In this document: one piece after another, positions 1-64,000 of the stretch
Layout of the letters: each line of letters starts with the position of its first letter
How positions within the stretch are numbered: the stretch's first letter is position 1
Origin: a bacterium
GTDB lineage: Bacteria > UBA8248
Length of the DNA: 64,000 nt
NCBI GenBank assembly: GCA_022825065.1
Contig: JAJDYR010000018.1
Span: 33,606 to 97,605 of the forward strand
Direction of reading: 5' to 3'
Program-made: the position numbers and the translations under genes
Notes under the pieces: generated by a model
What the model saw: only the letters and a program-made list of their open reading frames with translations
Told to the model about the DNA's origin: nothing
Databases searched by the model: none

Positions 1-369
1 CGAAGATGGCGCCTTCGTTCACCACTTCGGAGAAGTAGCGCTCCATCTGCTCTTTGGAGGCGATTTGCCCCAGAAAGTCCACGACGGCGCTGTGCATGTT
101 GAACGTGAGGCCCGTGGAAGCGCAGCCTTTCGCAATCTTGGAGAGCACCGTGACGTAGGTGAGAGAATCCGCGCCGATGCCGCCGAATTCCCTGGGTACC
201 ATGAGCGAGAGAAGACCTGCGTCGGCCAGTTCCTGATAGTTCTCGGTCGGAAAGCGCGATTCCTCGTCGATCATCTTCGCGCGCGGCGCGAATTTCTCCT
301 GCGCCAGCGATTCGGCGAGGTCGACCCATTTTTTTGATTCGGCGCCAAGCGCGCCGGCGGAACTGTTCA
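1..369 (-). CDS. Acyl-CoA dehydrogenase, N-terminal part (runs off the window 5' edge; start codon at 369)
   Basis: Reverse-strand translation from ATG at 367-369 gives MNSSAGALGAESKKWVDLAESLAQEKFAPRAKMIDEESRFPTENYQELADAGLLSLMVPREFGGIGAD..., a typical ACAD N-terminal domain. Not in the ORF track because it is truncated by the window edge. Confidence 0.7.
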
Positions 370-413
370 TCAAAAATTTCCTTTTTCTGTTGCTATGACG
401 TTTTTTTCTCTCT

Positions 414-1529
414 TCAGTCGTATTCCGCGAGTGCGGGCAAGGGCTGCTCCAGGGTGATGGGCTCCGTATCTTCCAGCAGCGGCATGATCTCGCGTCCGAA
501 TATCTCCACCTCCTCGACGTGCGGCCAGCCGGAGAGGATGAACGTGTGAACACCCACGTCCACGTATTCCCTGAGCGCCTTGGCGATCATGTCGGGCGTG
601 CCCACCAGCGAAGCGCCCGCGCCCGCTCGGACGGTGTTCACGCCCATCCACAAGGTGTCGGTGATCCAGAGCGACTCGCCCTTCGCCAGTTCGTTGACGC
701 GCGTCTGCCCGGTGCTCTCCGTTTTGGTCTTCATGTCGGACCAGGCCTGCACGTTCGAAATGTCGCTTCCCTCGATGAGCGCTTGCGCGGCTTTTTTCGC
801 CTCCGCCCTGGTCTCCCGGCAAAGGATGTGCATCCGCACGCCGAATTGAATCTTATCCTCGCGGCCGAACTCCGCGGCTCGGCGCCTCATGTCGAGCACG
901 TCTTTGGCGATGGTCTCTACATCCACGGCGTACATCATGTGCACGTCGGAGAATTTCGCCCCCACTTGGCGGCCGGGCTCGGAACTCCCGCCGAGATAGA
1001 TGGGCGGCCAGGGTTTCGAGACGTGGATCGGGAAAAAGGCGGCTTCCCGTATGTCGAAATACTTCCCCTTGTAGGTGACGGGAGCGTCGGCGCTCCAGAT
1101 TCGTGTGACAATTTCGAGAAACTCATCCGTCCTGTCGTAGCGCTCATCGTGTACGAGATGGTCGCCGTAGCGCATCTGCTCCACGTGGCTCGATCCGGTG
1201 ACGACGTTGAGCGTCAGCCGCCCGCCGGTGAGCGCGTCGAGCGTGCTCGCCGTCTGGGCGGCGAATACGGGACTGGTGAGGCCGGGGCGGAACGCCACGC
1301 AGAATTTGATTCTCTCGGTGTGCTGGGCCACGCCCGCGGCCACGAGCCAGGCGTCCATGCAGTGGGTGCCGGTGGGAACCAGAAGGTTCACGAAACCGGC
1401 CCGCTCGGCGGCGCTCGCCACCTGGGAGAGGTACTCGATGGTGGGTTTTCGTTCAGGCACCCTCGTGTTGATCTTGTGGCCGTCACCCGCCCTGGCCGAC
1501 GGGAGAAACCAGGCGTATTCTGTACCCAT
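414..1529 (-). CDS. LLM-class (luciferase-like) flavin-dependent oxidoreductase, copy 1
   Basis: 371-aa ORF. TIM-barrel LLM family hallmarks (GTHCMDAW, LTLNVVTGSS, FILSGWPHVEEVEIFGREIMPLL). ~93% identical to the downstream copy. Confidence 0.85.
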   Translation of the reverse strand: MGTEYAWFLPSARAGDGHKINTRVPERKPTIEYLSQVASAAERAGFVNLLVPTGTHCMDAWLVAAGVAQHTERIKFCVAFRPGLTSPVFAAQTASTLDALTGGRLTLNVVTGSSHVEQMRYGDHLVHDERYDRTDEFLEIVTRIWSADAPVTYKGKYFDIREAAFFPIHVSKPWPPIYLGGSSEPGRQVGAKFSDVHMMYAVDVETIAKDVLDMRRRAAEFGREDKIQFGVRMHILCRETRAEAKKAAQALIEGSDISNVQAWSDMKTKTESTGQTRVNELAKGESLWITDTLWMGVNTVRAGAGASLVGTPDMIAKALREYVDVGVHTFILSGWPHVEEVEIFGREIMPLLEDTEPITLEQPLPALAEYD

Positions 1530-1659
1530 ATGCGAAACCTCTGAGGTGAAAGATGCGCTCAGTATAGCGCGAAATGAACACGCGTGTATTCACTTCGCCC
1601 GATTCTGAAAATACAAACAAGGCGGATGCGCGTCAATCTCAAGAAGAGAGCCGAGAGGT

Positions 1660-1812
1660 TCAGACGGGCATCTGCCTGTCCGGTTGGCGGTGCTGAACCG
1701 CCTCCGCCACGAGCTGGAGAGAGATGTCTTTTCCCCCGGCCAGATCGCTGACGGTCCTCGCTCCTTTCAGCACGCGATGATAGGCGCATGCCGACAGACC
1801 CGGTTTTTCCAC
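1660..1812 (-). pseudogene. Duplicated 3'-end fragment of the ComM/YifB-like ATPase gene (scar of the tandem duplication)
   Basis: DNA at 1660-1812 is near-identical to 3130-3290 (3' end of the intact comM-like gene), with an indel (tctttt-ccccc vs tctctttcccc). It is followed at 1813-1860 by a 48-bp copy of positions 179-228 from the ACAD gene. Confidence 0.5.
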
Positions 1813-1884
1813 CGCTACCGCCGAATTCCCCGGGCACCATGAGGGTGAGAAGACCGGCGTCGGCCTTTCCGTTGCGTCCTATTC

Positions 1885-3000
1885 TTAATCGTATTCCGCG
1901 AGGGCGGGCATGGGAGGCTCCAGGGTGATGGGCTCCGTATCCTCGAGCAGGGGCATGATCTCGCGTCCGAATATCTCCACCTCCTCGACGTGCGGCCAAC
2001 CTGAGAGGATGAACGTGTGAACGCCCACTTCCACGTATTCCTTGAGCGCCTTGGCGATCATGTCCGGCGTTCCCACCAGGCAGGCGCCCGGGCCCGCGCG
2101 AACGGTGTTCACGCCCATCCACAAGGTGTCGGTGATCCAGAGCGACTCGCCCTTCGCCAGTTCGTTGACGCGCGTCTGGCCTATGCTCTCCGATTTGGTC
2201 TTCAAGTCGGCCCAGACCTGCACGTTCGAGATGTCGCTCCCCTCGATGAGTGCTTGCGCGGCTTTTTTCGCCTCCTCTTTTGTCTCCCGGCAGAGGATGT
2301 GCATCCGGACGCCGAATTTTATCTGCTCTTCGCGGCCGACCTCCGCGGCGCGCCGCTTCATGTCGAGCGCGTCCTTGGCAATGGTCTCCACATCTACGGC
2401 GTACATCATGTGCACGTCGGAGAATTTCGCCCCCACCCGGCGGCCGGACTCCGAACTTCCGCCGAGATAGATGGGCGGCCAGGGTTTCGAGACGTGGATC
2501 GGGAAAAAGGCGGCTTCTTTGATGTCGAAATACTTTCCCTTGTAGGTGATGGGAGCGTCAGCGCTCCAGATGCGCGTGACGATCTCCAGAAACTCCTCCG
2601 TCCGGTCGTAGCGCTCATCGTGTGCGAGGTGGTCGCCGTAGCGCATCTGCTCCGCGTGGCTCGAGCCGGTGACGACGTTGAGCGTCAGGCGTCCGCCGGT
2701 GAGCGCGTCGAGCGTGTTCGCCGTCTGGGCGGCGAATACGGGGCTGGTGAGACCCGGTCGGAACGCCACGCAGAATTTGATTCTTTCGGTATGCTGCGCC
2801 ACGCCCGCGGCCACGAGCCAGGCGTCCAGGCAGTGGGTGCCGGTGGGCACCAGAAGGTTCACGAAACCGGCCCGCTCGGCGGCGCTCGCAACGCGCGAGA
2901 GGTACTCGATGGTGGGTTTTCGCTCAGGCACCCTGGTGTTGATCTTTTGGCCGTCACCCGCCCTGGCCGACGGGAGAAACCAGGCGTATTCTGTCCCCAT
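1885..3000 (-). CDS. LLM-class flavin-dependent oxidoreductase, copy 2 (tandem paralog)
   Basis: The ORF-track entry 1885..3087 has an N-terminal extension. The homologous start MGTEYAWF maps to ATG at 3000. Protein is ~93% identical to copy 1. Confidence 0.85.
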   Translation of the reverse strand: MGTEYAWFLPSARAGDGQKINTRVPERKPTIEYLSRVASAAERAGFVNLLVPTGTHCLDAWLVAAGVAQHTERIKFCVAFRPGLTSPVFAAQTANTLDALTGGRLTLNVVTGSSHAEQMRYGDHLAHDERYDRTEEFLEIVTRIWSADAPITYKGKYFDIKEAAFFPIHVSKPWPPIYLGGSSESGRRVGAKFSDVHMMYAVDVETIAKDALDMKRRAAEVGREEQIKFGVRMHILCRETKEEAKKAAQALIEGSDISNVQVWADLKTKSESIGQTRVNELAKGESLWITDTLWMGVNTVRAGPGACLVGTPDMIAKALKEYVEVGVHTFILSGWPHVEEVEIFGREIMPLLEDTEPITLEPPMPALAEYD

Positions 3001-3129
3001 ATCGAAAACCTCTGTGGTGAGAGATGCGCCCAGTATAGCCCAAAATGGAGGAGCATGTATCGGCTGCGCCTGTTTTTGAAAATACAAACAAGGCGAATGC
3101 CCGTCGACCTCAACACAGAGGCCGCGAAG

Positions 3130-4662
3130 TCAGACGGGCATCTGTCTGTCCAGTTGGCGGTACTGAACCGCCTCCGCCACATGCTGGGGGGAGATGTCTC
3201 TTTCCCCGGCCAGATCGCTGATGGTCCGCGCCACTTTCAGCACGCGGTGGTAAGCGCGCGCCGATAGACCCAGTTTCTCCACCGCCAGCTTGAGCAGGCG
3301 TCTTCCCTCGGCTTCGAGCTTGCAGTGCTCGTTGATGAGAGCGGGCCCCATGTGGGCGTTGGCGTAGGTGCCCGGGTGGTTCTGAAAGCGCTCTTTCTGG
3401 ATTTTCTGCGCTGAGAGAACGCGGTTTCTTATCGTCGCGGAACTCTCGCCCTCGGGGTCTTCGGCGAGTTCTTTCCACGGCACCCTGGGTACGCTGATGT
3501 GGATGTCGATGCGATCGAGGATCGGCCCCGAGATGCGCGAGCGGTACCGGGCCACCTGTTTGGGCGTGCAGGTGCATGCGCCGTCCGTTCGCAGGCCGCA
3601 TACGCACGGGTTCATCGCGGCGGTGAGCATGAACCGGGCCGGAAACGAGAGGCTCGCCTGCGCTCTGCTGATGGTGATCTTCCCGTCCTCGAGCGGACCA
3701 CGCAGGGATTCGAGCACGTTTTTCCGGAACTCGGGCAGTTCATCGAGGAACAACACGCCGTTGTGCGCGAGCGAGGCCTCGCCGGGCAGCGGGAGCGCGC
3801 CTCCGCCCACAAGGCCTGCGTCGCTGATGGTGTGGTGCGGGGCGCGGAAGGGTCGTTCCCGGATCAGGGAATCATGTTTCGTGAGTTTGCCGAGCACGCT
3901 CCACACCTGGCTGGTCTCGATGGCCTCATCGAGAGAGAGCGGAGGCAGTATGGTGGGGAATCTTTTCGCCAGCATGCTTTTTCCGCTGCCGGGAGGGCCT
4001 ATCATTAAAAGATTGTGCGAGCCCGCGGCCGCGACCTCGACGGCGCGTTTGGCCTGGTGCTGTCCCCGGATGTCCGAGAAATTGATTCTTTCGACCTTTT
4101 TTTTCTCTATGCCGTTTTTCTGGCAACACGCCGGGTGGATGTCGATTTCCTCCCGGATGAAACCCACCACCTGGGGAAGCGTGTGTACAGGATAGACCTC
4201 TAGCTTATCGACCACGGCGGCCTCGGGTGCGTTCTCCGCCGGAAGGACGAGGCCGCGCTTGCCCATCTTCTTGGCGAGAACGGCGATGTTGAGCGCTCCC
4301 CGGATGGGCCGCAAAGAACCATCCAGCGCCAGTTCACCCAGAAACAGGAGAGAATCCTCCATTTGAGAGCGTGAGTGAAATACGCCGTTCGCGCGCAGTA
4401 TCGAGAGCGCAATGGGCAAATCGAAGGCGCTGCCCTCCTTGCGGACGTCCGCCGGTGAGAGGCTGACGGTGATGCGCCCCATCGGGTAGATGAAGCCCGT
4501 GTTGAGGATGGCTGCACGAATCCTGTCCTTGCTCTCCTTAACGGCGGCGTCGGGCAAACCGACGGTGGCGTAATAGGGGAGACCCGGCGCGAGGTCGACC
4601 TCCACGTCGACGGGGTAGGCGTCTACGCCCAGTACGGCTGCTGCTTGGGTTTTGGCAAGCAT
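3130..4662 (-). CDS. comM: YifB/ComM-family Mg-chelatase-like AAA+ ATPase
   Basis: Walker A motif GPPGSGKS, Mg-chelatase ChlI-like core and C-terminal domain. Likely start is MLAKTQAA at 4662; the track ORF extends to 4695. Confidence 0.85.
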   Translation of the reverse strand: MLAKTQAAAVLGVDAYPVDVEVDLAPGLPYYATVGLPDAAVKESKDRIRAAILNTGFIYPMGRITVSLSPADVRKEGSAFDLPIALSILRANGVFHSRSQMEDSLLFLGELALDGSLRPIRGALNIAVLAKKMGKRGLVLPAENAPEAAVVDKLEVYPVHTLPQVVGFIREEIDIHPACCQKNGIEKKKVERINFSDIRGQHQAKRAVEVAAAGSHNLLMIGPPGSGKSMLAKRFPTILPPLSLDEAIETSQVWSVLGKLTKHDSLIRERPFRAPHHTISDAGLVGGGALPLPGEASLAHNGVLFLDELPEFRKNVLESLRGPLEDGKITISRAQASLSFPARFMLTAAMNPCVCGLRTDGACTCTPKQVARYRSRISGPILDRIDIHISVPRVPWKELAEDPEGESSATIRNRVLSAQKIQKERFQNHPGTYANAHMGPALINEHCKLEAEGRRLLKLAVEKLGLSARAYHRVLKVARTISDLAGERDISPQHVAEAVQYRQLDRQMPV

Positions 4663-4864
4663 GGCAATTCTCCGGGTTGTCTCGTGGAGTAGCAAAGATA
4701 AAGCGAAATATATAACGAAAATATAACGAAATCAACCCCGAATCGGCAATGTTTATGAAATTCTACTTTTAATTCCGGAATTCCGCCGGGAGTGTTTTCG
4801 ATAGGGAAGGGGGGAAGTGAGGGTTTTTAAGTTCGATAATTGCGTCGGCGATGACAGGCGCGGC

Positions 4865-6076
4865 TTATTTCCTGGAAACTTCGGAGCCTGCAGCCATAAC
4901 GACCTTCGATTCGATGAGTGCGTGAATTTGCTCATCCCCATAAAGAAGAAGATCACGGAGGATCGCCTCGGTGTCACCCCCGTGAAGGGGAGCTGGCTCG
5001 GGGTCGGGGTTTCCGCTTCCCGATCGGTTCAAAATGGGGTTGCCCACGATTTTTACCGTTCCGACTTCGGGGTATTCATATTCGCGGATGAGGCGCCTCG
5101 CCTCGACCTGCTCGTTGTCAAGCGCGCGATCGAGCGGGTTCACCGGTGCGGAGGGCACCCCCGCCGCCTCGAAGAGCTCAATCCACTCCTCGCCCGGGCG
5201 AGTCATCAGAATCTCTTCCATGATGGGGAGAAGGACGTCTCTGTTCTCGGAGCGCAGGTCGTTTGTCTTAAAGCGCGGGTCATCCGCCAGTTCATCCATT
5301 CCCATGACCTCGCACATTTTTTTCCAGAAGCGCTCCTCGCGGGGTGAGAGCACAATGTAGATCGTTGCCGTCGGGAATGCCTGGTAGGGCACCATGTACT
5401 CATGGGCGTTGCCGGGCGGCTCCGGTATGTCGCCGTTGTTGAGATACATGGTCGAGATATAGCCGAGCATGGCGAGTTGAACGTCGAACATCGGTACTTC
5501 AAGGTGCGCTCCGCTTCTTCCTTTCGCCTTGGCCAGCAGGCCCGCCATACAGGCGATGGCGGTATAGAGGGCGGTGGAGATATCCGCCGTGGGCGATCCG
5601 TTTCTGGCGGGCGGGCGGTTCGGCTCTCCTGTGATGGCCATGTGGCCGCTTACGGCCTGCTCCACCAGATCGAAGGCGGGTTTATCGCGCCAGGGGCCTT
5701 GTTCCCCGTATCCGCTCGAATCGATAAACACGATATCGGGGTTCCTCTGCTTCATGACGTCGTATCCAAGACCCAGCCGCTTCATCGTGCCGGGCCGGAA
5801 GTTCACCATTACGGCGTCTGATTTCTCCACCAGGTCCAAAAACACTTCCTTGCCCTCGGGTTTTTTCAGGTCGATGACGATGCCCTTCTTTCCCCGGTTG
5901 AAGGTGAGAAAGATGCTTGAAACGGGACCGATGCCCGCGATGGCGGGGTTGCGCCCGATATCGCCTTGTGGAGATTCGACCTTGATGACCTCGGCCCCCA
6001 TGTCGGCGAGGATCATGCTGCCGATGGTTCCGGCGATGACCTGTCCGAGATCGAGGATGCGGTAGCCTGCCAGCAT
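4865..6076 (-). CDS. CoA-transferase family III (CaiB/BaiF-like)
   Basis: MLAGYRILDLGQVIAGTIGSMILADMGAEVIKVE N-terminus is typical of family III CoA-transferases. Start chosen at ATG 6076. Confidence 0.85.
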   Translation of the reverse strand: MLAGYRILDLGQVIAGTIGSMILADMGAEVIKVESPQGDIGRNPAIAGIGPVSSIFLTFNRGKKGIVIDLKKPEGKEVFLDLVEKSDAVMVNFRPGTMKRLGLGYDVMKQRNPDIVFIDSSGYGEQGPWRDKPAFDLVEQAVSGHMAITGEPNRPPARNGSPTADISTALYTAIACMAGLLAKAKGRSGAHLEVPMFDVQLAMLGYISTMYLNNGDIPEPPGNAHEYMVPYQAFPTATIYIVLSPREERFWKKMCEVMGMDELADDPRFKTNDLRSENRDVLLPIMEEILMTRPGEEWIELFEAAGVPSAPVNPLDRALDNEQVEARRLIREYEYPEVGTVKIVGNPILNRSGSGNPDPEPAPLHGGDTEAILRDLLLYGDEQIHALIESKVVMAAGSEVSRK

Positions 6077-6092
6077 TGGAGAAGTCCTTACA

Positions 6093-6524
6093 TTAAGTTC
6101 GGGGAGCGGCCGTCGCCGTTGCCTTGATGAGCACGTCGCCCCGCTGGTTCGCAGCACTTGCTTCGATTTCCACGAGACGCTCGCCCGCTTCTTCGTATTG
6201 CCGCACGACCCTGGCCTTGCAGATCACCATGTCGCCCGGCCACGCCTGTGCGCTGAAGCGAATTTTCAGGTTCTTGAAAGAATCAGGCCCCAGCCATTCA
6301 CTGAGAAGGCGGGCGAGATACCCGCCCTGGAGCATCCCGTGCGCGAAGGGTTTGTCGAACCCCGCCCTGATGGCGTAAATCTCATCGTGGTGGTTGGGGT
6401 TGAAATCTCCGCTGGCGCCCGCGTAGCGTACGAGGTCCGTCCGGGTGATGGGGCCTACAGTCAACTCGTGCTCGGCGCCTTCGGTGAGTTCTTCCCATTT
6501 CGCGTATTCAGTAACAGTCGTCAT
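6093..6524 (-). CDS. MaoC-family hot-dog dehydratase/enoyl-CoA hydratase subunit
   Basis: 143 aa with the MaoC signature region DFNPNHHDEIYAIRAGFDKPFAHGMLQGGYL. Confidence 0.8.
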   Translation of the reverse strand: MTTVTEYAKWEELTEGAEHELTVGPITRTDLVRYAGASGDFNPNHHDEIYAIRAGFDKPFAHGMLQGGYLARLLSEWLGPDSFKNLKIRFSAQAWPGDMVICKARVVRQYEEAGERLVEIEASAANQRGDVLIKATATAAPRT

Positions 6525-6536
6525 ATGAAAGCTCCA

Positions 6537-7004
6537 TCAGGCCTCTTTGGGAGGGGCCGCGGTCTCGATGAGGGTGCGCCTCGCCACCTGAACCAGTTCG
6601 CCCGCCTCGTCCACGAACTTCGTTTCGATGACGACGAAGGTCATCATCCCGCCCCGACGCCCTTCTTTCTCACGGGTGGAGACGATGGCGTTTCTACCCT
6701 TTAGGTTCATGCCGGCGACCAGGGGCTTGTGGTATTCGAATTCCTGCTCCCCGTGGAGACGCCGTTTGGGGTCGTAACCCAGGTGCGGCATGGGGTCGTT
6801 CTCTGGATTTTCGTGCCAGAACTGGCGCACGAACGTAGGCGGCGCGAGCAGGTCGTCAAAGCCCGCAGCACGGGCAGCTTCTAAGTTTGTATGCACAGGG
6901 TCGGTAAGCCCCAGGGCGAGGGCGTATTCTTTGATTTTGCCTCGCTCGACCCGGAACTCGAACTCGGGGAATGTTCTCTCCAGTACACTTTTATCCAACG
7001 GCAT
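6537..7004 (-). CDS. MaoC-like/FAS1-like hot-dog dehydratase N-terminal-type subunit
   Basis: 155-aa hot-dog fold protein immediately upstream of the MaoC subunit. Together they look like a split two-subunit (R)-hydratase. Confidence 0.7.
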   Translation of the reverse strand: MPLDKSVLERTFPEFEFRVERGKIKEYALALGLTDPVHTNLEAARAAGFDDLLAPPTFVRQFWHENPENDPMPHLGYDPKRRLHGEQEFEYHKPLVAGMNLKGRNAIVSTREKEGRRGGMMTFVVIETKFVDEAGELVQVARRTLIETAAPPKEA

Positions 7005-7097
7005 GAAGTCGGTTCCTCATGAAAATCACTTTATCGTTCGGGTAGTCTTTAGTTTCGGCTCTTTAGGAGGAATCATCAAGTATTCTCGGCGAGATTC

Positions 7098-8240
7098 CTA
7101 CAGCCCCAGCGCCTTGGCGATGATGTTTCTTTGCACCTCGCTCGTGCCCGCGCCGATGGTGGCCAGCCGCGCGTCGCGGTAGTGGCGCTCCATGGCGTAT
7201 TCTCCGCTGTAGCCGTACCCGCCCATCACCTGCACCCCCAGGTCGGCCACCCGCTTGTAGGCTTCGCCTGCGTATAGTTTGAGCGTCGCCGCTTCGATTC
7301 GCCCCGCCTTTCCCTGTGATACCAGCCAGGCGAACCGGTAGACCTGCAGCCTCGCCGTATCGACGAGCATGTGCATCTCGGTGAGCATGTGGCTCACGGC
7401 CTGGAACTTGCCGATGGGGCGGCCGAACTGCTTTCTCTCCTTTGCGTGATTGAGAGCCAGTTCGAGCGCAGCCGCCGCAGCCCCTGTGCGCGCAGCGGAG
7501 AGGCACAGGCGCTCGGTGGTGATGTAGGCCATGAGGCCCTGCCAGCCGTCTCCCACTTCTCCCAGAACGTCGGCTTCGCTGGCCTCCACGGCGTCATAAT
7601 GCACAACGCAGGTGCCCATCGCGCGGTGTCCGAGCAAGTCGAGCTTCGACCAGGTGACGCCCTCGGCGTCGGCGGGGATGATGAAGTTCGTGATGCCCTC
7701 GTGTTTGGCGCCTGAATTGTCCGTTCGCGCGGCGACGAGGATGTGCGTGGCCGTCGGCATACCGGAGGTGAAGTTTTTGGTGCCCGTGAGGCGGAAGCGG
7801 TCTTCTTCCCGGTCCGCGCGGGCGATGATGGCCGCAGCGTCGGAACCGGCGTCCGGTTCGGTGAGACTGAACGCGAAATACTTCGTCCCCTGGATGGTGG
7901 CGGGAATAAAATCTTTTTTCTGAGCGTCCGTTCCGCTGGCGAGGAGGGCGTCCACACCGTAGCAGACGTTTCTGAAGATCATCGTGGCGAGGTCCAGGTA
8001 GTGCATGCCCGCGGTTTCGAGGACGAGGGCCAAATCCAGCGCGTCGCCCCCCATGCCGCCGTACTCTTCGGGCGTGGATACGCCTATCCATCCGTCATCC
8101 GCCAGGGCCTTGTACGCTTCCACGGGGGCTTCGCCCTTCTTGTCGCAATCCATCGCGTATTCAGGGGGGCAAACCCGCTCTAAAAGTTCATGCAGCGTGC
8201 GGCGCATGAGTTCCTGGCGCTCGTTGAAGGCGAAATCCAA
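7098..8240 (-). CDS. Acyl-CoA dehydrogenase
   Basis: 380 aa with ACAD N, middle and C domains (FAFSLTEPDAGSD, GGYGYSGEYAMERHYRDARLATIGAGTSEVQRNIIA). Confidence 0.9.
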   Translation of the reverse strand: MDFAFNERQELMRRTLHELLERVCPPEYAMDCDKKGEAPVEAYKALADDGWIGVSTPEEYGGMGGDALDLALVLETAGMHYLDLATMIFRNVCYGVDALLASGTDAQKKDFIPATIQGTKYFAFSLTEPDAGSDAAAIIARADREEDRFRLTGTKNFTSGMPTATHILVAARTDNSGAKHEGITNFIIPADAEGVTWSKLDLLGHRAMGTCVVHYDAVEASEADVLGEVGDGWQGLMAYITTERLCLSAARTGAAAAALELALNHAKERKQFGRPIGKFQAVSHMLTEMHMLVDTARLQVYRFAWLVSQGKAGRIEAATLKLYAGEAYKRVADLGVQVMGGYGYSGEYAMERHYRDARLATIGAGTSEVQRNIIAKALGL

Positions 8241-8346
8241 ACCGGTGAACCTCAGTCGTCAAGGGGGTTTCATGATTCCGGGAGGCGATTGAACACCGCC
8301 ACGCTCGAAAAATCAAGCCGTATGCGGAATCGGCTCGAGATAGCCC

Positions 8347-9315
8347 TCAGCCCAGGACTTCGGGGTTGTGGATGTTTATCGGCTGCCCGTCGGCGAATGC
8401 GTTGATTTGATCGAAAGCGATACCGAAATACCTCTCGAACGTGCCGCGCGTGACGTAGCCCAGATGCGGTGTGCAAACTGCGTTCTCCATATTTATGAGC
8501 GGGTGTTCGGCCCCTCGAACCGGCTCTTTTCCATACACGTCCACGGCGGCGAAGCCGGGCCTTCCCGCCTTGAGCGCCGCTTCGAGCGCGCCTTCTTCTA
8601 TCAGCCCGGCGCGGCTGGTGTTCACCAAAAGGGCGCTCGGCTTCATAAGGCTCAAATCCTTCGCCGTCACGATGCCCCTCGTCTGAGGGATCAGGCGGAT
8701 GTGGAGGCTCACGATGTCGGACTCCGCGAATAGCGCTTCTTTGCTGTCCGCCATCGGGATGCCGTCCGTACGAGCGCGCTCGGCGGAGCCCTCTCTCCCG
8801 TAGGCGATGACGTTCATGCCGAACGCTTTTCCCACGGCGGCCACCTGGCTGCCGATGTTTCCGTAGGAATACACGCCGAGCGTTTTGCCGTAGAGATCCT
8901 CGCCCAGTGTCGTTTGCCAGCCGCCTTCCGCCAGATTCTGGATCTCCCGGGGGATGGAGCGCATGGCGCAGTGGATGAGGCCCCAGGTGAGTTCACACGT
9001 GGAATGCGTACCGGTTCCCCCTGCGGCTACGGCCACCTTGTGGCGCGTGCAGGCTTCCAGGTCGACGTGCCCGCCGAAGCCGGCTCCCGTCTGACTCACG
9101 ATTTTGAGATTGGGGAGTCTTGCGAGCAGTGCTTCGGTGATATGAGTGCGTTCCCTGATCAGGACGACGGCTTCTGCGTCCCGGAACCGCTCTGCAAGCG
9201 CGTCGACCTCATCGAGCGTGTCGTTGTGGATGGTGACGTCGTGCCCCGCCATCTTGGAGAAACACTCGAGGTGTCGGATGCAGTCTTGATAATCGTCTGA
9301 AATCACGACTTTCAT
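8347..9315 (-). CDS. D-isomer-specific 2-hydroxyacid dehydrogenase (PGDH-like)
   Basis: 322 aa with NAD-binding GxGxIG (GVYSYGNIGSQVA) and the catalytic region of D-2-hydroxyacid dehydrogenases. Confidence 0.85.
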   Translation of the reverse strand: MKVVISDDYQDCIRHLECFSKMAGHDVTIHNDTLDEVDALAERFRDAEAVVLIRERTHITEALLARLPNLKIVSQTGAGFGGHVDLEACTRHKVAVAAGGTGTHSTCELTWGLIHCAMRSIPREIQNLAEGGWQTTLGEDLYGKTLGVYSYGNIGSQVAAVGKAFGMNVIAYGREGSAERARTDGIPMADSKEALFAESDIVSLHIRLIPQTRGIVTAKDLSLMKPSALLVNTSRAGLIEEGALEAALKAGRPGFAAVDVYGKEPVRGAEHPLINMENAVCTPHLGYVTRGTFERYFGIAFDQINAFADGQPINIHNPEVLG

Positions 9316-9447
9316 TCAGGAGTCCTTTCTGGCGCATTCATTGGAAACGGGGGAAAGACAACAGTTTTTTGTTAATCATCTGAAGATGTATTATTATCCC
9401 CCCGGACGGGAATTTTCCCAAGCCGCGTCCAGGTTTCAGGAGAGATA

Positions 9448-10545
9448 ATGGCAACGGCATCGGAGAGAAAAGTACAGCTTACCCGGATGGTCAAGGCGGG
9501 CGGGTGAGGCTCGAAACTGGGTCCGGAGGACCTGCGAGAGGCTTTGAGCCAGTTTGAGCCGTTTTCGGACCCGAACCTGCTCTACGGAACGAACGCCGGG
9601 GACGACACGGGCGTGTATCGGCTCAGGGAGGACCTGGCCATCGTTCAGACGGTGGATTTTTTCACGCCCATCGTGGACGACCCTTACGCCTATGGCCAGA
9701 TAGCCGCGGCCAACGCGCTGAGCGATTGCTTCACCATGGGCGCGCAGCCGATCACCGGGCTGAACCTGGTGGGTTTTCCCTGCCATATCGGACTGGATGT
9801 GCTGGGGAGAATCCTGGCCGGTGGGGCGGACAAGATGCGCGAGGCGGGCGGCGTCATCGTGGGTGGCCACAGTGTGGACGACGTGGAACCGAAATACGGC
9901 ATCGCCGTCACGGGAACGGTTGACCCCAGGGAGATGGTGACGAACCAGGGAGCGAAACCCGGCGATAGGCTCGTTTTGACGAAAAAAATCGGCACCGGCG
10001 TCGTCACCAACGTGATGAAACAGGTGAACCCGGTGCTTAAGGCCGCGCGCGGCATTTTCGGGAAAAACGGCAAACTCCGCGACGGCGTTTTCGAAGAGGC
10101 GGTGGCCTCGATGCAGGCTCTGAATAAAATGGCGAGCGAGTGCATGATGCGGGTGGGCGTGAACGCCTGTACCGACGTGACCGGGTTCGGCCTCCTGGGC
10201 CATTTGCACAACGTCATGGAGGCCAGCGCCGCGCGCGCGCGGGTCGTGTTCTCCGATGTGCCCAGGTTCGATGACCTGCTTCCCCACGCCGTTGCTGGCA
10301 CGGCGGGTGGGGGCGACCGCAACCGCCTGTGGACAAAACCGTTCGTCGAGCCGAAACCGGGTGTCGATGAGGAGATGCTCGCCCTGCTCAACGACGCGCA
10401 GACCTCCGGCGGACTCGTTATCGCGGTGGATGCGGACAAGGCGGGGATATTATTGGACGAACTGCACGGCGCGGGCGTGGCTCCCGCGGCCGTATTCGGC
10501 GAGGTGTTGGATGGCCCGCCAGGGAGTATTGAGCTAGAGCCGTAA
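9448..10545 (+). CDS. selD: Selenide, water dikinase (selenophosphate synthetase) with in-frame UGA selenocysteine codon at 9505-9507
   Basis: ATG at 9448 is preceded by AGGAGA. Translation MATASERKVQLTRMVKAGG-U-GSKLGPEDLREALSQFEP... runs through the TGA in the same frame as track ORF 9544..10545. The TGA sits at the conserved GG(C/U)GxK active-site position of SelD. The rest of the protein is a typical PurM-like SelD. Confidence 0.8.
9508..9550 (+). promoter_or_regulatory. Putative bacterial SECIS stem-loop immediately 3' of the selD UGA
   Basis: ggctcgaaa...tttgagcc forms an outer stem. GGTCC-GGA-GGACC forms an apical hairpin within ~20 nt downstream of the UGA. G-rich apical loop as in bacterial SECIS elements. 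Confidence 0.45.
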
Positions 10546-10568
10546 TTCTTGTCTCTCATCGAGGAGCG

Positions 10569-11039
10569 TTGTTTATGGAAAAGGCCATGTTCGGCGCAGG
10601 TTGTTTCTGGGGAGTGGAGGCGGCGTTCCGCAAGGTGGAAGGCGTGGCGTACACCGCTGTGGGGTACTCGGGCGGCGCGAAGGACGAGCCCACCTACCGG
10701 GAGGTGTGTACGGGCCGTACGGGGCATGCGGAGGTCGTCTATCTGGAATTCGAACCCGAAAAAGTCTCCTATCAGGAGCTTTTGGAGCTTTTCTGGCGGA
10801 TTCACGACCCGTGCACGCTGAACCGCCAGGGGCCCGACGTGGGCACCCAATACCGCTCGGCGGTTTATTTCTTCTCGCCCGAGCAGGAGGCCGCGGCGCA
10901 GGCGTCCAGGGAGGAGCAGGAGGCGTCAGGGCGTCATTGGGGGCCGATAGTGACCGAGATTACGCAGGCGTCACGATTCTGGATGGGTGAGGACTACCAC
11001 CAGCAGTATGCCGAGAAGAACGGGATTATCTGCCACTAG
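10569..11039 (+). CDS. msrA: Peptide-methionine (S)-S-oxide reductase
   Basis: GAGCFWGVEAAF catalytic motif with Cys, not Sec; typical MsrA length. Confidence 0.9.
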   Translation: MFMEKAMFGAGCFWGVEAAFRKVEGVAYTAVGYSGGAKDEPTYREVCTGRTGHAEVVYLEFEPEKVSYQELLELFWRIHDPCTLNRQGPDVGTQYRSAVYFFSPEQEAAAQASREEQEASGRHWGPIVTEITQASRFWMGEDYHQQYAEKNGIICH

Positions 11040-11099
11040 CCGAATCCGAACGCATCAGCCCCCGGTGGCTCGTAGCCTGCCGGGGGCTTTTTTCCTGTT

Positions 11100-11939
11100 T
11101 TAGCCGTATTGCGCCACGACGCCGGCCAACTCGTCGAGTTTCGGCAGGATGACGTCTTCCTCCGCCGAGGGCAGGTGGAAGAGACTCCTCCCGACGCCCA
11201 GGTCCTCGAATTCGCGCAACTGCTCCAGGTCGGGGGGTGCAAAGAAAATGGTGACCGGAACGGGCGCACGCCCGGCCTTGGCGGCCATATCCTGAAGCTC
11301 CCGGATTCGCGGCGAGAGGACCAGACCCCCGCGCGGCAGCGGCATCCACTCGTCTCCGTAGCGAATCACGCGATCGAGCGTCCTCGCCCCGTTGCCGCCC
11401 ACGAGAATGGGCGGGTGCGGCTTCTGGATCGGCTTGGGCCAGGACCAGATGCGCTCGAAATCCACGAAATCGCCGTGATAGCTCGCCTCATCCTCCGTCC
11501 AGATGGCTTTCATCGCCTCGATGCGCTCGCGAAGGACGATCCAGCGCTTCTCGTAGTTCGTCCCGTGGTTTTCCATCTCCTCGCGGTTCCAGCCGCCGCC
11601 GATCCCGAAAAGCACGCGGCCGTTCGAGATGTGATCGAGCGTGGCCACCTCGTTGGCGAGGGTGATGGGGTCGCGTTCGATGACGAGGCAGATGCCCGTG
11701 CCGAGCATGATTTTTTCCGTCGCGGCCGCCGCGGCCCCTAACGCCACGAAAAGGTCGAGCGAGTGGGAGTATTCCTTAGGCAACTCCGCGCCGCCGGGCC
11801 AGGGGGTTTTCCGGCTCGCCGGAATGTGGGTGTGCTCCGGGAAGAAGATGGACTCGAAGCCCCGGTCTTCCGCCTCCTTGGCGACCCGGTGCGGGGCGAT
11901 GGAGTAATCGGTCGGGAAAATCGCGACGCCGAATTTCAT
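11100..11939 (-). CDS. LLM-class F420-dependent oxidoreductase-like protein
   Basis: 279 aa with the luciferase-like TIM-barrel (MKFGVAIFPTDYSI, GRVLFGIGGGW), resembling the F420-dependent LLM subfamily. Confidence 0.75.
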   Translation of the reverse strand: MKFGVAIFPTDYSIAPHRVAKEAEDRGFESIFFPEHTHIPASRKTPWPGGAELPKEYSHSLDLFVALGAAAAATEKIMLGTGICLVIERDPITLANEVATLDHISNGRVLFGIGGGWNREEMENHGTNYEKRWIVLRERIEAMKAIWTEDEASYHGDFVDFERIWSWPKPIQKPHPPILVGGNGARTLDRVIRYGDEWMPLPRGGLVLSPRIRELQDMAAKAGRAPVPVTIFFAPPDLEQLREFEDLGVGRSLFHLPSAEEDVILPKLDELAGVVAQYG

Positions 11940-11985
11940 GGTCTGCTCTCCTGGTTCGTGGTGATGAATGATTCGCCGATAGTTT

Positions 11986-13320
11986 CTACCTCATGCCCAG
12001 GGGGTTCGGTTTCTGCCCCTCGGGGATGATGGGGTCGTAGGTGAAGCCTCTCGTCTTCTCTTCGAACTCCTCCCGCACCTGCTTCAATACGTTCTCATCG
12101 GTGATGAGTTCCAGCGCGGTAGTCGCCATGGTCTTGGCGGCGGTCATCATGCCTTTTTCTCCGATTTCCATGCCGTATTGCTGGGTGGCCATCCATGAAT
12201 GCCCCGGCGTCCCCGGCGCGTGGCAGGTCGTCATCAGGTTGCCCAGGGGCGTGAGCCAGCTCACGTTGCCGCGCTCGTTGCTCGGGCGGATGTCCGCCGG
12301 GTCGAGGGGCGAGACATCTTCCGAGAGCGGCGTCTCATAACCCAGTTTCCGGGCGAATTCCTTCGCCTCGTCCGAGTAGCTGTGCGCCCCCACGAATTCG
12401 AGGTTCCGCTGCACGCAGTGGGCCAGGGCGCTGTTGGGGAGATTCTCGTACACGGCGGTGAGGAGGGTTTCCTTCATCGTGGTGCCGGACGCCAGCGCGC
12501 CCGCCTTCGCGCAGTTTCGCACGCGCTCGCTCAGTTCGTTCACCATCGCCCGCTTGGGCGCGCGCACGTAGTACCACACGCGCGAGTAGGAGGGCACGAC
12601 GTTGGGCGCCACCCCGCCGTCGGTGATGACGTAGTGGATCTTGACCGGCTCGATGACGTGCTCGCGCATCATGTTCACGCCGTAGTTCATGATCTCCACG
12701 CCGTCGAGCGCGCTCCTGCCGTTCCAGGGGTCGCGGGCCGAGTGGGCGGTCTCGCCATAGAATTCGAAGACGATGGAATCCATCGCGTTCGTGCTGCCGC
12801 CCCGCGTGAAGCTCTTGTCCCCGGGGTGCCAGGTGACGGCGGCGTCGAGGCCGTCGAACGCGCCGTCGCGCGCCATGTACACCTTGCCCTCGAGAGTCTC
12901 CTCCGCCGGGCAGCCGAAGCAGACGACCCGGCCCTTCGTCCCCGATTCGCGCAAGGCGCGCGCCGCGGCGATGGCCGCGTAGGAACTCGCCGTGCCGAAG
13001 AGGTTGTGCCCGCAGCCGTGGCCCTGTTTCTCGTGGGAATCCCCGCAGTGGGGCAGCGCGTCGTATTCGCCCAGAATGCCGACGGCGGGGCCGCTGTCGC
13101 CCCACCTCGCGATGAAGGCGGTGGGGAGATCGCCCACCCCGCGCTGCACCTCGAATCCGTGTTGTTCGAGCACGTCCTCGAGCAGTTCCGCGGACTTGAA
13201 TTCCTCCAGGGCGATTTCCGCGAAGTTCCAGATTTCGCGGGCGATTTCGCGCGCCTCGCCCGCCTGGCCGTCGAGGTAATCGACGGCGTGTCGTTTGAGC
13301 TCGTCCATGTCTTCCTCCAC
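11986..13320 (-). CDS. M20-family amidohydrolase/peptidase (AbgB/amidohydrolase-like)
   Basis: 444 aa with metal-binding motifs of M20D amidohydrolases (HGCGHNLFG, GCPAEE). Confidence 0.8.
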   Translation of the reverse strand: MEEDMDELKRHAVDYLDGQAGEAREIAREIWNFAEIALEEFKSAELLEDVLEQHGFEVQRGVGDLPTAFIARWGDSGPAVGILGEYDALPHCGDSHEKQGHGCGHNLFGTASSYAAIAAARALRESGTKGRVVCFGCPAEETLEGKVYMARDGAFDGLDAAVTWHPGDKSFTRGGSTNAMDSIVFEFYGETAHSARDPWNGRSALDGVEIMNYGVNMMREHVIEPVKIHYVITDGGVAPNVVPSYSRVWYYVRAPKRAMVNELSERVRNCAKAGALASGTTMKETLLTAVYENLPNSALAHCVQRNLEFVGAHSYSDEAKEFARKLGYETPLSEDVSPLDPADIRPSNERGNVSWLTPLGNLMTTCHAPGTPGHSWMATQQYGMEIGEKGMMTAAKTMATTALELITDENVLKQVREEFEEKTRGFTYDPIIPEGQKPNPLGMR

Positions 13321-13539
13321 ATGGTGATGCGGATACGGTTGGATTGGATGGGGCGATTATAGCCCAGGCGGGGTGTTTCGTATACGGCGAGCGGTTGCGG
13401 TGGGGCGGGGCAGGGGGGCCGCCCGGCCCGTGGAAGCCGCGGGCGCAAATGCGGGCAAATGCGGGGAGATGCGCGGGAGGCGAAAAACTTTTTTTGGCCT
13501 GAATCTTAGTGCGGGGCGCTCAGGTTTTTATGATAACTA

Positions 13540-13640
13540 TTTATTTTACAATCGGTTACAAGTGAATAAATTTTCAGAAATTTATCGAAAAACACCGTGA
13601 ATTTATCGAATTTTACCGGAAATATCATTATTTTTATTAC
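13540..13640. repeat. AT-rich conserved ~90-bp module (caatcggtta...gaaatttatcgRaaaac..cgtgaatttatcg...), copy 1; flanked by AAATGCGGG iterons at 13443-13475 and 13905-13930
   Basis: Direct comparison with 61588-61680 shows shared caatcggtta, gaaatttatcg, cgtgaatttatcg and ttattttt blocks. ATGCGGG/TTGCGGG direct repeats lie nearby at both loci. Confidence 0.5.
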
Positions 13641-13967
13641 TGCCGTTATCCTGGAGTCCATGAGCGCGACTCCCCGGCGGGAAAAAGCCCCCCTGAGGAG
13701 GTCAAACGCGAGCGGGGAACGGGTGTCGAACGCGACTGGTGAAGGAGCGATCGAAGATTTTCCGGAAGGGTTCGCCGCCCTCACTCCCGCTCCATCGCCG
13801 CATCCCATGAGAAAGCCTCTTCTTCCTGCGCACCGGTCCGCCGGGGAAAACCCCTTCCCCGCGTCGCGCGCACGATACCGCAGTCCGCTGTTTCGGGAGT
13901 GACGGCAATTGCGGGGAAATGCGGGTTGATTTCGAGAGGGCGGGGTTGTTGAAAAATTTCATCAAAG

Positions 13968-14092
13968 GAGCAACCCCCCCTACCCCCCCTTGTCAGGGGG
14001 GTATAAAAAGGCAATGCGCCCCTGCCGGGCTGAGGGGGTTTTGATTTTTCTTGCCCCCCTGACAAGGGGGGGTAGGGGGGGTTGGTTTTCGA
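13968..14092. repeat. MITE-like inverted-repeat element, copy A
   Basis: Left arm AACCCCCCCTACCCCCCCTTGTCAGGGGGG and right arm CCCCCCTGACAAGGGGGGGTAGGGGGGGTT are reverse complements flanking a ~50-bp spacer (tataaaaaggc..gcgcc..gggctgagggggttttgatttttcttg). Confidence 0.8.
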
Positions 14093-14276
14093 GTCGAGTG
14101 GGGACGACCGTAGCGGACAGCCCCCGCGCCGCATGTGCAAGTTCGATTGCGCACCCCGCGGCGGGGAAGCTATGATGCAGCCGCCATCGCGCGCATCCGC
14201 ACACTCACTGTTTTCCGGAAGCGGTTCGGGGTTTTCCTGAAACAGCCCGCCGGATTGTTGAAATTCCACCTTCTAC

Positions 14277-15197
14277 ATGGAGAAAAAAATGGAAAAAAGA
14301 ACACTCGGACGCACGGGTCTCGAAGTCACTGTCATCGGCTTCGGCGCCATGACCATCGGCGGCGTCTTCGGCCCGGTGGACGACGGCGAGTCCAACCGCG
14401 CCCTGCACGCGGCCATCGATTCGGGCATGAACTTCATCGACACCTCAGACGCCTACGGCGCGGGCCACAGCGAGACCGTCATCGGCAAGTTCCTGAACGA
14501 ACGCGCCGACCGCGGCGACATCCTCATCTTCACCAAGGGCGGGAACGACATGTCGACGGGCGCGCGCAATTTCACGCCCGAGTACATCGCGGGCTGCCTG
14601 GAGGGGAGCCTGAAGCGCCTGGGGATGGACGTCATCGACTACTACCAGCTCCACAACCCCAACGTCGACAACATGGCGGCCGAGGACAGCTACGCGCTGC
14701 TGGAGAAAGCCAAGGACGACGGGAAGATCAAACACTGGGGCGTTTCGATCAACACGGTGGAGGAGTGCAACCTCGCCGCGGAGCAGAACAAGCCCTCCAC
14801 CATGCAGATGGAGTACAACGTCATCAGCCAGGAGGCGGCGCCCGCCTTCGCCCGCGCGAAAGCGGCGGACGTCGGCGTCATCTCCCGCGTGCCGCTCAAG
14901 CGGGGCTTTCTCTCCGGCCGCATCGACGAGGCGTTCGAGTTCGCCGAAGGCGACCGCAGAAAGGGCATCCTCTCGCCCGAGAACATCCGCAAGTTCCAGA
15001 CCCAGCTCGCCCGCACCCGCGAGGTGGCGGAGAATCTCGGAATTTCGGCGGCCCAGGCGGCCATCCGCTTCTGCGTCTCGAACGAGAACGTGAGCTGCGT
15101 GATTCCGGGCATCCGGACGCCCGAGCAATCCCGGCAGAACGCCGAATGCGGCGAATCCCTGCCCGCCGAGGCCGTGAGGAGGCTGCAGGAGGTATAG
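14277..15197 (+). CDS. Aldo/keto reductase
   Basis: 306 aa with AKR signatures (LGRTGLEVTVIGFGAM, IDTSDAYG, IPGIRTPEQ). Confidence 0.85.
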   Translation: MEKKMEKRTLGRTGLEVTVIGFGAMTIGGVFGPVDDGESNRALHAAIDSGMNFIDTSDAYGAGHSETVIGKFLNERADRGDILIFTKGGNDMSTGARNFTPEYIAGCLEGSLKRLGMDVIDYYQLHNPNVDNMAAEDSYALLEKAKDDGKIKHWGVSINTVEECNLAAEQNKPSTMQMEYNVISQEAAPAFARAKAADVGVISRVPLKRGFLSGRIDEAFEFAEGDRRKGILSPENIRKFQTQLARTREVAENLGISAAQAAIRFCVSNENVSCVIPGIRTPEQSRQNAECGESLPAEAVRRLQEV

Positions 15198-15250
15198 GTG
15201 GGGGGGGATGTTGGAAAAGACCGTATGGGGATTCTGCAGGTAGATGGTTT

Positions 15251-15278
15251 GTAGGGACAGGTCGCGACCTGTCCCTAC
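15251..15278. repeat. REP-like perfect 28-bp palindrome GTAGGGACAGGTCGCGACCTGTCCCTAC
   Basis: Self-complementary sequence with a GTAG head. Variants recur at 17154-17180, 19421-19448, 23147-23176 and 23989-24016. Confidence 0.7.
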
Positions 15279-15339
15279 GGGTGAAGGACAACCACGGGGG
15301 TTCGGAGGGAATCACGTTTCACTCGCTCTCCCTCGGCTT

Positions 15340-15532
15340 GAAAACCAACCCCCCCTACCCCCCCTTGACAGGGGGGTATAAAAAGGCGATGTGCCCTCGC
15401 TGGGTTGAGGGGGTTTTGCTTTTTCTCGCCCCCCCAGCACCACCATACTTGAATCATCGCGCCATTTTAGCTGAGGGGGGTTTGATTTTTCTTGCCCCCC
15501 TGTCAAGGGGGGGTAGGGGGGGTTGCCTTTAT
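15340..15532. repeat. MITE-like inverted-repeat element, copy B (with internal partial duplication)
   Basis: Same terminal inverted repeats as copy A, including the gaaaaccaacc left flank and ggttgcctttatc right flank. The spacer contains a duplicated gggttgagggggttttgc segment. Confidence 0.8.
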
Positions 15533-15587
15533 CTCCTGAGGAGGAGGAGTGAATTTCTTCTGCTGAGTCGCGGTTGAGCTTTGCCCT

Positions 15588-15724
15588 TGCTCGTCATTCC
15601 GGCGTATGCCGGAATCCAGGGACTTTGCTTTTGCATTTGTCTTTTCGCTTTATCGTTTTTCTTGGTTATCCTGCGATTCGGTGTTCCCGTCTGCCCTGGA
15701 TTCCGGCATACGCCGGAATGACGG
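15588..15724. repeat. Long inverted repeat (29-bp arms, ~80-nt loop) between the AKR and cupin genes
   Basis: Left arm gtcattccggcgtatgccggaatccaggg (15588-15616) is the exact reverse complement of ccctggattccggcatacgccggaatgac (15696-15724). Each arm is internally palindromic. Confidence 0.6.
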
Positions 15725-15801
15725 CGGTGGTCAATGCCGAGCGAGGAGGGGTTTTCAACAGCCCGTAAGGTGCGATTTTATCGTTCATAAAGGAGACGAA
15801 A

Positions 15802-16203
15802 ATGCCGGTGACGAATTGGGACGAACTGCCCGTGAAGGTGCCGTTCCCGGGGGTGGAAGTGGGCCTCGTGAGCGGGAAGCACTGCATGATCAGCTACATC
15901 CACGCGAAAGGCGGGAACTCCACCCGCAGGCACCACCACGAGGCGGAGCAGATTTTCTGCCTCATCAGCGGCTCCGCCCGCGTGCAGGCGGGCGACGACC
16001 CGGTGGCGGTGCTGAAGCCGGGCGACGTCTGGTACGTGCCGCCGCACACCGAGCACCAGGCGGACTACCTCGAAGACACGGTGGCCTTCGAGGCCGCAGG
16101 CCCCATCCGCCTGGACAATTTCGCGGGCTACCTGCACGAGGACACGCATTTCGTGGATCAAAGAGACCTCGCGGCGGACATGGAGCGGGAACAGGCCGGG
16201 TAG
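15802..16203 (+). CDS. Cupin-domain protein
   Basis: 133 aa with the cupin two-His motif region (HHHEAEQIFCLISG ... PGDVWYVPPHTEH). Last ~10 codons plus the stop (AADMEREQAG*) are shared with the Rieske gene's 3' end. Confidence 0.7.
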   Translation: MPVTNWDELPVKVPFPGVEVGLVSGKHCMISYIHAKGGNSTRRHHHEAEQIFCLISGSARVQAGDDPVAVLKPGDVWYVPPHTEHQADYLEDTVAFEAAGPIRLDNFAGYLHEDTHFVDQRDLAADMEREQAG

Positions 16204-16239
16204 GGGGTAAGTGCTAAACTGGCACGGGAAATAGGTTTT

Positions 16240-16412
16240 GTAGGGGTCAGACATATATGTCTGACTGCGTGTCCGCCCTTTGGGGTCACATATCTTGTCA
16301 TCTCGTAGTATGGCGGAGAGATAAAACCGGGCGGACACGCAGGTCCGCCCCTACGGTTTCGTTTCAATGTGCGCCTTTCTCGTAGGGACAGGCCCCTGTG
16401 CCTGTCCGGGGT
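16240..16412. repeat. Cluster of REP-like palindromic units with GTAGGG heads
   Basis: Units: gtaggggtcagacatatatgtctgac; gggcggacacgcaggtccgcccctac; gtagggacaggcccctgtgcctgtccgggg. Related units occur at 19293-19448, 23058-23176, 23901-24016, 34341-34373 and 40485-40658. Confidence 0.65.
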
Positions 16413-16569
16413 CTGCGACCCCGGACCGTTCTCATGAACGGTCTCTACGGATAACCGCAATTCCTTGTTCATCACTAACGTTTGACCACGCTTGACGAAG
16501 CGCGCGGCGCCTCGCTAGATTCAAGGCGAACGCCAGAGGACCCACTACACTTTGGTGGGAGAAAAACGA

Positions 16570-16992
16570 ATGACGGAATTCGAAACCGCAACCCTCGCAA
16601 TCCAGCAAGCCACCCTCGCGGCGCAGCAGGCCTCCGTTTGGGTCGCCGCTCTCGTCGGGGCCGCGCAGTGCTCCCTGATCGCGTATGGCCTCTACTTCAT
16701 GCGCCAGGCCGCGCGTCACCGGGATGCCCAGCACCGCGAAACCATGGAGGCGATGGATCGCAGTCACCGCGAATCCATGGAGGTGATGGATCGCCGGCAT
16801 CGCGAATCCATGGAGGTGATTGAAGGCCGGCACCGCGAACACATGGAGGGGATTGACAGCCGGCACCGCGAACACATGGCGGCGCTGGCCGTCCAGCGCG
16901 AGGCGGAAAAAGATCGGCACCGCGAATCCATGGCGGCGCTTGCAGACCAGAGCGAGGCGCTCAGGGAACTCATACGGCGCACCTCACAATAG
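16570..16992 (+). CDS. Membrane-anchored protein with tandem 11-residue repeats (HRESMEVMDRR-type), unknown function
   Basis: Hydrophobic segment VWVAALVGAAQCSLIAYGLYFMRQAAR, then at least 6 tandem 11-aa repeats (DAQHRETMEAM / DRSHRESMEVM / DRRHRESMEVI / EGRHREHMEGI / DSRHREHMAAL ...). A paralog with the same architecture sits at 63584-64000. Confidence 0.55.
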   Translation: MTEFETATLAIQQATLAAQQASVWVAALVGAAQCSLIAYGLYFMRQAARHRDAQHRETMEAMDRSHRESMEVMDRRHRESMEVIEGRHREHMEGIDSRHREHMAALAVQREAEKDRHRESMAALADQSEALRELIRRTSQ

Positions 16993-17194
16993 CATTCGCA
17001 CGAGAATCGGACGTTTCACGAGGTAGAGCGGCCATAGAGAGCCGCCCTGCTGCAGGTTCGTTTCGAAACGCGGGAGATGCGCAGCCGGACAGGGCAGGGG
17101 CCGCATTCATGAATCAATCGACGTTGACTCGCCGGTAAGTGAATTTGAATTTGGAGGGACAGATCGCGACCTGTCCCTACCCCTCTCTCGGCTT

Positions 17195-17330
17195 GAAAAC
17201 CAACCCCCCCTACCCCCCCTTGTCAGGGGGGCAAGAAAAAGCAAACCCCTCTCAGCATGGCGGGGACGCATCGCCTTTTTATACCCCCCTGTTAAGGGGG
17301 GGTAGGGGGGGTTGCCTTTATCCCCTGAGG
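17195..17330. repeat. MITE-like inverted-repeat element, copy C (spacer in opposite orientation)
   Basis: Same terminal inverted repeats. The spacer is the reverse complement of copy A's spacer. Confidence 0.8.
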
Positions 17331-17424
17331 ACTCGCTCTTGCCGGGGAGTTGTTCCGCCGGTAGGGTGGTGCGGACGTTCGGGGACGAACGAGGCGGCGA
17401 AGCCTCCCCGCGCGGAATGGAGGG

Positions 17425-19284
17425 ATGATGATGGAACGCAAGCCGGAATCCCGCCGCAAGTTGATAAAGGCGGGCGATTTCATTCGTGTCGGCGCACTGG
17501 ATGAGCTCAAGCGCGAGCGCATGAAAGTGGTGAGCGGCCGGCGCCATCCCATCCTCGTGGTGTATGAGGGGGGCCGCGTTCACGCGCTCGACAACCGCTG
17601 TCCCCATCTCGGCTTCCCGCTCCACCGGGGGTCGGTGGAGAACGGCATCCTCACCTGCCACTGGCATCACGCCCGCTTCGATCTCGAGAGCGGCTGCACC
17701 TTCGATCTGTGGGCCGACGACGTGCCGAGGGCCAGGGTCGAGGTGCGGGGCGATGCGGTCTGGGTCGCGGCCGATTGCAGTTATCCCGACGAGGGCGACT
17801 ACTGGCGCACGCGGCTCGGCGACGCCATGGCGCACGACCTGGACCTGGTGTCCGGGAAGGCGGTGCTCGGCCTGCTCGATCGATCCGTTGCAAGCGCCGA
17901 TATCCTCGCCGACGCCTTCCTGTTCGGCGCGCGGAACCGCGACGACTGGAGCGCCGGTTCCACGATTCTGGCCGCGCTGGCGAACGTGCTGCCGGCCCTC
18001 GATGAGGACGACCGCTATCTCGCGCTGTTCAAGGGCATCTCCGAGGTGGCCGGCGACTGCGCCGGCGAGATGCCGCGCCGCGACCGCAAGCCCCTGGCCG
18101 ATGCCGCGCCGTCGCGGGACACCATGCGGGGCTGGCTCCGGCACTGGTCCCTGGTGCGCCACCGCGACGGCGCGGAGCGCACCGTGCTCACCGCGATCGC
18201 CGCCGGCGCGACGCCCGCGGAACTCGCCGAACTCCTGGTCACCGCACAGACCGATCGCTACTACGCCGATCGCGGCCACAGCCTCGATTTCATCAACAAG
18301 GCGATGGAGTGCCTCGACGCCATCGGCTGGCGGCACGCCGGGGCCATCCTGCCCACGGTGGTCAAGACCATGGTGGCGGCGCGCGGCGAGGAGGAGGCGA
18401 ACGCCTGGCGCCACCCGCTCGATCTGGTGCCCCTCCTGGAGGCGGCCTTCGCCGAATTGCCTGAGCTTTTCAGGAAGGGGGGAGAGGCGAAGGGCGTCTG
18501 GCGGGATCACCGCGCGCTGGCCGGGGCCATCCTCGGCGAGGAGGCCGGGCCCATCATCGCCGCCTTGGGCGCCGCAGTCGCCGCCGGCGCCCGGCCGACG
18601 GACCTCTCCCGCGCGCTCGCCTATGCGGCGGCGATCCGCGTGGCGCGATTCGGCGCCTCGAACGAGTTTTCCGACTGGAACGCGGCGCTTCACGCCTTCA
18701 CCTACGCCAACGCGTTGCATCAGGCTCTGAAGCGCATCACCGCGGCGGGGGAGGCGCCGCCCGAGGCCCAGGCCAACGTGGTGCGCGGCGTGTTCCACGG
18801 CGCCATGGCGGTCTATACGAACCGCTTTCTCAACGTGCCCCCGGCCCGGCTGCCGGAGGAGGAGCCTGCGGCGCTGGCCCGGCTCCCCGGGGACGCGGCG
18901 GCGCTCCGCCAGGGCCTGCTCGATACGATGGACCGCCAGCAGCAGGTCCAGCCGGCGGCGCGGCTGGTCGCCCGGTATTTGGACCAGGGCCACGACCCCG
19001 CAGGCATCATCGCGACGCTCGGCCATGCGCTCCTGCGCGAGGACGCGAGCTTTCACATGTTCCAGATGTACGAGGCGGGCGTGCAGCAGTACCGCGAGTG
19101 GGCGGGTGAGCCCGAAGGCGGCCACATTCTGATCGCCGTGGCCCGCTTTCTCGCCGCGCATTCCCCGACCCAGCGCGCCCGCCACCAGACCGCGACCATC
19201 GCCCGCCGGCTGCATCGCGGGGAGAGCGTGCATGAGGGAGAGGGCGGGGACGCGGCGGACATGGAAAGAGAGCAGGCCGGGTAG
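17425..19284 (+). CDS. Rieske [2Fe-2S] domain protein with large C-terminal all-alpha domain of unknown function
   Basis: CPHLGFPLHRG...(17 aa)...CHWHHARF is the Rieske CxH-x17-CxxH motif. The gene is ~72% GC, clearly higher than its neighbours. The antisense ORF 17107..19380 (-) is judged spurious. Confidence 0.7.
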   Translation: MMMERKPESRRKLIKAGDFIRVGALDELKRERMKVVSGRRHPILVVYEGGRVHALDNRCPHLGFPLHRGSVENGILTCHWHHARFDLESGCTFDLWADDVPRARVEVRGDAVWVAADCSYPDEGDYWRTRLGDAMAHDLDLVSGKAVLGLLDRSVASADILADAFLFGARNRDDWSAGSTILAALANVLPALDEDDRYLALFKGISEVAGDCAGEMPRRDRKPLADAAPSRDTMRGWLRHWSLVRHRDGAERTVLTAIAAGATPAELAELLVTAQTDRYYADRGHSLDFINKAMECLDAIGWRHAGAILPTVVKTMVAARGEEEANAWRHPLDLVPLLEAAFAELPELFRKGGEAKGVWRDHRALAGAILGEEAGPIIAALGAAVAAGARPTDLSRALAYAAAIRVARFGASNEFSDWNAALHAFTYANALHQALKRITAAGEAPPEAQANVVRGVFHGAMAVYTNRFLNVPPARLPEEEPAALARLPGDAAALRQGLLDTMDRQQQVQPAARLVARYLDQGHDPAGIIATLGHALLREDASFHMFQMYEAGVQQYREWAGEPEGGHILIAVARFLAAHSPTQRARHQTATIARRLHRGESVHEGEGGDAADMEREQAG

Positions 19285-19292
19285 GGCAGACC

Positions 19293-19448
19293 GTAGGGAC
19301 AGGCCTCCGTGCCTGTCCGGGGCCGTGTATCCGTGTATTGAATCGATTGCAGAGGGGGACCCATAGGGCAGGGCGGCCACGGAGGGCCGCCCCTACGGGT
19401 TCGTTGTGATTTTGCGGTTTGTAGGGACAGGTCGCGACCTGTCCGGGG
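19293..19448. repeat. Composite REP-like cluster
   Basis: Units: gtagggacaggcctccgtgcctgtccgggg; agggcagggcggccacggagggccgcccctac; gtagggacaggtcgcgacctgtccgggg. Same composite architecture as the clusters flanking hicBA. Confidence 0.65.
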
Positions 19449-19464
19449 TTCGGCGTGTCCGCTG

Positions 19465-19600
19465 GATTGGTCGGAAAACCAACCCCCCCTACCCCCCCTT
19501 GTCAGGGGGGTATAAAAAGGCGATACGCCCCCGCAGGGTTGAGGGGGTTTTGCTTTTTCTTGCCCCCCTGTTAAGGGGGGGTAGGGGGGGTTGGTTTTCA
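19465..19600. repeat. MITE-like inverted-repeat element, copy D
   Basis: Terminal inverted repeats with GAAAACCAACCCCCCC / GGGGGGGTTGGTTTTC extensions. Confidence 0.8.
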
Positions 19601-19942
19601 AGGCGGGGAGGCGAGCGCGTCCGGTCAAGAAAAAAAGGGCCGACACCCCTCGAAGGGCTGCTTTCAGGGGTTGTTGAAAAACCCCCGAGTGTGGGAACTG
19701 CTGCGACACATTCCCCGAGGTGCAGGCCGAGTCGGGGTGTCGGCTGCTTTCATGAAACGCGAACAGGGGCTGCCCGTTGTTCCCGTTCCCGGCTCGAGGA
19801 CTCAAACTCACAGCAAGGAGCGGTACAGTTTGCTCTATCACGAGGGAAGCAACCAACGGGCAACCCCCTTTTCGCTCTTTCCTTCATCTCGCCTTGGACC
19901 CCGGGGCTAGAGCCCCGAGGCCGAAGGCATTCTGCTCTTCTT

Positions 19943-22498
19943 CTATTCCTTCATGTAGCGCGTGCCGAATGCGCCGGCTACTGCGCCATTAGAGAAATTC
20001 GAGTTGAACTCACCCACCAGAACTGGGGGCGGTGCTACACCAGTTCCAACAGCCTCACCATCACCGGAGAATGTCCCCGACCAAGTGGACGTATCAGATG
20101 CCATGCCCTTTGATGTTCCGGTAATGCTGGCAGAACTAAGAACACCAGATGCGGTCGCCATGGTTACTTCCCACTCGTTGGCCTCTCCGCCTGATAGTTC
20201 AAAGTCCGAAATTGTCCCATGCACGGAATTGTGTTTGTCTGCGGCCACGGAAGTCTCTGCCCCGAAATAAGCCGTAAGGGCTACGTCCGCCGTGAACGTT
20301 CCTGCAGACCTGGCATCAAGAGAATTATCTGGATTCACGGTGTTGTAAACGTATACTCCGTGAGCGCCACCTTCATATTTCGCGCTTCCAGCTACAACAC
20401 TTCCTATATTCGTATTAGCGTCAAGACTTGAACCAGCGAAAGTCTGAACGGCATCGTAGGTGGTTTTGCCATCCTTGACGGTTTTCATGAGCCAGAAGCC
20501 ATAGTGCAGGTAATCATCATCCGCTACGGATACCATGGCCCCTGCGTCTGGCTTGAACTGCCATTCGCCCGTAATAGTGGTTATTTTCCCGTCCGCGTCG
20601 GTGACTGCCGTACAAGCGGCATTCACACATTCGAATGTTCCAGCCGCACCATCAAAAGTTCCCCTAAACTCACCTTCATTTCTATTTTCGGTTGTAGTGT
20701 CATCAGCAGGCAAGTTTGTGGTAGTAGTAGGCGCACTTGATATTCTGCTGGAAGCTACCTTGCCCACATCCGCCGTTTCGTCCAATTCATATGTGGTGCG
20801 TTGGTCACCAGTCCTCTCTGGGTCAGCGTCTCCCACCGTAAGAGTATACACAGAACTAAACGGCTCTGATTCAGGCGCCTCAATATCTGTCATGACACTT
20901 ACTATTTCTGAAACTCCTTTTCCGTTATCACGGACATACTTACCGTCCATCATCACGAACTTGGGGTCATTTTTCAGTGGCAAGGCAGGGTCCGTAACTT
21001 CTACCGATACAGAACCACTTTTATGAGAAATCTTCAGGGTATATTGATCGGCGGCATCAGTATCATCGAATGCCGGCGAGGTGGCGTCAGGCGTGGCGGT
21101 TGATTCAGCCGTTATGGCATCCGCTTTAGTCTTGACCATTTCATTCATAGCCTTTTTCGCAGCCGCCGCTTCCTCCATTTCTTCTTCTTCACGCCTCTTT
21201 TCTTCAGCTACTCTATCGGCCTCTTCCTTGGCGGCTACAACCATTCCGGCGAAACGCTCAACCGCAGCTTTTGCGGTCTCGGCTTTAGCCTGGGCGGCTT
21301 CCGCGTCAGCCGATGTAGTGGCGGCCGCGGCTTCATCGTTCGCGGCTTTCGCGTCCGCGACGGCATCTTCCGCCCGCGCGTAAGAGGCTTCGTCAGCAGC
21401 TTTCTGCTCATCCGTGAGGGCCGCAAGCGCCGCCTTCGCGTCCATGTACGCCTGCATGGCGGCCCCCTGCGCGGTCGAGAGCGCGGTCGCTTCCATGTGC
21501 GCGACCGTCACCATGCTAGCGTATTTCCTGGCATCGGCCAGCGCGCTTTCGGCGGCCATCTGGGCGGCTTCCGCATCCGCCGCTGTTTCGGCATTTTCCG
21601 CCCTTACTTTCGCGGCAAGCGCGTCCTCGAGAGCTCTCATGGCTATGTTGTAAGAAACGGAGTCGGCATCGCCTTGGCCCGCGATTGCATCCAGTGCAGC
21701 CTGCGCGGCATTAGCGGCCACTTCCGCGGCACCACGAGCGACTCTTATAGCGGACATTTCGGCCGCCAGATTGTCGGCAGCCGTTTTCGCGTCCGCTACC
21801 ATGTCGGCGTATCTCTGGACATCTGCGAGCGCGGCTTCCACGTCCGCCTGGGCAGCCTTCGCGGCTTCCGATGTGGTTGCCGCGTTCGCCATTGCGAGTG
21901 CTTCTTGAGCGGCCTCGTTCGCGACCTTGGCTCTCACGTATGAGTCGATGTCATGGGCTTTATTCGCCTCTGCGTCCGCCAATAAACTGGCCGCCATATC
22001 GGCCGCAGTCTTTGCGGCTTGCTTGGCGGTATCGAGCGCCATGGCTTCTTGCTGCCGATCCATTTCTGCCTGATCGGCCGCGGTCTTCGCGTCCGCTACC
22101 ATGCCGGCATACTTTTCAGCATCCGCTTGGGCCGCTTCTGCTTTCGCCTGCTCCGCCTTCGCAGCTTCCGATGTGGTTGCGGCTGCGGCCGCGTCACTCG
22201 CGGCTTTCGCGGCCGTGAGAGCGATTCGGGCTGCAGCATATGAGTCTGGATCGACACTCGCATCCGCCATCACGCCATCGACCGCCGTCATGGCAGCCGT
22301 ATACGCCGCCTTGGCGGCATTCTGCGCGGCTTCGAGAGCGGCGGCCTCGGCCGCGATCTCCTCATCCGTCGGGCCGGTCATCGGCGGTTCTGCCGTTCCG
22401 CTACCTCCGCCGCCGCCGCAGCCCGCCAGCGTCAGCGCGAACACGGCCGCCAGCGCGAAAGCGTAGAACTTGTGAATATACTTGTGTTTGAACTTCAT
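19943..22498 (-). CDS. Surface lipoprotein with Ala-rich internally repeated coiled-coil region and TbpB-like C-terminal beta-barrel domain
   Basis: Lipobox LTLAGC after the signal peptide. ~4 internal repeats of ~100 aa (TTSEAAKA..EKYAGMVADAKTAAD), also visible as DNA repeats at ~21700-21850 and ~22020-22160. C-terminal 300 aa is Gly/Ser/Thr-rich and ends ...GEFNSNFSNGAVAGAFGTRYMKE, like TbpB/fHbp-type handle-barrel lipoprotein C-termini. The 3' third of the gene is ~50% GC against ~65% locally. Confidence 0.75.
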   Translation of the reverse strand: MKFKHKYIHKFYAFALAAVFALTLAGCGGGGGSGTAEPPMTGPTDEEIAAEAAALEAAQNAAKAAYTAAMTAVDGVMADASVDPDSYAAARIALTAAKAASDAAAAATTSEAAKAEQAKAEAAQADAEKYAGMVADAKTAADQAEMDRQQEAMALDTAKQAAKTAADMAASLLADAEANKAHDIDSYVRAKVANEAAQEALAMANAATTSEAAKAAQADVEAALADVQRYADMVADAKTAADNLAAEMSAIRVARGAAEVAANAAQAALDAIAGQGDADSVSYNIAMRALEDALAAKVRAENAETAADAEAAQMAAESALADARKYASMVTVAHMEATALSTAQGAAMQAYMDAKAALAALTDEQKAADEASYARAEDAVADAKAANDEAAAATTSADAEAAQAKAETAKAAVERFAGMVVAAKEEADRVAEEKRREEEEMEEAAAAKKAMNEMVKTKADAITAESTATPDATSPAFDDTDAADQYTLKISHKSGSVSVEVTDPALPLKNDPKFVMMDGKYVRDNGKGVSEIVSVMTDIEAPESEPFSSVYTLTVGDADPERTGDQRTTYELDETADVGKVASSRISSAPTTTTNLPADDTTTENRNEGEFRGTFDGAAGTFECVNAACTAVTDADGKITTITGEWQFKPDAGAMVSVADDDYLHYGFWLMKTVKDGKTTYDAVQTFAGSSLDANTNIGSVVAGSAKYEGGAHGVYVYNTVNPDNSLDARSAGTFTADVALTAYFGAETSVAADKHNSVHGTISDFELSGGEANEWEVTMATASGVLSSASITGTSKGMASDTSTWSGTFSGDGEAVGTGVAPPPVLVGEFNSNFSNGAVAGAFGTRYMKE

Positions 22499-23040
22499 TT
22501 AGTGAGTCCTCCTGAATACATAGAAAAAGGGATTTTCAGTGAATTTCCGGCTTTCTCCGATTAACCTCCTTTCCTTCTCGATATACGGGCCTTCACAAAC
22601 TGGTCATTCGTATTTCGGGCCGCCCGGAGGACGGCGGACTTGCGGCCTCATCGTCCGGGCTGGTATGAACTCTTTCCGCGACACACGAATTCCTGAGGTA
22701 TGCGCGCACCTTTCTTTGGTCTCCTAAGGCGAGCGGTCTGCCCGCCGCTAATTGTCGTTACGGGACGCCGGAAGCCCCGTTCTCCGCCGGGAGAGCCGTT
22801 CCGGGGCGCGCGCGGGCCGCGAATGAGCGAAAAAAGACGGAAAACGGCGCCCGAAAACTCCTCCCGGGACCCCGGAATTGCGCTTGACATGGTTTTGAGA
22901 GGTGTTATATTGTCTGATAACGACAATTATCGGATATCAAGAAGCCATTTCGGTCATAACCGGCCGCCGCCGTCATGCCTGCGTCGGACATAGATGCGGA
23001 TGACGGCCCTTCATGTATCGCTGAACCCCGGCATGACGAT

Positions 23041-23200
23041 TGAAAGCCGCAGCCGCCGTAGGGGCCGTTCGTGAACGGCCCTTGTCGGAGAAGCGGGCGG
23101 TTCGCGAACCGCCCCTACGGGTTCGTTGCGATTTGCGTGGTTGTTGTAGGGACAGGCCTCCGTGCCTGTCCGGGGTCGCGACCTGTCCGAGGCCCCCGCG
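23041..23200. repeat. Composite REP-like cluster (left direct repeat flanking hicBA)
   Basis: gtaggggccgttcgtgaacggcccttgtcggagaagcgggcggttcgcgaaccgcccctacgggttcgttgcgatttgcgtggttgttgtagggacaggcctccgtgcctgtccgggg. Near-identical composite recurs at 23885-24030 in the same orientation. Confidence 0.7.
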
Positions 23201-23389
23201 CCTGTTCTTGCGATTCCGCAACCGCAGATGGCCGTCATTGTGATACACTCTGCCGCAGACGTGGATCGGCGGCTCCTGAATGATCGTCGTGTAGAGCCGC
23301 CGTATAAGTTCGGACGAACGCTTGAGGGCCGGGCCCTGGAGGTGAAGATTGCTGAATTTGCCCGATGTCGAGCGTAGGGAGGGGAACCC

Positions 23390-23593
23390 GTGAAACTCAA
23401 GGTAGTCGTTCACGAGGCGGAAGAAGGTGGATATTGGGCCGAGGTCCCGGCTGTTCCAGGGTGTGCGACGCAGGGAGATACGTTCGAGGAGTTGTTGAGC
23501 AATCTCTACGAGGCGGTCGAAGGGTGCCTCTCCGTGGACGTCCAGGAGGTGGACGTTTCGGGCGCGGGCAGGGTCGTCGAGATCGCCGTGTGA
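23390..23593 (+). CDS. hicB: Type II toxin-antitoxin system HicB-family antitoxin (UPF0150-like)
   Basis: MKLKVVVHEAEEGGYWAEVPAVPGCATQGDTFEELLSNLYEAVEGCL matches the HicB N-terminal RNase H-like domain pattern (V.EPEEGGY.V..P.LPGC.TQGDT.EEAL.N..EAIE). Confidence 0.8.
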   Translation: MKLKVVVHEAEEGGYWAEVPAVPGCATQGDTFEELLSNLYEAVEGCLSVDVQEVDVSGAGRVVEIAV

Positions 23594-23796
23594 AAATCGT
23601 CAGTGGAAAGCGCTTTTGCCGCATACTGGAAGCGAAGGGCTGGAAACTGGCGCGCACCCGCGGCAGTCACCGCATTTACGCGAAACGGGGTTCGGACATC
23701 CGCATCTCGGTGCCGGTGCATGGCGAAGCGTCGCTCAAACGCGGCTTGCAGAGGCATCTCATGAAGCTGGCGGATATCAAGGATTCCGAACTGTAG
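23590..23796 (+). CDS. hicA: Type II toxin-antitoxin system HicA-family mRNA interferase toxin
   Basis: GTG start overlaps the hicB stop (GTGA). VKIVSGKRFCRILEAKGWKLARTRGSHRIYAKRGSDIRISVPVHGEASLKRGLQRHLMKLADI matches the HicA/YcfA consensus (G.E..K.L...GW.L.R..GSH....). It is the C-terminal part of track ORF 23365..23796. Confidence 0.8.
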   Translation: MKIVSGKRFCRILEAKGWKLARTRGSHRIYAKRGSDIRISVPVHGEASLKRGLQRHLMKLADIKDSEL

Positions 23797-23884
23797 GCCA
23801 GGAGCAAGGACGACGCAATATATCCACCCTTATCGGCCCTGGCCAACCTGTTGGTTGTCACCGACATTCACCGGAATGACGAAC

Positions 23885-24030
23885 AAACGTCGCAGCCACC
23901 GTAGGGGCGGTTCGCGAACCGCCCTTGCCGGAGAAACGGGCGCTTCACGAAGCGCCCCTACGGGTTCGTTGCGATTTGCGTGGTTTCTGTAGGGACAGGT
24001 CGCGACCTGTCCAGGGTCTCTGCGCCTGTC
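23885..24030. repeat. Composite REP-like cluster (right direct repeat flanking hicBA)
   Basis: gtaggggcggttcgcgaaccgcccttgccggagaaacgggcgcttcacgaagcgcccctacgggttcgttgcgatttgcgtggtttctgtagggacaggtcgcgacctgtccaggg. Confidence 0.7.
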
Positions 24031-24044
24031 GAAGGGGACGCCCG

Positions 24045-24215
24045 AAAACCAACCCCCCCTACCCCCCCTTGTCAGGGGGGTATGAAAAAGCGACACCCCA
24101 GCGAAGGGAAAAAGCGACACCCCGGCGAAGGGGGAAAAGAAAAGAAGGTCCCCCCGACAGGGGGGAGCAAAAAAAGACCCCCCTGACAAGGGGGGGTAGG
24201 GGGGGTTGCCTTTAT
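24045..24215. repeat. MITE-like inverted-repeat element, copy E (1.5-copy variant)
   Basis: Left arm, then a spacer with an extra half-arm (ccccccgacaggggggagcaaaaaaagacccccctgacaagggggggtagggggggttgcctttatc). Confidence 0.8.
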
Positions 24216-24247
24216 CCCTTGTTAAGGGCGGCCACGGAGGGCCGCCC

Positions 24248-25501
24248 CTACGCCTCCGGCGCGGTCGCCGCCTCCACTTCGGCCGGATGAATCTCGGCGA
24301 AGGAATGATCCCTGGTCCGCCCGTCCGCTTCGAAATCGATGATCTCGGTCTCGCCGATGACCCTGTCGATCATCTCCCGGACGGGCAGGCGCGATTCCAG
24401 CCCGCGCAGGTGGCCCGCGTGGGAGCGGATGGCGGGGTGCTTGGGGACGAACAGCGAGCAGCAGTCCTGGTCGGGCTCGATGGAAATCTCGAACGTGCCG
24501 AGCGCTTTCGCCCCCTCGATAATCTCGTCCTTGTCCATGCCGATCAGGGGCCTCAGGATCGGCATCCGCACCGCGTCCTCGATGGTGGCCAGGTTCTGGA
24601 GCGTCTGGCTCGCGACCTGTCCCAGGCTCTCGCCGGTGACGAGGGCGCGGGCGTTCTCGAACCCGGCGATTCGCTCCCCGATGCGCGTCATGAACCGGCG
24701 GTAGAGGACGACGCGGTACTCGGGCTGCGTGGCGAGGACGATCTCTTTCTGCAGGTTGCCGAACGGCACCATGTAGAGCCTGCTCCCCAGCTGGTAGCCG
24801 TTCAGAACGCCGGCCAGGTCCTTCGCCTTCTCGGCGGACGCGCGGCTGAGATAAGGCGCGCCGTGAAAGTGGATGAACACCACCTCGCAGCCGCGCTTCA
24901 TGACCCGCCAGGCGGCCAGGGGGGAGTCGATGCCGCCGGAGAGAAGCGCCGCCGCCTTTCCGAGCGAGCCTGTGGGCAGGCCGCCGGGGCCGGGGATTTT
25001 CTCGGCGTACACCCAGGCCTCTTTGGGGATCACTTCCACGTGCACCGTGAGCCCCGGGCGATCCAGGTCGACGGGCAGGTGTCTTCTGGCCTGGATCGCG
25101 GCGCCGATGGCCCTGTCCCACTCCCGCGTGCTGACGGGCGTGGCCGGGAAGGATTTCCGGGTCCGGACGCGGAAGCTTTTGGTTTTAAGAGGAGCGATCA
25201 TTTCGAGCGCCGTTTGCGCCGCCGATTCGATATCGAGCGGAACGCTTCGCGCCCGGGCGAAATAGGCGACCCCGAATACTTTCCCGAGGGCCTCGATGAG
25301 AGCGCCGGGATTTTTCAGGCCGCTCGCTTCCAGAATCAGCCTTCCCGTGCGTTTCCTGACTTTGGCTTCACAGAATAAAGAGGCCGCGCGCTCGATCCGC
25401 TTCGAAAGGCGCTCGATGAAGAGCGGACGGTTCTTCCCCTTGAGGCCGATCTCGTCGTAATGGATGAGGATCGAGACGTCTTTCGGCTCACCGGAATTCA
25501 C
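24248..25501 (-). CDS. thiI: tRNA 4-thiouridine(8) synthase
   Basis: THUMP domain plus PP-loop ATPase (SGGIDSPLAAW); typical ThiI length. Confidence 0.9.
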   Translation of the reverse strand: MNSGEPKDVSILIHYDEIGLKGKNRPLFIERLSKRIERAASLFCEAKVRKRTGRLILEASGLKNPGALIEALGKVFGVAYFARARSVPLDIESAAQTALEMIAPLKTKSFRVRTRKSFPATPVSTREWDRAIGAAIQARRHLPVDLDRPGLTVHVEVIPKEAWVYAEKIPGPGGLPTGSLGKAAALLSGGIDSPLAAWRVMKRGCEVVFIHFHGAPYLSRASAEKAKDLAGVLNGYQLGSRLYMVPFGNLQKEIVLATQPEYRVVLYRRFMTRIGERIAGFENARALVTGESLGQVASQTLQNLATIEDAVRMPILRPLIGMDKDEIIEGAKALGTFEISIEPDQDCCSLFVPKHPAIRSHAGHLRGLESRLPVREMIDRVIGETEIIDFEADGRTRDHSFAEIHPAEVEAATAPEA

Positions 25502-25875
25502 GATGTCCTCTCCAGGCGAACCTCCTCCCCCGAGCGGACGCTCAGGAAATCTTTCGGGTCGCCGCTCACTTTCCCCAGCGGGTTCACGGGGCTGGCCGCG
25601 CGGGGCGCCTCGTCCACGCTCGCAGGGGTGCGGCCGAAAAAGATGCAGAACGCGCTGCCGGGCGGCCAGTAGGCGATCTCGCCGACTTCCATCTCCTCAC
25701 GGGCGGAATCCTCAAGCTCCGCGTCCACGGGGACCTGGAAATAGATTTCCTCGCCCCAGACGTTCGCGGAGCCGGTGATCGGCAAGGCCTCCCAGAAGGC
25801 GTCCGCGGTTTCGCTCTGCGCGAGTTCCGCCTCCATGCTTACGTTGCCTGTGGTGATTCGAATTTTTCTGCTCAA
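25498..25875 (-). CDS. Cyclophilin-like fold protein (DUF3830-like)
   Basis: 125 aa. MSRKIRITTGNVSMEAEL...EIAYWPPGSAFCIFFGRTP pattern matches small cyclophilin-like DUF3830 proteins (KI.IT.G....A.L......GDI.YW.PG..L.IF.G). Confidence 0.6.
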   Translation of the reverse strand: MSRKIRITTGNVSMEAELAQSETADAFWEALPITGSANVWGEEIYFQVPVDAELEDSAREEMEVGEIAYWPPGSAFCIFFGRTPASVDEAPRAASPVNPLGKVSGDPKDFLSVRSGEEVRLERTS

Positions 25876-26080
25876 ATCAAGAACTCTCCGGGTGGTTGGA
25901 CAATCGCCCTGTTTCTGGCAACATAGCCGAGCTTCGTCTTGAGGAAAAGGGGCGATTCATCGTCCCGGCGTCCATGGGCCTCCTCGATGGATGGAGTTGC
26001 TTTCGTGCGCGGCTATCGGGGACAATGTTCGAAAGAACGAAAACCCGGCGGCAGCGTATCTCTCGCAAGTCGGAGATGGG

Positions 26081-27058
26081 ATGAAATTTTCTGAGATTGC
26101 GGATTCAATCGCTTCCGAGATGAAGGAAGTGGAAGAGGCGATTCACGCGAATTTCCATTCGGACGTCGTTCTGATACCCGATGTGAGTGATTACCTCATC
26201 GGCTCCGGCGGCAAGAGGATCCGGCCGATGCTCCTGGTGCTCGTCGCCAAGGCGTGCGGCTACCGGGGCTCCCGCGCCACGACGCTGGGCTGCGTGGTGG
26301 AGTACATCCACACGGCCACGCTCCTGCACGACGACGTGGTGGACGACGCGCAGATGAGGCGGGGCAACCCCTCCGCCAACGCGAAGTGGAACAACGAGAC
26401 GAGCGTGCTGGTGGGCGATTTCCTGTTCGCCAAGAGTTTCTCGCTCATGTCCGCGGACGCCGATATGCGGATCATCGAGACCATGAGCGAGGCCTGCACC
26501 CTGCTCTCCGAAGGCGAGGTGCTCCAGCTGGTCAACATGTACAACCTCAAGCTCACCGAAGAGGAATACCTCGACGTCATCTACCGCAAGACGGCGGCCC
26601 TCATCGCCGCGAGCTGCCGCGTCGGCGCCCTGATCCCCGACAGCCCGCCCACGATCACGAACGCGCTCCACCAGTTCGGCGTCCAGATCGGCTACGCTTT
26701 CCAGCTGGTCGATGACGCCCTCGATTACATGGGTGATGCGCAAAGGATCGGAAAATCCGTGGGCGAGGACCTGCGCGAGGGGAACGTGACGCTGCCTTTG
26801 CTCCGGGTCTGCGCCCAGGCAACGGAGGCGGAATTCGAGCGGTTGAACCACCTGGTGGTTCACGCGGACGAGATCCGGGCGGAGGACCTGGACGACGTTC
26901 TCGAGTTGATGAACAAGTACGGCGCGGTGGACTACACCCTCGACAGGGCGCGGGGATACGTGGAGGCGGGCAAGGCGGCGCTCTCCATTCTGCCGGATTC
27001 CTTCCATGTCGACGTATTGCGCGACGTCGCCGACTACATTGTCGATCGCGACAATTAG
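26081..27058 (+). CDS. ispB: Polyprenyl diphosphate synthase (octaprenyl/heptaprenyl-diphosphate synthase-like)
   Basis: Both aspartate-rich motifs are present (LLHDDVVDD and FQLVDDALDYMGD). Start chosen at ATG 26081 with a GGAGA RBS; the track ORF has a 30-aa upstream extension. Confidence 0.85.
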   Translation: MKFSEIADSIASEMKEVEEAIHANFHSDVVLIPDVSDYLIGSGGKRIRPMLLVLVAKACGYRGSRATTLGCVVEYIHTATLLHDDVVDDAQMRRGNPSANAKWNNETSVLVGDFLFAKSFSLMSADADMRIIETMSEACTLLSEGEVLQLVNMYNLKLTEEEYLDVIYRKTAALIAASCRVGALIPDSPPTITNALHQFGVQIGYAFQLVDDALDYMGDAQRIGKSVGEDLREGNVTLPLLRVCAQATEAEFERLNHLVVHADEIRAEDLDDVLELMNKYGAVDYTLDRARGYVEAGKAALSILPDSFHVDVLRDVADYIVDRDN

Positions 27059-27077
27059 CCTTCCGCAGGTCCGGTTC

Positions 27078-27683
27078 TTGCGACAGCTTCGGCATTTCAT
27101 TCTGGCTTCGGGCTCCCCGCGCAGAAAACGGCTGCTGGAAGGTGCAGGCCTTGTTTTCGACGTCGTCATAGCGCCCCCCGACGTGGAGGAGGAGGTCGCG
27201 CCGGGGCTCGGGGCGGAAGAGGAGGCCATGCGCCGCGCACAGGCGAAGGCGGGTTGCGTGGCGGATATGAATCCGGGCGCGCTCGTTCTCGGCGCCGATA
27301 CGGTGGTCGTCCTGGATGGGGAAATTTTGGGAAAGCCGTCGGGCCTGGACGACGCCGCGCGCATGCTGGGGTTGCTTTCGGGGCGGACGCACGAGGTGAT
27401 CACCGCGTTCACCCTCCTGGGAGCGGATTCCCGCCACGAGGAGGCGGTATCGACGAAGGTGTCCTTCAGGGAGCTTGACGAGGAGGCCATCGCGCGCTAC
27501 GCCGAGAGCGGCGAACCCATGGACAAGGCGGGTGCGTACGCGATTCAGGGGATGGGCGGGAGCCTCGTGGACAGGGTGGAGGGAAGCTACACCAACGTCG
27601 TGGGCCTGCCCGTCCCGGAAGTGTTGGATATGCTCATGAGGTGCGGCGTCGTGACGGACGCGCCTCTTCACTCGGCGATTTGA
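27078..27683 (+). CDS. maf: Maf-like nucleoside triphosphate pyrophosphatase
   Basis: ILASGSPRRKRLL ... GKP ... AGAYAIQG Maf signatures. TTG start at 27078 avoids overlap with ispB. Confidence 0.8.
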   Translation: MRQLRHFILASGSPRRKRLLEGAGLVFDVVIAPPDVEEEVAPGLGAEEEAMRRAQAKAGCVADMNPGALVLGADTVVVLDGEILGKPSGLDDAARMLGLLSGRTHEVITAFTLLGADSRHEEAVSTKVSFRELDEEAIARYAESGEPMDKAGAYAIQGMGGSLVDRVEGSYTNVVGLPVPEVLDMLMRCGVVTDAPLHSAI

Positions 27684-27697
27684 AGAAACGGAGATGA

Positions 27698-28864
27698 ATG
27701 ATGCGTCTGGCTGATCGGATGAACCTGCTCAAAACGGAAAGCGCGTTCGTGGTCCTCGCCAAGGCGAGCGAGATGGAGCGCCAGGGCCGGGACATCATCC
27801 ACCTGGAGATTGGCGATACCGATTTCGACACGCCATCGAGCATCGTCGAGGAGGCGTATGCGCAGTTAAAGGCGGGCAAGACGCACTATTGCCCCTCCGC
27901 CGGCGTGCTGGAGCTTAGGGAGGCCGCTTGCGAGTGGCTCGGGCGCGACGGGCGCGGGGAGTATTCGCCGGACGAGATCGTCGTCGGCCCGGGCGGCAAG
28001 CCGTTTCTCTACTACACCATCATGGCGACGGCGGGGCCGGGCGATGAGGTGATCTACCCGGACCCGGGCTTTCCGGTGTATGAGTCCGTGGCGCTCTATG
28101 CGGGCGCCAAGCCCGTGCCGCTGCCGATACTCGAAGAAAACAACTTCCGCTTCACGCCGGACGATCTGCGCGCGCGCGTCACCGGGAAGACCCGCCTCCT
28201 CATCCTGAACTACCCGCACAACCCCACCGGCGGGACGCTGACGAGGAACGAACTCGAAGCCATCGCGGAGATCGCGGTGGAGAACGACATCATCGTGTTG
28301 TCGGATGAAGTCTACGCCCACATGCTTTTCGAGGGCGAACACGTGTCGCTCGCCACGCTGCCGGGGATGCGCGAGCGCACCATCATGCTCGAGACGTTCT
28401 CCAAGACTTACGCCATGACCGGCTGGCGCCTGGGCTTCATCGCAGCACCTACGACGCTTGCCGACCCGCTCGCCCAGCTCATCACCAACTCGGTGAGCTG
28501 CGTGCCGCCTTTTATCCAGTTGGCGGGTGCGAAGGGGCTCCTGGAGGATCAGACGGAAAGCCGCGCCATGATGGATGACTTCAGGCGCAGGCGCGACATC
28601 TTCATCTCGGGCCTGAACGAGGTGGAAGGCATGTCCTGTCAATACCCCGACGGCGCTTTCTACGCCTTTCCCAACGTGAGCCAAATCCCCATGAGCGCCG
28701 ATGATTTCGCCGACTATCTCCTCGACGAGGTGGGCGTGGCGACGCTGCCGGGATCGGCCTTCGGTGTTCATGCGGACAATCACCTCAGGATGTGCTTCGC
28801 CAACAGCGTGGAGAATCTGGAGCGGGCCGTCGACCGCATCGCGGACGCCGTGAAGCGGCTGTGA
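27698..28864 (+). CDS. Class I/II pyridoxal-phosphate aminotransferase (aspartate aminotransferase family)
   Basis: 388 aa with NYPHNPTG and the SFSKTYAMTGWRLG PLP-lysine region. Confidence 0.85.
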   Translation: MMRLADRMNLLKTESAFVVLAKASEMERQGRDIIHLEIGDTDFDTPSSIVEEAYAQLKAGKTHYCPSAGVLELREAACEWLGRDGRGEYSPDEIVVGPGGKPFLYYTIMATAGPGDEVIYPDPGFPVYESVALYAGAKPVPLPILEENNFRFTPDDLRARVTGKTRLLILNYPHNPTGGTLTRNELEAIAEIAVENDIIVLSDEVYAHMLFEGEHVSLATLPGMRERTIMLETFSKTYAMTGWRLGFIAAPTTLADPLAQLITNSVSCVPPFIQLAGAKGLLEDQTESRAMMDDFRRRRDIFISGLNEVEGMSCQYPDGAFYAFPNVSQIPMSADDFADYLLDEVGVATLPGSAFGVHADNHLRMCFANSVENLERAVDRIADAVKRL

Positions 28865-28866
28865 AG

Positions 28867-29865
28867 ATGAACGGCAAGGAGCTCCCGCGCGTATTCCTCT
28901 CCCGAAGATTCCCGCCGCATCATTTCGAAGAGTTGAAGCAATCCACCGAATTCATCATGCACGGGAGAGACGTGAAGCCGACTCCGGCCGGCTACAGGCG
29001 CGCCGTGCGCCGCGCGGACGTTCTCATCTCGATGGTGGGAGACGAGATAGACGCCGGTTTCCTGGACGCCGCGCCCCGCCTCAAGCTGGTCGCCAACTGC
29101 GGGGTCGGCTTCAACAATCTCGATTTGGAAGAGATCACGGGGCGGGGAATCCTGGCCACGAACACGCCCGGCGTCGTCACGGAGCCGACGGCGGAATGCG
29201 CCATGGCGCTTCTGCTCGCGGTATGCAGGCGGGTGGCGGAGGCGGATTCGTACATCAGAACGGGGCGATGGAAGGGCTGGACGCCCACGCTGCTGGAGGG
29301 CCGGGGCCTGAACGGCCGGGTTCTCGGGATCGTCGGCCTGGGGCGCATCGGCTGCGCCGTCGCGCGCATGGCGAACGCGTTCGGCATGAGGGTCCGTTAC
29401 TGGAGCCGGAACAGGAAAAGCCGCGAAATGGAGAAAGAAACGGGCGTCTCCTACCGCGCATTCGGCAGGCTGCTGCGCGAGTCCGATTTCCTGAGCGTGC
29501 ATTTGGCCCTGAACGAAGAGACGCGCCATCTTTTGGGTGCTGCGGAGTTCGCCCGCATGAAGGAGGGGGCCGTGGTCATCAACACCGCCCGTGGCCCGAT
29601 TCTGGACGAGAAGGCCCTGGTCGCGGCGCTCCGCTCGGGCCGCCTGGGCGGAGCCGGGCTGGACGTGTTCGAGGATGAACCCAGGCCGCACCCGGGGCTT
29701 CTCAGGATGAAGAACGTCGTCATGATGCCGCACCTGGGCACGAACACCGACCTGGGCCGGGACGCGGTGTCGGATCGCGTGGAGAGAAACGTGAAGGCCT
29801 ATCTAATGGGCAGGCGTCCTCCCGATTTGCTGAACCCCGAAGCTTGGCCCCACAGGAGGCGCTGA
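28867..29865 (+). CDS. D-2-hydroxyacid dehydrogenase (glyoxylate/hydroxypyruvate reductase-like)
   Basis: NAD-binding GIVGLGRIG and the catalytic His region. Start at MNGKELPRVFL (28867), directly after the aminotransferase stop. Confidence 0.85.
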   Translation: MNGKELPRVFLSRRFPPHHFEELKQSTEFIMHGRDVKPTPAGYRRAVRRADVLISMVGDEIDAGFLDAAPRLKLVANCGVGFNNLDLEEITGRGILATNTPGVVTEPTAECAMALLLAVCRRVAEADSYIRTGRWKGWTPTLLEGRGLNGRVLGIVGLGRIGCAVARMANAFGMRVRYWSRNRKSREMEKETGVSYRAFGRLLRESDFLSVHLALNEETRHLLGAAEFARMKEGAVVINTARGPILDEKALVAALRSGRLGGAGLDVFEDEPRPHPGLLRMKNVVMMPHLGTNTDLGRDAVSDRVERNVKAYLMGRRPPDLLNPEAWPHRRR

Positions 29866-31880
29866 TGCCGGGACGCGCGAGAAAGACGCTTCGGATCGGC
29901 GTCGACACCGGCGGTACCTTCACGGATTTCATCTCGTTCGACGGCGCTGCGGTGAGAGTCCACAAGGTGCCCTCCACGCCCGATGCGCCCGAGCGCGCCA
30001 TCCTGCAGGGGCTGGAGGAGATACTGGAGGGCCGCGGCCTCGCGCTGGACATCACCCACGGCTCCACCGTGGCGACGAACGCCCTCCTCACCCGCCGGGG
30101 CGCCAGGACCGCCCTCGTCACGACGGCCGGTTTCGAGGACCTGATCGAGATCGGCCGCCAGAACCGGAAAGAACTCTACAACCTCGCGTACCGCAAGCCG
30201 CCAGCGCTCGTGCCGAGAGAGCTCAGGATGGGCGTGGCGGAGCGCCTCGATGAAAAAGGCGGCGAACTCCTCCGCCTCAAGCCTTCGGACGTGAGGGCGC
30301 TGAGAGGAAAACTTAAAGAAGCGGGCGTCGAGTCCGTCGCCATCTGCCTGCTCCATTCTTACGCGAACCCCGCGCATGAACAGAAGGTGGCCGATGCGGT
30401 CCGCCGGAGCGGCATCCACGTGTCGATGTCCAGCCAGGTGCTGCCCGAGTTCCGGGAATACGAGCGGATGAGCACGACGTGCGTGAACGCCTACGTGTCG
30501 CCCATGATGAACAGGTATCTCAAGGATTTGGAATCGCGTCTCGATTCGGGCCGCTTGCGGGTCATGCAGAGCAACGGCGGCGTCATCTCGAGCACGATGG
30601 CGGGCGAGGAGGCCATACGGACGATTCTTTCAGGCCCCGCCGGCGGCGTCGTGGGCGCCTATGAGGTGGCGAAACGGGCGGGGTTCGAGAGCGCCATCGC
30701 GTTCGACATGGGGGGGACGAGTACGGACGTCTCCCTGCTGCACGGCGGGGTCGGCTTCACGGCGGAGACCGAGGTGGCCGGCTGCCCGATCCGCGTTCCC
30801 CTCATCGACATCCACACGGTGGGCGCGGGCGGCGGCTCCATCGCCCGTGTCGATCCGGGGGGCGCGCTGGCCGTCGGGCCTGAGAGCGCGGGCGCAGACC
30901 CCGGTCCGATATGCTACGGCAAGGGGGATCAGGTGACCGTCACGGACGCGAACCTCTTTCTCGGTCGCCTCGACCCCGAACAGTTCCTGGGCGGCAGGAT
31001 GGCGCTCGACATGGAGCCGGTGAAGGCCGGGGTCGCGCGTCTGGCCAAAACCCTGCGGCTCGACGACCGGCAGGCGGCCGAGGGCGTGGTCCGCGTCGCC
31101 AACCAGCACATGGCGGGCGCGATCCGCCTCATCAGCGTGGAGCGGGGCCACGACCCGCGCCAGTTCGCCCTCATCTCCTTCGGCGGCGCGGGGGCGATGC
31201 ACGCCTGCTCGCTGGCGGAGATTCTGGGGATTCCGGGCGTCGTCGTACCCAATGATCCGGGAATTCTCTCCGCACGTGGCATGCTGACGGCCGACGTGGT
31301 GAAAGACTACGCCCGGACGGTCCTGCTGCCGCTTGCGGGCTTGAACAAGAAAACGCTCGCGAGCCACTTTGCCCCCTTGCTCCAAAAAGGCCGGGAAGAT
31401 CTCAAGTTCGAGGGATTCGCAAAGCCCGCCTTTTCGCTCTTCATCGACATGCGCTATCTCGGGCAATCGTATGAACTGACGCTCCCCTATCAACCCGAGA
31501 CGGGCGTGGACTTGCGCGAGAGCCTCCGGGCGGCATTCGATGCGTTGCACGATGAGCGCTTCGGCACCGCAAGCCCCGAGAGCGCGGTGGAGGTCGTGAC
31601 GCTGAGGGTGCGGGGCGTGGGGGAGGTGGAGCGCCCGCCCGCGAGGCGGCTTCCCAAGGCCCGAAAGAGCGTTTCCCGTGCGCTCATGGGAAGCCGGAAA
31701 ATGGTTTTTTGGGGAAAACAAATCGAGGGCTCGGTTTACATGCGAGAAAAATTTTCCCGCGGGAATCGCTTCAAGGGCCCGGCGCTGGTGTGTGAGTTCA
31801 GCGCGACGACGGTCGTCCCGCCGGGCTGGGAATGCCGGGTGGACGAGTGGGGCAATCTCGTGTTGAAGAACCTGGGCTGA
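29865..31880 (+). CDS. Hydantoinase/oxoprolinase family protein, A subunit (HyuA-like)
   Basis: N-terminal IGVDTGGTFTDFI and the hydantoinase A core. ATG at 29865 overlaps the upstream stop (ATGA). Confidence 0.85.
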   Translation: MPGRARKTLRIGVDTGGTFTDFISFDGAAVRVHKVPSTPDAPERAILQGLEEILEGRGLALDITHGSTVATNALLTRRGARTALVTTAGFEDLIEIGRQNRKELYNLAYRKPPALVPRELRMGVAERLDEKGGELLRLKPSDVRALRGKLKEAGVESVAICLLHSYANPAHEQKVADAVRRSGIHVSMSSQVLPEFREYERMSTTCVNAYVSPMMNRYLKDLESRLDSGRLRVMQSNGGVISSTMAGEEAIRTILSGPAGGVVGAYEVAKRAGFESAIAFDMGGTSTDVSLLHGGVGFTAETEVAGCPIRVPLIDIHTVGAGGGSIARVDPGGALAVGPESAGADPGPICYGKGDQVTVTDANLFLGRLDPEQFLGGRMALDMEPVKAGVARLAKTLRLDDRQAAEGVVRVANQHMAGAIRLISVERGHDPRQFALISFGGAGAMHACSLAEILGIPGVVVPNDPGILSARGMLTADVVKDYARTVLLPLAGLNKKTLASHFAPLLQKGREDLKFEGFAKPAFSLFIDMRYLGQSYELTLPYQPETGVDLRESLRAAFDALHDERFGTASPESAVEVVTLRVRGVGEVERPPARRLPKARKSVSRALMGSRKMVFWGKQIEGSVYMREKFSRGNRFKGPALVCEFSATTVVPPGWECRVDEWGNLVLKNLG

Positions 31881-31889
31881 GAGGACGCG

Positions 31890-33482
31890 ATGGCGAATAC
31901 TTACGATCCGATACTCCTGGAAGTTTTCCGCAACCTGTTGTTCGCGGCCTCGGAAGAGATGGGCGTGGCGCTGTGCCGCTCCTCGTTCTCCCCCAACATC
32001 AAGGAGCGGAAGGATTATTCGTGCGCCGTCTTCGACGCAGAGGGCCGGATGGCGGCGCAGGCGGCGCATCTGCCCGCCCATCTGGGCTCCATGCCGATGT
32101 CGGTGGAATACGTTATCGAGCGGATGACGCTCGATCCGGGCGACGTGGTCGTGCTGAACGACCCCTTCCACGGGGGGAACCATCTGCCGGACATCACCAT
32201 GATCTCGCCCGTGTACGGGGAGGAGCGGGGAAAAGAACGGCTTATCTATTACGTCGCCAACCGGGCGCACCATGCCGACGTGGGCGGCATCGCGCCGGGT
32301 TCGATGAGCATCACGACGGAGATATTCCAGGACGGCGTGGTGATTCCGCCGGTGAGGCTCGTGCGCGCGGAGGAGATGCAGGAAGACGTCTTCGCGCTCA
32401 TCCTCGCGAACGTGCGCACGGCCGAGGAGCGCAGGGGAGACATCGCCGCGCAGGTCGCGGCGAACCGCGTGGGCGAGCGGCGGATACTGGAGATCATCGA
32501 GCGCCACGGCCTGGCCGAGACGCTGCGCTACACGGCCGAGCTGCAAAGATACTCCGAGCGGCTCACCAAGGCCGTGATTCAGGACATACCCGACGGGCGG
32601 TATGGTTTCGAGGACTACATGGACGATGACGGCTTCGGCAGCGGCCCTGTGCCGATACGGGTGGAGATCACGGTGCGCGGTTCGAAGATGCGCGTGGATT
32701 ACACCGGCTCCGCGCCGCAGACCCAGGGCAGCGTGAACGCGGTGGAGTCCATCGCCCGCACGGCGGCCTACTACGCCCTGCGCTGTCTGGTGCCCTACGA
32801 CATCCCGAACAATTCGGGCTGCATGGACCCCATCGAGGTGGTGGCGCCGTCCGGAACCGTGGTGAACGCCGAGTTTCCCGCCGCCGTCGCGGGCGGAAAC
32901 GTGGAGACGAGCCAGAGAATGGTGGACGTGATATTAGGCGCGCTCGCGAAAGCCTGTCCCGGCAAGATACCCGCCGCCTCGTGCGGCACGATGAACAACC
33001 TGACGGTGGGGGGTCTGGATCACCGCGCGGGCCCCCGGCAGGGCCGCCCCTACGCCTATTATGAGACCACGGGCGGCGGCATGGGCGGCGGCCCCTGGGG
33101 CGACGGGGAAGACGCCATCCACACCCATCTGACCAACACCCTGAACACGCCCATAGAAGCGCTTGAACACGCCTATCCGTTCCGCGTGAGCCGCTACACC
33201 GTCCGCCGGGGCAGCGGCGGCGGGGGGAAGCACCGCGGCGGCGACGGCATCATCCGCGAGATCGAACTCCTGGGCGACGCCACCGTCTCGTTCATGACGG
33301 AGCGGCGCGAGAGGCCTCCCTGGCCTCTGAACGGCGGGGAACCCGGCACGAAGGGCAGGAACCTCCTCATCAGCGGGGGTGAGGAAACGCAATTCTCCGG
33401 CAAGGCCCGCCTCTCGGCGAAGCGCGGAGACAGGATACGCCTGGAGACGCCCGGCGGCGGCGGTTGGGGAAAGAAGGATTGA
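31890..33482 (+). CDS. Hydantoinase/oxoprolinase family protein, B subunit (HyuB-like)
   Basis: 530 aa with hydantoinase B family signatures (DPFHGGNHLPDIT, GGGGWGKKD C-terminus). Confidence 0.85.
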   Translation: MANTYDPILLEVFRNLLFAASEEMGVALCRSSFSPNIKERKDYSCAVFDAEGRMAAQAAHLPAHLGSMPMSVEYVIERMTLDPGDVVVLNDPFHGGNHLPDITMISPVYGEERGKERLIYYVANRAHHADVGGIAPGSMSITTEIFQDGVVIPPVRLVRAEEMQEDVFALILANVRTAEERRGDIAAQVAANRVGERRILEIIERHGLAETLRYTAELQRYSERLTKAVIQDIPDGRYGFEDYMDDDGFGSGPVPIRVEITVRGSKMRVDYTGSAPQTQGSVNAVESIARTAAYYALRCLVPYDIPNNSGCMDPIEVVAPSGTVVNAEFPAAVAGGNVETSQRMVDVILGALAKACPGKIPAASCGTMNNLTVGGLDHRAGPRQGRPYAYYETTGGGMGGGPWGDGEDAIHTHLTNTLNTPIEALEHAYPFRVSRYTVRRGSGGGGKHRGGDGIIREIELLGDATVSFMTERRERPPWPLNGGEPGTKGRNLLISGGEETQFSGKARLSAKRGDRIRLETPGGGGWGKKD

Positions 33483-33527
33483 GCGGGTTTCTCCCCTTCG
33501 GGGTTGTTGGAAAAGTCTCCCTTGTCT

Positions 33528-33680
33528 GGGGATAAAGGCAACCCCCCCTACCCCCCCTTGTCAGGGGGGTCTTTTTTTGTTCCCCCCTGTCGGGGGGACT
33601 TTTTTTCTTTTACCCCCTTCGTCGGGGTGTTGCTTTTTTATACCCCCCTGACAAGGGGGGTAGGGGGGGTTGGTTTTCAA
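33528..33680. repeat. MITE-like inverted-repeat element, copy F (variant spacer shared with copy I)
   Basis: gataaaggcaaccccccctacccccccttgtcagggggg ... cccccctgacaagggggggtagggggggttggttttc. Confidence 0.8.
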
Positions 33681-33736
33681 GGCGAGAGGGCATCCTTCGA
33701 TACGGCGCTTGCGCGCCTACTCAGGATGAGGTGGAT

Positions 33737-33781
33737 AGGGTTTTTTCAACAACCCCCTTGCCGGGGGGCTGTTGAAAAACC
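33737..33781. repeat. Small palindrome tttttcaacaaccccc-ttgcc-gggggctgttgaaaaa
   Basis: Inverted repeat read directly. Partial copies of the gttgttgaaaaa motif occur at 13945, 19668 and 40253. Confidence 0.4.
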
Positions 33782-33999
33782 CTACTCCGACCCTCACGAA
33801 CTGAACGAGATCGCTCTGTAGGGGCCGCATATTATGCGGCCCTGCCTTTTACCGACAAAACACGGGACCGTCCCCTGCAATTCAGGTGGCACCCCGCCGG
33901 CATGACGACAGTGGGTCATCTCGAGAAGTTGAAAAATAGTAACGTATAAGTTACCTTTATCGAATGATCGAGATACCGCATACACGAGGAGAACTAACC

Positions 34000-34317
34000 A
34001 TGCCACTCACGCGGGATTTCAGGGAAACGATTCAGGCAAGGGTTCAGCGCGACCCGGCCTTCCGGGAGGAGTTGTTGAAAGAAGGAGTCGAATCCCTCCT
34101 CTCGGGCGAGATGGAAGTCGGCAAGGCGGCCCTGCGCGATTTCATCAACGCGACGGTGGGCTTCGAGACCCTGGGTTCTCTCACAGGGAAATCACCCAAG
34201 AGCCTCATGCGCATGTTCGGGCCCGATGGCAATCCACAGGCCAGGAACCTCTTCGACGTCATCGCCCGGCTCCAGGAAAGCGAGGGGCTCAGGCTCGAAG
34301 TGCGCGCGGTTCGTTAG
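34000..34317 (+). CDS. Putative addiction-module antidote protein (HTH antitoxin of the RelE/ParE-like killer family), apparently orphan
   Basis: MPLTRDFRETIQARVQRDPAFREELLKEGVESLLSGEMEVGKAALRDFINATVGFETLGSLTGKSPKSLMRMF...VRAVR follows the conserved pattern of this antidote family. No toxin-sized ORF lies upstream; only REP units at 33822-33848 do. Confidence 0.6.
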   Translation: MPLTRDFRETIQARVQRDPAFREELLKEGVESLLSGEMEVGKAALRDFINATVGFETLGSLTGKSPKSLMRMFGPDGNPQARNLFDVIARLQESEGLRLEVRAVR

Positions 34318-34387
34318 ATTTTATGGGCGACCACAGGGGTGGCGGACATATATGTCTGACCGTGTATCCGCCCGCTCTTGCTGGAAA

Positions 34388-34540
34388 GGCAACCCCCCTC
34401 TTGTCTGAGGATAAAGGCAACCCCCCCTACCCCCCCTTAACAGGGGGGCAAAAAATGCAAAGCCCCCTCAGCCCGGCGAAGGCGCATCGCCTTTTTATAC
34501 CCCCCTGACAAGGGGGGGTAGGGGGGGTTGCCTTTCAAGA
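34388..34540. repeat. MITE-like inverted-repeat element, copy G
   Basis: Left-arm partial duplication (ggaaaggcaacccccctcttgtctgaggataaaggcaaccccccctaccccccc) and the canonical right arm. Confidence 0.8.
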
Positions 34541-34690
34541 CAGGCCGCGAAATTCCCCGAAGCGATTTTGCTCTCCGGCCTTTTCTTTTATAAGATGCCC
34601 CTATGTAGGATGAAATTTCATTTTACACGCGGCTGTGCCCCTCGATCCGGGCCGGCCTTTCTTTGTTGATGCGCATGGGAGGAGCGTCCG

Positions 34691-35608
34691 ATGCCGGGTG
34701 AGCGATTCGTCTATCTCAACGGTGAGATCATGGAGGAGAGCAGCGCCAGGATATCGCCCTTCGATCGCGGCTTCCTCTGGGGCGACGGGGTGTATGAGGT
34801 CACGCCCTGTTTCGATGGAAAGCTCTACCGGCTCGACGATCATCTCGACCGCATCTATCGCTCGCTCAAGTATGTGCGTATCGACGTAGGATTAAGCCAG
34901 GAGGAAATGAAGCAGGCGACGCTGGCCACCCTGGAGTCGAACCTGTGCCGTCTGGAAGAAGGCGCCATGTACCGCGTCGGCCACTGGGTGACGCGCGGTG
35001 CTGATGACCCCTCCATGACGGCGGGCGCGGCGGGGCCCGCTTCGGTCTTTATCTTCTGGCGGCCCGTGAACGTCGCGTCATTCGCGGAGCGGTACCTGAA
35101 CGGCGTGCGCCTGGCGATTACGCCCACGAGGCGCAACCCGCCCGAGTGCATCGAGACCAGAGCGAAGGTGACGAGCAAGATGAACCAGATCCTGGCGGAG
35201 CTGGACGCCGCCGCATCCGGTTCCCTATCCCTGATGCTCGACATTCGGGGGAACGTGGCGGAGAACTCGTCCGCCAATTTCTTCATGGTGAAAGACGGCG
35301 CGCTCTGGACGCCGCATGAGCGGAACATTTTGCAGGGGGTGACCCGCATCGCGGTTTTCGAACTGGCCGCGCGCCTGGGGATCGCCGTCGAGGAAAGGGA
35401 CATAACGACGTACGACCTGGCGCAGGCGGAGGAGTACTTCATCACCTCGAGCGCGATCTGCGCCATGCCGGTGAGCGAGATCGACAGCTTCCAGCCGAGC
35501 GCGCCGGTTCCGGGACCGGTCACGAAGCGCCTCATCGAGGCGTTCGTGGAGGATACCGGGTATGATTTTCGTGAACATGTGAAGGAACAAATAGCTGAAG
35601 GCGCCTGA
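34691..35608 (+). CDS. Class IV aminotransferase (branched-chain/D-amino-acid aminotransferase family)
   Basis: 305 aa with fold-type IV PLP enzyme features (FDRGFLWGDGVYEV, ETRAKVTSKMNQILA). Confidence 0.8.
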   Translation: MPGERFVYLNGEIMEESSARISPFDRGFLWGDGVYEVTPCFDGKLYRLDDHLDRIYRSLKYVRIDVGLSQEEMKQATLATLESNLCRLEEGAMYRVGHWVTRGADDPSMTAGAAGPASVFIFWRPVNVASFAERYLNGVRLAITPTRRNPPECIETRAKVTSKMNQILAELDAAASGSLSLMLDIRGNVAENSSANFFMVKDGALWTPHERNILQGVTRIAVFELAARLGIAVEERDITTYDLAQAEEYFITSSAICAMPVSEIDSFQPSAPVPGPVTKRLIEAFVEDTGYDFREHVKEQIAEGA

Positions 35609-35648
35609 GGCGCGTTTTTCGATTATTTCAACGCCGGATGAGGAAGAA

Positions 35649-36128
35649 ATGCCGTATTACATCACCAAAGCGAGCCTCGAGGGGCTGCGACAGAAGGTCG
35701 AACAGATTCAGTACCGCCTGAAACATGAGGTGTCGAAAGAGATCGGCAGGGCGGCGAGCCTGGGCGATCTGAGCGAGAACGCCGAGTGGGAGGCGGCCAT
35801 CGAGCTGCAGGGCAACCTCAAGAACGAGGTGAGCCGGATCATGGACAAGATACGCGAGGCGAGCGTCATCGAGGAACTCCCCATCGCCGGCGACAGGGTC
35901 ACCATCGGCACGAAAGTCACGCTCTTCGACCTGGACAAGAACGAAGAGCTGACCTACGAGATACTGGGCGAGGAGGAAAGTGACCTCCCCAACGGGGTCA
36001 TCTCCTTCAGCGCGCCGCTCTCGCGCGGGCTCATGCAGAAAGAACCGGGCGATGAGGTGGCGGTTCAGTTGCCCGGCGGCGTGAGAAATTTCGAGATCGT
36101 GGACGTCGTAAAAATCGAATTTCCCTGA
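35649..36128 (+). CDS. greA: Transcription elongation factor GreA
   Basis: N-terminal coiled-coil (SLGDLSENAEWEAAIE) and C-terminal FKBP-like domain; 159 aa. Confidence 0.85.
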   Translation: MPYYITKASLEGLRQKVEQIQYRLKHEVSKEIGRAASLGDLSENAEWEAAIELQGNLKNEVSRIMDKIREASVIEELPIAGDRVTIGTKVTLFDLDKNEELTYEILGEEESDLPNGVISFSAPLSRGLMQKEPGDEVAVQLPGGVRNFEIVDVVKIEFP

Positions 36129-36133
36129 TTCTC

Positions 36134-36907
36134 ATGAGACGGCTCGATATCGGCGACAGGCTGCTTGCGTATCTCCTCTTCGCGGCGGCGGTCGTTCTGG
36201 TCACCTTCTTCGCGTTCCAGCACGAATTACCGCGGGAATGGCATCTGCCGGGTTCCCCGACGCTGTATCTGCTCGGCGTCGCGGGGACGCTCCTCCTGTG
36301 CGTGTCTCTGGTGTTCGTGGTCACGAAGCGGACGGGCGTCGGCGGCTCTCCCCTCGGCTGGTTCTCCGCCCATGTCGTGACGGCCACCCTGGGCGGCGTG
36401 CTGGTGACGATCCACTCGGGCGGCTTTCTCCGCTATGCGCCGGCGCTTTTGCTCGCAGCGCTTTTGCTTCTGGTGATCCTGGGCGTGTGGGCGCGCGTCC
36501 GCCTCTCCAGGCAGATGTCGGCCACGTTCGCCTCGAGGGAGCAATCCTTCTCCCCGCCCGGTTCCGAAGACCGGGAGCGCCTGGCTCATCTCATTCAAGA
36601 AAAAGAATCTTTGTTGGCGAGGCTCGATCCTGGAGCGGACGAGGGCACCTTTTCCCCCAGGCCCAAGCACTGGTTCTCAAGGCCCGCGCTCACGTTCGCC
36701 TACGCCCGGTTGATCGGCCGGGAAAACAGGTTGCTGGGCACCCGCGCAGGCGTTTCTGCCGCGCAGGCGTACTGGCGGATGGTCCACATCGTTTTGGCGT
36801 TCGCCTTCGTTCTCGGTATTGTGGGGCACGTCGTCACCGTCACGTTTTTCGCCGGTTATGTCTCGGGCGGTGGAGAGGTATACTGGTGGCACCTGACGAA
36901 ATGGTAG
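36134..36907 (+). CDS. Hypothetical integral membrane protein
   Basis: 257 aa with at least 5 predicted hydrophobic helices; no recognisable family. Confidence 0.55.
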   Translation: MRRLDIGDRLLAYLLFAAAVVLVTFFAFQHELPREWHLPGSPTLYLLGVAGTLLLCVSLVFVVTKRTGVGGSPLGWFSAHVVTATLGGVLVTIHSGGFLRYAPALLLAALLLLVILGVWARVRLSRQMSATFASREQSFSPPGSEDRERLAHLIQEKESLLARLDPGADEGTFSPRPKHWFSRPALTFAYARLIGRENRLLGTRAGVSAAQAYWRMVHIVLAFAFVLGIVGHVVTVTFFAGYVSGGGEVYWWHLTKW

Positions 36908-36998
36908 CCCGCGTGGTCGGGTTGTTGGGAAAATCTGCCTGCGGAGGGGGCGGGGAGGTTGGTTTTGTAGGGGCGGCGAAAGAGGACGCTTCTCTCGA

Positions 36999-37200
36999 CC
37001 GGAAAGGCAACCCCCCCTACCCCCCTTAACAGGGGGGTAAAAAAAGACGATGCGCCCCGCCGGGCTGAGGGGGCTTTGCTTTTTCTTTCCCTCCTGACGA
37101 AGGGGGTAAAAAGACGACGCCCGCTGACGGAGGGGTTTTTGGTTCTTCATACCCCCCTGACAAGGGGGGGTAAGGGGGGGTTGCCTTTATCCCCTGACTA
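36999..37200. repeat. MITE-like inverted-repeat element, copy H (1.5-copy variant), ending 40 bp upstream of the molybdoenzyme start codon
   Basis: ggaaaggcaaccccccctacccccttaacagggggg ... atacccccctgacaagggggggtaagggggggttgcctttatcccctgactaagggggg. Confidence 0.8.
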
Positions 37201-37239
37201 AGGGGGGCCTTTTCGACACCCCTCTTCAAGGAGTGATTC

Positions 37240-40191
37240 TTGAGCAAGCTGGCCTTGATGATCGATCTGGAGCGGTGCTTCGGCTGCAAGAGCTGTGAGG
37301 CGGCCTGCAAGCAGGAGCACAGGCTGGGCCCCGGCGAATACCGGAACAAGGTCGTCTGGCTGGGGGACGCTTCCACGGGGACGCCTGATTTCCTCACGCT
37401 GACGTGCCAGCATTGCGAGCGCCCCGCTTGTCTCAGGGCCTGTCCCGTTCATCCCAAGGCGATTACCAAAGACCCCGATACCGGCGTGGTGGAGGTTCAC
37501 GAGGCGCTTTGCACGGGTTGCGGGGAATGCGTCATGGCGTGTCCCTACAGCGCGATGGGCTATGACGCGCAGGGGCATCATTCGGTGAAGTGCGACCTCT
37601 GCCCCGACAGACGGGAGAAGAATCTGGAGCCCGCCTGCGCCGAGATTTGCCCGGGCTACGCCATCTCGTTCGGCGAGAGGGAGAACCTCCTCGAAAAGGC
37701 CCATCAGGAGGGTCGGAGCCTTCGGGATCACGATCATTTTCTCCTGAAGCCGCAGACGATTTATCTGGAGAAAATCGCGAGAGAAAACGGCCGCGTAAAC
37801 GGCGCGGAAAATTCAAGTTCGTCTGAAAGCCCGAATCGGCCCAAGTTCGTGGAATCCCCCGAAGCGAACGGCGTTTTCCGGGAGAAAGGCCCCGATTTCC
37901 CCTACCTGCACGACAAGAACGCGCTCAAGGCGGACCGGGTGGAGCCGGGGGGATGTAATTTCTGCTTCAACTGCTGCACCGCCAAGTTCCATTTCCAGGG
38001 CGATAAGCTCATCAACGTGACGGGGAACGATGAAGACCCCGTCCTGGACGGAAAAATCTGCCCCAAGGCGCAGTTCACGCTGCAGCTCCACCACAACGAA
38101 CACCGCCTGCAATATCCCTTGAAGCGCGTCGGCCGCCGGGGCGAAAATGCGTTCGAGCGCATCACCTGGGAGCAGGCGCTCGATGAGATCGCCGCGAAAC
38201 TGGGGGTCCTGAAGGAAAAATGGGGCACGGAGGCGCTGGCGATGTTCGTCGGGACCCGAACGGGCCTGATTACCCAGAAAGGCTATGCGCGGCTGTTCAG
38301 CCAGATGTGGGGAACGCCGAACCTCCAGGGGACGGACCCGTTCTGCGCGGCGGGCAAAGTGGTCGCCTACGAGGTGACGCACGGGATCAACGGCAACGGG
38401 AACAGCTACACGTCCGAGGATATCGGCAGCGCCGGGATGTATCTCTACGTCGGGGACAACCAGGCGGAGACGCGGCCAGTCTACTTCGGCAAGGTGAACG
38501 ACTGGCGCATCAGGAACAAGACCCCGATGGTCGTGGTGGATCCCAGGTACACCGCCACGGCGAGCAAGGCGGACAAATGGCTCGCCATCCGCCCCGGCAC
38601 CGACATGGCGCTCGGCCTCGCCATGGCGCACCATATTCTCTCTGAAAATCTGCACGATGCGCGTTTCTGCGACGAATGGGTGCTGGGCTGGGAGCGCTGG
38701 CGCGATTTCATATTCTCGAAGGGCTATTCCCCCGATTGGGCGGAAGCCATCACCGGCATAGCAGCGGATGAGATTCGCGCGCTCGCCGGGGACGTGGCCA
38801 AAGCGGACGGCTGCGTCATCTTCGGGAGCCGGGGACTCAACCAGCACACCAACTCGGTGCAGACCAACCGGACGTTCATGTTCGTCGCCGCGATAACGGG
38901 GAACTGGGGCCGAAAGGGCGGCGCCTACGTGAACATGACGGCGGGGCCGCCCATCGCCGCCAACGCGCCGGAGAACAGACGGGCAGAGATTCAGAAGCCC
39001 ATGGTGCGCAGGAGCCCGGCCGGCTGGCTGAGCGCCATGCGGGAGGGCAAGCCGTACCCGATTAAAGGCCTCATCACGTGCAACAACCCGCTCGCGCAGT
39101 GGCCGGGCCAGGACGAGGCGCGCGCGGCCTTCAAAGCGCTCGACCTCATCGTCCACATCGAGTTGTTCGCGAACGAGACCTCGGCCTATGCGGATTACGT
39201 GCTGCCCGCGGCGGGCGGGATCGAGAAAGGCGAGCTGGGCCGCACGAACGACGACAGGAGAGTCGTCTGGATCGACAAGATGATCGACCCGCCGGGAGAG
39301 GCGAAGCCCGACGGGTGGATATGGACGGAACTCGGGCGGCGCCTGGGGTTCGGCGACGTCATGAAAGAGGAATACAAGGACCCGGGCAAGTTCTGGGACG
39401 AGATGTGCATCGACAACGATTTCCTGCGGGGCGTGACGCAGAAACGGCTCCACTCGGTCCCCTACCGGTGGGTGCGGTTCCCCGTCGCGAGCGAGGACGC
39501 CCCCGAGCAGGAGACGCTTTATCTCGAAGGAACGACCGCCACGGGGCAGCCCGAGGGCAAGCGCTTCCCCACGCCGAGCGGGCGGCTCGAGTTCTGGACG
39601 GAAGCGTTGGAGGAAAAATTCAAGAAAGTAGGACTCTCGGCGCTGCCGGAATTTTACAGCGAGAAGGAGAATCTCCTGGGGTTGCCGTATCTCGAATATG
39701 AACACGAAGATGATGATCTGGAAGTCATCTCCCCCTTCTCCAAGGCGCCGACGGGTTCCCGCGCCGCCAGAATCGTCCAGCCGGATGGGGAAAACCCAAG
39801 TGATGCGCTTCGCGCGCAAGGCTTCGGGACGACGCTGATAACGGGCCGCCCGCCCGCGCCGCATTTCCACAGCTGGACGCATTATTTCTGGCAGGCGCAG
39901 GAGATGTGGCCCGACCTCTATTGCCAGATACATCCCGAAAAAGCGGGGGAACTGGGAATCGAAGACGGGGAGAAAGTCCGGGTGGAGACGGCGCACGGCG
40001 CCATCGAGGCGATGGCCTGGGTGAATGCAGGGATAAGGGAAGACGCGGTGTACGTCCCCATCGGCTGGGGGGAGCGCCAGCCCTACCATCCCTGGCGGTC
40101 GGTGAATTTCCTGACGGACATCGCGCAGCGCGACCCGTGCTCGGACCAGACGAATCTGAAGAGCTTGCTGTGTAGAATCTCAAGGGCGTGA
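37240..40191 (+). CDS. Molybdopterin (bis-MGD) oxidoreductase catalytic subunit with N-terminally fused four-cluster [4Fe-4S] ferredoxin domain; no Tat signal
   Basis: Residues 1-~160 carry four Cys clusters (CFGCKSCEAAC; CQHCERPACLRACP; CTGCGECVMACP; CDLCPDRREKNLEPACAEICP) like FdnH/PsrB-type beta subunits. From ~residue 230 the GGCNFCFNCCTAKFHF cluster and the molybdopterin oxidoreductase / MGD-binding domains follow in one continuous 983-aa ORF. No twin-arginine leader and no in-frame TGA. Confidence 0.8.
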   Translation: MSKLALMIDLERCFGCKSCEAACKQEHRLGPGEYRNKVVWLGDASTGTPDFLTLTCQHCERPACLRACPVHPKAITKDPDTGVVEVHEALCTGCGECVMACPYSAMGYDAQGHHSVKCDLCPDRREKNLEPACAEICPGYAISFGERENLLEKAHQEGRSLRDHDHFLLKPQTIYLEKIARENGRVNGAENSSSSESPNRPKFVESPEANGVFREKGPDFPYLHDKNALKADRVEPGGCNFCFNCCTAKFHFQGDKLINVTGNDEDPVLDGKICPKAQFTLQLHHNEHRLQYPLKRVGRRGENAFERITWEQALDEIAAKLGVLKEKWGTEALAMFVGTRTGLITQKGYARLFSQMWGTPNLQGTDPFCAAGKVVAYEVTHGINGNGNSYTSEDIGSAGMYLYVGDNQAETRPVYFGKVNDWRIRNKTPMVVVDPRYTATASKADKWLAIRPGTDMALGLAMAHHILSENLHDARFCDEWVLGWERWRDFIFSKGYSPDWAEAITGIAADEIRALAGDVAKADGCVIFGSRGLNQHTNSVQTNRTFMFVAAITGNWGRKGGAYVNMTAGPPIAANAPENRRAEIQKPMVRRSPAGWLSAMREGKPYPIKGLITCNNPLAQWPGQDEARAAFKALDLIVHIELFANETSAYADYVLPAAGGIEKGELGRTNDDRRVVWIDKMIDPPGEAKPDGWIWTELGRRLGFGDVMKEEYKDPGKFWDEMCIDNDFLRGVTQKRLHSVPYRWVRFPVASEDAPEQETLYLEGTTATGQPEGKRFPTPSGRLEFWTEALEEKFKKVGLSALPEFYSEKENLLGLPYLEYEHEDDDLEVISPFSKAPTGSRAARIVQPDGENPSDALRAQGFGTTLITGRPPAPHFHSWTHYFWQAQEMWPDLYCQIHPEKAGELGIEDGEKVRVETAHGAIEAMAWVNAGIREDAVYVPIGWGERQPYHPWRSVNFLTDIAQRDPCSDQTNLKSLLCRISRA

Positions 40192-40279
40192 CCTGTCCGA
40201 GGTCGCGATTTGTCCTATCGGTCGGATTTGAAATTCACTCCCCCCTTGAGTGGACTGTTGAAAAAGCATTTATCAAAAG

Positions 40280-40425
40280 AATAACCCCCCCTACCCCCCC
40301 TTAACAGGGGGGTCTTTTTGTTGCTCCCCCCTGTCGGGGGGACCTTTTTTTCTTTTACCCCCTTCGTCGGGGTGTTGCTTTTTTATACCCCCCTGATAAG
40401 GGGGGGTAGGGGGGGTTGCTTTTCC
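40280..40425. repeat. MITE-like inverted-repeat element, copy I
   Basis: Same arms. The spacer variant matches copy F (ggggggtctttttgttgctcccccctgtcggggggacc...). Confidence 0.8.
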
Positions 40426-40484
40426 AGTCGAGGATGATCACCACCGTCATCCGGCGGCGGGATTCCGTCTTGCCGCGCATTGGT

Positions 40485-40658
40485 GTAGGGGCCGCATATA
40501 TGCGGCCCATTGTGGGAATGGGGAAAAAGCAGGGTCGCATGTATGTGACCCCTACACGCGGGCGGGCGGCCATGGAGGGCCGCCCCTACGGCGATACGCG
40601 CGATTTCCGTAGGGACAACCCCCGTGGTTGTCCCCCAAGCCCCCGCGCCTGTCCGAGG
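40485..40658. repeat. Cluster of REP-like palindromic units
   Basis: Units: gtaggggccgcatatatgcggccc; gggtcgcatgtatgtgacccctac; gggcggccatggagggccgcccctac; gtagggacaacccccgtggttgtccc. Confidence 0.65.
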
Positions 40659-41120
40659 CTATTCAATCGGGTCGGGCTGAACGGGCACGCAGATTTCGGT
40701 CCTGGTGTCGGCCTCCGTCGTTTCGCGGGGGTCGGTGACGTAGCGGTACACCACCGGACCTCCTCTTCTCTTGAATCCGCTGTGCGGCAGCCATTGTTCG
40801 AGCATCTCCCCCAGTGTAAGCCCGAGCGTATCGTATCCCCCGATGTGCGTCCCCACCGCGTGCCATCCGCCCGGAAAGTCTGTCTCATGGAGCCCTTCAG
40901 GTCTTGGCAGGTCTGTAAGCGCTCCCCGGCAGGCTTCGTATCCCTTCTCTCCATGGTCGAGACCGCAAGCGGGGCCGATGCGGGGGAGGTTCCCGCAGAT
41001 CCTGAGCAGGCGCGCCTGTGTGAGGCCGATGGTCTCAGGCGTCGCGGGCGCGTCCGTGCGAAGCGCCCAGAGCTTCAAGGCGTTCAGTTCCAGGACTTTG
41101 ACGGCTTGTGAAGTCCTCAT
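40659..41120 (-). CDS. GyrI-like small-molecule-binding domain protein
   Basis: C-terminal ~150 aa of track ORF 40659..41252 has the GyrI/SbmC-like fold pattern (GLHETDFPGGWHAVGTHIGGYDTLGLTLGEMLEQWLPHSGFKRRGGPVVYRYVTDP). Start set at ATG 41120, just after the nifU-like stop; the start is uncertain. Confidence 0.5.
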   Translation of the reverse strand: MRTSQAVKVLELNALKLWALRTDAPATPETIGLTQARLLRICGNLPRIGPACGLDHGEKGYEACRGALTDLPRPEGLHETDFPGGWHAVGTHIGGYDTLGLTLGEMLEQWLPHSGFKRRGGPVVYRYVTDPRETTEADTRTEICVPVQPDPIE

Positions 41121-41127
41121 CGAGGTG

Positions 41128-41511
41128 TCAGCTTGCGCTTCTCGATTTGAGCGCGTTTTGGAGCACCCGCCGGGCGAGGGTGGCGCAGTGGCGTTTGTGG
41201 GTGGGGAGGCCGCCGACGCTTTCGGCGATCTCCTCCGCGGTAATTTCTCCAAGCTCCTCCGCGGTCTTTCCGCGCACCATGTCCGTCAGGGAACTCATGG
41301 CGGCGGTGATCGCCCCGCAGCCGAGAATCCGGATTTTGGCGTCGGTGACCGCCTCGCCCTCGAATTTGAGGTAAAGCGTCACCTCATCGCCGCAGGCGGG
41401 GTTCGTCCCGCTCCCCTCGGCGTCCGCGTCTTCGATGACGCCGATGTTGCGCGGGTCGGCGATGTGGCGGAGCACCGTCTCGTTATAGTGGTAGTCGTCT
41501 CGTGGGGCCAA
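41128..41511 (-). CDS. nifU: Fe-S cluster assembly scaffold, NifU/IscU N-terminal-type
   Basis: Three conserved Cys (NPACGDE, ILGCGAI, HKRHCATLA) in 127 aa. Confidence 0.85.
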   Translation of the reverse strand: MAPRDDYHYNETVLRHIADPRNIGVIEDADAEGSGTNPACGDEVTLYLKFEGEAVTDAKIRILGCGAITAAMSSLTDMVRGKTAEELGEITAEEIAESVGGLPTHKRHCATLARRVLQNALKSRSAS

Positions 41512-41520
41512 GGTTTCTTC

Positions 41521-42690
41521 TCACGTTTTCGTTGATTTGAGGCGGGGCGCCATCTCGCGCACCTTGCTCACGGCCTCGGGCAGCACTTCGAGCAGCCTGT
41601 CGATGTCCGCATCCGAGTTGCCGTAGCCGAGGCTGAACCTGAGCGAGCCCTGCACGGTTTCCTGGGGCAAATCCATCGCCAGCAGAACGTGGCTGGGCTC
41701 GGGAGAACCCGAACTGCAGGCCGCGCCCGTGCTCACGGCGATGCCCTCGAGATCCAGGCGGATCAGGAGCGTCTCCCCTTCCGCGCCGATGAAGCCCAGG
41801 TTCGACGTGCCGGGAAGGCGGTGGTCCGTATCGCCGTTGATCAAGACATCGGGAACGTGCTCGCAGATTTCGTTTTCGAGCCGGTCCCTGAGGGCGGCGA
41901 CGTTCCTTGCGGATTGCGGGCCTTCTTCTTTCGCGATGCGGCAGGCTTCTCCCAGCGCCACGATGCCGGCCACGTTCTCCGTGCCCGAGCGCAGCTTCTG
42001 CTCCTGCCCGCCGCCGGTCATGAAGGGGTCGAGTTTGGTTCCTTTTTTCACGTACAAAAACCCCGCGCCCTTGGCGGCGTTGATCTTGTGCCCGGTGGCG
42101 GAGAGCAGGGACACGCCGGCGCGCTCCACGTCGACCTCCACCTTGCCCAGCGCCTGCACGGCGTCGGTGTGGAACAGGATGCCGTGTTCCCGGCAAATCG
42201 CGCCGATCTCATGGATCGGCTGAACCGTGCCGACCTCGTTGTTGCCCCACATGACGGACACGATGCGCGTATCCGGCCGGATCGCCGCCGCCACGTCTTC
42301 CGCCGAGACGCGCCCTTTGCGGTCCGGTTTCACATAGGTGACTTCCGCCCCCTCCGCTTCCAGCGCCTGGCACGTCGCGAGCACGGCCTCGTGCTCGATG
42401 GCTGTGGTGACGATGCGGCTTTTTCCACTCGCTGCGGAGATGACGCCCCGGAGCGCCCAGTTGTCGCTCTCCGTCCCGCCTGAGGTGAAGAATATCTCGT
42501 CGCTCTCCGCGGCGCCGATGAGGGCCGCCGCATGATCGCGTGCGTTTTCAATCGCGATTCTGGTTTCGCGGCCGTACCGGTGGATGCTGTTCGGGTTTCC
42601 GAATTTCTCGCCGAGATAGGGATGCATCGCGGCCAGAACCTCGGGCCGCATCGGGGTGGTCGCGTTGTGGTCCATGTAGATGGTGTTCAT
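41521..42690 (-). CDS. nifS: Cysteine desulfurase (NifS/IscS class V aminotransferase)
   Basis: PLP-Lys region [18 protein letters not shown] and the active-site Cys loop STGAACSSG. Confidence 0.9.
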
Positions 42691-43394
42691 GGGGCCTCTT
42701 GTTTTTCCCCTGTCGGTTCTCGCGCCTGGGCCAGTTCTTTCTCGAGGGCCGCGATGCGCTGGTTCAAAGCCTGGATGGCCGCCTCCACCGGGTCGGGCAA
42801 CTCGTGGTGCTCGAAAGAGACGGGGAGCAGATCGTCCGTTTTGCCTTGCCCCTCCCGGTAGACGATGCGCGCGGGCACGCCGACGACCGTGCAGCCGGGC
42901 GGCACGTCCGAGATGACGACCGAACTGGCGCCGATGCGGCTGCCTGCGCCGATGACGTGCGGACCCAGCACCCGGGCGCCGACGCCGACGACGACGTTCT
43001 CCTCCAGGGAGGGGTGTCTTTTTTCTTTCTTGAGGCTCACGCCGCCGAGCGTCACCCCCTGGTAGATGGTGCAGTTTTTCCCGATATGCGTCGTTTCACC
43101 GATCACGACGCCCATCCCGTGGTCGATGAAAAGCCCTTCGCCGATCCGGGCGCCGGGGTGAATTTCGATGCCCGTGATGAACCGGTTCCAGTGGCTCAGC
43201 CAGCGCGCGAGGAGCAGGAATCCCCGCTTCCAGAAGTAGTGGGCCATCCGGTGCAGGCAGACGGCGTGGAATCCCGGATAGCAGAGGATCACCTCCAGCT
43301 TCGATCTGCAGGCGGGGTCGCGCTCCATGACGGCGGCGATGTCCTTTCGCATCGATTCGAATCCGCGCCCGAAACTTCCGAGGAGTCCACTCAT
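42687..43394 (-). CDS. cysE: Serine O-acetyltransferase
   Basis: N-terminal SAT helical domain plus left-handed beta-helix hexapeptide repeats ([25 protein letters not shown]). Confidence 0.85.
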
Positions 43395-43507
43395 GTCTCG
43401 TAAACCTTAAGTCAAAGAAAAATCGGGGAAACAGGCGTGTTCCCCCGCATCATTCGTCCATGATAGCACAGTGTGTTTCGATGCGCCTTTCGCCCAAGTG
43501 ATTCATG

Positions 43508-43924
43508 CTAATACTTCCTTGAAAAATAATCGCTTAGAATGTCCGCGTGATCAAATGCGATTTCAGGGGGCAGGGAGTTTTCGCTAAAAACGCCTGCGCG
43601 CCTCGCGTCGTCGTGCGCTTCGAGCGCGCCGCCAAGCGGCCTTGCGATGAACACGACGGTGACGTTGTGTTGCCTCTCATCGCGCCCGGGGTCGCTGTAG
43701 GCGTGAAACTGGCGGATCAGTTCCACCTCGAGCGAGGTTTCCTCTTTGGCTTCCCGAACGGCGGCCGCCTCGAGCGATTCCCCGTAGTCGACGAATCCAC
43801 CCGGAAGCGCCCAGCCGTAGGGCGGGTTTTTCCGCTCAATCATCACGACCCCTTGCTCGCCGTTCTCATCCTCGATTTCGATGATGATGTCCACCGTAAG
43901 ATAAGGATTTCTGGGGGTTTCCAT
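43508..43924 (-). CDS. NUDIX hydrolase
   Basis: Nudix box [26 protein letters not shown]. Confidence 0.8.
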
Positions 43925-44115
43925 CTATCCGCTCACTTTTGAATGAAATGCAGTCCATGAATCAGACGGATTTTCGCATATGGAGCCATGCCCTTGCGAC
44001 TACGTTTCATCGGCCCATATAATGCGGCGAGTCCAAAAGAAAGTTCCGCCGACAACGGCTTCATTTCGAATCGAGGCATCGTCAATTTTCGCTTCCACAA
44101 TGCAGGGGTGATGAA

Positions 44116-45087
44116 ATGGTAAAGTTCAATATGGCGCCTACCGCCAGACGAATCGTAGAGCAGGTTCTTGACGTGAAAGAGGGCGAACTGGTGCTTCTCG
44201 TGACGGATTCGGATCGCCCCGCTTCGGTCACCGAGGCGCTGGCGCATGCCTTGAGCGCCGCGGGCGCGAGGCTCTCCGTCATGCACATGCCCCCCCATAT
44301 GAACGGGGGAATCGACCCGCTGCCTCACGTGGGGGCGGCGATGGCGGCTTCCGACGTGGTGATACTCCAGACCAGCTTCGCCACGATCCATACCGAGACG
44401 GCGAGGAACGCGCTCAAGCAGGGCGCGCGTGTTCTGGACATGTGGGGATGGCGCGAGGACATGATGGTCGCGGGCGGCGCCCTGGCCGATTACGACGAGG
44501 TCGCCCGGGTCACCCGGACGATTTCTGACATCTACACCGAAGCCAAAACGGGCCGGTTCACGACGCCGGATGGATGCGACATGGAGTTTTCGCTGGAGGG
44601 CAGGACGTGCTTCCCCCTCATCGGCGTGGCGAGAAAATCCGGAGAGTTCGCGGCGTGTCCCGATGGAGAAGCGGCCATGAGTCCCCTGGAGGGCACGTCG
44701 AACGGCGTGATGGTGAATCCTTTTTCCATCGAGCGAAAGGATTTGGGCTTCGTCACCGAACCCATGCGCATCGAGATCAAGGACGGCCAGGTGGCGTCCA
44801 TCACCGGAAGCGCCGCCGCGGACAGGTTCTGGAAACTGCTGGATGAAACCGGGGACCTGGCGAAGAACGTGGCGGAGTTCGCCATCGGCACGAACCCGGC
44901 ATGCCGCCCCCGGGAGACGATGCGCGAGGCGAAAAAGACGTGGGGCACCTGCCACATGGCGGTGGGCGACAGCGGCAGCATCGGGGGCGTGGTCGAAGCC
45001 CCGCTCCACATCGACATGATTTTCGACAACCCCACCGTCTGGGCGGATGAGCAGATGATCATCCAGGACGGAAAGATTCTGGTATAG
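44116..45087 (+). CDS. M29-family aminopeptidase-like protein (AmpS/NicX-like fold)
   Basis: 323 aa. The overall pattern (VLLVTDSD..., ...HIDMIFDNPTVWADEQ) resembles the thermophilic metalloprotease M29 / 2,5-dihydroxypyridine dioxygenase superfamily. Assignment is tentative. Confidence 0.5.
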   Translation: MVKFNMAPTARRIVEQVLDVKEGELVLLVTDSDRPASVTEALAHALSAAGARLSVMHMPPHMNGGIDPLPHVGAAMAASDVVILQTSFATIHTETARNALKQGARVLDMWGWREDMMVAGGALADYDEVARVTRTISDIYTEAKTGRFTTPDGCDMEFSLEGRTCFPLIGVARKSGEFAACPDGEAAMSPLEGTSNGVMVNPFSIERKDLGFVTEPMRIEIKDGQVASITGSAAADRFWKLLDETGDLAKNVAEFAIGTNPACRPRETMREAKKTWGTCHMAVGDSGSIGGVVEAPLHIDMIFDNPTVWADEQMIIQDGKILV

Positions 45088-45133
45088 TCGCCAGATGCAA
45101 TAAGTCCGCCGCCGGCGCGCCCGATGATGAAGG

Positions 45134-46012
45134 ATGAAGATGTCAAAAGCCCTGCTTCTTGAAGGCAAACCTGTGGCGGAAAAGGTGATGGAGGAACTCA
45201 AAGCCTCCATTGATGCTCTACTCCCCCGGATGGGCAGGCCTCCGGGGCTCGCCGTCGTTCTCGTGGGCGAGGACCCGGCCTCTCAGGTGTATGTCCGCAT
45301 CAAAGGGCGTTCCGCCAAAAAACTCGGCATCCGGACTTTCGATCACCATTTGCCCGAGGATACGAGCCAGGATGATATCGTCTCCCTCATCGAAGCGTTG
45401 AACCGCGATGAAGAGGTGGACGGGATGCTGGTGCAGTTGCCGCTTCCAGGAGACTTGAACGAAGAAGAAGTGCTGCGCAGGGTATCCCCCCGAAAAGACG
45501 CCGACGTCTTTCACCCGGAAAATTTCGGAAAGCTCGCGCTCAAGCAGGGTACGCTCAAGCCCTGCACGCCCGCCGGTGTGCTCGAGATTCTGAAGTTCTA
45601 CGATATCGGCCTGGAAGGGAAGAAAACCGCCATCATCGGGCGCAGCAAGATCGTGGGGCTTCCCCTGGCCATTCTGATGATGCACGAGAATGCGACGATC
45701 ACGGTGTGCCACTCCCGGACGCGCGATATCCCCGCGATCACGAGAGAAGCCGATATCGTCGTGGCCGCCATGGGACGGCCGAAATTCCTGACGGCGGATA
45801 TGGTCCGGGAAGGGGCGGTGGTGGTCGACGTCGGCATCAACCGGGTGGATGGGGAACTGGTCGGGGATTGTGATTTCGAACCGTTGCTCGAAAAGGTTTC
45901 CGCCATTACCCCGGTGCCGGGCGGTGTGGGGCCCATGACGGTCGCCATGTTGATGATGAACACGACCCAGGCGTATTCTCTCAAGTCGCAGGAAGCGGGG
46001 GCATCGAGCTGA
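45134..46012 (+). CDS. folD: Bifunctional methylenetetrahydrofolate dehydrogenase/methenyltetrahydrofolate cyclohydrolase
   Basis: Canonical FolD motifs (VLVGEDPASQVYV, GRSKIVGLPLA, PVPGGVGPMTVAML). Confidence 0.9.
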   Translation: MKMSKALLLEGKPVAEKVMEELKASIDALLPRMGRPPGLAVVLVGEDPASQVYVRIKGRSAKKLGIRTFDHHLPEDTSQDDIVSLIEALNRDEEVDGMLVQLPLPGDLNEEEVLRRVSPRKDADVFHPENFGKLALKQGTLKPCTPAGVLEILKFYDIGLEGKKTAIIGRSKIVGLPLAILMMHENATITVCHSRTRDIPAITREADIVVAAMGRPKFLTADMVREGAVVVDVGINRVDGELVGDCDFEPLLEKVSAITPVPGGVGPMTVAMLMMNTTQAYSLKSQEAGASS

Positions 46013-46025
46013 TAAAGGCTTTCGG

Positions 46026-47426
46026 ATGAATGTAGACCTTCTGGGTGACAATACGCCTCGCGCAACACCTGCGGTGCTCACCGTCTCACAACTCAACGCG
46101 CGCGTTAAAGAATTGCTGGAAGATGAATTCGGCGAGGTTCTGGTCGAGGGGGAAATCTCCTCCTGGCGCACCTATCCATCCGGGCATTCCTATTTCGACC
46201 TGAAAGATGCCGCATCCAGGGTGAGTGCGGTGATGTTTTCGGGCCGCAGGCGCTTTCTGCGTTTCGAGCCGGAAGTGGGCATGCGCGTGATGCTCCGTTG
46301 CCGGGTGACGCTTTACGAGAAGGACGGGCGCTTCCAGGTGTCTGCGCTTTCCATGGAGCCCCTGGGCGAAGGCGCGCTGGAAGTCGCTTTTCGCCAATTG
46401 CACGAACGACTGGAAAAGGAAGGTTTGTTCGATCCTGCGCGTAAAAAGGAGATTCCCGATCGCCCCCACCGCGTAGGGTTGGTGACGAGCCGGGAAGGCG
46501 CCGCCCTCCGGGATATGCTGCGGGTTTTCAAGGAGCGCGCTCCGATTGTCGAACTCGTGGTACTCCACACCCAGGTGCAGGGAGAGGGCGCCGCATCTTC
46601 CATCGCTTCGGCGATTCAAAGGGCGGATGAGGGTCTCGCAAGCATGGGGCATCCGCTGGACCTCATCATCACGGGCCGCGGCGGAGGGAGCCGGGAGGAT
46701 TTGTGGGCGTTCAACGAAGAAGAGGTGGTTCGGGCTATCGCCGGATGCGGGACGCCCCTCATTTCGGCGGTGGGTCATGAGGTCGATACCTCGCTCAGTG
46801 ATCTGGCCGCCGATGAATCGGCGCTTACGCCTACGGCGGCGGCGGAGCGCGTGGCCAGAGGCTGGCTGGATGTCGCCCGGGACGTTGCCGGCTTGATCCA
46901 TGATGCGCGACGGGCAGTCGAAACTATCCTGGCCTCTCTGGATGACAAGTTGTCTCGTTTTCTCAGGGAACCTGTATTCAGAAGGCCCGAGGCGCCGCTC
47001 GAATCGTTGGCGCAGCGGCTGGATGCGCTCTATGAACGCATGAGCAGAGAAGCCAGGCACCAACAGCAGATGAAAAGGACGCATTTGGCCGGAATGGTCC
47101 CGAAACTGCGCGTCCTCTCGCCCCAAAAGAAAATTCTTGTATCCGTATCGAAACTTGACGATAATCTGAAACGCTTGCGTATGGCGAACGGGTCGTTTCT
47201 GCAGAACAGGGCGGACGCGCTCGAAACCGCCGCCGGACGCCTTGAGTTGGTATCGCCGCTGGCCGTTTTGGCGCGGGGGTATAGCCTGGCCTATAAGGAG
47301 CCCGCCGGCGCATTGGTGAAAAAGGCCGAAGATGTGAGGGCAGGTGAATCCGTGCGGCTTCGTTTATCGCAAGGCGGCTTGATCTGCAGGGTAGAAGAAG
47401 TCTTTCCCGAGGGAGAGGGCCCATGA
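46026..47426 (+). CDS. xseA: Exodeoxyribonuclease VII large subunit
   Basis: OB-fold N-terminus (LTVSQLNARVKELLEDEFGEVLVEGEIS) and XseA catalytic region; 466 aa. Confidence 0.9.
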   Translation: MNVDLLGDNTPRATPAVLTVSQLNARVKELLEDEFGEVLVEGEISSWRTYPSGHSYFDLKDAASRVSAVMFSGRRRFLRFEPEVGMRVMLRCRVTLYEKDGRFQVSALSMEPLGEGALEVAFRQLHERLEKEGLFDPARKKEIPDRPHRVGLVTSREGAALRDMLRVFKERAPIVELVVLHTQVQGEGAASSIASAIQRADEGLASMGHPLDLIITGRGGGSREDLWAFNEEEVVRAIAGCGTPLISAVGHEVDTSLSDLAADESALTPTAAAERVARGWLDVARDVAGLIHDARRAVETILASLDDKLSRFLREPVFRRPEAPLESLAQRLDALYERMSREARHQQQMKRTHLAGMVPKLRVLSPQKKILVSVSKLDDNLKRLRMANGSFLQNRADALETAAGRLELVSPLAVLARGYSLAYKEPAGALVKKAEDVRAGESVRLRLSQGGLICRVEEVFPEGEGP

Positions 47427-47692
47427 GTACTGTGGATGAATCCGCGAATCCCGATGCGGAACCGAAAAGTTTCGAGGCTGCGCTGGAGCGTTTGGAAGCC
47501 ATCGTGGAAGAACTCGAAGAGGGCGAGCCTTCCCTGGAAAAGGCCGTTTTGCTGTATGAAGAGGGTGTGAAGCTCTTCCGCTACAGTCGGGAGCAGTTGA
47601 ACGCGGCGCAAAAGAAGGTGGAAGAACTCGCCGGGGAATCGGAGGAAACATTATCGTTGCAGCCGTTCGAAGATGGTGATGATGATGAATGA
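47423..47692 (+). CDS. xseB: Exodeoxyribonuclease VII small subunit
   Basis: SFEAALERLEAIVEELEEGEPSLEKAVLLYEEGVKL signature. Start overlaps the xseA stop. Confidence 0.85.
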   Translation: MSTVDESANPDAEPKSFEAALERLEAIVEELEEGEPSLEKAVLLYEEGVKLFRYSREQLNAAQKKVEELAGESEETLSLQPFEDGDDDE

Positions 47693-48599
47693 AGGCGAAC
47701 TCCCCGTCGTCATCGACGCAGCGGCTTACCTGAGCGGCTGGGCGAAACGTGTGGAAGAAGAACTCGACCGCCTCGTGCCGGAATCCTCGGAACCGCCCGA
47801 AATCTTCGAGATCATGCGCTACAGCCTTTTCGCGGGTGGAAAGCGCCTGCGCCCCGTGCTTTGTGTGGCCGGGTGTGAAGCCGTAGGCGGCGACCCTGAA
47901 TGTATCCTGCCTGCCGCATGCGCCCTCGAATGCATTCATTCCTATTCCTTGATCCATGATGATTTGCCCGCCATGGACGATGACGACTTAAGACGCGGGA
48001 TGCCGACGAACCACAAGGTGTATGGGGAGGCGGCGGCGATTCTCGCGGGTGACGGGTTGCAGGCCCTGGCCTTCGAGTTGATGGCGAATCAACGAATGGG
48101 TGCGAAAGTTTCGCCGGAGCGTCATGTGAAAGCGATTCGCATGGTCGCCGATGCGGCGGGCGCGACGGGTATGGTGGGGGGACAGCTTTTGGACATCCGG
48201 GCCAATGGCCGTGTGAGCGATATGGCGCATTTGGAGGAAATCCACAGAAGAAAGACGGGCGCGCTTTTGAGGGTTTCCGTTTGCCTGGGAGGCCTCCTCG
48301 GCGGGGGTGATGAAGCGCAGATGGAAGCGCTGCGTGTTTACGGCGAGAAAATCGGGCTGGCGTTTCAAATCGTGGACGACATTTTGGACGTGGAAGGCGA
48401 TGAGGCCCTCATGGGAAAACCCATAGGCTCGGATGAGGGATTGAACAAGGCTACCTATCCCGCCTTGTACGGTATGGAAGAATCGAAAAAACTCGCGCGT
48501 TCCACTTGCGAGGAGGCCTTGGAAGCGCTCGAAATTTTCCCGAATAAAGCGCCTGAATTGGAATCTTTGGCGCATTTTATTATCTTGCGTCGGTTTTGA
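47673..48599 (+). CDS. ispA: (2E,6E)-farnesyl diphosphate synthase / geranyltranstransferase
   Basis: Aspartate-rich motifs LIHDDLPAMDDDDLRRG and FQIVDDILD. Conserved xseB-ispA-dxs order. Confidence 0.85.
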   Translation: MVMMMNEGELPVVIDAAAYLSGWAKRVEEELDRLVPESSEPPEIFEIMRYSLFAGGKRLRPVLCVAGCEAVGGDPECILPAACALECIHSYSLIHDDLPAMDDDDLRRGMPTNHKVYGEAAAILAGDGLQALAFELMANQRMGAKVSPERHVKAIRMVADAAGATGMVGGQLLDIRANGRVSDMAHLEEIHRRKTGALLRVSVCLGGLLGGGDEAQMEALRVYGEKIGLAFQIVDDILDVEGDEALMGKPIGSDEGLNKATYPALYGMEESKKLARSTCEEALEALEIFPNKAPELESLAHFIILRRF

Positions 48600-48714
48600 C
48601 GATTGATTATCATTTTGTAGTTAATCTTTGGGTGAGGGTGGGATGCCGGTTTCCGAGACATCCCCTTGATGAAATCAGATTCGATTTGCGATGAGTTCCC
48701 GTGGGGGAGATGAT

Positions 48715-50649
48715 ATGGGCGAATTGCTTGAACGTATTGATAGCCCGGCGGATTTGAGACAACTGACGGAAGAGGAGTTACCTCAAGTCGTGGATGAACT
48801 CCGCGACATGGTCATTCAGGTAACCTCCAATACGGGTGGGCATCTTGGCGCATCTTTGGGAGCCGCTGAGCTCATTGTAGCGCTTCACTATCTCTATGAT
48901 ACGCCGAAGGACAAGTTGATTTGGGATGTGGGCCATCAGGCCTACACGCACAAGATCCTCACGGGACGCCGGGACCAGTTCCATACGCTGAGGCAGTGGG
49001 AGGGGGTTGCCGGCTTTCCGGACAGGCGTGAGAGTGAATACGACCATCTGAATGTGGCGCATGGCGGCACGTCCATTTCCGCTGCCCTGGGTATGGCCAC
49101 GGCGCGAGACCTCTCGGGTGAGGATTTTCAGGTCGTCGCCATCATCGGAGACGGCAGCCTGACCGCCGGCATGGCGATGGAAGGGCTCAACAACGCCGGC
49201 GATTCGAAGCGAAACCTCACCGTTATTCTCAATGACAATAAAATGGGAATTTCGCATAACGTGGGCGCCATGTGCTCCTATCTGGCGCGAATCATGACGG
49301 GTGAATGGTCGAACCGGGCCCGCAAGGTGCGTACGGAAGTCCAGAAAATAATCAGCCACCTTCCCGTGGTGGGGAGTCATGCCGTCACGCTGATGGACAG
49401 GGTGGAGGAGTCTCTGAAAAATATCATCGTGCCGGGAATTTTGTTCGAGGAACTGGGTTTTCGCTACATCGGCCCGGTGGATGGACACCGGCTCGATTTG
49501 CTGATTCCCACTCTCAGAAACGTGAAAAATCTGGATGGTCCCAACCTGGTGCACGTCGTCACCCGCAAAGGCTATGGGTATCCCTATAGCGAGGCGGAAC
49601 CCATCACATATCACGGCGTGACGAAATTCGATCCCGAATCCGGTGAATTCCACAAGAAAGCGCCCGGCCCTCCCGGCTACTCCAAAGTTTTTACCGATAC
49701 CATGGTTAAACTCAGCCAAAAGGATGAAAAGATTGTCGCCATCTCGGCGGCCATGCTGGAGGGCACGGCGCTCGTGAACTACCAGAAAGTCTTGCCGGAT
49801 CGCTGCTTCGACGTGGGGATGTGCGAACAGCATGCGGTGACTTTCGCCGCGGGTCTGGCGCTCGAGGGAATGAAGCCGGTCGCCGCCATATACAGCACGT
49901 TTTTGCAGCGGGCTTATGATCAGATAATCCACGACGTCTGCCTCACGAACGTGCCCGTTACCTTTGCGCTGGACCGGGCCGGTCTCGTGGGTGATGACGG
50001 GCCTACCCACCAGGGGGCCTATGACCTGGCCTATCTCCGGTGTCTGCCGAACATGGCCATCATGTCGCCCAAAGACGAAAATGAACTTCAAAAAATGGTC
50101 TTGACCGCGATTGAACATCCCGGTCCGGCGGCAGTGCGCTTCGCGCGCGGCTCCGGCGAAGGGGTGCCGATGGATGAGGAAATCGGAACGATTCCCATCG
50201 GAGAGGCGGAATCGCTTCGCGACGGCGATGACGTCGCTCTCATCGCCCTGGGCCCCATGGTGGGCCTCGCGATGGAGTCCGCCGGGCAACTGGAGGAACT
50301 CGGCATACAGGCGTCGGTTTTGAACCTCCGCTTTGTGAAGCCGATGGATGAGGAGAAAGTCTTGGAACTCGCGAGGCGCTGCAAACGCGTCGTCACGGTC
50401 GAGGAGGGAACGCGCATCGGTGGAATGGGCGCCGGCGTTCTGGAGCTATTGGCGGCGCATGGCATCCGGGACGTTTCCGCCACGGTTTTGGGTATTCCCG
50501 ACCGGTTTATCGAGCACGGAGCGCCTCAACTCCAGCGCGAAGATTGCGGGCTTACACCGGGCGATATCACCCAGGCGGCTCGCGATCTGATGGAAGGCAA
50601 GGCTGATTCTGCCGATCTGGCGGCGCATGGTAAAGAAACAGAGGCTTGA
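48715..50649 (+). CDS. dxs: 1-deoxy-D-xylulose-5-phosphate synthase
   Basis: TPP-binding GDG...N region, transketolase-like domains; ~645 aa. Start taken at MGELLERIDSPADLRQL. Confidence 0.9.
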   Translation: MGELLERIDSPADLRQLTEEELPQVVDELRDMVIQVTSNTGGHLGASLGAAELIVALHYLYDTPKDKLIWDVGHQAYTHKILTGRRDQFHTLRQWEGVAGFPDRRESEYDHLNVAHGGTSISAALGMATARDLSGEDFQVVAIIGDGSLTAGMAMEGLNNAGDSKRNLTVILNDNKMGISHNVGAMCSYLARIMTGEWSNRARKVRTEVQKIISHLPVVGSHAVTLMDRVEESLKNIIVPGILFEELGFRYIGPVDGHRLDLLIPTLRNVKNLDGPNLVHVVTRKGYGYPYSEAEPITYHGVTKFDPESGEFHKKAPGPPGYSKVFTDTMVKLSQKDEKIVAISAAMLEGTALVNYQKVLPDRCFDVGMCEQHAVTFAAGLALEGMKPVAAIYSTFLQRAYDQIIHDVCLTNVPVTFALDRAGLVGDDGPTHQGAYDLAYLRCLPNMAIMSPKDENELQKMVLTAIEHPGPAAVRFARGSGEGVPMDEEIGTIPIGEAESLRDGDDVALIALGPMVGLAMESAGQLEELGIQASVLNLRFVKPMDEEKVLELARRCKRVVTVEEGTRIGGMGAGVLELLAAHGIRDVSATVLGIPDRFIEHGAPQLQREDCGLTPGDITQAARDLMEGKADSADLAAHGKETEA

Positions 50650-51439
50650 TAAGTTACTCGTCGAACGTGCGCTGGCCCCGAGCCGGGAGCGTGCGCGCAG
50701 CCTGATTCTGGCAGGTCTTGTGAGTGTCGACGGCGAACCCGCCACAAAGGCGGGTTCTTCGTTTCCGGAAGACGCATCCATCACCCTCAAGGAAAACCCT
50801 TGTCCCTATGTCAGCCGGGGAGGCCTGAAGCTCGCAGGCGCGCTGGATTTTTTTGGGGTTGATCCACTGGATAAATACTGCATGGACGTCGGCGCGTCGA
50901 CGGGTGGATTCACCGACGTGCTGCTCACCCGCGGCGCCCGCCGCGTTGCGGCGGTGGACGTGGGCAAGGGTCTGATTGACTGGAAGTTGCGGAATGACCC
51001 CAGAGTCACTCTTTTAGAGGGTGTGAACGCCAGGCATCTGACGCCGGAAATCTTCCTGTCGTTGGCCGGAGAAGAACGGCCGGGTTTATGCGCCGTGGAT
51101 GTTTCGTTCATCTCCGTCATGAAGGTGCTCGAACCGGTTCATGAGTTGCTCGACGATGATGGAGAGATGCTTGTTCTCGTCAAACCGCAGTTCGAAGTGG
51201 GGAGGGGACGTGTGGGAAAGGGTGGAATTGTTCGCGACCCCGAGCTTCACCGTGAGGTACTCCTCCGCGTCTGGGATGAAACGCTTCGGGCGGGAATGGC
51301 TCCCCAGGGCATCGCAACGAGCGCGATTGCGGGCGCGAAGGGAAACCGGGAATTCTTTCTGCACCTGAAACCCGGGGCGAGTTCTCCGGGGCCGCAAGAG
51401 ATGGTTGAGAACGTCTTGGCGAAGGAGCTTGAAACTTAA
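50627..51439 (+). CDS. tlyA: TlyA-family rRNA (cytidine-2'-O)-methyltransferase
   Basis: N-terminal S4 domain (RLDKLLVERALAPSRERARSLI) plus FtsJ-like methyltransferase domain (DVGASTGGFTDVLL). Confidence 0.85.
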   Translation: MVKKQRLDKLLVERALAPSRERARSLILAGLVSVDGEPATKAGSSFPEDASITLKENPCPYVSRGGLKLAGALDFFGVDPLDKYCMDVGASTGGFTDVLLTRGARRVAAVDVGKGLIDWKLRNDPRVTLLEGVNARHLTPEIFLSLAGEERPGLCAVDVSFISVMKVLEPVHELLDDDGEMLVLVKPQFEVGRGRVGKGGIVRDPELHREVLLRVWDETLRAGMAPQGIATSAIAGAKGNREFFLHLKPGASSPGPQEMVENVLAKELET

Positions 51440-52227
51440 GAAATCTTTATTATCCCGGCATCCAGTTTGGGAACGACCCTCGTGATGTCCTTCTGCGCGC
51501 AGAAGGATATGTCCTCGTCAAGTCCGAGAGACGACAAGTGTCTGCCCCACCAACTCTGGAAAAGCATCTTTTCTAGGTTTTTTTCAGCTCCGTTCGCAAC
51601 ATGCAGGACTGCCCGGGCGGTGTCGGAGAATGCCGGTTTCTCCAAATGTCCGGACAAGATACGCAGGAGCATTCCCGCCGCTGCGGTGTCTTCTTCACAA
51701 TAAGCTCCTTCGCGGCCCGAGCAGGCGATCAGGAGGGATTGCTTGGGGTTTTCCTGGAGAATGGACGCTACCCGTTCGGCGGTTGCGGTCATGTTCACGA
51801 AAGCGGCGGTGAAAATTTCTCCGCAACGCTGCACGGCGGAGAGCGTTTTGGTTCCGTTGCTCGTTGAGAGTATCAGGGTTTTCCCGCTGATTCTCCGGCG
51901 CGTGTATTCGAGCGGAGAGTTTCCCCCGTCGAATCCTTCGATAGGCTTGCCGTCCTGCTCTCCGCCCAGGATGATTTTTTCGGAACCATGCCGAAGCCGC
52001 AGCTTTTGGGCCAGTTCAAACGCGATTTCAGGAGAAGCGCACGGATATATTGCGGAGCAGCCGTTCTCCAGGATGGCGGCGATGTTCGTCGTGGCTCTTA
52101 ATACGTCTATGACGACGCAGACGATGTTTCTTTCATTTTCTCCGCACGCCCGTTGCGCGTCTTTGAGCCTGACGGGGATTTCCGGGTGGGAAAAGGCGAC
52201 GTCACACCAGGTGTTCTTGCTCACGAG
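51436..52227 (-). CDS. comB: 2-phosphosulfolactate phosphatase-family protein
   Basis: VVIDVLRATTNIA motif typical of ComB. A GTG start near 52227 is proposed to limit overlap with the upstream gene; the track ORF extends to 52263. Confidence 0.65.
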   Translation of the reverse strand, partial: LVSKNTWCDVAFSHPEIPVRLKDAQRACGENERNIVCVVIDVLRATTNIAAILENGCSAIYPCASPEIAFELAQKLRLRHGSEKIILGGEQDGKPIEGFDGGNSPLEYTRRRISGKTLILSTSNGTKTLSAVQRCGEIFTAAFVNMTATAERVASILQENPKQSLLIACSGREGAYCEEDTAAAGMLLRILSGHLEKPAFSDTARAVLHVANGAEKNLEKMLFQSWWGRHLSSLGLDEDISFCAQKDITRVVPKLDAGIIKIS

Positions 52228-53296
52228 GCGATTCCCAGATGACGTCCAGATAGAAAAAATCACTGCTCAGCGCGGACAGGAGAATCTCCGCCCGTCTTTG
52301 TTGATCGCCGTTTTGTTTCGGCGCACGCACCCTCAACAGCGTATCCGGGTCTCTCATGTCGTCAACCGCCCGGAACCAGTCGTCCGCCGTGGTCCCGTCC
52401 CCGGCGGAATAGGAAAGCGTTTTCATGGTTCGCGCATTGATGGGCTTTCGCTCGAGTCGAACCAGGGAGCCCCGTTCATCCATTTCTCCCAAAACGATAG
52501 AGCGTTCCCCCAGATTGTGATCGCTGAAGCGCAACCCTTCAGGAGAGCCGCTGTAGCATGCGCCGCCCCCGCTCCACCGGGCGACGTCCACAGGCTTGTG
52601 GTAATGGCCGATGGCCACGTACCCGAAGGGCAGGCGCTTCAAATCATCGGCCTGGAAGGGATGCTCCTTGAACGCCGGGTGCTCCGAGGCGAGGGCCGCT
52701 TCCGAGCCGTGCAACAGCAGGATGGATCTGTCGTTCAGATGGAGTTCCCGCGTGAGGATTTCCTGCAAGGGGGGTTTGAAGGCGTCTTCGGTATCCCAGG
52801 GGATTCCGGCGATCGTAAGGTTTAGTTCTGCGATGTTTTCCTGCGCCGGCCCGGCGGCGGGGTCGCCATGGAAAAGATGGATGTTGTTCAGTATTTCGGG
52901 CCGGTTCCACACGGATTCTGAGTGCGCCGGGTCATGATTTCCGGGAATGGCGAAACAACGCACCCCTTTTTTGGATAAATGCGCGAGGTTCTTCGAGACG
53001 ATTTCGACGTCGCGCTCACTTGGGTGGGGGGTGTCGAACAGATCCCCGGAAACAAGAAAGGCCTGCGCGCCCCATTTGAGTGTTTCGCGAACGGAGCGGA
53101 AAAAAGCCACCCGGAGATCGGCTTGCCGCGCCGCGGCTTTGCGGGGCGGGAGGTAGCCGAAGTCATAGCCGAGATGGAAATCACCGCAATGGGCGAATCG
53201 AAAGGTCACATTGTCTCCCAAGGCCGAAATATCGGCGATTGTGGCATGTATGCGTTGCGGTTGGCAAAAGCGGGAGAGAAAAAGGCGCTTTTCCAC
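52202..53296 (-). CDS. Calcineurin-like metallophosphoesterase (SbcD/Mre11-like DNA repair exonuclease family)
   Basis: Phosphoesterase motifs I-IV (HCGDFHLG, GDLFD, GNHD, GHYH). The true start is probably downstream of the track start (near VTFRFAHCGD). Confidence 0.7.
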   Translation of the reverse strand: MEKRLFLSRFCQPQRIHATIADISALGDNVTFRFAHCGDFHLGYDFGYLPPRKAAARQADLRVAFFRSVRETLKWGAQAFLVSGDLFDTPHPSERDVEIVSKNLAHLSKKGVRCFAIPGNHDPAHSESVWNRPEILNNIHLFHGDPAAGPAQENIAELNLTIAGIPWDTEDAFKPPLQEILTRELHLNDRSILLLHGSEAALASEHPAFKEHPFQADDLKRLPFGYVAIGHYHKPVDVARWSGGGACYSGSPEGLRFSDHNLGERSIVLGEMDERGSLVRLERKPINARTMKTLSYSAGDGTTADDWFRAVDDMRDPDTLLRVRAPKQNGDQQRRAEILLSALSSDFFYLDVIWESPREQEHLV

Positions 53297-53367
53297 ATCG
53301 TCTTGACAGTACGCGCTGCACGCGATGATGATGCAGGTCCTGAGACATATATTTAGGAGAAACGGTT

Positions 53368-55077
53368 TTGGCGAAGAAAACGAGGAGGAAAGCCTCGAAA
53401 AAAACTTTTCCGAAAGAAGATTTGAACCGGGCCGCCGCCGTAGCGGCAGGACTTGAAGCGTCGTTTACCGTGCCGGCTCCGCCGGGCGCCATGGCGCCGG
53501 CGCCTCTTTTGGATGAAATCAGGGAAATGGGGGAGGTCGGGCTCGCCGGTATATTGAACCATCTGTCCTCCACTACTTCAGAGGGTCGTATTCCCACACT
53601 CCTCGCCCTGCGCGAATTGAACAATCCATCCATCGCGGGAAAGCTTGTTTCCCTGATTCGGACGATGCGTTGGTCGATACCGGGACTCGCCACGCTCTAC
53701 GAGACGCTTCAGTCACTGGATGCGGAAGTAGAATTGCCGGTGGGTTTCGATAGCGAAAACTTGAGCCGGGCCCGGGATGTTTCCGAACAACTCGGCGGGA
53801 ATGCCATTCTCACGCTTGATTCCGCAAAGTCCATCGTATCGTCGTTGAAAGACCTGCCTCCTTTTCTGCAGGAAGTGACATTGCGCGACGGCCTTGTGAA
53901 TTCGGATGGCGTTTCGGCGGATTGTGCGCTTGTTCTGGCTGAAGCGATGGCTCAAACAGAAATATTGCCGCCTGAGTATTTCATTCAGATTCTGGCGGAT
54001 ATGGCTACGCAGGAGGCCGCGATTGCGCTTCAAAAGCTCTCGGAATCGAGCAAGGACAAAGATACGCTGTCTCGAATTCGCAAAGCGTTGTTCCGGTTGA
54101 AGAACAAGGGGGTAGAAGTTGAAAAATTACCCGATACGGGTGTTCGCACTGCGCAGCGAGCCAATTACCCTGACTATGTTCATGCCGTAGTCAGCGCCGT
54201 AGACGGACGTGGGCAGATGCTTTTGTGGCTTGCGCGATCGAGGGTTCCGCGCGGAAGGTATCTCGTGCAGGCGCGATTGCACCGGGGACGGGGCATCGTT
54301 GAGTTCACCGATGCGGAAATGAGTGGGAAAGAGTTGCGTGATGTTTTCCGCCGAATATCAGAAATGCCCACTCTGGCCTCACAGGAAGTGCCTGCCGGAT
54401 ATGCGATCTGGCTTCTGGAGCGCGGCCAGCGCGAAAACGAAATGGGAGAAACGCCACTGCCGCGCGGCTTTACGCATGCGAAGCTCATGCTCGATCCGTT
54501 GTCGGAGGCCGAGGCGTATCCCGTGGAGGGGCCGCATCCTGTCCGCGCGATGGTGAATCCTCTTGCGGAAGGCGAGAAACGGATGGAAGTGCGCACGATG
54601 TTCGCCCACCGGCCTTTTTGGAGTTGGGTGATGGATGAAGAGCTCGTGGCGCCGTATTTTCAGGAATTTCTGGAGTCGATGGAAAGTCAGGTGGCGCTGG
54701 ATGACAGACAGAAAAAAGAGCGTCTTCAGCAGATTGTGGAAAACTGCGCGAAAGATAGTTTTGAGGACAGGGCGTTGCGGGAGCGCATATCGGGCCAGTT
54801 GGAAGACAACGGGTACGTTTTCCATCAGGCGGGTGACGAGGCGATGGCCCGTGAATGCGTGACGCTGGCGGACGAAGTACGGGTGGATGCGAATGAACCC
54901 GCGCCGCTATTCGTCGAAATGTTCCAGTATTCGATCAACGTGATGCTCGAGCGGGTTATCCGCCAGGTTCGGGAGTCTCAGGGCGGGGAAGGGGAAATGC
55001 AGGAAGAGAATGTCGAGGATGGTGGTGTTTCGGAAACTGCGGATTCGGAAGATTCACCGATCATTATCACGCCGTAA
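53368..55077 (+). CDS. Hypothetical protein (569 aa), basic N-terminus and acidic C-terminal tail
   Basis: Long uninterrupted ORF with an AAGAAA-type RBS context. No family recognisable from sequence. Confidence 0.55.
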   Translation: MAKKTRRKASKKTFPKEDLNRAAAVAAGLEASFTVPAPPGAMAPAPLLDEIREMGEVGLAGILNHLSSTTSEGRIPTLLALRELNNPSIAGKLVSLIRTMRWSIPGLATLYETLQSLDAEVELPVGFDSENLSRARDVSEQLGGNAILTLDSAKSIVSSLKDLPPFLQEVTLRDGLVNSDGVSADCALVLAEAMAQTEILPPEYFIQILADMATQEAAIALQKLSESSKDKDTLSRIRKALFRLKNKGVEVEKLPDTGVRTAQRANYPDYVHAVVSAVDGRGQMLLWLARSRVPRGRYLVQARLHRGRGIVEFTDAEMSGKELRDVFRRISEMPTLASQEVPAGYAIWLLERGQRENEMGETPLPRGFTHAKLMLDPLSEAEAYPVEGPHPVRAMVNPLAEGEKRMEVRTMFAHRPFWSWVMDEELVAPYFQEFLESMESQVALDDRQKKERLQQIVENCAKDSFEDRALRERISGQLEDNGYVFHQAGDEAMARECVTLADEVRVDANEPAPLFVEMFQYSINVMLERVIRQVRESQGGEGEMQEENVEDGGVSETADSEDSPIIITP

Positions 55078-55097
55078 TCTCATTTTTGAGGGTTTCG

Positions 55098-55496
55098 ATG
55101 GAATTTGGTTTTGATCATATTCACTACGTTTGCACAGACGTGAAGGCGTTTGCCGAGTATTTCGAAAACGTGTTCGACGCTGAAATGATACGCTACGACG
55201 AAGACTTCAAGGGCTCGCCCAACGCGGCGGTGAAAGTCGGCCGCCTGGTGATATTCGCGCGCGGCATCAGACCCGGGGAGACGCCGGATTCCGTGGGGCC
55301 GGAACTGGTTCAGGGCCTGGATCATTTCGGGTTCGGCGTTCCGGATGTGGAAGCCGCCGTCGAGTGGCTGAGGGGCAAAGGGGCGGAAATTATGGTGGAG
55401 CCCGTGCGCCGCGGGGTTGGCGGGCGCATGATCGCCTATGTCAGAGGACCCGGCAATATCCGCATCGAGTTGTGCGAGAACCCCGAGGCTCTTTAA
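55098..55496 (+). CDS. VOC-family protein (glyoxalase/methylmalonyl-CoA epimerase-like)
   Basis: FDHIHYVCTDV...GLDHFGFGVPDVEAAVEWL paired beta-alpha-beta-beta-beta modules. Confidence 0.7.
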   Translation: MEFGFDHIHYVCTDVKAFAEYFENVFDAEMIRYDEDFKGSPNAAVKVGRLVIFARGIRPGETPDSVGPELVQGLDHFGFGVPDVEAAVEWLRGKGAEIMVEPVRRGVGGRMIAYVRGPGNIRIELCENPEAL

Positions 55497-55607
55497 TATA
55501 CGCTCGCATCCTGAAAACCGGAGAAGCGGAGGCGCAACAGCGGGCTTTCTTGACATGATGATTCGCGACTGAATCGCCAGGACAATTACCCTTGGAGGAT
55601 AAAACCG

Positions 55608-56855
55608 ATGGTCGATTTCCAGCTCACCCCCCGGCAGATGGAACTCAGGGATACTGCGAAAAGGTTCGCCACCGAAGTCATGATTCCCGCAGCGGAGGTC
55701 GCGGACCGCATCGAAGATCCTGAAGCATCCTTCAACTGGGAAGTCATTCGAGAAGGTTCGAGACGAGGCCTCAGAACGCTCACCGTCCCGAAAGAGTTTG
55801 GAGGTGAAGGCGCCGACGTGCTTTCCTGCGCCATCGTGGGTGAAACGCTGGCCTATGGGGATCTGGGACTCGCCGTCGCCTTTGATCAGACATGGAAGAT
55901 CATGACGTCGATCGCCAACATGGCGGATGAGGAACAGCGAAAACGCTGGCTCCCCAGAATCATGGATGACGACGAGTGTATTCTGGCGACGGCCTGGACG
56001 GAACCTATGGCGGGAAGCGACAACGTATGGCCCAACCAGAATCCCGGGGCGGGAATTCAGTCGTATGCGGAAAAAAAGGGAGACCGCTGGGTGTTGAACG
56101 GCACAAAACGTTATATCTCGAACGGGGGGCTCGCCAAGGTCTACCAGATCGCCGCCCGCACGGATAAAGACAACCCCATGATGAACAGTCTCACGGCCTT
56201 CCTGGTGCCCTCTGACGCCAAGGGTTTTGAAGTCACGGAAGTGTGGGACAAACTCGGCCAAAGGTGTGTCCAGAACGGAACGCTGGAGTTTCACGATGTG
56301 GAAATTCCGGCGGAAGACCAGATCGGAGAAGTGGGCCAGGCTCTGCCGGCGCTGGCCAATTTGTTCATCAGGCACGGGAGCAACATCCAGGCGGGCGCAA
56401 CCGTCCTGGGTGTCGCGCAACGCGCGTATGACCTCTCTTTGCAGTATGGGCATGCCAGAATCCAGGGCAGCGTGCCTCTGCTCGATCACCAGCTTCAGCA
56501 AATCAGGCTCGCGCGCATGGCGATGAAAATAGAGGCCTCTCGCTCTTATCTGTGGCGCACGGCGTGGTCCACGCAGCTTGAGGAGATGGACCGGAAGAAT
56601 GCGATGCTGAGCAAGGTATTCGCATCCGAATCCGCCGTACAGGTCTGCCAGGAGGCGATGGAGTTTTGGGGCGCGGCGGGGTATATGCGGAAAAACCCCA
56701 TCGAGAAACTCATGCGCGACGCCTTGAGTTTTCTGCATTCAGACGGGACGAACGACGTGCTGACGCTGAAAGCGGCGGGCTTTCTCGAAGATCCGCCGCA
56801 GGTGGATGACCTCATTTATTCCCCTCGTGTGGCCGAGGCGGCGGCGGGCAGGTAG
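55608..56855 (+). CDS. Acyl-CoA dehydrogenase
   Basis: 415 aa with ACAD N/M/C domains (WTEPMAGSD, QEAMEFWGAAGYMRKNPIEKLMRDA). Confidence 0.85.
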   Translation: MVDFQLTPRQMELRDTAKRFATEVMIPAAEVADRIEDPEASFNWEVIREGSRRGLRTLTVPKEFGGEGADVLSCAIVGETLAYGDLGLAVAFDQTWKIMTSIANMADEEQRKRWLPRIMDDDECILATAWTEPMAGSDNVWPNQNPGAGIQSYAEKKGDRWVLNGTKRYISNGGLAKVYQIAARTDKDNPMMNSLTAFLVPSDAKGFEVTEVWDKLGQRCVQNGTLEFHDVEIPAEDQIGEVGQALPALANLFIRHGSNIQAGATVLGVAQRAYDLSLQYGHARIQGSVPLLDHQLQQIRLARMAMKIEASRSYLWRTAWSTQLEEMDRKNAMLSKVFASESAVQVCQEAMEFWGAAGYMRKNPIEKLMRDALSFLHSDGTNDVLTLKAAGFLEDPPQVDDLIYSPRVAEAAAGR

Positions 56856-56924
56856 GGCTTTTCGCTGGACGCTGGAGATTCGGGTTCGAGGGGGTAGTTT
56901 GGCGTGTAGTTTTTCTCCTCGGAG

Positions 56925-57821
56925 TCAGTTCCTGAAAGCGGTGATCAGAACTCCGCCTGTGACGACGCAAACGGTGGCCAGAACCGTTTTGCGGTTGATT
57001 GTTTCGAGTTTGCCCAGGAAAAAATAGCTCAGGATCAGCACCCAAATCGGTGCGATCCGGCTCAGGGGCAGAGCGGTGGACACGCTCGCCATCGTAAAGG
57101 CCGTCCAGAGCATAAACGAGCTGCAAATGCCAATGGCGCCTGCGCCTCCCACCCATATAAGACCTCTTTTCTTGCCGCGAATATCACTTTGGCCGGGCAG
57201 GATCGGTTTCGTAAGCAGAAGTAAACCGTTGGCTGTGGCGAAGGAGACGGCCATGCCGACGCTGGGCGTCATCTGGTGTGTATATGCGAGTTTGGCGAAG
57301 ATGGGCGCTATCGCATAGGCGAGTGATGCAACGAGCGGAAATATGAGCGCTCCCCGGAACCAGCTTTTGAACGATTGAGATTTGTCGTCTTGTATCCCGA
57401 GAATGGATACCCCGATGACGATGCCCAGGGTGCCGAGTACGACCATGGTTGTCGGCGTTTCTCCCAGAATCAGAATGGCGAAAAAAGTTCCCCAGATCGG
57501 GGCCGCTGAGGATATGGGCACAGAGCGGCTGAGCCCGATACGGGAGACGCCCACCAGGTAGCAATATCTGCCTATGGTGGGACCCGCTGCGCCCACGGCG
57601 GCGTACCAGAAGATGGCTTCTGCTTTCGAGGCAAAAAGCGTGCCGTTCAGGAGTGACATGACGAGGCCGCCCAGGCTTACGATTCCATTGACTATCAAGG
57701 CGGCGGCCAGTGGCGATACGCTTCTCATTCCCTGTCTGAGGAAAGTTTGCGCTACCGAGAATGTGATGGAAGAGGCGATGGCGAGCAGCTCGCCCGGGCC
57801 GATCAGCTGGATCCAGTTCAT
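56925..57821 (-). CDS. DMT-superfamily (EamA-like) transporter
   Basis: Ten predicted hydrophobic helices in two EamA repeats. Confidence 0.75.
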   Translation of the reverse strand: MNWIQLIGPGELLAIASSITFSVAQTFLRQGMRSVSPLAAALIVNGIVSLGGLVMSLLNGTLFASKAEAIFWYAAVGAAGPTIGRYCYLVGVSRIGLSRSVPISSAAPIWGTFFAILILGETPTTMVVLGTLGIVIGVSILGIQDDKSQSFKSWFRGALIFPLVASLAYAIAPIFAKLAYTHQMTPSVGMAVSFATANGLLLLTKPILPGQSDIRGKKRGLIWVGGAGAIGICSSFMLWTAFTMASVSTALPLSRIAPIWVLILSYFFLGKLETINRKTVLATVCVVTGGVLITAFRN

Positions 57822-58558
57822 GGGCTGGTTTGCTTTTGCGAAAGGTGCATTTCTCCGCCTTTGGATTTTCCCGGAATCTTGTCTTTATAGTAGGGGCACA
57901 TTCGCCTCATATCGCAGTCGGCGCACTTGGGATTGCGGGCGGTGCAGATGGTGCGGCCAAAACGCAGCATGTTCATGTGTAATTCGTGAGCACGGCCTTT
58001 CGGGATGAGTGGCGCGAGGACTGCGTGAGATTTTTCAGGCGTCGTTTTCTCAGGAATGATGCCCAGGCGAATCATGATCCGGTGAATGTGAACGTCAATG
58101 GGGAACAAGTCCCGGTTTGAAGCCAACAACAAGGTGACATAAGCGGTTTTTACGCCGATGCCTTTGTGCCGGGTGAGATACTGCACGGCGAAGTCATCTG
58201 ATTCATGGTGCAGGAATTCCAGGCAGAGTTGCCCCCGGTCCTCACGGAGCCACCTCAGGAAATCCCGGATTCTCCCCGCTTTCTGATTCCCCAAACCGGC
58301 CGAACGGATTGCCTGGGCAAGAGACTTTTGAGAGGCGTCGGCGATCTCATCCCAACTGGCGAAAGTCTTTTTCAGGGAATCAAACGCCATGTCGCGGTTA
58401 TGATCGGTCGTGCTCTGTGAGAGCAGGGTTTCGACCAGGGAGTCCAGCAGGTTGCTTCGCTTTGTGCGTTTTGGCCTCCCGAAGCGGGACAATAGTCTGT
58501 CTGTGAGTTTCAGGATTTTTCGTTTTCGGGTGCCTGGTGAGGCGACTCTGGTCGGCAT
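57818..58558 (-). CDS. Endonuclease III-like HhH-GPD base-excision DNA glycosylase with [4Fe-4S] cluster loop
   Basis: HhH-GPD region (LTRHKGIGVKTAYVTLL) and C-terminal CTARNPKCADCDMRRMCPY (Cx6Cx2Cx5C). Confidence 0.8.
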   Translation of the reverse strand: MPTRVASPGTRKRKILKLTDRLLSRFGRPKRTKRSNLLDSLVETLLSQSTTDHNRDMAFDSLKKTFASWDEIADASQKSLAQAIRSAGLGNQKAGRIRDFLRWLREDRGQLCLEFLHHESDDFAVQYLTRHKGIGVKTAYVTLLLASNRDLFPIDVHIHRIMIRLGIIPEKTTPEKSHAVLAPLIPKGRAHELHMNMLRFGRTICTARNPKCADCDMRRMCPYYKDKIPGKSKGGEMHLSQKQTSP

Positions 58559-58765
58559 TCTAAGTCCTGGTGCGATGCGCTTTTAAACAAACGGGCCGGG
58601 TGGTTTCTTTGGATTATAAAATATAGAACTCAAGTCTGGTTTGGCAATAAGATTTCAGAATGACGCATCATTTCCATAAGCTGCAAGAAACACCGGCGTT
58701 GCTGAACTGGAACGAATCTTTCGGGTGCAAGCCCGGGGTACGGCCATTTTCCAGGAATTGTCCTG

Positions 58766-59500
58766 TCAGTTTTTTCCCTGAGTTTCAGGCAATTGACGGA
58801 GCAAGGCGGAAAGTCGGGAGGAATCATTGAAGACTTTCTCCGTTCTTTTGAGGCGCTCATACACTTCTATGATCCTCAGGATATATCGGCGTGTCTCCTG
58901 GAAAGGAGGAATCCCGTTATACCGCCGGATGTTGGCGGGCCCCGCATTATAAGAGGCCAGCGCCATATGCAAATTCCAACCGTATCGTTCGAGTAAATAT
59001 CGTAGATACCGCACCCCGCCCTCGATGTTGTCACCGATGTCGAAAATATCGTTCAGGCCCAGATGTCTGGCGGTAATCGGGTTGATTTGCATCAGGCCTT
59101 TAGCGCCATTTTGAGAAACGGCTGTTGGGTCGAAGTTGCTCTCCACCTCGATGACGGCTCGCACCAGCAGGGGATCGACTCCATAGAGCTTGGCGTAATG
59201 ATCTATGTGCCAGAAGATTCCACGATTCCCGGTACCGAAGCTTCCACCCGCCGATGAAGCTCTATCGTCGTCAGCATGAAGTTTCGAGGCGGGGAATGGA
59301 ATCGCTTTTCGTTCTATCAACTCGGTAAGAGTCATCAGAGGTTGTTTGAAAAGAATGAAGGCGCCGGCCAGGACAATTCCGGCCAGCGGCAGTATCCGAA
59401 TTCCCAATCCGGATTTCCGTCGACCACGGGATAAGCTCGCTAGCTCGAACATTGACAGCAGAAGGTAAATGGCAATCAGGGTGAAAATAACGAGATTCAT
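58766..59500 (-). CDS. Lytic transglycosylase (SLT-domain), membrane-anchored
   Basis: N-terminal TM helix; SLT catalytic motif VIEVESNFDPTAVSQNGAKGLMQI and AYNAGP. Confidence 0.8.
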   Translation of the reverse strand: MNLVIFTLIAIYLLLSMFELASLSRGRRKSGLGIRILPLAGIVLAGAFILFKQPLMTLTELIERKAIPFPASKLHADDDRASSAGGSFGTGNRGIFWHIDHYAKLYGVDPLLVRAVIEVESNFDPTAVSQNGAKGLMQINPITARHLGLNDIFDIGDNIEGGVRYLRYLLERYGWNLHMALASYNAGPANIRRYNGIPPFQETRRYILRIIEVYERLKRTEKVFNDSSRLSALLRQLPETQGKN

Positions 59501-59714
59501 ATCAACTGCCCCAGGGATTGCATCTGAATGAGCATCAGTTGAAGGCTTCTCTTTTAGATTCCATCAGGCGACGACACGTAAGCGCAAGATCAATACCCTG
59601 CGCGAAGTGGAAATAATTCGGCGGGCTTGGATTGGTGCAATGCTGCGCTGCTGTTTCCTGACCAAAATAAAGGATAGAAAACCATCGGCAAGTGCGCAAG
59701 CGGCGGTTGGCGCA

Positions 59715-60350
59715 TTATATCAGATCCAGAATATCCTCTAATTTTTCCAGATATTTATCCGGGTTTAATTTTCGTATCTCACTGTGCTGGGAGTATTTTC
59801 CCTTGATGATCCATGCCGGGATAGATGCGTTTCTGGCGGCTTGCAAGTCCGTCGTCGTGTCCCCGACCATGACGACCTCATCTGGTTTCACTTCCAGCGA
59901 TTCGATGGCGGCGAACAGCATTTCAGGGTCCGGTTTCGGCGCATAGCCCTGACGGTGCCCGAATACCGTTTGAATGTAGGGCAAAAGCCCGACATGCTCT
60001 AACTGCTCCTTGCAGAAAAACCATGCCTTGTTCGAAACGCAAGCCATCCGAATGCCCCGGTGGGCGAGGGTTTCGAGTGTTTTTTTCACCCCGGGGATGA
60101 TATGGGTGCCTGCAGCGTTATGAACCTTGTAATGGGAGCGGTAGATGCGCACCGCCTCTTCGGCCGTGTCCCCGCCCCATAGTTCGGTGAATCTGTCCTC
60201 GAGCGTGGGGCCGATGGATGCAAGGATTTCCGCTTCGCTCATTTCGGGCACGCCCAGGTCGCGGCACATGAGGCGCATGCATTTGGCGATGCCCTCGTAG
60301 CTGTCGACAAGCGTGCCGTCGTGGTCCAGAAGGAGCGCGCGTATAGCCAT
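59715..60350 (-). CDS. HAD-family hydrolase (phosphoglycolate phosphatase-like)
   Basis: LLDHDGTLVDS motif I, motif II S/T, and MVGDTTTDLQAA motif IV. Confidence 0.8.
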   Translation of the reverse strand: MAIRALLLDHDGTLVDSYEGIAKCMRLMCRDLGVPEMSEAEILASIGPTLEDRFTELWGGDTAEEAVRIYRSHYKVHNAAGTHIIPGVKKTLETLAHRGIRMACVSNKAWFFCKEQLEHVGLLPYIQTVFGHRQGYAPKPDPEMLFAAIESLEVKPDEVVMVGDTTTDLQAARNASIPAWIIKGKYSQHSEIRKLNPDKYLEKLEDILDLI

Positions 60351-60425
60351 ATGGTACTCTCCATCCAGGCGTGCATAACCATGTTATGATTCAAACCGGA
60401 AGCGAAATCGGCAAACCATAACACC

Positions 60426-61580
60426 ATGAGCCCATCTATGAAACAGGACGTGAAATCAAAAATCGCAACACATCAGGCGGGTCTGCGGCCTGCCACCCGG
60501 CCTGTCGAGCTCGTCGGCATGGATGAGGAGGAACTCGTCTCCTTATGCGGGCAGATGGGAGAACCCCCCTACAGGGGCCGGCAGATATTCTCGTGGCTAT
60601 ATGCTCACGGTGTGAGCGAGTTCTCTCAAATGACCAACATTCCCAAGGGTTTTCGGGCAAAGCTTGGGGAAGCGGCCCGCCTGGAGGCTCTCGAACTCGA
60701 CCGGGAGAGCAAAAGTGCGGACGGCACGGAAAAATATGTGTGGCGGCTTCGTGACGGCGCGCGGGTCGAGAGCGTCCGGATACCGATGAGAAACGTGAAC
60801 GGCGTCATGCGGTGGTCTCTTTGTATATCTACGCAGGTCGGATGCGCGATGGGATGCGCGTTTTGCCTGACGGCGAAGATGGGTTTCATCAGGCAGTTGA
60901 CGGCCGGTGAGATCGTCGGCCAGTTTCTCGCCGCAAGAAGGCTGCTCGCCCGGGGGGAGCGTTTTCACAACGTCGTGTTCATGGGAATGGGGGAGCCGCT
61001 CGATAATTTCGGCGCCACCGTAAAGGCGGTGAGAATCCTGACGCACCCGCGCGCGAACGGCGTCAGCGCAAAAAGGCTGACGGTATCGACGGTGGGGATT
61101 GTCTCGAGGCTTCGGGATTTCGTCTCCGCTGTTCCGGGCGTGGGACTGGCGGTATCGCTTCATGCGGCGGATGATGAAACCAGGGGAAAACTCGTACCGG
61201 TGAACCGCAAGTGGAATCTGAGGGCGCTGATTGATGAATGCCGGGAGTTGCCGGTCGGCGAACGGCGCCGCATCACTTTTGAATACGTGATGCTCCGGGG
61301 CGTGAATGACTCGAAACGAGACGCGAAGGAGCTCTCAAAACTCCTGGAGGGGCTCAAGTGCAAGGTAAACCTGATGCCCTGGAATCCGTTTCCGGGAACG
61401 CCGTTCGAGCGGCCCGGCGATGAGCGCGTCGAGGAATTCCGCCGCATCCTCCTGGCCGCCGGCCTGGTGGCCACCACGCGCACGGCCAAGGGAGTCGATA
61501 TCCTCGCGGCGTGCGGGCAGCTGGCCGATAGCAGCCGCCTGGACGGCCCGGGCGGCCTGAAACAGCTTAACCCCTTATAG
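60426..61580 (+). CDS. rlmN: 23S rRNA (adenine2503-C2)-methyltransferase, radical SAM
   Basis: CISTQVGCAMGCAFC radical-SAM cluster and RlmN/Cfr family core. The true start may be internal (near residue 25-30). Confidence 0.85.
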   Translation: MSPSMKQDVKSKIATHQAGLRPATRPVELVGMDEEELVSLCGQMGEPPYRGRQIFSWLYAHGVSEFSQMTNIPKGFRAKLGEAARLEALELDRESKSADGTEKYVWRLRDGARVESVRIPMRNVNGVMRWSLCISTQVGCAMGCAFCLTAKMGFIRQLTAGEIVGQFLAARRLLARGERFHNVVFMGMGEPLDNFGATVKAVRILTHPRANGVSAKRLTVSTVGIVSRLRDFVSAVPGVGLAVSLHAADDETRGKLVPVNRKWNLRALIDECRELPVGERRRITFEYVMLRGVNDSKRDAKELSKLLEGLKCKVNLMPWNPFPGTPFERPGDERVEEFRRILLAAGLVATTRTAKGVDILAACGQLADSSRLDGPGGLKQLNPL

Positions 61581-61587
61581 ATCAATC

Positions 61588-61680
61588 GGTTAATTTCCGT
61601 GAAATTTATCGGAAAACCTCGTGAATTTATCGGTATTTATCTTATTTTTCGGAATTGTCCGGTTGAAACCAAAGATGCGG
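61588..61680. repeat. AT-rich conserved ~90-bp module, copy 2; ATGCGGG/TTGCGGG motifs follow at 61672-61755
   Basis: caatcggttaatttccgtgaaatttatcggaaaacctcgtgaatttatcggtatttatcttattttt aligns block-wise with 13548-13640. Confidence 0.5.
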
Positions 61681-61762
61681 GAAGCGCCCCTTGCCCGCGC
61701 GCCCGGTATGTTGGTATACCTCTCCCCTGGGGAGACACGGGCGCGGCAATTGCGGGTTCATG

Positions 61763-62560
61763 CGCGACACAATGCAGCACGATGGATGCACCGACATGGC
61801 GGATGAAAATCCGGAAACGGCAGACCTCATCAAAGAGCTTTCCAGCGGCATTTCTTCGGTTCTCAAGAGCCATCAGGAACTCTCGGAAAAGTTCGATGCG
61901 CTCGAAGCGCGCGTGCGCCACATCGAAGAAGCAGGCTCCGCCGGCGCTCCCCGGGCGGAAGGGGGAGACGATGAGGAGTACGATTACCGCGTGCTGCTCC
62001 ACGCCCGCACCTACACGATAGAAGACGTCGATGGCCGCACCGCGCGCATGGAGAGCGTGCGGCGCTGCCTGGCCCAGCGGGAGTTGTCCCGCGTGAAGAC
62101 GCGCTACCACACGGGCAGCGGCGACAGGGAGGTGGCCTATTCCTGCCGTCTCCTGGAAGATGAGGAAGCCGACCCCCCCTGGACGCTCCTGGAATACCGG
62201 ATCGAGAAGCAGGCGGGCGCCGATTATTCCGCCAGTCTCGCTCTGCCCGAGCCGATTCGGGCGGGCGCGCTCTTCGAACTTCGCCACGAACTCCTCCTGC
62301 GCGATTCGTTCACGTCGCGGAACGAGTGGGTCACCCTGGTCGTCGAATATCCCACCGACGAATTCCGGCTCGAAGTGCTCATCCCCCCCGGCCGCAAGCT
62401 GGTGGGCGCGCGCCGCGAGGAATCCCAGGGCGCGTCGAACAGCTTCAACAAGCGCCGCGTCTACCCCCGCCTTCTGAACGAAACCGGCCAGACCCGCCTG
62501 GAGTGGCGCGAAGCCGGCCCCGTCACCGGCAGGGCCTATACGCTGTTCTGGGATTGGTAG
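61763..62560 (+). CDS. Hypothetical protein
   Basis: Long ORF (track 61691..62560). Start shifted to the first ATG beyond the intergenic repeat module; no clear RBS, so the start is uncertain. No recognisable domain. Confidence 0.45.
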   Translation, partial: RDTMQHDGCTDMADENPETADLIKELSSGISSVLKSHQELSEKFDALEARVRHIEEAGSAGAPRAEGGDDEEYDYRVLLHARTYTIEDVDGRTARMESVRRCLAQRELSRVKTRYHTGSGDREVAYSCRLLEDEEADPPWTLLEYRIEKQAGADYSASLALPEPIRAGALFELRHELLLRDSFTSRNEWVTLVVEYPTDEFRLEVLIPPGRKLVGARREESQGASNSFNKRRVYPRLLNETGQTRLEWREAGPVTGRAYTLFWDW

Positions 62561-62691
62561 GGGGGGTATTTCGGGGCAATCCATTTTGTCTGTAGATGAG
62601 CCTGTTGCAAGAATTCAATTTTTGCAGGTAATCTCATAGACAAGGCGTTGTTTGTTTTCGAAAAAGACCTGTCTTATGGAGGGTCTCGGTC

Positions 62692-62931
62692 ATGCAAGTG
62701 TTGGACAGGCAGATCGCGTATTTTCAGCAGCACCAGACGCAACTCGCCGAGGAGCATCACGGCGAATTCGTGTTAATCCACGCCGAGTCGGTAGAGGGTT
62801 TCTACGAATCGGAACTGGATGCTTACACCGCCGCCAAGCGCCGCTACGACGCCGGCGCGTTTCTCATCCGGCAATGCCTTAGACCCGAAGAAGAAACGAC
62901 CCAAATGTTTCATTCCCGGATAGCGATATAA
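62692..62931 (+). CDS. Small hypothetical protein, DUF5678-like (tentative)
   Basis: 79 aa. HGEFVLIHAESVEGFYESELDAYTAAKRRYDAGAFLIRQC resembles the pattern recalled for small DUF5678-type proteins (G.YVAI.d.kV.g..d...A...A...G....LI..V). Candidate sigma70 promoter ttgcaa-N18-taatct lies upstream at ~62607-62636. Confidence 0.45.
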   Translation: MQVLDRQIAYFQQHQTQLAEEHHGEFVLIHAESVEGFYESELDAYTAAKRRYDAGAFLIRQCLRPEEETTQMFHSRIAI

Positions 62932-63058
62932 CGGGTTTTTCCATCGGGCGAACCCCCACCCCCTTTCTCACCCCGTCCCCTTTCTGCTAGACTCCGCGCT
63001 TTCGCAGGCCCCGAAAGGGGTGTTTCGTTCATCACGTTTCAAGGGAGAATGCGCCATC

Positions 63059-63373
63059 ATGCTGGAGCCTGAAATTTTTGTGGTCGACCTCACGGAGAAT
63101 TTCGGCGGGGAAATCCTCGCGGACGGACGGGTGAAGACGACGCGGGAGCAACTCGAGGGCTGCGCCGCCAAGTTCGGCGCGAGCGTCTCGGTGAGCCATG
63201 CCAAAAACTTCGAACTCGGCGTCCACGTGCCGACCATCACGGTGCGTCGCCTCGAGAAAAAGGGCAGGAAGACCGAGACCGAACTCCTGTTCTTCTCCTA
63301 CGAGGGCGAGGGCGGCGACATCCTCACCGACCCCGCCGAATGGGGCCGCGTGCCGACGCAGATATTCGGCTAG
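63059..63373 (+). CDS. Hypothetical protein
   Basis: 105-aa ORF from MLEPEIFVVDL (internal start of track ORF 63020..63373). No family recognised. Confidence 0.4.
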   Translation: MLEPEIFVVDLTENFGGEILADGRVKTTREQLEGCAAKFGASVSVSHAKNFELGVHVPTITVRRLEKKGRKTETELLFFSYEGEGGDILTDPAEWGRVPTQIFG

Positions 63374-63583
63374 TCGGTATTTCGGGAGCATCGTTCCCGC
63401 TGCATCACGGAAATGGCCGCCGGGCATACGATGGTGGGGACAGGGCCGTAGCCTTGTTTGAAAGTTCATCTGGTTGTGTGGTTTCATAATGAGGAAGCCG
63501 GGCGTTTGCGCTCCTCACACATTTTCTTTCTAATGTTCACGAGATAACCTGAATGAGGACCCGGAAAGAGAGGATGCGGAAAG

Positions 63584-64000
63584 ATGATCGATTTGCAGCC
63601 GATCAACACGGGAGACCTCATAGGCATCGCGCAATTCGCCGTGGGCGTTACGCAAAGCGCCTTGATCTGGTACGGCCTTTACACCATGCGGGAAGCAACG
63701 AGACAAAGGGAGAAGGCACTCGACGAGATAATCGCACAGGGTAATGAAGGCAGAGAAGCGTTGCGAAAAACAATGGAAAGTTTGGATAAAACGCTCGAAC
63801 GTTTGGATAAATCGGACGAACGTCTGGAAAAATCAACCGCAGCACTGGGAAAATTACTAGAAGGTTCCGAAAAATCAAACGAAACTTTGGAGAAATTACT
63901 AGAAGGTACGCAGAGATCGAACGACTCTTTGGGAAAATTACTGGAAAGTTCACAAAGTTCGAACGAAGCCTTGCGGAAATCAAACGAATCCCTGGGGAAA
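63584..64000 (+). CDS. Membrane-anchored tandem 11-residue-repeat protein (paralog of 16570-16992), 3'-truncated by the window edge
   Basis: ATG at 63584 opens a frame running to the window end: MIDLQPINTGDLIGIAQFAVGVTQSALIWYGLYTMREATRQREKALDEI... followed by 11-aa repeats (LDKTLERLDKS / DERLEKSTAAL / GKLLEGSEKSN / ETLEKLLEGTQ ...). It shares the SxLIxYGLYxMRxAxRxR anchor motif with the 16570 protein. Absent from the ORF track; track ORF 63553..63744 is in another frame. Confidence 0.55.
   Translation, partial: MIDLQPINTGDLIGIAQFAVGVTQSALIWYGLYTMREATRQREKALDEIIAQGNEGREALRKTMESLDKTLERLDKSDERLEKSTAALGKLLEGSEKSNETLEKLLEGTQRSNDSLGKLLESSQSSNEALRKSNESLGK

Follow-up and report, generated by a model that had tools for sequence, protein, structure and literature searches.

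Two related genes in the window

The window analyzed here, a stretch of 64,000 nucleotides with a GC content of 60.7%, includes two related genes on the forward strand. Gene 1 (16570..16992) is a complete coding sequence, the translation of which yields 140 amino acids and a stop codon. Gene 2 (63584..64000) is cut by the end of the window, and 139 amino acids of its translation were seen. Since its orthologues are 131-170 amino acids long, with the syntenic orthologue at locus L051 having 170, and share the ending ...S(T/N)EALAVLL(Q/K)R(T/S)A, an estimated ~13-35 codons lie past the window, and gene 2 is probably nearly complete within it. Both ORFs were found where a preliminary description of the window had placed them. 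As remarked there, the second copy had been missed by the ORF track, because the list drops end-truncated ORFs and gene 2 runs past the edge. No third family member was identified in the window by a six-frame motif scan.

The two genes had been proposed to be paralogues with a single hydrophobic anchor, and this relationship was upheld by BLASTP (E 4e-10) and by an hhalign comparison of subfamily profiles (probability 96.5%, E 8e-10). An intermediate, P0075-type subfamily combines the termini of gene 1 with the RDKALDELI of gene 2. The shared anchor motif was also present, although its exact form is Q..LI.YGLY.MR.A.R.R and not S.LI.YGLY.MR.A.R.R, as QCSLI stands in gene 1 and QSALI in gene 2. 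The GC content of gene 1 was 64.8%, below the ~68% first given, and that of gene 2 was 47% overall; its repeats are AT-rich, as described, with a GC content of 41.8%.

A consensus scan upstream of gene 1 identified one promoter-like site (16492..16521, forward strand; 0.2 expected), which consists of TTGACG, an 18-nt spacer, and TAGATT. The TTGAC(G/T) -35 box with the same spacing was also found upstream of paralogues among 50 related loci. The site is followed by a conserved 5' leader (16536..16569, forward strand), read from the sequence as GAGGACCCAC and then GGTGGGAGA, the latter including a Shine-Dalgarno-like (SD-like) GGGAGA at 16557-16562, 8 nt before the ATG. Leader conservation spans the 50 loci, and the class A leader was kept in L001-L015, L018, L019, L021, L026, and L035. 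The leader of gene 2 (63555..63583, forward strand) reads GAGGACCCGGAAAGAGAGGATGCGGAAAG and was also found before the L051 orthologue; GAGGACCC of the gene 1 leader recurs 29 nt upstream of gene 2. A search for a consensus sigma-70 promoter of gene 2 returned none, and the predicted RNA folds were not alike between leader classes.

The protein of gene 1 begins with a tail of amino acids 1-22 (16570..16635), composed of MTEFETATLA... and Q-rich heptads and predicted to lie outside the membrane. The N-terminus MTE(F/Y)E.A(S/T)LA is kept family-wide, while the number of LALQQAS-type heptads differs among members. The transmembrane helix (16636..16701, amino acids 23-44, VWVAALVGAAQCSLIAYGLYFM) carries the invariant G30, Q33, G40, and M44, and has a maximum Kyte-Doolittle 19-residue mean of 1.72 (family median 1.87). 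It is followed by a basic juxtamembrane stretch, RQAARHR (16702..16722, amino acids 45-51). Among 300 distinct anchor segments drawn from 328 family sequences, 98% have its R51. The rod (16732..16950) is built of six H-R-E-x-M units starting at H55, H66, H77, H88, H99, and H117, with spacings of 11, 11, 11, 11, and 18 residues, and Tandem Repeats Finder (TRF) reported a 33-nt period over 16731-16888 (4.8 copies, 84% matches). The conserved C-terminal cap (16951..16989, SEALRELIRRTSQ) includes the invariant L134 and R137, and its motif (E)AL..LI(E/R)RT(A/S) is common to both subfamilies and the wider family. AlphaFold2 (AF2) modeled gene 1 as a single helix over residues 2-139 (pLDDT 92.9), although a straight single helix is also its output for amphipathic helices lying on a lipid surface.

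In gene 2, the hydrophobic anchor (63617..63688, amino acids 12-35, LIGIAQFAVGVTQSALIWYGLYTM) aligns to that of gene 1 and is moderately hydrophobic, with a borderline maximum 19-residue mean of 1.38. Some relatives lack the 7-residue piece FAVGITQ from the anchor, and in some only ~17 hydrophobic residues are present. The repeats (63776..63967) are 21-nt units of seven amino acids, LDK(T/S)xE(R/G), and 42-nt units of 14 amino acids, EKLLEGSxKSNExL; TRF identified period 21 twice (2.8 copies) and also period 42 (3.3 copies). For an orthologue of gene 2, AF2 predicted two helices at low confidence.

An unannotated family with variable repeats and copy number

Homologous sequences were found in 107 clusters for gene 1 and 25 for gene 2, and the family as a whole comprises 579 clusters at 50% identity, from genomes of 47-72% GC, throughout which the non-repeat N- and C-termini stay conserved. 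No match at curated threshold or significance was found in Pfam, NCBIfam, PHROGs, PADLOC, or PDB, where sub-threshold weak matches included DUF948/YtxH and perilipin. Searches of phage genomes, plasmids, and viral contigs returned no family matches, and the family was absent from the literature searched, in agreement with the earlier suggestion that it is undescribed. Both genes are under purifying selection, with a dN/dS of 0.28-0.32 for gene 1 against its orthologues and 0.17 for gene 2. An antisense ORF of 162 amino acids overlaps gene 1; its frame has a dN/dS of ~1 and is interrupted by a stop codon in a relative. Judged by their sequences, genes 1 and 2 are genuine members of a single family of small bitopic proteins of the inner membrane that has so far no annotation.

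The 11-residue repeats reported for both proteins were recovered in gene 1, with its 33-nt period, but the repeats of gene 2 are purely of 7 and 14 residues. Nor is an 11-residue period the common trait of the family, which mixes units of 7, 11, and 18 residues: the H-x3-M units are spaced by 7 (n=179), 11 (n=329), and 18 (n=257) residues. The earlier observation of a paralogous family with repeats was partly confirmed. The unit logo is (D)x(R/Q)-H-x-E-x-M-x-A-L, where E(+2) is conserved at 88% and the 100% of H and M is set by the search pattern itself. In total, 1145 units pair H and M one helical turn apart, and at least one H-x-E-x-M unit was present in 237 of 272 members (~87%). The QQGEAL-type and gene 2 subfamilies lack the His/Met ligands.

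Family lengths range from 89 to 227 amino acids in whole-unit steps. For example, the L001 orthologue contains one more 18-residue unit than gene 1 of the window, yet is near-identical to it over 140 codons (pN 0.006). Whole units are gained and lost fast, which changes both the length of the rod and how many heptads the N-terminus has. Amplification has also multiplied the gene, every copy of which has a promoter to itself, and genomes of uncultured marine bacteria carry many members of the family. In about a dozen Nitrospinota-like MAGs (50 loci), the copies are scattered and number at least 5-9 in each genome, and other, higher-GC bacteria carry tandem arrays, with seven copies in ~5 kb.

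Neighboring genes were unrelated in each context examined, with no conserved neighbor and no metal-homeostasis gene consistently close. Family copies sit in REP-rich variable regions by toxin-antitoxin (TA) genes, such as HicA at 23365-23796 in the window. Presence/absence polymorphism at syntenic sites was also observed, as between L035 and 33483-34690 of the window.

Topology and the conserved helical face

The C-terminal flank of the hydrophobic helix contains a mean of 3.5 K/R residues versus 0.5 in the N-terminal flank, which is acidic (mean D/E 1.2) and has no signal-peptide-like n-region. K/R residues were more numerous in the C-terminal flank in 269 of 272 members, and this charge bias predicts an outside N-terminus and an inside C-terminus for them.

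Residues G30, Q33, I37, G40, L41, M44, and R51 vary little or not at all. The conservation moment was maximal at 98-100 degrees per residue, a value reached by only 4-8 of 2000 shuffles, although the test is partly circular, as G, Q, G, and M are demanded by the pattern choosing the anchor segments. This pattern places no demand on R51, V29, I37, L36, and L41. By inspection, H55, M59, and M62 extend the same a/e/h register, and the invariants of the membrane helix and the His, Met, and Leu residues of the rod share one continuous helical stripe. The unit spacings of 7, 11, and 18 are coiled-coil periodicities, and the single stripe is more in keeping with coiled-coil packing between helices than with a helix resting along the lipid surface.

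A putative membrane-anchored bundle

The architecture of the family proteins is well supported, its parts being shown or strongly inferred. Each protein would be essentially one long alpha-helix. Its short acidic N-terminal tail, with zero to five Q-rich heptads, would lie outside the membrane, and a single membrane helix bearing the invariant G-x2-Q-x6-G-x3-M face would lead through the basic stretch and its near-invariant Arg into a cytoplasmic rod of 7-, 11-, and 18-residue units closed by the cap. The conserved residues share a single face that runs on from the membrane helix to the rod, and parallel, side-by-side packing of the helices is therefore most likely. Such packing would give membrane-anchored coiled-coil bundles, either homo-oligomeric or mixed among paralogues, with a rod of varying length and a His/Met core that may sense metal or pH. 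About an even chance is given to this explanation as a whole.

The layout resembles that of F-type ATP synthase subunit b (PF00430), which also has a short outside tail, one membrane helix, and a long cytoplasmic helix. Subunit b has ~150 amino acids in all, and its long helix dimerizes with 11-residue (hendecad) periodicity. Hendecads of the peripheral stalk have been discussed previously (PMC3293630). Subunit b models gave weak sub-threshold matches, and homology was rejected at an hhalign probability of 1.2% against E. coli AtpF. Unlike subunit b, the family lies outside the atp operon in at least 5-9 copies of variable length per genome, and it has a His/Met core and other conserved termini. 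YhcB/ZapG (DUF1043), YtxH (DUF948), PspB, FtsB/FtsL, and Rz-type i-spanins, of ~70-150 amino acids, also place a coiled coil after an N-terminal membrane helix. Matches to DUF948 and Rz-like spanins were weak and at noise level, with no model at cut-off, and the coiled coils of i-spanins and FtsB/L are periplasmic whereas that of the family is predicted to be cytoplasmic. None of these families is known to reach 5-9 or more genomic copies or to vary in length by units.

The tandem 11-residue units of gene 1, the highly charged rods with a narrow apolar stripe, and the predicted continuous helix recall group 3 LEA proteins, apolipoproteins, and alpha-synuclein. The repeats could be amphipathic helices, as the preliminary description suggested, and these would be tethered by the anchor and lie flat on the inner membrane face, stabilizing or coating it under stress, with no bundle formed. 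Stress protectants (LEA, GsiB-type) are typically multi-copy small hydrophilic repeat proteins, and DUF948/YtxH and perilipin were among the weak matches. The mean hydrophobic moments (gene 1 0.29, gene 2 0.45, apoA-I 0.39, by the same heuristic) do not separate the cases. This reading is nevertheless considered unlikely: no LEA or apolipoprotein family reached its Pfam threshold, 7- and 18-residue units occur about as often as 11-residue ones and gene 2 uses 7/14, the apolar stripe takes up only three of 11 positions, one of them His, and conservation of one face runs unbroken from the transmembrane anchor into the rod, something that a helix lying on the surface would not need. Rather improbable is a main role in buffering or delivering metals at the inner membrane face, where the H-x-E-x-M units would act as a "molecular sponge" like SilE/PcoE and the bundle would be secondary. 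Metals in the cytoplasm, the predicted location of the rod, are usually ligated by Cys. The parallel is with SilE, which uses HxxM/MxxH motifs to bind Ag+ and adopts a helical form when it does so (PMC5008109, PMC11904771). The family likewise repeats a short motif that pairs a His with a Met along one side of the helix, the E(+2) of its 1145 units is conserved, and a varying repeat number would tune capacity. However, its spacing is HxxxM, a membrane anchor replaces the cleaved signal peptide of the periplasmic SilE/PcoE, similarity to SilE/PcoE or metal-resistance families did not rise above noise, and its genes lie outside sil/pco operons, with no cop/cus/czc neighbors in the contexts examined. 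The gene 2 and QQGEAL-type subfamilies without ligands also count against it.

Small pore-forming toxins, holins, or viroporin-like channels would instead oligomerize their N-out/C-in helices around Q33/C34...M44...R51, with the leader restraining expression as in type I toxin-antitoxin systems. The predicted type III topology, the small residues on one face, and the invariant polar Q33 (with C34) in mid-membrane are reminiscent of the homo-oligomeric M2-type viroporins of influenza, and the SD-like elements of the conserved leader, the scattered copies in REP-rich variable regions adjoining TA genes such as HicA, and the polymorphism seen against L035 would also suit such a product. This is held to be quite improbable. 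Type I toxins have <60 amino acids, whereas members of 82-227 amino acids have a long, conserved, charged rod and a cap, and neither a conserved antisense promoter nor an antitoxin neighbor was seen at family loci. There is neither homology to M2 nor a viral context, the rod is long and structured, PHROGs lysis families gave nothing above noise, and phage genomes, plasmids, and viral contigs were without matches. Additionally, the dN/dS of 0.17-0.32 and the arrays of seven intact copies favor a tolerated, dosage-type product. The same selection on the sense frame, versus ~1 in the antisense frame with its stop in a relative, effectively refutes the notion that tandem DNA repeats produced the ORFs as by-products, or that frames were mis-called in DNA rich in GC, even though repeats can hold frames open and an antisense ORF overlaps gene 1. 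Conservation also extends to the start, SD, and promoter and, across the 579 clusters and genomes of 47-72% GC, to the non-repeat termini.

For the parallel bundle, the His/Met core of ~87% of members suggests that assembly, or a bound ligand, plausibly depends on metal ions or pH, with ligation of the Cu/Ag/Zn/Ni type as a candidate. Soft-metal ligation by His/Met is typically periplasmic, which counts against a metal role for a rod predicted to be cytoplasmic. As the gene 2 subfamily is wholly without His/Met, a metal or pH response cannot be the universal function of the family. With Leu/Asn in their place, the gene 2 subfamily would represent a constitutive, ligand-free version of the bundle.

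Two divergent genes of one family

Gene 1 (16570-16992, plus strand, 140 aa on translation) and gene 2 (63584 to 64000, plus strand, its translation still open at the window edge) are both real genes. In the sense frame, dN/dS values against orthologues were 0.28-0.32 for gene 1 and 0.17 for gene 2; the antisense ORF overlapping gene 1 had a dN/dS of about 1 and a stop codon in a relative. Gene 2 was absent from the ORF track, as the preliminary description had stated, since an ORF list that drops end-truncated ORFs omits it. Its syntenic orthologue in L051, a locus of a related genome, encodes 170 aa. The window sequence of gene 2 stops before the conserved C-terminal cap, which the orthologous proteins P0108, P0109, and P0112 carry as EALAVLL(Q/K)R(T/S)A. 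Because the aligned relatives finish with ...S(T/N)EALAVLL(Q/K)R(T/S)A, an estimated 13-35 codons of gene 2 lie beyond the window.

The kinship that the same description had proposed between the two proteins was recovered by BLASTP (E 4e-10) and by subfamily profiles (96.5% probability, E 8e-10, over the transmembrane anchor), and residues G30, Q33, G40, M44, R51, L134, and R137 (gene 1 numbering) were invariant in the joint alignment of the two subfamilies. An intermediate subfamily, typified by the homologue P0075, shares with gene 1 an MTEFE at the start, the H-E-x-M units, and an ELIRRTS at the end, and with gene 2 the RDKALDELI. The proposed anchor motif is common to both genes in the form Q..LI.YGLY.MR.A.R.R, but its leading 'S.' fits gene 2 only. 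No third family member was found in a six-frame motif scan of the whole 64-kb window.

The gene 1 protein opens with MTEFETATLAIQQATLAAQQAS-VWVAALVGAAQCSLIAYGLYFM-RQAARHR-DAQ, after which the rod, the repeat-built helix that follows the anchor, runs through the units HRETMEAMDRS, HRESMEVMDRR, HRESMEVIEGR, HREHMEGIDSR, HREHMAALAVQREAEKDR, and HRESMAALADQ to the end -SEALRELIRRTSQ, and the C-terminal cap is present (EALRELIRRTSQ). Repeats of 11 residues had been suggested for both genes. Tandem Repeats Finder returned a period of 33 nt (11 aa) in gene 1, but periods of 21 and 42 nt (7 and 14 aa) in gene 2; the repeat spacing was 11/18 in the former and 7/14 in the latter. Across the family, with 1145 H-x3-M units, the start-to-start spacings were 11 (329 occurrences), 18 (257), and 7 (179). 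Spacings of 7, 11, and 18 correspond to the heptad, the hendecad, and the sum 7+11, all of them coiled-coil periodicities. The logo of the 1145 units read (D)-x-(R/Q)-H-x-E(88%)-x-M-x-A-L, which together with the spacing places H, M, and L on one shared face (a/e/h), with R(-1) and E(+2) on the flank, one turn apart. The gene 2 counterparts of the His and Met positions are Leu and Leu/Met/Asn.

Length changes occurred by whole units, with family members ranging from 82 to 227 aa. Units were gained or lost in the N-tail (zero to five LALQQAS-type heptads), in the rod, and in the gene 2-type anchor, where FAVGITQ is present or absent. For example, gene 1 of the window and the L001 orthologue (OZ244799.1) differed by a pN of only 0.006 and a pS of 0.021 over 140 codons, and L001 had one additional 18-aa unit.

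The GC content of gene 1 measured 64.8% rather than the approximately 68% first given, and that of gene 2 was 47%, falling to 41.8% within its repeats; the window as a whole has 60.7%. The gene 2 orthologue was equally low in GC (49.5% vs 59% for its locus) at a dS of about 0.7, and low GC is therefore a stable trait of the gene 2 subfamily rather than the mark of a recent import.

Predicted topology and the conserved helical face

An AlphaFold2 model of gene 1 formed a single unbroken helix over residues 2-139 with a mean pLDDT of 92.9, and the model of the gene 2 orthologue was also all-helical, at low confidence. The hydrophobic segment was membrane-grade (KD19 >= 1.6) in 83% of the members, with a median of 1.87, and borderline in gene 2 (1.38). 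On average, 0.5 K/R residues were found before the segment, where the flank is acidic, and 3.5 after it, with a C-terminal excess in 269 of 272 members. By the positive-inside rule, this charge bias predicts an N-tail outside the cell and a cytoplasmic rod. As the N-terminus is acidic, without a basic n-region, it is not a Sec signal peptide. An architecture of a small N-out/C-in single-helix protein with a length-variable cytoplasmic rod is thus well supported.

The anchor motif with G30, Q33, G40, M44, and R51 was present in both genes, and 300 distinct segments carrying it were extracted from 328 family sequences. The conserved columns around the anchor were V29/G30, Q33/C34, L36/I37, G40/L41, M44, R51 (98%), and D52, with the Q33/C34 position in mid-membrane. 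The helical moment of conservation peaked at 98-100 degrees per residue, a peak reached by four to eight of 2000 shuffles, where G, Q, G, and M were fixed by the extraction pattern itself. When the hendecad register was counted from M44, it passed through A48, R51, H55, M59, and M62, so that the rod core prolongs the conserved face of the membrane helix. Mainly for this reason, a parallel helix-helix bundle was preferred over an amphipathic helix lying on the membrane surface. Parallel bundling through the one conserved face is the best-supported model, with oligomerization itself inferred. The rod would then be a cytoplasmic coiled coil with a core of His and Met, or of Leu and Asn in the gene 2 type, and the His/Met core may confer responsiveness to metal or pH.

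Distribution, neighbourhood, and leaders

Word-indexed searches retrieved 107 clusters of the gene 1 type and 25 of the gene 2 type, none of which had a Pfam domain; the few named clusters were 'hypothetical protein' entries from Nitrospinae/Nitrospinota bacterium MAGs. When 1.84 billion representatives, clustered at 50% identity, were searched exhaustively with a profile, 579 clusters passed E<=1e-3 and 180 of them E<=1e-10. The consensus of this wider family was M(T/N/D)E(F/Y)E.A(S/T)LA ... VG.GQ(C/I)A(L/V)(I/V)W.G(I/L)R.M.R...R in the N-terminal part, followed by [(D)(Q/R)RH(A/E)E(A/T)M.AL]n ... ALE.LIERTAP in the rod and end. The family is defined by the anchor G-x2-Q-x6-G-x3-M-x6-R and the C-terminal AL..LI(E/R)RT.

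A scan of GTDB species genomes located 50 loci in about 12 Nitrospinota-like MAGs, with scattered copies numbering at least 5-9 per genome, which are lower bounds as only two peptide patterns were used. In genomes of higher GC (66-72%) with proteobacteria-like neighbours, the genes were found in pairs or arrays. Directly downstream of Kps-type capsule genes (Capsule_synth and an ABC transporter), there was an array of seven copies within about 5 kb at L055 (2770-7708) and at least three tandem copies at L053 (5652-7094), and at L056 a pair lies beside nitrile hydratase. The L055 array is broken by a translationally coupled 630-aa ORF without a Pfam match. One locus is titled 'Nitrospinota bacterium COS4_bin_23', and Nitrospinota MAGs have been reported from sponges, including Coscinoderma, by a sponge-microbiome study (PMC8163846). 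The family was found only in uncultured bacteria, and many of these appear to be Nitrospinota that may live with sponges.

Neighbour clustering over 50 loci yielded only orthologous synteny blocks and no conserved partner gene. One neighbour was recurrent, a lipobox lipoprotein whose homologues accompany family genes in 7 of the 50 loci at a distance of up to about 4 kb; it was not taken as a partner because its orientation and distance vary between loci. In the window, this predicted lipoprotein (19943-22498, minus strand, 851 aa, lipobox LTLAGC) carries internal repeats that are rich in Ala and about 290 nt long (21216-22183), a Gly/Thr-rich C-terminal domain, a low local GC (0.51), and no Pfam match.

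The surroundings of gene 1 (about 13.9-24.2 kb) are variable and rich in REPs, with palindromes of about 130 nt and a second REP type. The former are REP/MITE-like, with the consensus AACCCCCCCTACCCCCCCTTGTCAGGGGGG...CCCCCCTGACAAGGGGGGGTAGGGGGGGTT, and copies were found at 13965-14100, 15340-15530, 17190-17320, 19474-19605, and 24044-24213, and further at 33533-33680, 34412-34536, 37001-37187, and 40276-40423. They bracket gene cassettes, and their positions match rearrangement breakpoints relative to related genomes; their G7-TA-G7 arms could in principle form a G-quadruplex or i-motif. The second type, GGGCGG.CACG.AGG.CCGCCCCTACGG.TTCGTT ... GTAGGGACAGG(N6-8)CCTGTCC, occurs at 16312-16413, 19354-19405, 23109-23177, 23952-24020, and about 17110-17170, thus in the upstream flank of gene 1, behind the Rieske gene, and at about 23-24 kb. 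The same variable region holds an ORF with a HicA toxin domain (23365-23796; PF07927, E 2e-14).

The gene order is cupin-gene 1-Rieske in the window and cupin-Rieske-gene 1 in L001 and L002; in L019 and L003 the Rieske cassette is missing, together with all other sequence up to about 24.2 kb. Inverted REP copies (17189-17319 and 19475-19605) enclose the gene with the Rieske domain (17425-19284, 619 aa, PF00355), and its segment (17320-19474) corresponds to 3719-5846 of L001 and 3628-5538 of L002. Similarly, a syntenic site holds a family member in L035 (5568-6762) and a different ORF between two REPs in the window (33483-34690). These REP-linked rearrangements and the presence or absence at syntenic sites mark the family as accessory cargo that is often gained, lost, or shuffled.

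Other features of the window were also recorded. The ORF at the L035-syntenic site (34000-34317, 105 aa, without a Pfam match) resembles a cassette-like replacement. The cupin (15802-16203) and Rieske ORFs are unrelated and both finish with ...ADMEREQAG-stop, with about 35 nt in common at their 3' ends (16165-16206 and 19246-19287), as if a repeat element supplied the last codons and the stop. An insertion of about 3.3 kb in L051 (2115-5418), with a DNA methyltransferase and an Eco29kI-type restriction enzyme, is missing at 62562-62982 of the window. At 174-3285, about 1470 bp are duplicated in tandem (87-90% identity; repeat families D4, D6, and D10), which implies that the neighbouring minus-strand genes 414-1529 and 1885-3087 are paralogues.

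A consensus scan placed a sigma-70-like promoter, TTGACG-18-TAGATT, upstream of gene 1 (16492-16521, plus strand), with an SD-like GGGAGA 8 nt ahead of the start codon. Upstream of the paralogues, the adjoining stretches of about 90 nt fell into two classes conserved across paralogues and genomes (L001-L050; 16492-16569 and 63535-63583 in the window). A TTGAC(G/T) -35 box is common to both classes, as is an additional SD-like GAGGAC that precedes the ATG by 25-35 nt; the gene 2 leader carries GAGGACCC as well. In class A leaders, a TTG/GTG that lies in frame 15-18 nt ahead of the ATG could be an alternative start, and in four class A copies GTG replaces ATG at the MTEYE position. An SD-sequestering hairpin was rejected, as MFE folds differed between the classes and were mostly no better than shuffles, and an Rfam search of the window gave no match. 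The GAGGAC(C/T)CACT before the neighbouring lipoprotein, considered as an element shared with gene 1, is simply the Shine-Dalgarno sequence of that gene.

Relation to known families and biological meaning

The preliminary judgement that the family was previously undescribed held throughout the curated libraries searched, in all of which it is without annotation. Pfam, NCBIfam, PHROGs, and PADLOC returned only sub-threshold coiled-coil noise (2, 8, and 46 members scanned); the best score was to DUF6479, at 22.4 bits against a cut-off of 25.4, in 3 of 46 members. A profile search of the PDB gave one match, mitochondrial IF1, at E 0.84, and Foldseek against the PDB gave none for the gene 1 model, as expected for a single helix. 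A full-text literature search with conserved family peptides found no paper. Every long 'member' proved to be a frameshift or read-through gene call or a tandem fusion, so domain fusions were discarded.

The likeness to LEA proteins and apolipoproteins first suggested needs revision: the 11-mers of gene 1 agree with it, but neither a uniform 11-residue period nor a family-model match was found, with nothing at or near the gathering score for LEA_4, apolipoprotein, and perilipin models among the 2, 8, and 46 members scanned. A hydrophobic-moment heuristic, applied to lipid-surface binding through a broad apolar face, did not separate the family rods from apoA-I or alpha-synuclein. Homology to ATP synthase subunit b (PF00430) was rejected at an hhalign probability of 1.2% against E. 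coli AtpF and with Pfam/NCBIfam scores far below cut-off; that subunit is encoded in the atp operon in one or two copies per genome, whereas the family has at least 5-9 copies with non-atp neighbours, including cupin, Rieske, 4HBT, and aconitase genes. SilE/PcoE proteins, which fold when they bind Ag(I) or Cu(I), have HxxM or MxxH motifs, a signal peptide, and a sil/pco operon, in contrast to the HxxxM, acidic N-terminus, and predicted C-in orientation of the family, for which neither sil/pco neighbours nor a SilE/PcoE family match was found.

Type I toxins are hydrophobic, shorter than about 60 aa, and accompanied by an overlapping or adjacent antisense RNA, whereas family members have 82-227 aa; upstream of the family genes no second conserved promoter was seen, and conservation ends at the -35 box. 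An Rz-type i-spanin or phage lysis protein was rejected with PHROG spanin matches of only E 0.02-0.07 and no viral-contig or phage-genome matches; such spanins belong to phage lysis cassettes and have a periplasmic coiled coil, whereas the charge bias places the family rod in the cytoplasm. An origin from mobile elements was also rejected, with no family matches in IMG/VR viral contigs, phage genomes, or plasmids. We rate the family as belonging among the bitopic coiled-coil membrane proteins.

A far more speculative reading, which we consider very improbable, is that Q33/C34, M44, R51, and the stacked His/Met layers line a putative oligomeric conduit. The protein would then be a minimal channel with one helix per subunit, or a 'metal/proton wire', linking the periplasm to a coiled-coil reservoir in the cytoplasm for the passage of protons or of Cu(I)/Ag(I)/Zn(II). 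Repeat number would tune the reservoir's capacity, and in mixed bundles the gene 2 type, with its Leu/Asn core, would serve as a regulator or as a partner that does not conduct.

If the membrane-anchored coiled-coil model is true, a sizeable family (579 clusters, with up to about nine scattered or seven tandem copies per genome) has been missed by all curated libraries. A single helix that begins outside the cell, crosses the membrane, and continues as the rod would constitute a natural coiled-coil experiment, in which rod length shifts unit by unit even among near-identical strains and the core is built of His and Met, not Leu/Ile. The family would thus be a compact model for membrane-anchored coiled coils with polar or metal-ligand cores, and it may be a trait tied to a symbiotic or marine-invertebrate niche.

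Follow-up and report, generated by a model that had tools for sequence, protein, structure and literature searches.

The window, the 64-kb stretch of DNA analysed here, carries on its minus strand a complete lipoprotein gene together with flanking non-coding regions and two MITE-like elements (Table 1). The exact 851-aa product is present in a public protein collection, and searches of the whole protein and its sub-fragments against Pfam and NCBIfam returned noise only. By inspection, the N-terminus comprises a K-rich n-region, a hydrophobic h-region and LTLAG directly before Cys27 (MKFKHKYIHKFYAFALAAVFALTLAG followed by C27 and then GGGGGSG; Cys27 codon at 22418–22420). This canonical signal peptide and lipobox agree with the first-pass annotation, which had described an 851-aa lipoprotein with an LAGC lipobox, and the lipobox is kept in most full-length homologs. 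A sigma-70 promoter scan gave no site on the strand of the gene, and an Rfam scan of 19000–24400 for leader or regulatory RNAs gave nothing above noise. Approximately 435 nt of the upstream region are 76–80% identical to DNA located 5' of paralogs in two Nitrospinota contigs (L001, L004). Likewise, ~180 nt of the 3' flank and the final ~70 nt of the gene itself are 79–86% identical to DNA beside paralogs in L026, L005, L001 and L021.

Table 1 Features of the lipoprotein locus, in window coordinates.
Feature	Position	Strand	Basis or remark
MITE-like element, ~130-nt perfect palindrome	19474..19605	.	Directly downstream of the 3' flank; fold −112 kcal/mol, z −9.7
Conserved 3' flank	19587..19942	-	Terminator-like hairpin at 19634-19651
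Complete 851-aa lipoprotein gene	19943..22498	-	ORF list and translation; stop codon 19943-19945
Eight-stranded C-terminal beta-barrel, aa 696-851	19946..20413	-	Ends ...GAVAGAFGTRYMKE
Handle (pedestal) beta-sheet, aa 601-695	20414..20698	-	
N-terminal beta subdomain of the head, aa 487-600	20699..21040	-	AF2 models
Ala-rich all-helical stalk, aa 45-467, four ~95-aa repeats	21098..22365	-	DNA repeats; protein repeat alignment and HMM; DSSP on full-length AF2 model
Gly/Pro-rich flexible tether, aa 28-44	22366..22417	-	Sequence; pLDDT <50 for residues 1-41 of the full-length model
Sec/SPII signal peptide and lipobox (LAG/C), aa 1-27	22418..22498	-	Read directly from sequence
Upstream non-coding region	22499..23200	-	90-97% identical to the syntenic genome
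Ribosome-binding site AGGAGG	22508..22513	-	9 nt 5' of the lipoprotein ATG
MITE-like element, same family as 19474..19605	24044..24213	.	Far end of the upstream intergenic region

Residues 41–470 are rich in Ala (37%), Glu (10%), Asp (8%) and Lys (6%), and are repetitive at two levels. Four DNA repeat copies lie at 21216, 21486, 21774 and 22074 (spacing 270/288/300 nt; identity 62–77%). Four ~95-aa protein units (aa 50–144, 150–244, 246–340 and 336–430) share 38–53% pairwise identity, and an HMM built from them matched the window lipoprotein four times. The four ~100-aa Ala/Glu/Lys-rich repeats, mirrored in the DNA, that had been noticed earlier were thus recovered at both levels. Tandem Repeats Finder reported only weak 9- and 15-nt arrays, none of them meaningful; the protein repeats have diverged too far. 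Exact DNA repeats inside the gene reach 18 bp at most, so assembly collapse or slippage is no concern. Slipped-strand or phase variation of the kind seen at Neisseria contingency loci was rejected, since neither homopolymers nor perfect short tandem repeats occur in or upstream of the ORF; its (GGC)4 run is in frame.

In the AF2 model each repeat folds as helix-loop-helix-helix, with long helices running unbroken across unit boundaries, as in spectrin. Spectrin-type and other three-helix-bundle rods share with the stalk this continuity as well as ~95–106-residue three-helix repeats, and the Ala-rich stalks of Gram-positive bacteria (M protein, the A-region of antigen I/II) provide an architectural analogy only. 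Unlike any of these, the window protein would be anchored by a lipid in a diderm outer membrane, and its stalk has no significant structural (Foldseek against the PDB) or sequence match. By analogy, the stalk likely acts as a spacer projecting a binding head. The repeat HMM matched 26 of 120 listed homologs, with one repeat in each; expansion was confined to the locus shared by the window and a syntenic genome, L007, whose allele carries three.

The predicted head consists of an N-terminal beta subdomain, a handle and a C-terminal barrel. The first is the most variable subdomain of the family (mean top-residue frequency of 0.48 in the family alignment) and is 41% identical to that of the L007 allele. 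The handle carries an invariant Cys624/Cys629 pair and a YLHYGFW motif. The protein does end in ...GAVAGAFGTRYMKE, at which point the family consensus is EFNANFSNGSVAGAFGARKQ. In the models, a soluble eight-stranded C-terminal barrel follows a handle or pedestal sheet, as in the lobes of TbpB, and we propose that this barrel is the Slam/T11SS recognition domain. TbpB, LbpB, HpuA and hemophilins were among the best structural matches of the head, with fHbp and NHBA equal in score. The bilobed architecture of TbpB and LbpB was not found in the AF2 models, which contain one handle-plus-barrel preceded by the small beta subdomain and the helical rod.

The TbpB/fHbp-like barrel suggested by the first-pass annotation therefore stands as a predicted fold but found no counterpart in sequence models. 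The proposed HMM search for TbpB_B_D-type domains gave no match: PF01298 hit neither the whole protein, its C-terminal 189 or 387 aa, nor any of 71 family members. The same model does match a classical cargo in locus L012. Aligning the family with three classical TbpB_B_D barrels from metagenomic loci (hhalign) gave the right register at a non-significant probability of 0.6%. Searched against the PDB as a sequence profile, the 71-sequence alignment gave matches in the signal-peptide region only, and the viral structures of BFVD gave no match. Since there is no sequence-level link to known cargo barrels, membership of the cargo class rests on predicted structure and gene neighbourhood.

We therefore analysed the family and its neighbourhood. 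A lipobox, an Ala-rich part and a conserved 385-aa head are common to 217 homologs, none of them annotated. Their source MAGs are labelled Nitrospinota, Nitrospirales, Alpha- and Gammaproteobacteria, Binatia and Chloroflexi; many belong to sponge-metagenome bin series, and they include chromosome-level assemblies labelled Nitrospirales. Homologs labelled Chloroflexi sit on short binned contigs and their labels may be binning errors. A Slam gene (PF04575) was located within 10 kb of the homolog in 25/41 loci, in most cases immediately 3' of it and in the same orientation. The majority of the family is chromosomal and Slam-paired, beside housekeeping genes. The linked protein is a ~460-aa TPR-plus-barrel (PF04575 SlipAM, E values 2e-25 and 1e-21), and relatives 84% identical to the Slam of L016 bear the NCBI name 'surface lipoprotein assembly modifier [Nitrospinae bacterium]'.

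The Slam association anticipated for this protein thus holds for the family but not for the window copy, as no Slam was found in the 64 kb by Pfam scan or by tblastn of 29 Slam homologs. This makes the window gene an orphan copy. In Neisseria, fHbp is likewise an orphan. One Slam gene lies on a 2,934,324-bp contig, and a DXS 86% identical to that of the window is listed with a longest contig of the same length, which suggests that this Slam and this DXS may derive from the same genome. The window DXS itself shares 96% identity with a protein named 'Nitrospinae bacterium'. We infer that a Slam is encoded elsewhere in the window genome and that the window lipoprotein is surface exposed. Synteny would place such a Slam at a DUF169 | (SLP) | Slam | NAD-binding locus. 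The converse, a periplasm-facing lipoprotein of the outer or inner membrane that shares an old beta-barrel fold and stays unexported as an orphan lacking a translocon, we consider quite improbable.

Gene neighbourhood also bears on the possible function of the head. The structural matches to TbpB, LbpB, HpuA and hemophilins would fit a nutrient-capture co-receptor or hemophore-like protein, which binds a metal- or haem-carrying host molecule and passes it to a TonB-dependent transporter, and a host-associated lifestyle would suit such nutrient piracy. However, fHbp and NHBA match equally well although neither is a nutrient receptor, and known co-receptors lack a long helical stalk. Moreover, a TonB-dependent receptor is not a conserved neighbour: it occurred in 2/41 homolog loci only (Nitrospirales), 6–9 kb away, and none was found near the window gene. 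A role in nutrient capture is therefore unlikely.

Variation at the locus was assessed by comparing two alleles of the thiI-Rieske locus only, those of the window and L007. The flanks are 91–100% identical, with flanking genes differing by 4–7%, and the signal-peptide segments are 95% identical. Subdomains of the mature proteins share 41–60% identity. Identity drops steeply ~90 nt after the start of the gene and is restored immediately beyond the stop codon, with a single 92% island inside. The gene thus differs sharply between two closely related genomes, in keeping with the variability that the first-pass annotation had suspected. The window head shares 59–64% identity with heads from relaxase contigs and from another bin of Nitrospinota, compared to 41–59% with the syntenic allele. 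With the head as tblastn query, the window yielded neither a second copy nor a silent cassette. A DGR-type mechanism was set aside, as divergence spans the whole mature protein and no reverse transcriptase was detected among the Pfam-scanned window ORFs.

The gene also stands out in composition. GC content of its 3' part (aa 471–851) is 50.7%, close to the earlier estimate, whereas the context, put at ~65% in that estimate, measured 60.7% for the window (neighbouring genes 62–71%). The recommended codon profile was far from uniform, with GC3 of 0.47 in the 3' part against a mean of 0.771 (sd 0.086, n = 36 window genes; z = −3.5) and 0.64 in the Ala-rich part. The drop therefore reflects a genuine shift in codon usage, for which amino-acid composition does not account. 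The L007 allele has the same step.

Could divergence and low GC have arisen in place, through fast diversifying selection and AT-biased mutation, with neither import nor recombination with foreign alleles? The window and L007 heads both have low GC3 though they are only ~45% identical, and no donor with matching GC3 was found, the nearest relatives having GC3 of ~0.6, not 0.47. Against this, the fall in identity from >90% to <50% is sharp at both gene ends and, with the 92% island, forms a mosaic rather than a gradient. In addition, the window head is nearer to heads on the relaxase contigs and in the other Nitrospinota bin than to its syntenic allele, and flanking genes that differ by 4–7% leave too little time for ~55% amino-acid divergence. 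An in-place origin is accordingly improbable.

Import is further suggested by the location of the closest relatives. The closest C-domains (62% identical) are encoded on 35–44-kb contigs carrying a TrwC relaxase and toxin-antitoxin modules, AbiE among them. Over 7.1 kb, these contigs match part of a 4.13-Mb contig in another MAG (L005) at 95.8% identity. Phylum labels were mixed in a neighbour-joining tree of C-domains, which did not follow taxonomy and placed the window apart from its syntenic sister. Together with the GC3 step, these observations support the horizontal acquisition claimed from the sequence. The mosaic low-GC3 interior, the allele difference and the mobile-element relatives point to horizontal exchange and diversifying pressure on an exposed antigen.

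The same relatives raise the question of whether the protein primarily serves a mobile element, through TraT-like surface or entry exclusion or by masking or altering a phage receptor, rather than through host interaction. The TrwC relaxase, AbiE and other toxin-antitoxin modules beside the closest relatives would agree with this, as would the tyrosine recombinases near homologs in 11 loci, and such variability is typical of phage-exposed surface proteins. Yet most relatives are chromosomal, Slam-paired and next to housekeeping genes, and no structural match to viral proteins or TraT was obtained. A relaxase tblastn against the window returned nothing, and no conjugation genes lie near the window copy. 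We thus assign this explanation a low probability.

Taken together, the gene probably encodes a recombining, variable surface lipoprotein of the Slam/T11SS-cargo class, located on the chromosome of a Nitrospinota lineage found in sponge metagenomes. Given the canonical lipobox, the precursor would be exported by Sec, lipidated at Cys27 and cut by signal peptidase II, and general knowledge of lipoprotein sorting suggests that Lol would take it to the outer membrane. There, a Slam (DUF560/PF04575) encoded outside the window may recognise the eight-stranded barrel and flip the lipoprotein to the surface, as the fold and the Slam linkage of the family would predict. The lipid-anchored Gly/Pro tether and the modelled ~420-residue, four-repeat, spectrin-like rod would then keep the TbpB-fold head off the membrane, in an orientation presumed from this architecture. 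The head, comprising the N-beta subdomain, handle and barrel, putatively binds an external ligand. At the DNA level, the part encoding the mature protein behaves as an exchangeable cassette, bounded by a signal-peptide end and by a 3' end and flank, all of which paralogs and alleles have kept. Diversifying pressure could come from the host, from phages or from neighbouring cells.

Slam/T11SS surface lipoproteins are familiar mainly from Neisseria and related bacteria, in which they are virulence factors and vaccine antigens. Among the factors proposed to mediate host interaction in sponge symbiosis, eukaryotic-like proteins predominate, for instance those with ankyrin repeats. The closest known counterparts of the window protein are the cargo of Neisseria, Pasteurellaceae, Moraxella and Acinetobacter (TbpB, LbpB, fHbp, NHBA, HpuA, hemophilin/HphA, PmSLP and fIbp). 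In contrast to these, the window family lacks detectable sequence homology and a conserved TonB-dependent partner, its hosts are uncultured MAGs (labels including Nitrospinota, Nitrospirales and Binatia), and the window protein adds an N-beta subdomain and a ~420-aa Ala-rich helical rod between anchor and head. Surveys have treated T11SS as a proteobacterial system, identifying cargo through TbpBBD/lipoprotein C Pfam domains and describing it as an 8-stranded C-terminal barrel with a pedestal and a variable effector domain at the N-terminus, co-occurring with a DUF560 outer-membrane protein (Microb Genom 2025, PMC12282271; mBio 2021, PMC8406197). The window family follows the same barrel, pedestal and variable N-terminus logic, but the domain models of these surveys miss it completely. 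The terms 'sponge' and 'Nitrospi*' are absent from the text of both papers, and our search found no paper that mentions sponge alongside DUF560 or Slam by name.

The family is thus a large, hypothetical-only set of proteins with a predicted cargo fold and cargo-Slam linkage that existing domain models have missed. Including it would broaden T11SS in hosts as well as in cargo architecture (helical-rod stalk, extra beta subdomain). For sponge symbiosis it contributes a further candidate for an exposed protein, one that varies and is exchanged horizontally, and the two alleles at one conserved locus would illustrate how a surface antigen of an uncultured symbiont can be replaced as a cassette. 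A more far-reaching reading, which we offer tentatively and hold to be rather unlikely, is that a Pfam-invisible clade of Slam/T11SS cargo is shared, along with its translocon, on conjugative elements among unrelated sponge symbionts, and that the head mediates recognition by, or hiding from, the innate immunity and phagocytosis of the sponge or its dense phage community. If so, T11SS would extend beyond Proteobacteria and pathogens, and sponge symbiosis would gain a concrete, testable surface determinant. The symbiont labels concerned are Nitrospinota, Nitrospirota, Binatia, and Alpha- and Gammaproteobacteria, and the stalk would be extendable.

The lipoprotein gene was an intact ORF with an AGGAGG ribosome-binding site 9 nt 5' of its ATG. 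As the first-pass annotation of an 851-aa lipobox protein had proposed, the N-terminus (MKFKHKYIHKFYAFALAAVFALTLAG followed by C27-GGGGGSG) was that of a canonical lipoprotein and ran on into a Gly-rich tether. Between aa 41 and 470 the protein was rich in Ala (37%), Glu (10%), Asp (8%) and Lys (6%). The four Ala/Glu/Lys-rich repeats already described, mirrored in the DNA, were recovered as four DNA copies matching four ~95-aa protein units (38-53% pairwise identity). The longest exact DNA repeat was 18 bp; the array is therefore old and diverged, and neither an assembly risk nor a slippage hot spot.

Searches of Pfam and NCBIfam gave no real match for the whole lipoprotein, its C-terminal 387 aa or 189 aa, and a PDB search with a 71-sequence profile returned no solved structure, only signal-peptide noise. 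PF01298 matched 0/71 family members, so an expected similarity to TbpB_B_D/Lipoprotein_5-type HMMs was not found, and hhalign of the family against classical barrels was not significant. Structure prediction was decisive for the identity of the protein. The model of the C-terminal 387 aa (71-sequence alignment; pLDDT 90.6, pTM 0.85) comprised a small N-beta subdomain, a handle sheet of long hairpins and an eight-stranded barrel; the predicted handle and barrel bear out the TbpB-like C-terminal barrel first suspected. In the full-length model (pLDDT 80.8), aa 45-467 were all helical, including very long helices (aa 84-178, 210-273 and 396-467) that crossed repeat boundaries. This would give a spectrin-like rod built from three-helix units, for which no significant match was found among PDB structures. 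The predicted architecture is a helical rod carrying a TbpB-fold head.

A homolog search with the C-terminal part gave 217 matches, of which the 120 listed were 35-62% identical; all were hypothetical and none had a Pfam domain. The window's own protein is present in the 15-billion-protein collection, on a 164,224-bp contig, yet it was neither among the 120 matches listed nor recovered through the contig index, so absence from either is not evidence of absence. Nearly all full-length homologs shared a common plan of lipobox, Gly linker, Ala-rich segment (80-280 aa) and a conserved ~385-aa head ending in EFNANFSNGSVAGAFGARKQ. Forty-one homolog loci occurred among GTDB species representatives, all of them MAGs, with database-record labels of Nitrospinota, Nitrospirales/Nitrospira, Alphaproteobacteria, Defluviicoccus, Gammaproteobacteria, Binatia and Chloroflexi (the Chloroflexi contigs are short and may be misbinned). 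Several genomes held multiple paralogs, some clustered. Many bin names belonged to sponge-metagenome series: SB06xx bins are among the sponge-associated Entoporibacteria (PMC7883664), and we infer that the COS and RHO prefixes denote host species of a sponge MAG study (PMC8163846).

When the neighbouring ORFs of these 41 loci were grouped into clusters, the second commonest comprised proteins of ~460 aa in which a TPR region at the N-terminus is followed by a C-terminal barrel ending in F. This cluster was represented within 10 kb of the homolog in 25/41 loci, mostly immediately downstream and in the same orientation. The neighbour matched PF04575 (surface lipoprotein assembly modifier, Slam; E = 2e-25 and 1e-21), TPR_Slam matches being weak, and NCBI names its relatives 'surface lipoprotein assembly modifier [Nitrospinae bacterium]'. 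As a positive control, one locus (L012) had a classical PF01298 TbpB_B_D protein beside Slam. Linkage to Slam without a PF01298 or hhalign match argues for a Slam-linked cargo clade invisible to current models. The Slam/DUF560 link first suggested therefore held for the family but not within the 64-kb window, where neither Pfam on large ORFs nor tblastn with 29 Slam homologs detected Slam; no second copy of the head was found there either. The window gene is thus an orphan cargo, which is normal for the class: fHbp and TbpB of Neisseria are unlinked to Slam1. A circular 2.93-Mb contig bears Slam between DUF169 and NAD-binding genes, and the genome of that contig probably also encodes a DXS with 86% identity to the one in the window. 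The matching locus in L003, L010, L016 and L024 also has a cargo gene. A Slam elsewhere in the window's genome is therefore plausible.

In these four loci a conserved 'home' arrangement was observed, DUF169, surface lipoprotein and Slam, followed by a conserved ~300-aa ORF. In L044 a NAD-binding dehydrogenase followed Slam and the 476-nt gap between DUF169 and Slam held no cargo gene, suggesting loss or gain of cargo at a fixed Slam locus. Further lipoprotein cargo types adjoined Slam in alphaproteobacterial MAG loci, one of 1055 aa with a classical PF01298 TbpB_B_D barrel and another of 499 aa, a lipoprotein that combines a zinc-protease-like HExxH motif with a '...GGFFGPGHEAVAG...' barrel tail and has no Pfam match. 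It seems that several T11SS cargo architectures in such MAGs are still unexplored.

The gene content of the window is that of ordinary chromosome (ThiI, polyprenyl synthase, DXS, exonuclease VII, hydantoinases, acyl-CoA dehydrogenases, RlmN and others). Its DXS shared 96% identity with a protein labelled 'Nitrospinae bacterium' and 77-88% with a series whose taxon-named members were labelled Nitrospinota, Nitrospinae or Nitrospinaceae, before identity fell to 57%; by these labels, the host is a member of the Nitrospinota. Mean GC3 of 36 window genes was 0.771 (sd 0.086), compared to 0.64 in the Ala-rich part of the lipoprotein gene and 0.47 in its last 380 codons (z = -3.5). The drop is visible at third codon positions, ruling out a by-product of amino-acid composition. 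The low-GC 3' part noted earlier was therefore confirmed, but not its ~65% background, as window GC was 60.7%. Low GC3 was not a family trait (mean gene-minus-flank difference -0.02 across 29 homolog loci).

A syntenic 4.28-Mb chromosome (OZ244799.1, L007) carried at the same position a gene for a lipoprotein of 765 aa whose signal peptide was the same, allowing two alleles to be compared in a 100-nt identity profile. Identity was 93.5% over 7.7 kb on the thiI side and 95.9% over 2.1 kb on the Rieske-gene side. The flanks were 91-100% identical up to position 22409, ~90 nt inside the gene, whereas the mature-protein region fell to 28-69% with a single 92% island at 21418-21517; identity returned to 93-98% from 19884, just beyond the stop codon. 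Both alleles showed the same GC3 step, to 0.38-0.55 in the head. The protein had been called possibly variable, and these two alleles agree, being 41-60% identical across mature-protein regions with three versus four repeats.

The window head was nearer (59-64%) to those of L001 (a Nitrospinota bin), L005, L042 and L043. The last two, contigs of 44 and 35 kb, carry a 987-aa TrwC relaxase and AbiEi/AbiEii, PIN/FitA and MqsA-like modules, and a 7.1-kb stretch of L042 recurred at 95.8% identity within a 4.13-Mb contig (L005), which fits a putative conjugative or integrative element. These copies and the window gene were conserved at both ends, over ~60 nt of upstream DNA and the signal peptide on the 5' side (84-88%) and over the final ~70 nt of the gene and the next ~180 nt on the 3' side (79-86%), and a neighbour-joining tree of heads, a rough one without support values, intermixed phylum labels. 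Conserved ends, mosaic core, relaxase-contig relatives and mixed tree together describe a probable cassette, horizontally exchanged and fast-diverging; the horizontal acquisition first proposed gains support from the head GC3, these nearest heads and the tree. Tyrosine recombinases (PF00589) lay near the lipoprotein gene in 11/41 loci and an ankyrin-repeat-like cluster (one representative judged by eye, L003 6860-7816) 2-5 kb from homologs in seven; such neighbours are consistent with mobile regions rich in host-interaction genes, but they are no proof.

The lipobox, family-wide Slam linkage and allelic mosaicism with atypical codon usage were established here. In how it works, the window lipoprotein is predicted to be a Slam/T11SS cargo: its modelled structure and the genomic linkage of its family agree with known cargo, whereas Pfam sequence models do not recognise it. 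The precursor would be processed by Sec, Lgt and LspA, transported by Lol and flipped by Slam by way of its C-terminal barrel, the stalk displaying at its end a head that, under diversifying pressure, may bind a ligand outside the cell. A role as nutrient co-receptor is disfavoured because no TonB-dependent transporter was a conserved neighbour.

T11SS has been portrayed as proteobacterial (PMC8406197, mBio 2021; PMC12282271, Microb Genom 2025); 'sponge' and 'Nitrospi*' are absent from the text of both papers, and among the papers searched none joined sponge with DUF560 or the Slam name. Slam in Nitrospinae MAGs had already been named by the NCBI pipeline. What appears new is a cargo clade that Pfam does not see, with a predicted helical-rod stalk and in MAGs including non-proteobacterial labels, together with sequence evidence that members are carried on mobile elements and that alleles are replaced in a cassette-like manner.

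Table. Positions of features in the window, the lipoprotein and related loci.
Feature	Position	Detail
Lipoprotein ORF	19943..22498 (-)	851 aa
DNA repeats (n = 4)	21216, 21486, 21774, 22074	spacing 270/288/300 nt; 62-77% identity
Signal peptide and linker		95% identity to L007 allele
Helical repeats		60% identity to L007 allele; 4 units in window, 3 in L007
N-beta subdomain (predicted)	aa ~487-600	41% identity to L007 allele
Handle (predicted)	aa ~601-695	59% identity to L007 allele; invariant Cys624/Cys629, YLHYGFW motif
Barrel (predicted)	aa ~696-851	45% identity to L007 allele
PF00296 paralogs	414-1529, 1885-3087 (-)	tandem pair
PF00296 DNA segments	399-698/1870-2169, 1660-1815/3130-3285	87-90% identity
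Palindromic element	13965-14100, 15340-15530, 17195-17319, 19474-19605, 24044-24213, 33533-33678, 34412-34535, 37001-37187, 40276-40423	
Second intergenic repeat	16345-16413, 19354-19405, 23109-23177, 23952-24020	
146-aa ORF	16552-16992 (+), within 16329-17093	45-nt tandem repeats at 16828-16959; L007 counterpart 12152-12966
Rieske-domain gene	17425-19284 (+)	619 aa; GC 71%, GC3 0.89
129-nt direct repeats	23028-23156, 23871-23999	87% identity
HicBA-like module	23390-23796 (+)	hicB-like ORF 23390-23593 (+)
Segment missing from L007	23207-24006	HicA module and one direct-repeat copy
Low-GC3 stretch	46000-60400	GC3 0.57-0.72
ORF in low-GC3 stretch	53368-55077 (+)	569 aa; no Pfam match
'Home' locus	~7.9-14.6 kb	L003, L010, L016, L024
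Slam locus without cargo	4739-8278	L044
Further cargo types	L012 11748-14915 (-), L018 1746-4535 (-), L039 4300-5799 (+)	
Ankyrin-like cluster	L003 5696-7816, L005 3365-4126, L010 4824-5804, L016 5696-7545, L021 5895-7649, L024 6627-7607, L040 3211-4104	

Elsewhere in the window, the 87-90% identical segments of the luciferase-like monooxygenase paralogs point to a recent tandem duplication. A stretch of ~14 kb with housekeeping genes (xseA, dxs and others) had a GC3 of only 0.57-0.72, compared to 0.80-0.89 in the first 45 kb. The Rieske [2Fe-2S] domain was N-terminal, with a ~500-aa C-terminal part lacking a Pfam match, and its gene had the highest GC among those called.

An intergenic element of ~130 nt (AACCCCCCCTACCCCCCCTTGTCAGGGGGG ... 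CCCCCCTGACAAGGGGGGGTAGGGGGGGTTGG), a perfect, G/C-run-rich, MITE- or REP-like palindrome, occurred in about ten copies, one with a fold of -112 kcal/mol (z -9.7), and also in L007 and the Nitrospinota contig L001 (~90% identity). The lipoprotein locus lies between two of the copies, and rearrangement breakpoints relative to L007 lay at such elements. They were often adjoined by a second short repeat family (CCGCCCCTACGGGTTCGTT...GTAGGGACAGGCC..CCTGTCCGGGGTC), one copy of which gave a sub-threshold CRISPR-DR29 Rfam match, almost certainly by chance. Just upstream of the lipoprotein gene, a hicB-like antitoxin ORF (assigned by eye) preceded a HicA toxin (PF07927, E = 2e-14); framed by direct repeats, the module looks like a small repeat-mediated insertion or deletion. 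The 146-aa ORF had no Pfam match, and its L007 counterpart translates into HRESME motifs in repeated copies. In the window this ORF is on the far side of the Rieske gene, and in L007 between the lipoprotein and Rieske genes, so gene order has been rearranged locally between genomes of ~94% identity.

Follow-up and report, generated by a model that had tools for sequence, protein, structure and literature searches.

The hicB-hicA toxin-antitoxin pair in the window (viz. the whole 64,000-nucleotide stretch of DNA that was analysed) is an accessory cassette, which shows both multi-site and presence/absence polymorphism among relatives. In the syntenic relatives with which it was compared, whose flanking genes are 92-98% identical to those of the window, the pair is either found in other REP-filled gaps between genes or is lacking, and it is therefore accessory to this chromosome, in agreement with the movable cassette proposed in the earlier note. 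The features of this locus are as follows.

22961-23055, plus strand: resident site-A 'leader', ending in CCCCGGCATGACGATTGAAAGCCGCAGCCGCC and kept in the relatives L010 and L093
23028-23205, plus strand: left composite repeat, consisting of the leader end, REP doublet (23056-23120), linker (23119-23142) and A-type REP array (23146-23205)
23058-23081 (left) and 23901-23924 (right): GTAG-headed REP, the first in each composite
23095-23118 (left) and 23938-23961 (right): inverted partner REP in each composite
23146 (left) and 23989 (right): start of the GTAGGGACAGG-headed REP
composite linker motif: GGGTTCGTTGCGATTT
23208-23389, plus strand: non-coding 5' leader of the cassette, beginning TTGCGATTCCGCAACC, which accompanies hicBA at every site (8-copy alignment)
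23390-23593, plus strand: hicB, 67 aa, short HicB/UPF0150-type antitoxin
23590-23796, plus strand: hicA, 68-aa toxin with GTG start and RGSH motif
23797-23898, plus strand: cassette tail, ending in CACCGGAATGACGAACAAACGTCGCAGCCACC
23871-24029, plus strand: right composite repeat, consisting of the tail end, REP doublet (23899-23963), linker (23962-23985) and A-type REP array (23989-24029)
24041-24217, no strand assigned: MITE-like element with G7-TA-G7 terminal inverted repeats, next to the right composite
24226-24251, minus strand: G-type REP; the thiI stop codon lies within its GTAG head

The two genes are located where the earlier note had placed them, as supported by Pfam and by independent gene calls on metagenome contigs, which also predict products of 67 and 68 aa. 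The stop codon of hicB overlaps the start of hicA by 4 nt (GTGA), and hicA is indeed concealed within the listed ORF 23365-23796. The HicA protein matches HicA_toxin (PF07927), a domain of double-stranded-RNA-binding-like fold, over the entire model (positions 1-58 of 58, E 4.5e-15), and the sequence TRGSHRIY in it contains the conserved Gly-Ser-His motif, the histidine of which we take to be the catalytic residue. The HicB protein matches the UPF0150/HicB_lk_antitox families, of partial RNase-H-like fold (PF21748, E 3.9e-7; PF15919, E 9.7e-7), covering only positions 3-47 of the 123-position HicB_lk profile, and it belongs to the short UPF0150 subgroup that is without a C-terminal DNA-binding domain (RHH or HTH). 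The PDB chains closest to HicB are TTHA1756 (2yzt, E 6.5e-5) and the N-terminal domain of 6g1c/6g1n; a PDB sequence search with HicA gave no match at E <= 0.01, no NCBIfam model matched HicA or HicB, and an Rfam scan of the whole window identified no family. On the basis of these domains, we regard the pair as an ordinary HicAB module of type II, for addiction or defence, whose toxicity is predicted. It is similar to the characterised HicAB systems (viz. Burkholderia pseudomallei 6g1c/6g1n, TTHA1756 and TTHA1013) in the full HicA_toxin domain with its GSH motif, in the N-terminal (UPF0150) fold of HicB and in the overlapping two-gene operon, but it differs from them in the shortness of its HicB, which ends without the C-terminal RHH/HTH domain, and in that the antitoxin gene comes first. 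A Shine-Dalgarno sequence (GGGAGGGG) lies directly upstream of hicB within the cassette leader; a consensus scan of this 182-nt leader found no promoter, and the candidates picked manually are weak and not conserved. The ORF 23162-23377, considered as a third gene, was rejected, as it has no Pfam match and carries a stop codon in L001.

The pair is flanked, as had been described, by clusters of GTAG-headed REP-type palindromes in direct orientation that share an identical linker. This 24-nt linker (GGGTTCGTTGCGATTTGCGTGGTT) is exact in both composites and is found nowhere else in the window, a result which none of 100 shuffles reached. A repeat search identified a direct repeat of 129 nt (23028-23156 versus 23871-23999, 87% identity), which runs on past a 19-nt indel (23174-23205 versus 23998-24029, 84%), and a gapped alignment of 23028-23205 with 23871-24029 contains 136 matches and 19 mismatches (87.7%). 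Hence, what the earlier note presented as near-identical units of ~140 bp are in fact about 88% identical and about 160-178 nt long, starting about 30 nt before the first REP. The three palindromes reported for each cluster are present, but the first two of them together make up one long hairpin: in the doublets 23056-23120 and 23899-23963, arms of 26 nt, 88% complementary, are separated by a 13-nt spacer, and the doublet folds into a single hairpin of 65 nt (dG -27.2 kcal/mol, z -4.8), which is the REPIN-like arrangement of two inverted REPs with a short spacer. The A-type array on the left consists of GTAGGGACAGG-loop-CCTGTCC followed by two 'stutter' units. The left direct repeat begins with the final ~30 nt of the resident site-A leader; this leader, which resembles the end of a GTCATTCCGGC...GCCGGAATGAC TIR element, is conserved in L010 and L093, where hicBA is not present at site A.

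These composites are not specific for hicBA, as at least five of them are present in the window, and eight (five from the window plus those from L010, L001 and L005) can be aligned over an inverted G-type REP, a linker of ~27 nt and an A-type REP. Approximately 21 GTAG-headed hairpins are found in intergenic clusters of the window, with stems that vary from copy to copy yet stay palindromic, and GTAGGGACAGG occurs 10 times versus 0.6 expected. REP clusters occupy most spacers of the hicBA neighbourhood; doublets of the type flanking hicBA number only two in the 64-kb window, and one more is present in L010 (12722-12800). When homologues of hicBA in other taxa were examined, REPs on both sides were seen at 1 of 80 loci, and REP flanking is, on this sequence comparison, no trait of the hicBA family. 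Based on their alignment with composites located elsewhere, the flanking repeats are best described as two members of a dispersed BIME-like composite family, and they should not be interpreted as ends made for this cassette. That the two repeats arose as a local duplication when the cassette inserted is made less likely by the right copy, which shows higher identity to an L010 composite from another location (92.6%) than to its left counterpart (87.7%). The G7-TA-G7 element is likewise a neighbour of the cassette and not a part of it, being found in the same place in L001 and L002, and the right limit of the variable spacer is the G-type REP at 24226-24251. A search of the JGI metagenomes with a REP probe retrieved two distant relatives only, which share the G7-TA-G7 element.

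At site A, which is the position of the pair in the window, hicBA is also present in L007 and L002. It occupies site B, directly after a cupin gene, in L004, L008 and L010, and site C, within the 16.4-kb REP cluster, in L005 and L006, which come from two TARA samples; in L009 it lies upstream of an aldo-keto reductase gene and in L003 in the slot between the Rieske and MM-CoA-mutase genes. The contigs L001-L008 are short metagenome assemblies of 1-3.4 kb, and L010 is a chromosome-scale contig of 4.39 Mb, in which site B is confirmed and whose genome holds at least one copy of hicBA. The hicBA core thus occupies no fewer than four or five distinct spacers filled with REPs, which lie within some 10 kb. 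The neighbourhood is without hicBA in nine relatives (L089-L093 and L095-L098), and site A is empty in three (L010, L091 and L093); one relative lacking the pair at this site has there a composite whose linker is the same. Another small gene (16570-16992), with composites on both sides, also changes spacer. Matches to the cassette DNA were absent from plasmid and phage collections, and a 44-nt hicB probe gave 0 matches in the JGI metagenomes, a collection without this lineage. Exact-protein look-ups of ThiI and the aldo-keto reductase returned no record, probably because the called start codons differ.

The core that is common to these copies measures ~0.63-0.70 kb and comprises the 3' arm of an A-type REP, the 182-nt leader, hicB, hicA and a tail of ~100 nt. 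The left junction is the same in all copies (CCTGTYC|TTGCGA) and it always lies at the A-type REP 3' arm, whereas the right ends differ (about 23805, 23816, 23821 and 23886-23898), with a spread of up to 90 nt; the tail is kept at sites A, C and E and truncated in L003, L004 and L008. With a constant left end, variable right ends and no transposase in the window, the cassette does not behave as a transposon with fixed ends. In four or five of the six informative copies, it is placed between two GTAG-headed A-type REPs of the same orientation. Away from site A, however, hicBA is accompanied by neither the REP doublet nor the linker, but only by the A-type REP 3' arm on the left and the ~100-nt tail on the right. 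The view of the earlier note, in which the composites and hicBA make up a single unit, is thus not supported. The two observations that it had named as contrary to its reading are each seen in part: L001 carries hicBA with the same right composite and a different left cluster, and composites are present at site A in L010 and L093 without the pair. Among the copies, hicB is near-invariant in the alignment, and decay of the toxin is seen twice, the hicA start codon being lost in L003 and hicA being deleted in L010, with hicB retained in both. The leader of L004, though located at another site, is identical to that of the window at 182 of 182 positions, while the flanking genes are ~97.5% identical, a difference that suggests a recent exchange. 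In L003, 102 nt of the cupin gene, the neighbour of hicBA at site B, are attached to the cassette in decayed form, with a GAGG microhomology at the join, and the homology of the L003 flank with L089 starts again at a REP.

The distribution of these copies is, in our view, probably accounted for by recombination at dispersed REP arrays, by which hicBA would have been relocated, lost and exchanged. The setting is provided by REP/BIME-like arrays, which occupy many of the intergenic spacers in this Nitrospinaceae-related chromosome and inside which hicBA is housed. As these arrays recur in the same orientation in many spacers, they would supply homology patches of 25-180 nt as well as hairpins which may stall replication. 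Deletion of short segments, their exchange from one spacer or strain to another and their copying through template switching could then follow, with microhomology joins now and then. The expected outcome is that hicBA would be located in different spacers in different strains, lost from most of them, and with its toxin gene decaying in some. The direct repeats at site A would render hicBA prone to deletion; a single hybrid composite at this site, the predicted deletion product, was not observed as such among the relatives compared. We infer recombination, either RecA-type or by template switching, as the agent from its presumed products, and the relatives compared include no clean filled/empty pair from near-identical strains, their breakpoints being not base-exact. 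The REP hairpins downstream of hicBA probably serve as an mRNA 3' end or stabiliser. A constant left junction together with same-orientation REPs is what a hairpin- or GTAG-specific enzyme is predicted to give, and this observation speaks against recombination.

An enzyme of this kind could be a REP-associated Y1 tyrosine transposase (RAYT) encoded elsewhere in the genome. Where two A-type REPs have the same orientation, it would cut the GTAG head of each in single-stranded DNA and release the REP, leader, hicBA and tail, which would be reinserted at the GTAG of a further REP. In this case, the REPs would be the ends of a non-autonomous, cargo-carrying element, with the gene at 16570-16992 as a second cargo. 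We consider this unlikely. It is favoured by the constant left junction with a GTAG-headed A-type REP directly upstream at every site, by the A-type REP of the same orientation that lies downstream in the window, L001, L002, L005 and L010, and by the target REP on both sides in L005. Of 120 unrelated metagenome contigs, 8 have the same A-type REP next to a Y1_Tnp (PF01797) gene, and RAYT cleaves the GTAG motif in vitro, according to PMC3733652, which cites Ton-Hoang 2012 and Messing 2012. However, the RAYT search that the earlier note had suggested (motif and tblastn) found none in the window, nor in L009, L010 or L089-L098, with about 100 kb of lineage DNA covered, and no transposase, integrase, Y1-family protein or any other recombinase was found among the ~50 ORFs of the window, a few of which are without any Pfam match. 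Further, the right ends of the cassette are not fixed, L004 is without a downstream REP, the cupin fragment dragged into L003 is joined by microhomology, and stuttered A-type REP arrays are frequent away from hicBA (19 of 126 cores). To our knowledge, a cargo-carrying REP element has no precedent.

Slightly less probable still is that hicBA lies between independent REP clusters by coincidence, the other sites being acquisitions from outside or chimeric short-read contigs. Because REP clusters fill most of the nearby spacers, any small gene in this region will be bracketed by REPs; the HicB family extends across phyla among the matches listed, which is consistent with frequent horizontal transfer, and the shortness of contigs L001-L008 also accords with this possibility. 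However, site B is confirmed on the chromosome-scale contig, site C is present in two separate samples, and the cassette DNA is unmatched in plasmids, phages and the JGI metagenomes (the latter set without this lineage). In addition, all copies have in common a lineage-specific non-coding leader and tail (77-100% identity), and they therefore represent one cassette lineage and not separate imports. The action in trans of a DDE transposase upon the adjacent TIR elements (G7-TA-G7 or GTCATTCCGGC...), in the style of a composite transposon, appears very improbable. The G7-TA-G7 element adjoins the right side of the cassette in the window, L001, L002 and L004, the tail end resembles the GCCGGAATGAC terminus of the second TIR element, and IS elements are active in this region of L010; but the left side has no matching TIR, the nearest upstream G7-TA-G7 copy being 3.4 kb off and beyond a large gene, and no target-site duplications were seen. 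A cassette bounded by GTCATTCCGGC-type TIRs was rejected, as the conserved sequence reaches left of the sole GTCATT match. Toxin-antitoxin cassettes are typical of chromosomal integrons, and the direct repeats with internal dyad symmetry around a small gene unit recall attC sites, but the integron reading is effectively refuted by the core-site and ORF scans, since there is no integrase among the ~50 window ORFs and no RYYYAAC core site (the sole GTTRRRY match lies inside hicB), core genes on both strands lie between the supposed cassettes, and the repeats are GTAG-headed REPs.

In comparison with the known GTAG REPs, BIMEs and REPINs (Di Nocera et al. 2013, PMC3733652; Ton-Hoang et al. 2012, PMC3333891; Bertels & Rainey 2011, PMC3116915), the palindromes described here are similar in being GC-rich, 24-26 nt in length and headed by 5' GTAG, in their extragenic, clustered occurrence in alternating orientation with conserved linkers, in the inverted doublet forming a long hairpin, and in the presence of this REP type beside Y1_Tnp genes of other organisms. 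They differ from these in their Nitrospinaceae-related lineage, in the two REP types per composite, in the arrays of 'stutter' 3' arms and in having within the arrays an accessory gene cassette, which moves from one array to another. The ccdO157 toxin-antitoxin module, described in 2009 and summarised in PMC3184786, is likewise chromosomal and located between housekeeping genes, in an intergenic stretch that contains REPs; it is polymorphic for presence/absence, and its toxin has decayed in some strains. However, ccdO157 stays at one site, whereas hicBA is found at four or five spacers, always abutting a REP arm. The Vibrio superintegron (VCR/attC) resembles this locus in its small toxin-antitoxin units and ~120-nt direct repeats with internal dyad symmetry, but here there is no integrase, attC core site or unidirectional array, and the REPs are dispersed between core genes.

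REPs are usually taken to indicate chromosome that is old and stable, and accessory genes to be located in 'REP deserts'. In Pseudomonas, accessory genes fall in such REP deserts (PMC3390384). The lineage examined here has REP arrays that harbour an addiction or defence module, which close relatives carry in four or five different arrays, and a second small gene behaves likewise. This may provide a natural system for asking if small accessory genes are shuffled through a core chromosome by REP/BIME arrays, with these acting as portable sites of recombination or even as the ends of transposons. Complete genomes and populations sampled in several metagenomes exist for this lineage, and the hicBA copies make toxin-antitoxin decay visible while it is in progress. 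If only homologous recombination is involved, the locus would neatly exemplify principles already known and would not be an element of a new kind; if the REPs are the ends of a RAYT-mobilised cargo element, it would be the first case in which REPs mobilise a gene cassette and not merely themselves.

The earlier note described a hicB-hicA pair bracketed by composite REP-like direct repeats. The pair itself is borne out by Pfam matches and by gene calls on independent contigs, where the 67- and 68-aa products are called likewise; hicA was hidden in the ORF track, merged into the mechanical ORF 23365-23796.

Features of the hicBA locus
23028-23205: left repeat copy
23390-23593: hicB, UPF0150/HicB-like protein, 67 aa (Pfam)
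23590-23796: hicA, full-length HicA toxin, 68 aa (Pfam)
23871-24029: right repeat copy

These genes belong to the short-HicB (UPF0150) subgroup of HicAB, which lacks the DNA-binding domain present in characterised HicB. hicB is nearly unchanged across copies (95-99% nucleotide identity), and decay of the toxin gene is seen twice: in the relative L003 the hicA start codon is gone (GTG to GTA), and in L010 all of hicA and the end of hicB are replaced by a REP. A promoter-like site on the minus strand of the cassette tail (23846-23817; TTGGCC-18-TATATT, 9/12), partly conserved in L005, points back into hicA, and this consensus match would possibly allow antisense transcription into that gene. A repeat search of the window recovered a 129-nt direct repeat (23028-23156 vs 23871-23999, 87% identity), resuming past a 19-nt indel (23174-23205 vs 23998-24029), and in a gapped alignment the two copies in full are 87.7% identical (136 matches, 19 mismatches). 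Palindrome-cluster repeats thus bracket hicBA as described, but at 88% identity "near-identical" was too strong. The repeat unit takes in ~30 nt ahead of the first palindrome; each copy then has, in this order, a palindrome with a GTAG head, the inverted partner of that palindrome, the linker GGGTTCGTTGCGATTTGCGTGGTT and a GTAGGGACAGG-headed palindrome. The linker is the same in both copies and has no further occurrence in the window, which none of 100 shuffles equalled. The first two palindromes (13-nt spacer; 26-nt arms, 88% complementary) are predicted to fold together, as single-stranded DNA, in a single hairpin of ~65 nt (dG -27.2 kcal/mol, z -4.8), and this modelled fold is of REPIN architecture.

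GC-rich hairpins with a GTAGGG head are found at ~21 places of the window, clustered in a few intergenic spacers (15.25, 16.2-16.45, 17.16, 19.3-19.45, 23.0-24.25, 33.8 and 40.5-40.6 kb). Two types dominate, viz. the G type (GTAGGGGCGG...CCGCCC) and the A type (GTAGGGACAGG-N6-8-CCTGTCC), whose stems vary among copies with palindromy kept. A recurring composite, in which a linker of ~27 nt joins an inverted G-type REP to an A-type REP, is present five times in the window (16325, 19365, 23090, 23933, 40560) and is alignable throughout, also with the relatives' copies; its alternating-orientation REPs with conserved linkers between them conform, by sequence, to the BIME pattern. Extra "loop + CCTGTCC + GRGG" units without a 5' arm are found on A-type REPs in 19/126 lineage cores, mostly far from hicBA. 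The A-type REP is widespread, being present on at least 120 contigs of varied habitats and GC contents in a scan of JGI metagenomes, and among the matches listed 8 of 120 contigs have a Y1_Tnp (RAYT-like) gene at the REP. Due to this adjacency, these REPs fit the GTAG-tagged, RAYT-associated class defined in PMC3733652 and PMC3333891. The repeats are of GTAG-type REP/BIME/REPIN kind. On four of the eight, all unrelated metagenome contigs (L134 9525-10016; L139 2535-3104; L164 684-1223; L171 3504-4004), a double-headed A-type REP (GTAGGGACAGG-N6-CCTGTCCCTAC) is read in frame as part of the RAYT-like Y1_Tnp ORF; it sits between the HUH and Tyr motifs and encodes VGTG..PVPT. The TAG stops of thiI (24248-24250) and the cupin gene (16201-16203) lie inside GTAGGG REP heads, a REP hairpin directly following that of thiI.

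The exact HicA and HicB proteins were found on 8 ENA metagenome contigs. In a scan of genomes, the matches listed include two close ones: L009, a Nitrospinaceae MAG, and L010, a MAG contig of chromosome scale (4.39 Mb; syntenic with the window at 90-96% identity). Exact matches to the cupin protein encoded nearby led to 10 further syntenic loci. Cassette sites were placed by blastn maps and element maps.

Sites of the hicBA cassette (L numbers are relatives' contigs or loci)
Site A, between the lipoprotein gene and thiI: window, L007
Site B, directly 3' of the cupin stop codon: L004, L010, L008
Site C, in the REP cluster at 16.4 kb, 5' of the small 16570-16992 gene: L005, L006 (two TARA samples)
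Further site, upstream of the aldo-keto reductase gene: L009
Further site, slot between the Rieske gene and the MM-CoA mutase gene: L003

Unusually, close relatives have the one cassette in four or five REP arrays within ~10 kb, and in each it adjoins a REP arm. In L004 the site-B cassette stands in place of the whole window segment 16208-17195, and hicBA is absent from the entire neighbourhood of L089-L093 and L095-L098. The comparison with relatives' loci that had been asked for shows site A filled in the window and L007 and empty in L010, L091 and L093; L002 has its right flank in common through to thiI, L001 the right flank only. Empty site A of L010 keeps the resident leader plus a single composite, whose linker is the same, and a composite is also there in L093; L001 carries hicBA with the same right composite and a different left cluster. 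Therefore, each of the two findings named in the earlier note as speaking against a fixed repeat-hicBA-repeat unit is seen in part.

Other elements share this region. A MITE-like element of 131-198 nt, with ~37-nt TIRs built on CAACCCCCCCTACCCCCCCTTGTCAGGGGGG, has nine complete window copies:
13962-14093, 15337-15534, 17192-17323, 19471-19602, 24041-24217, 33530-33681, 34409-34539, 36999-37191, 40273-40427

It contains terminator-like hairpins, has no Rfam match, sometimes holds nested elements in relatives (L091, L093) and is common to two distant JGI contigs (L147, L201). A second small TIR element (GTCATTCCGGCGTATGCCGGAATCC ... GGATTCCGGCATACGCCGGAATGAC) is found at:
window 15593-15722; L001 56-190; L010 10283-10492; L093 5789-5923

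The site-A leader and the hicBA tail (CCGGAATGACGA...) both end in what look like relics of this element's terminus. A near-consensus sigma-70 promoter (22884-22911; TTGACA-16-TATATT, extended -10, 11/12), directed toward the left composite and bounded by inverted 16-nt boxes (22745-22760 and 22918-22933; CCGCTAATTGTCGTTA / TAACGACAATTATCGG), is kept in relatives without hicBA; in L091 (11437-11545) a clean intrinsic terminator follows ~60 nt on. Possible readings are a small RNA gene and a divergent promoter under regulation; in the window it could also read into hicBA. The minus-strand gene 19943-22498 encodes a putative alanine-rich lipoprotein (851 aa, no Pfam match), called at 555 to >736 aa in relatives, and its nucleotide identity of 78-87% vs 92-97% for neighbours looks like that of a rapidly evolving surface protein. 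In one population (L008 538-625) an 88-nt tRNA-Trp-like gene (anticodon CCA, ARAGORN) lies in the variable spacer that separates hicBA from the Rieske gene; the window has no tRNA. IS insertions of L010 fall in the same variable spacers (L010 16210-17655, L094 4211-5479): site A has a DUF772/DDE_Tnp_1 transposase, and a Transposase_mut gene separates the aldo-keto reductase gene from the cupin gene. L093 has no Rieske gene at all. From 14 to 24 kb, the stretch as a whole is an indel hotspot between conserved genes.

The left junction is constant in all copies, consisting of the A-type REP 3' arm (8-nt loop, CCTGTYC), TTGCGA and the 182-nt non-coding leader, with a GTAG-headed A-type array upstream of it at each site. 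Right ends are variable: short forms end near 23805 (L003), 23816 (L004) or 23821 (L008), long forms extend to 23886-23898, and the REP doublet with linker accompanies hicBA at site A only. Leader identity falls to 77-82% in more distant copies; that of L004 matches the window at 182/182 positions vs ~97.5% for flanking genes, which suggests recent exchange. The most telling copy for the mechanism is L003. Its flanks match those of L089 and L090, where the slot between the Rieske and MM-CoA-mutase genes is filled by a REP array together with the small gene at 16570-16992; in L003 that slot holds instead 102 nt of decayed sequence from the cupin gene, the neighbour of hicBA at site B, joined to the cassette at a GAGG microhomology, and homology to L089 picks up again on the right at a REP. 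Due to this fusion, a segment larger than the cassette appears to have come from a site-B-like donor. The 16570-16992 gene is a second relocating cassette: it has composites on both sides (16325-16411, ~17030-17182) and changes spacer. In the window, L095, L096 and L005 it separates the cupin gene from the Rieske gene, in L089, L090 and L092 it follows the Rieske gene, and six other relatives lack it. Its 140-aa product, with a hydrophobic N-terminal part and HRE(S/H)ME repeats, has no match in Pfam or NCBIfam. The variable right ends, this second composite-bracketed gene, and the greater similarity of the window's right composite to one elsewhere in L010 (92.6%) than to its left copy (87.7%) also favour a scheme in which hicBA segments would recombine at dispersed REP arrays, with illegitimate joins now and then, over a transposon with defined ends. 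As the site-A composites are in direct orientation, hicBA there would be prone to deletion.

The constant left junction could also result from REP-bounded cargo transposition, with a RAYT acting on the REPs; most copies are flanked by same-orientation GTAG-headed REPs, the L005 target REP is duplicated, one on each side, and the same REP type is linked to Y1 transposases elsewhere. However, no RAYT was found in ~100 kb of lineage DNA, and we regard this alternative as unlikely. Among ~50 window ORFs scanned, Pfam gave no transposase, integrase or Y1-family match, and those with matches are all core metabolism or housekeeping genes, including dxs, ispA, xseA, greA, rlmN, thiI and hydantoinase. 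An integron reading fails, as these ORFs include no integrase, attC core sites are lacking and the units are interspersed among core genes. For mobilisation by the TIR elements beside the cassette, the partner on the left is missing, and plasmid or phage delivery is without support.

A precedent is ccdO157 at folA-apaH of E. coli, a TA module which, like hicBA, lies in a REP-containing hypervariable spacer (PMC3184786), whereas Pseudomonas accessory genes lie in REP deserts (PMC3390384) and hicBA inside REP arrays. Because homologs of this hicBA in other phyla are REP-flanked in only 1 of 80 cases, and none of 120 REP contigs among the matches listed from JGI metagenomes carries hicBA, the association is a trait of this REP-saturated lineage. 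REP-bounded cargo transposition, if true, would be new.
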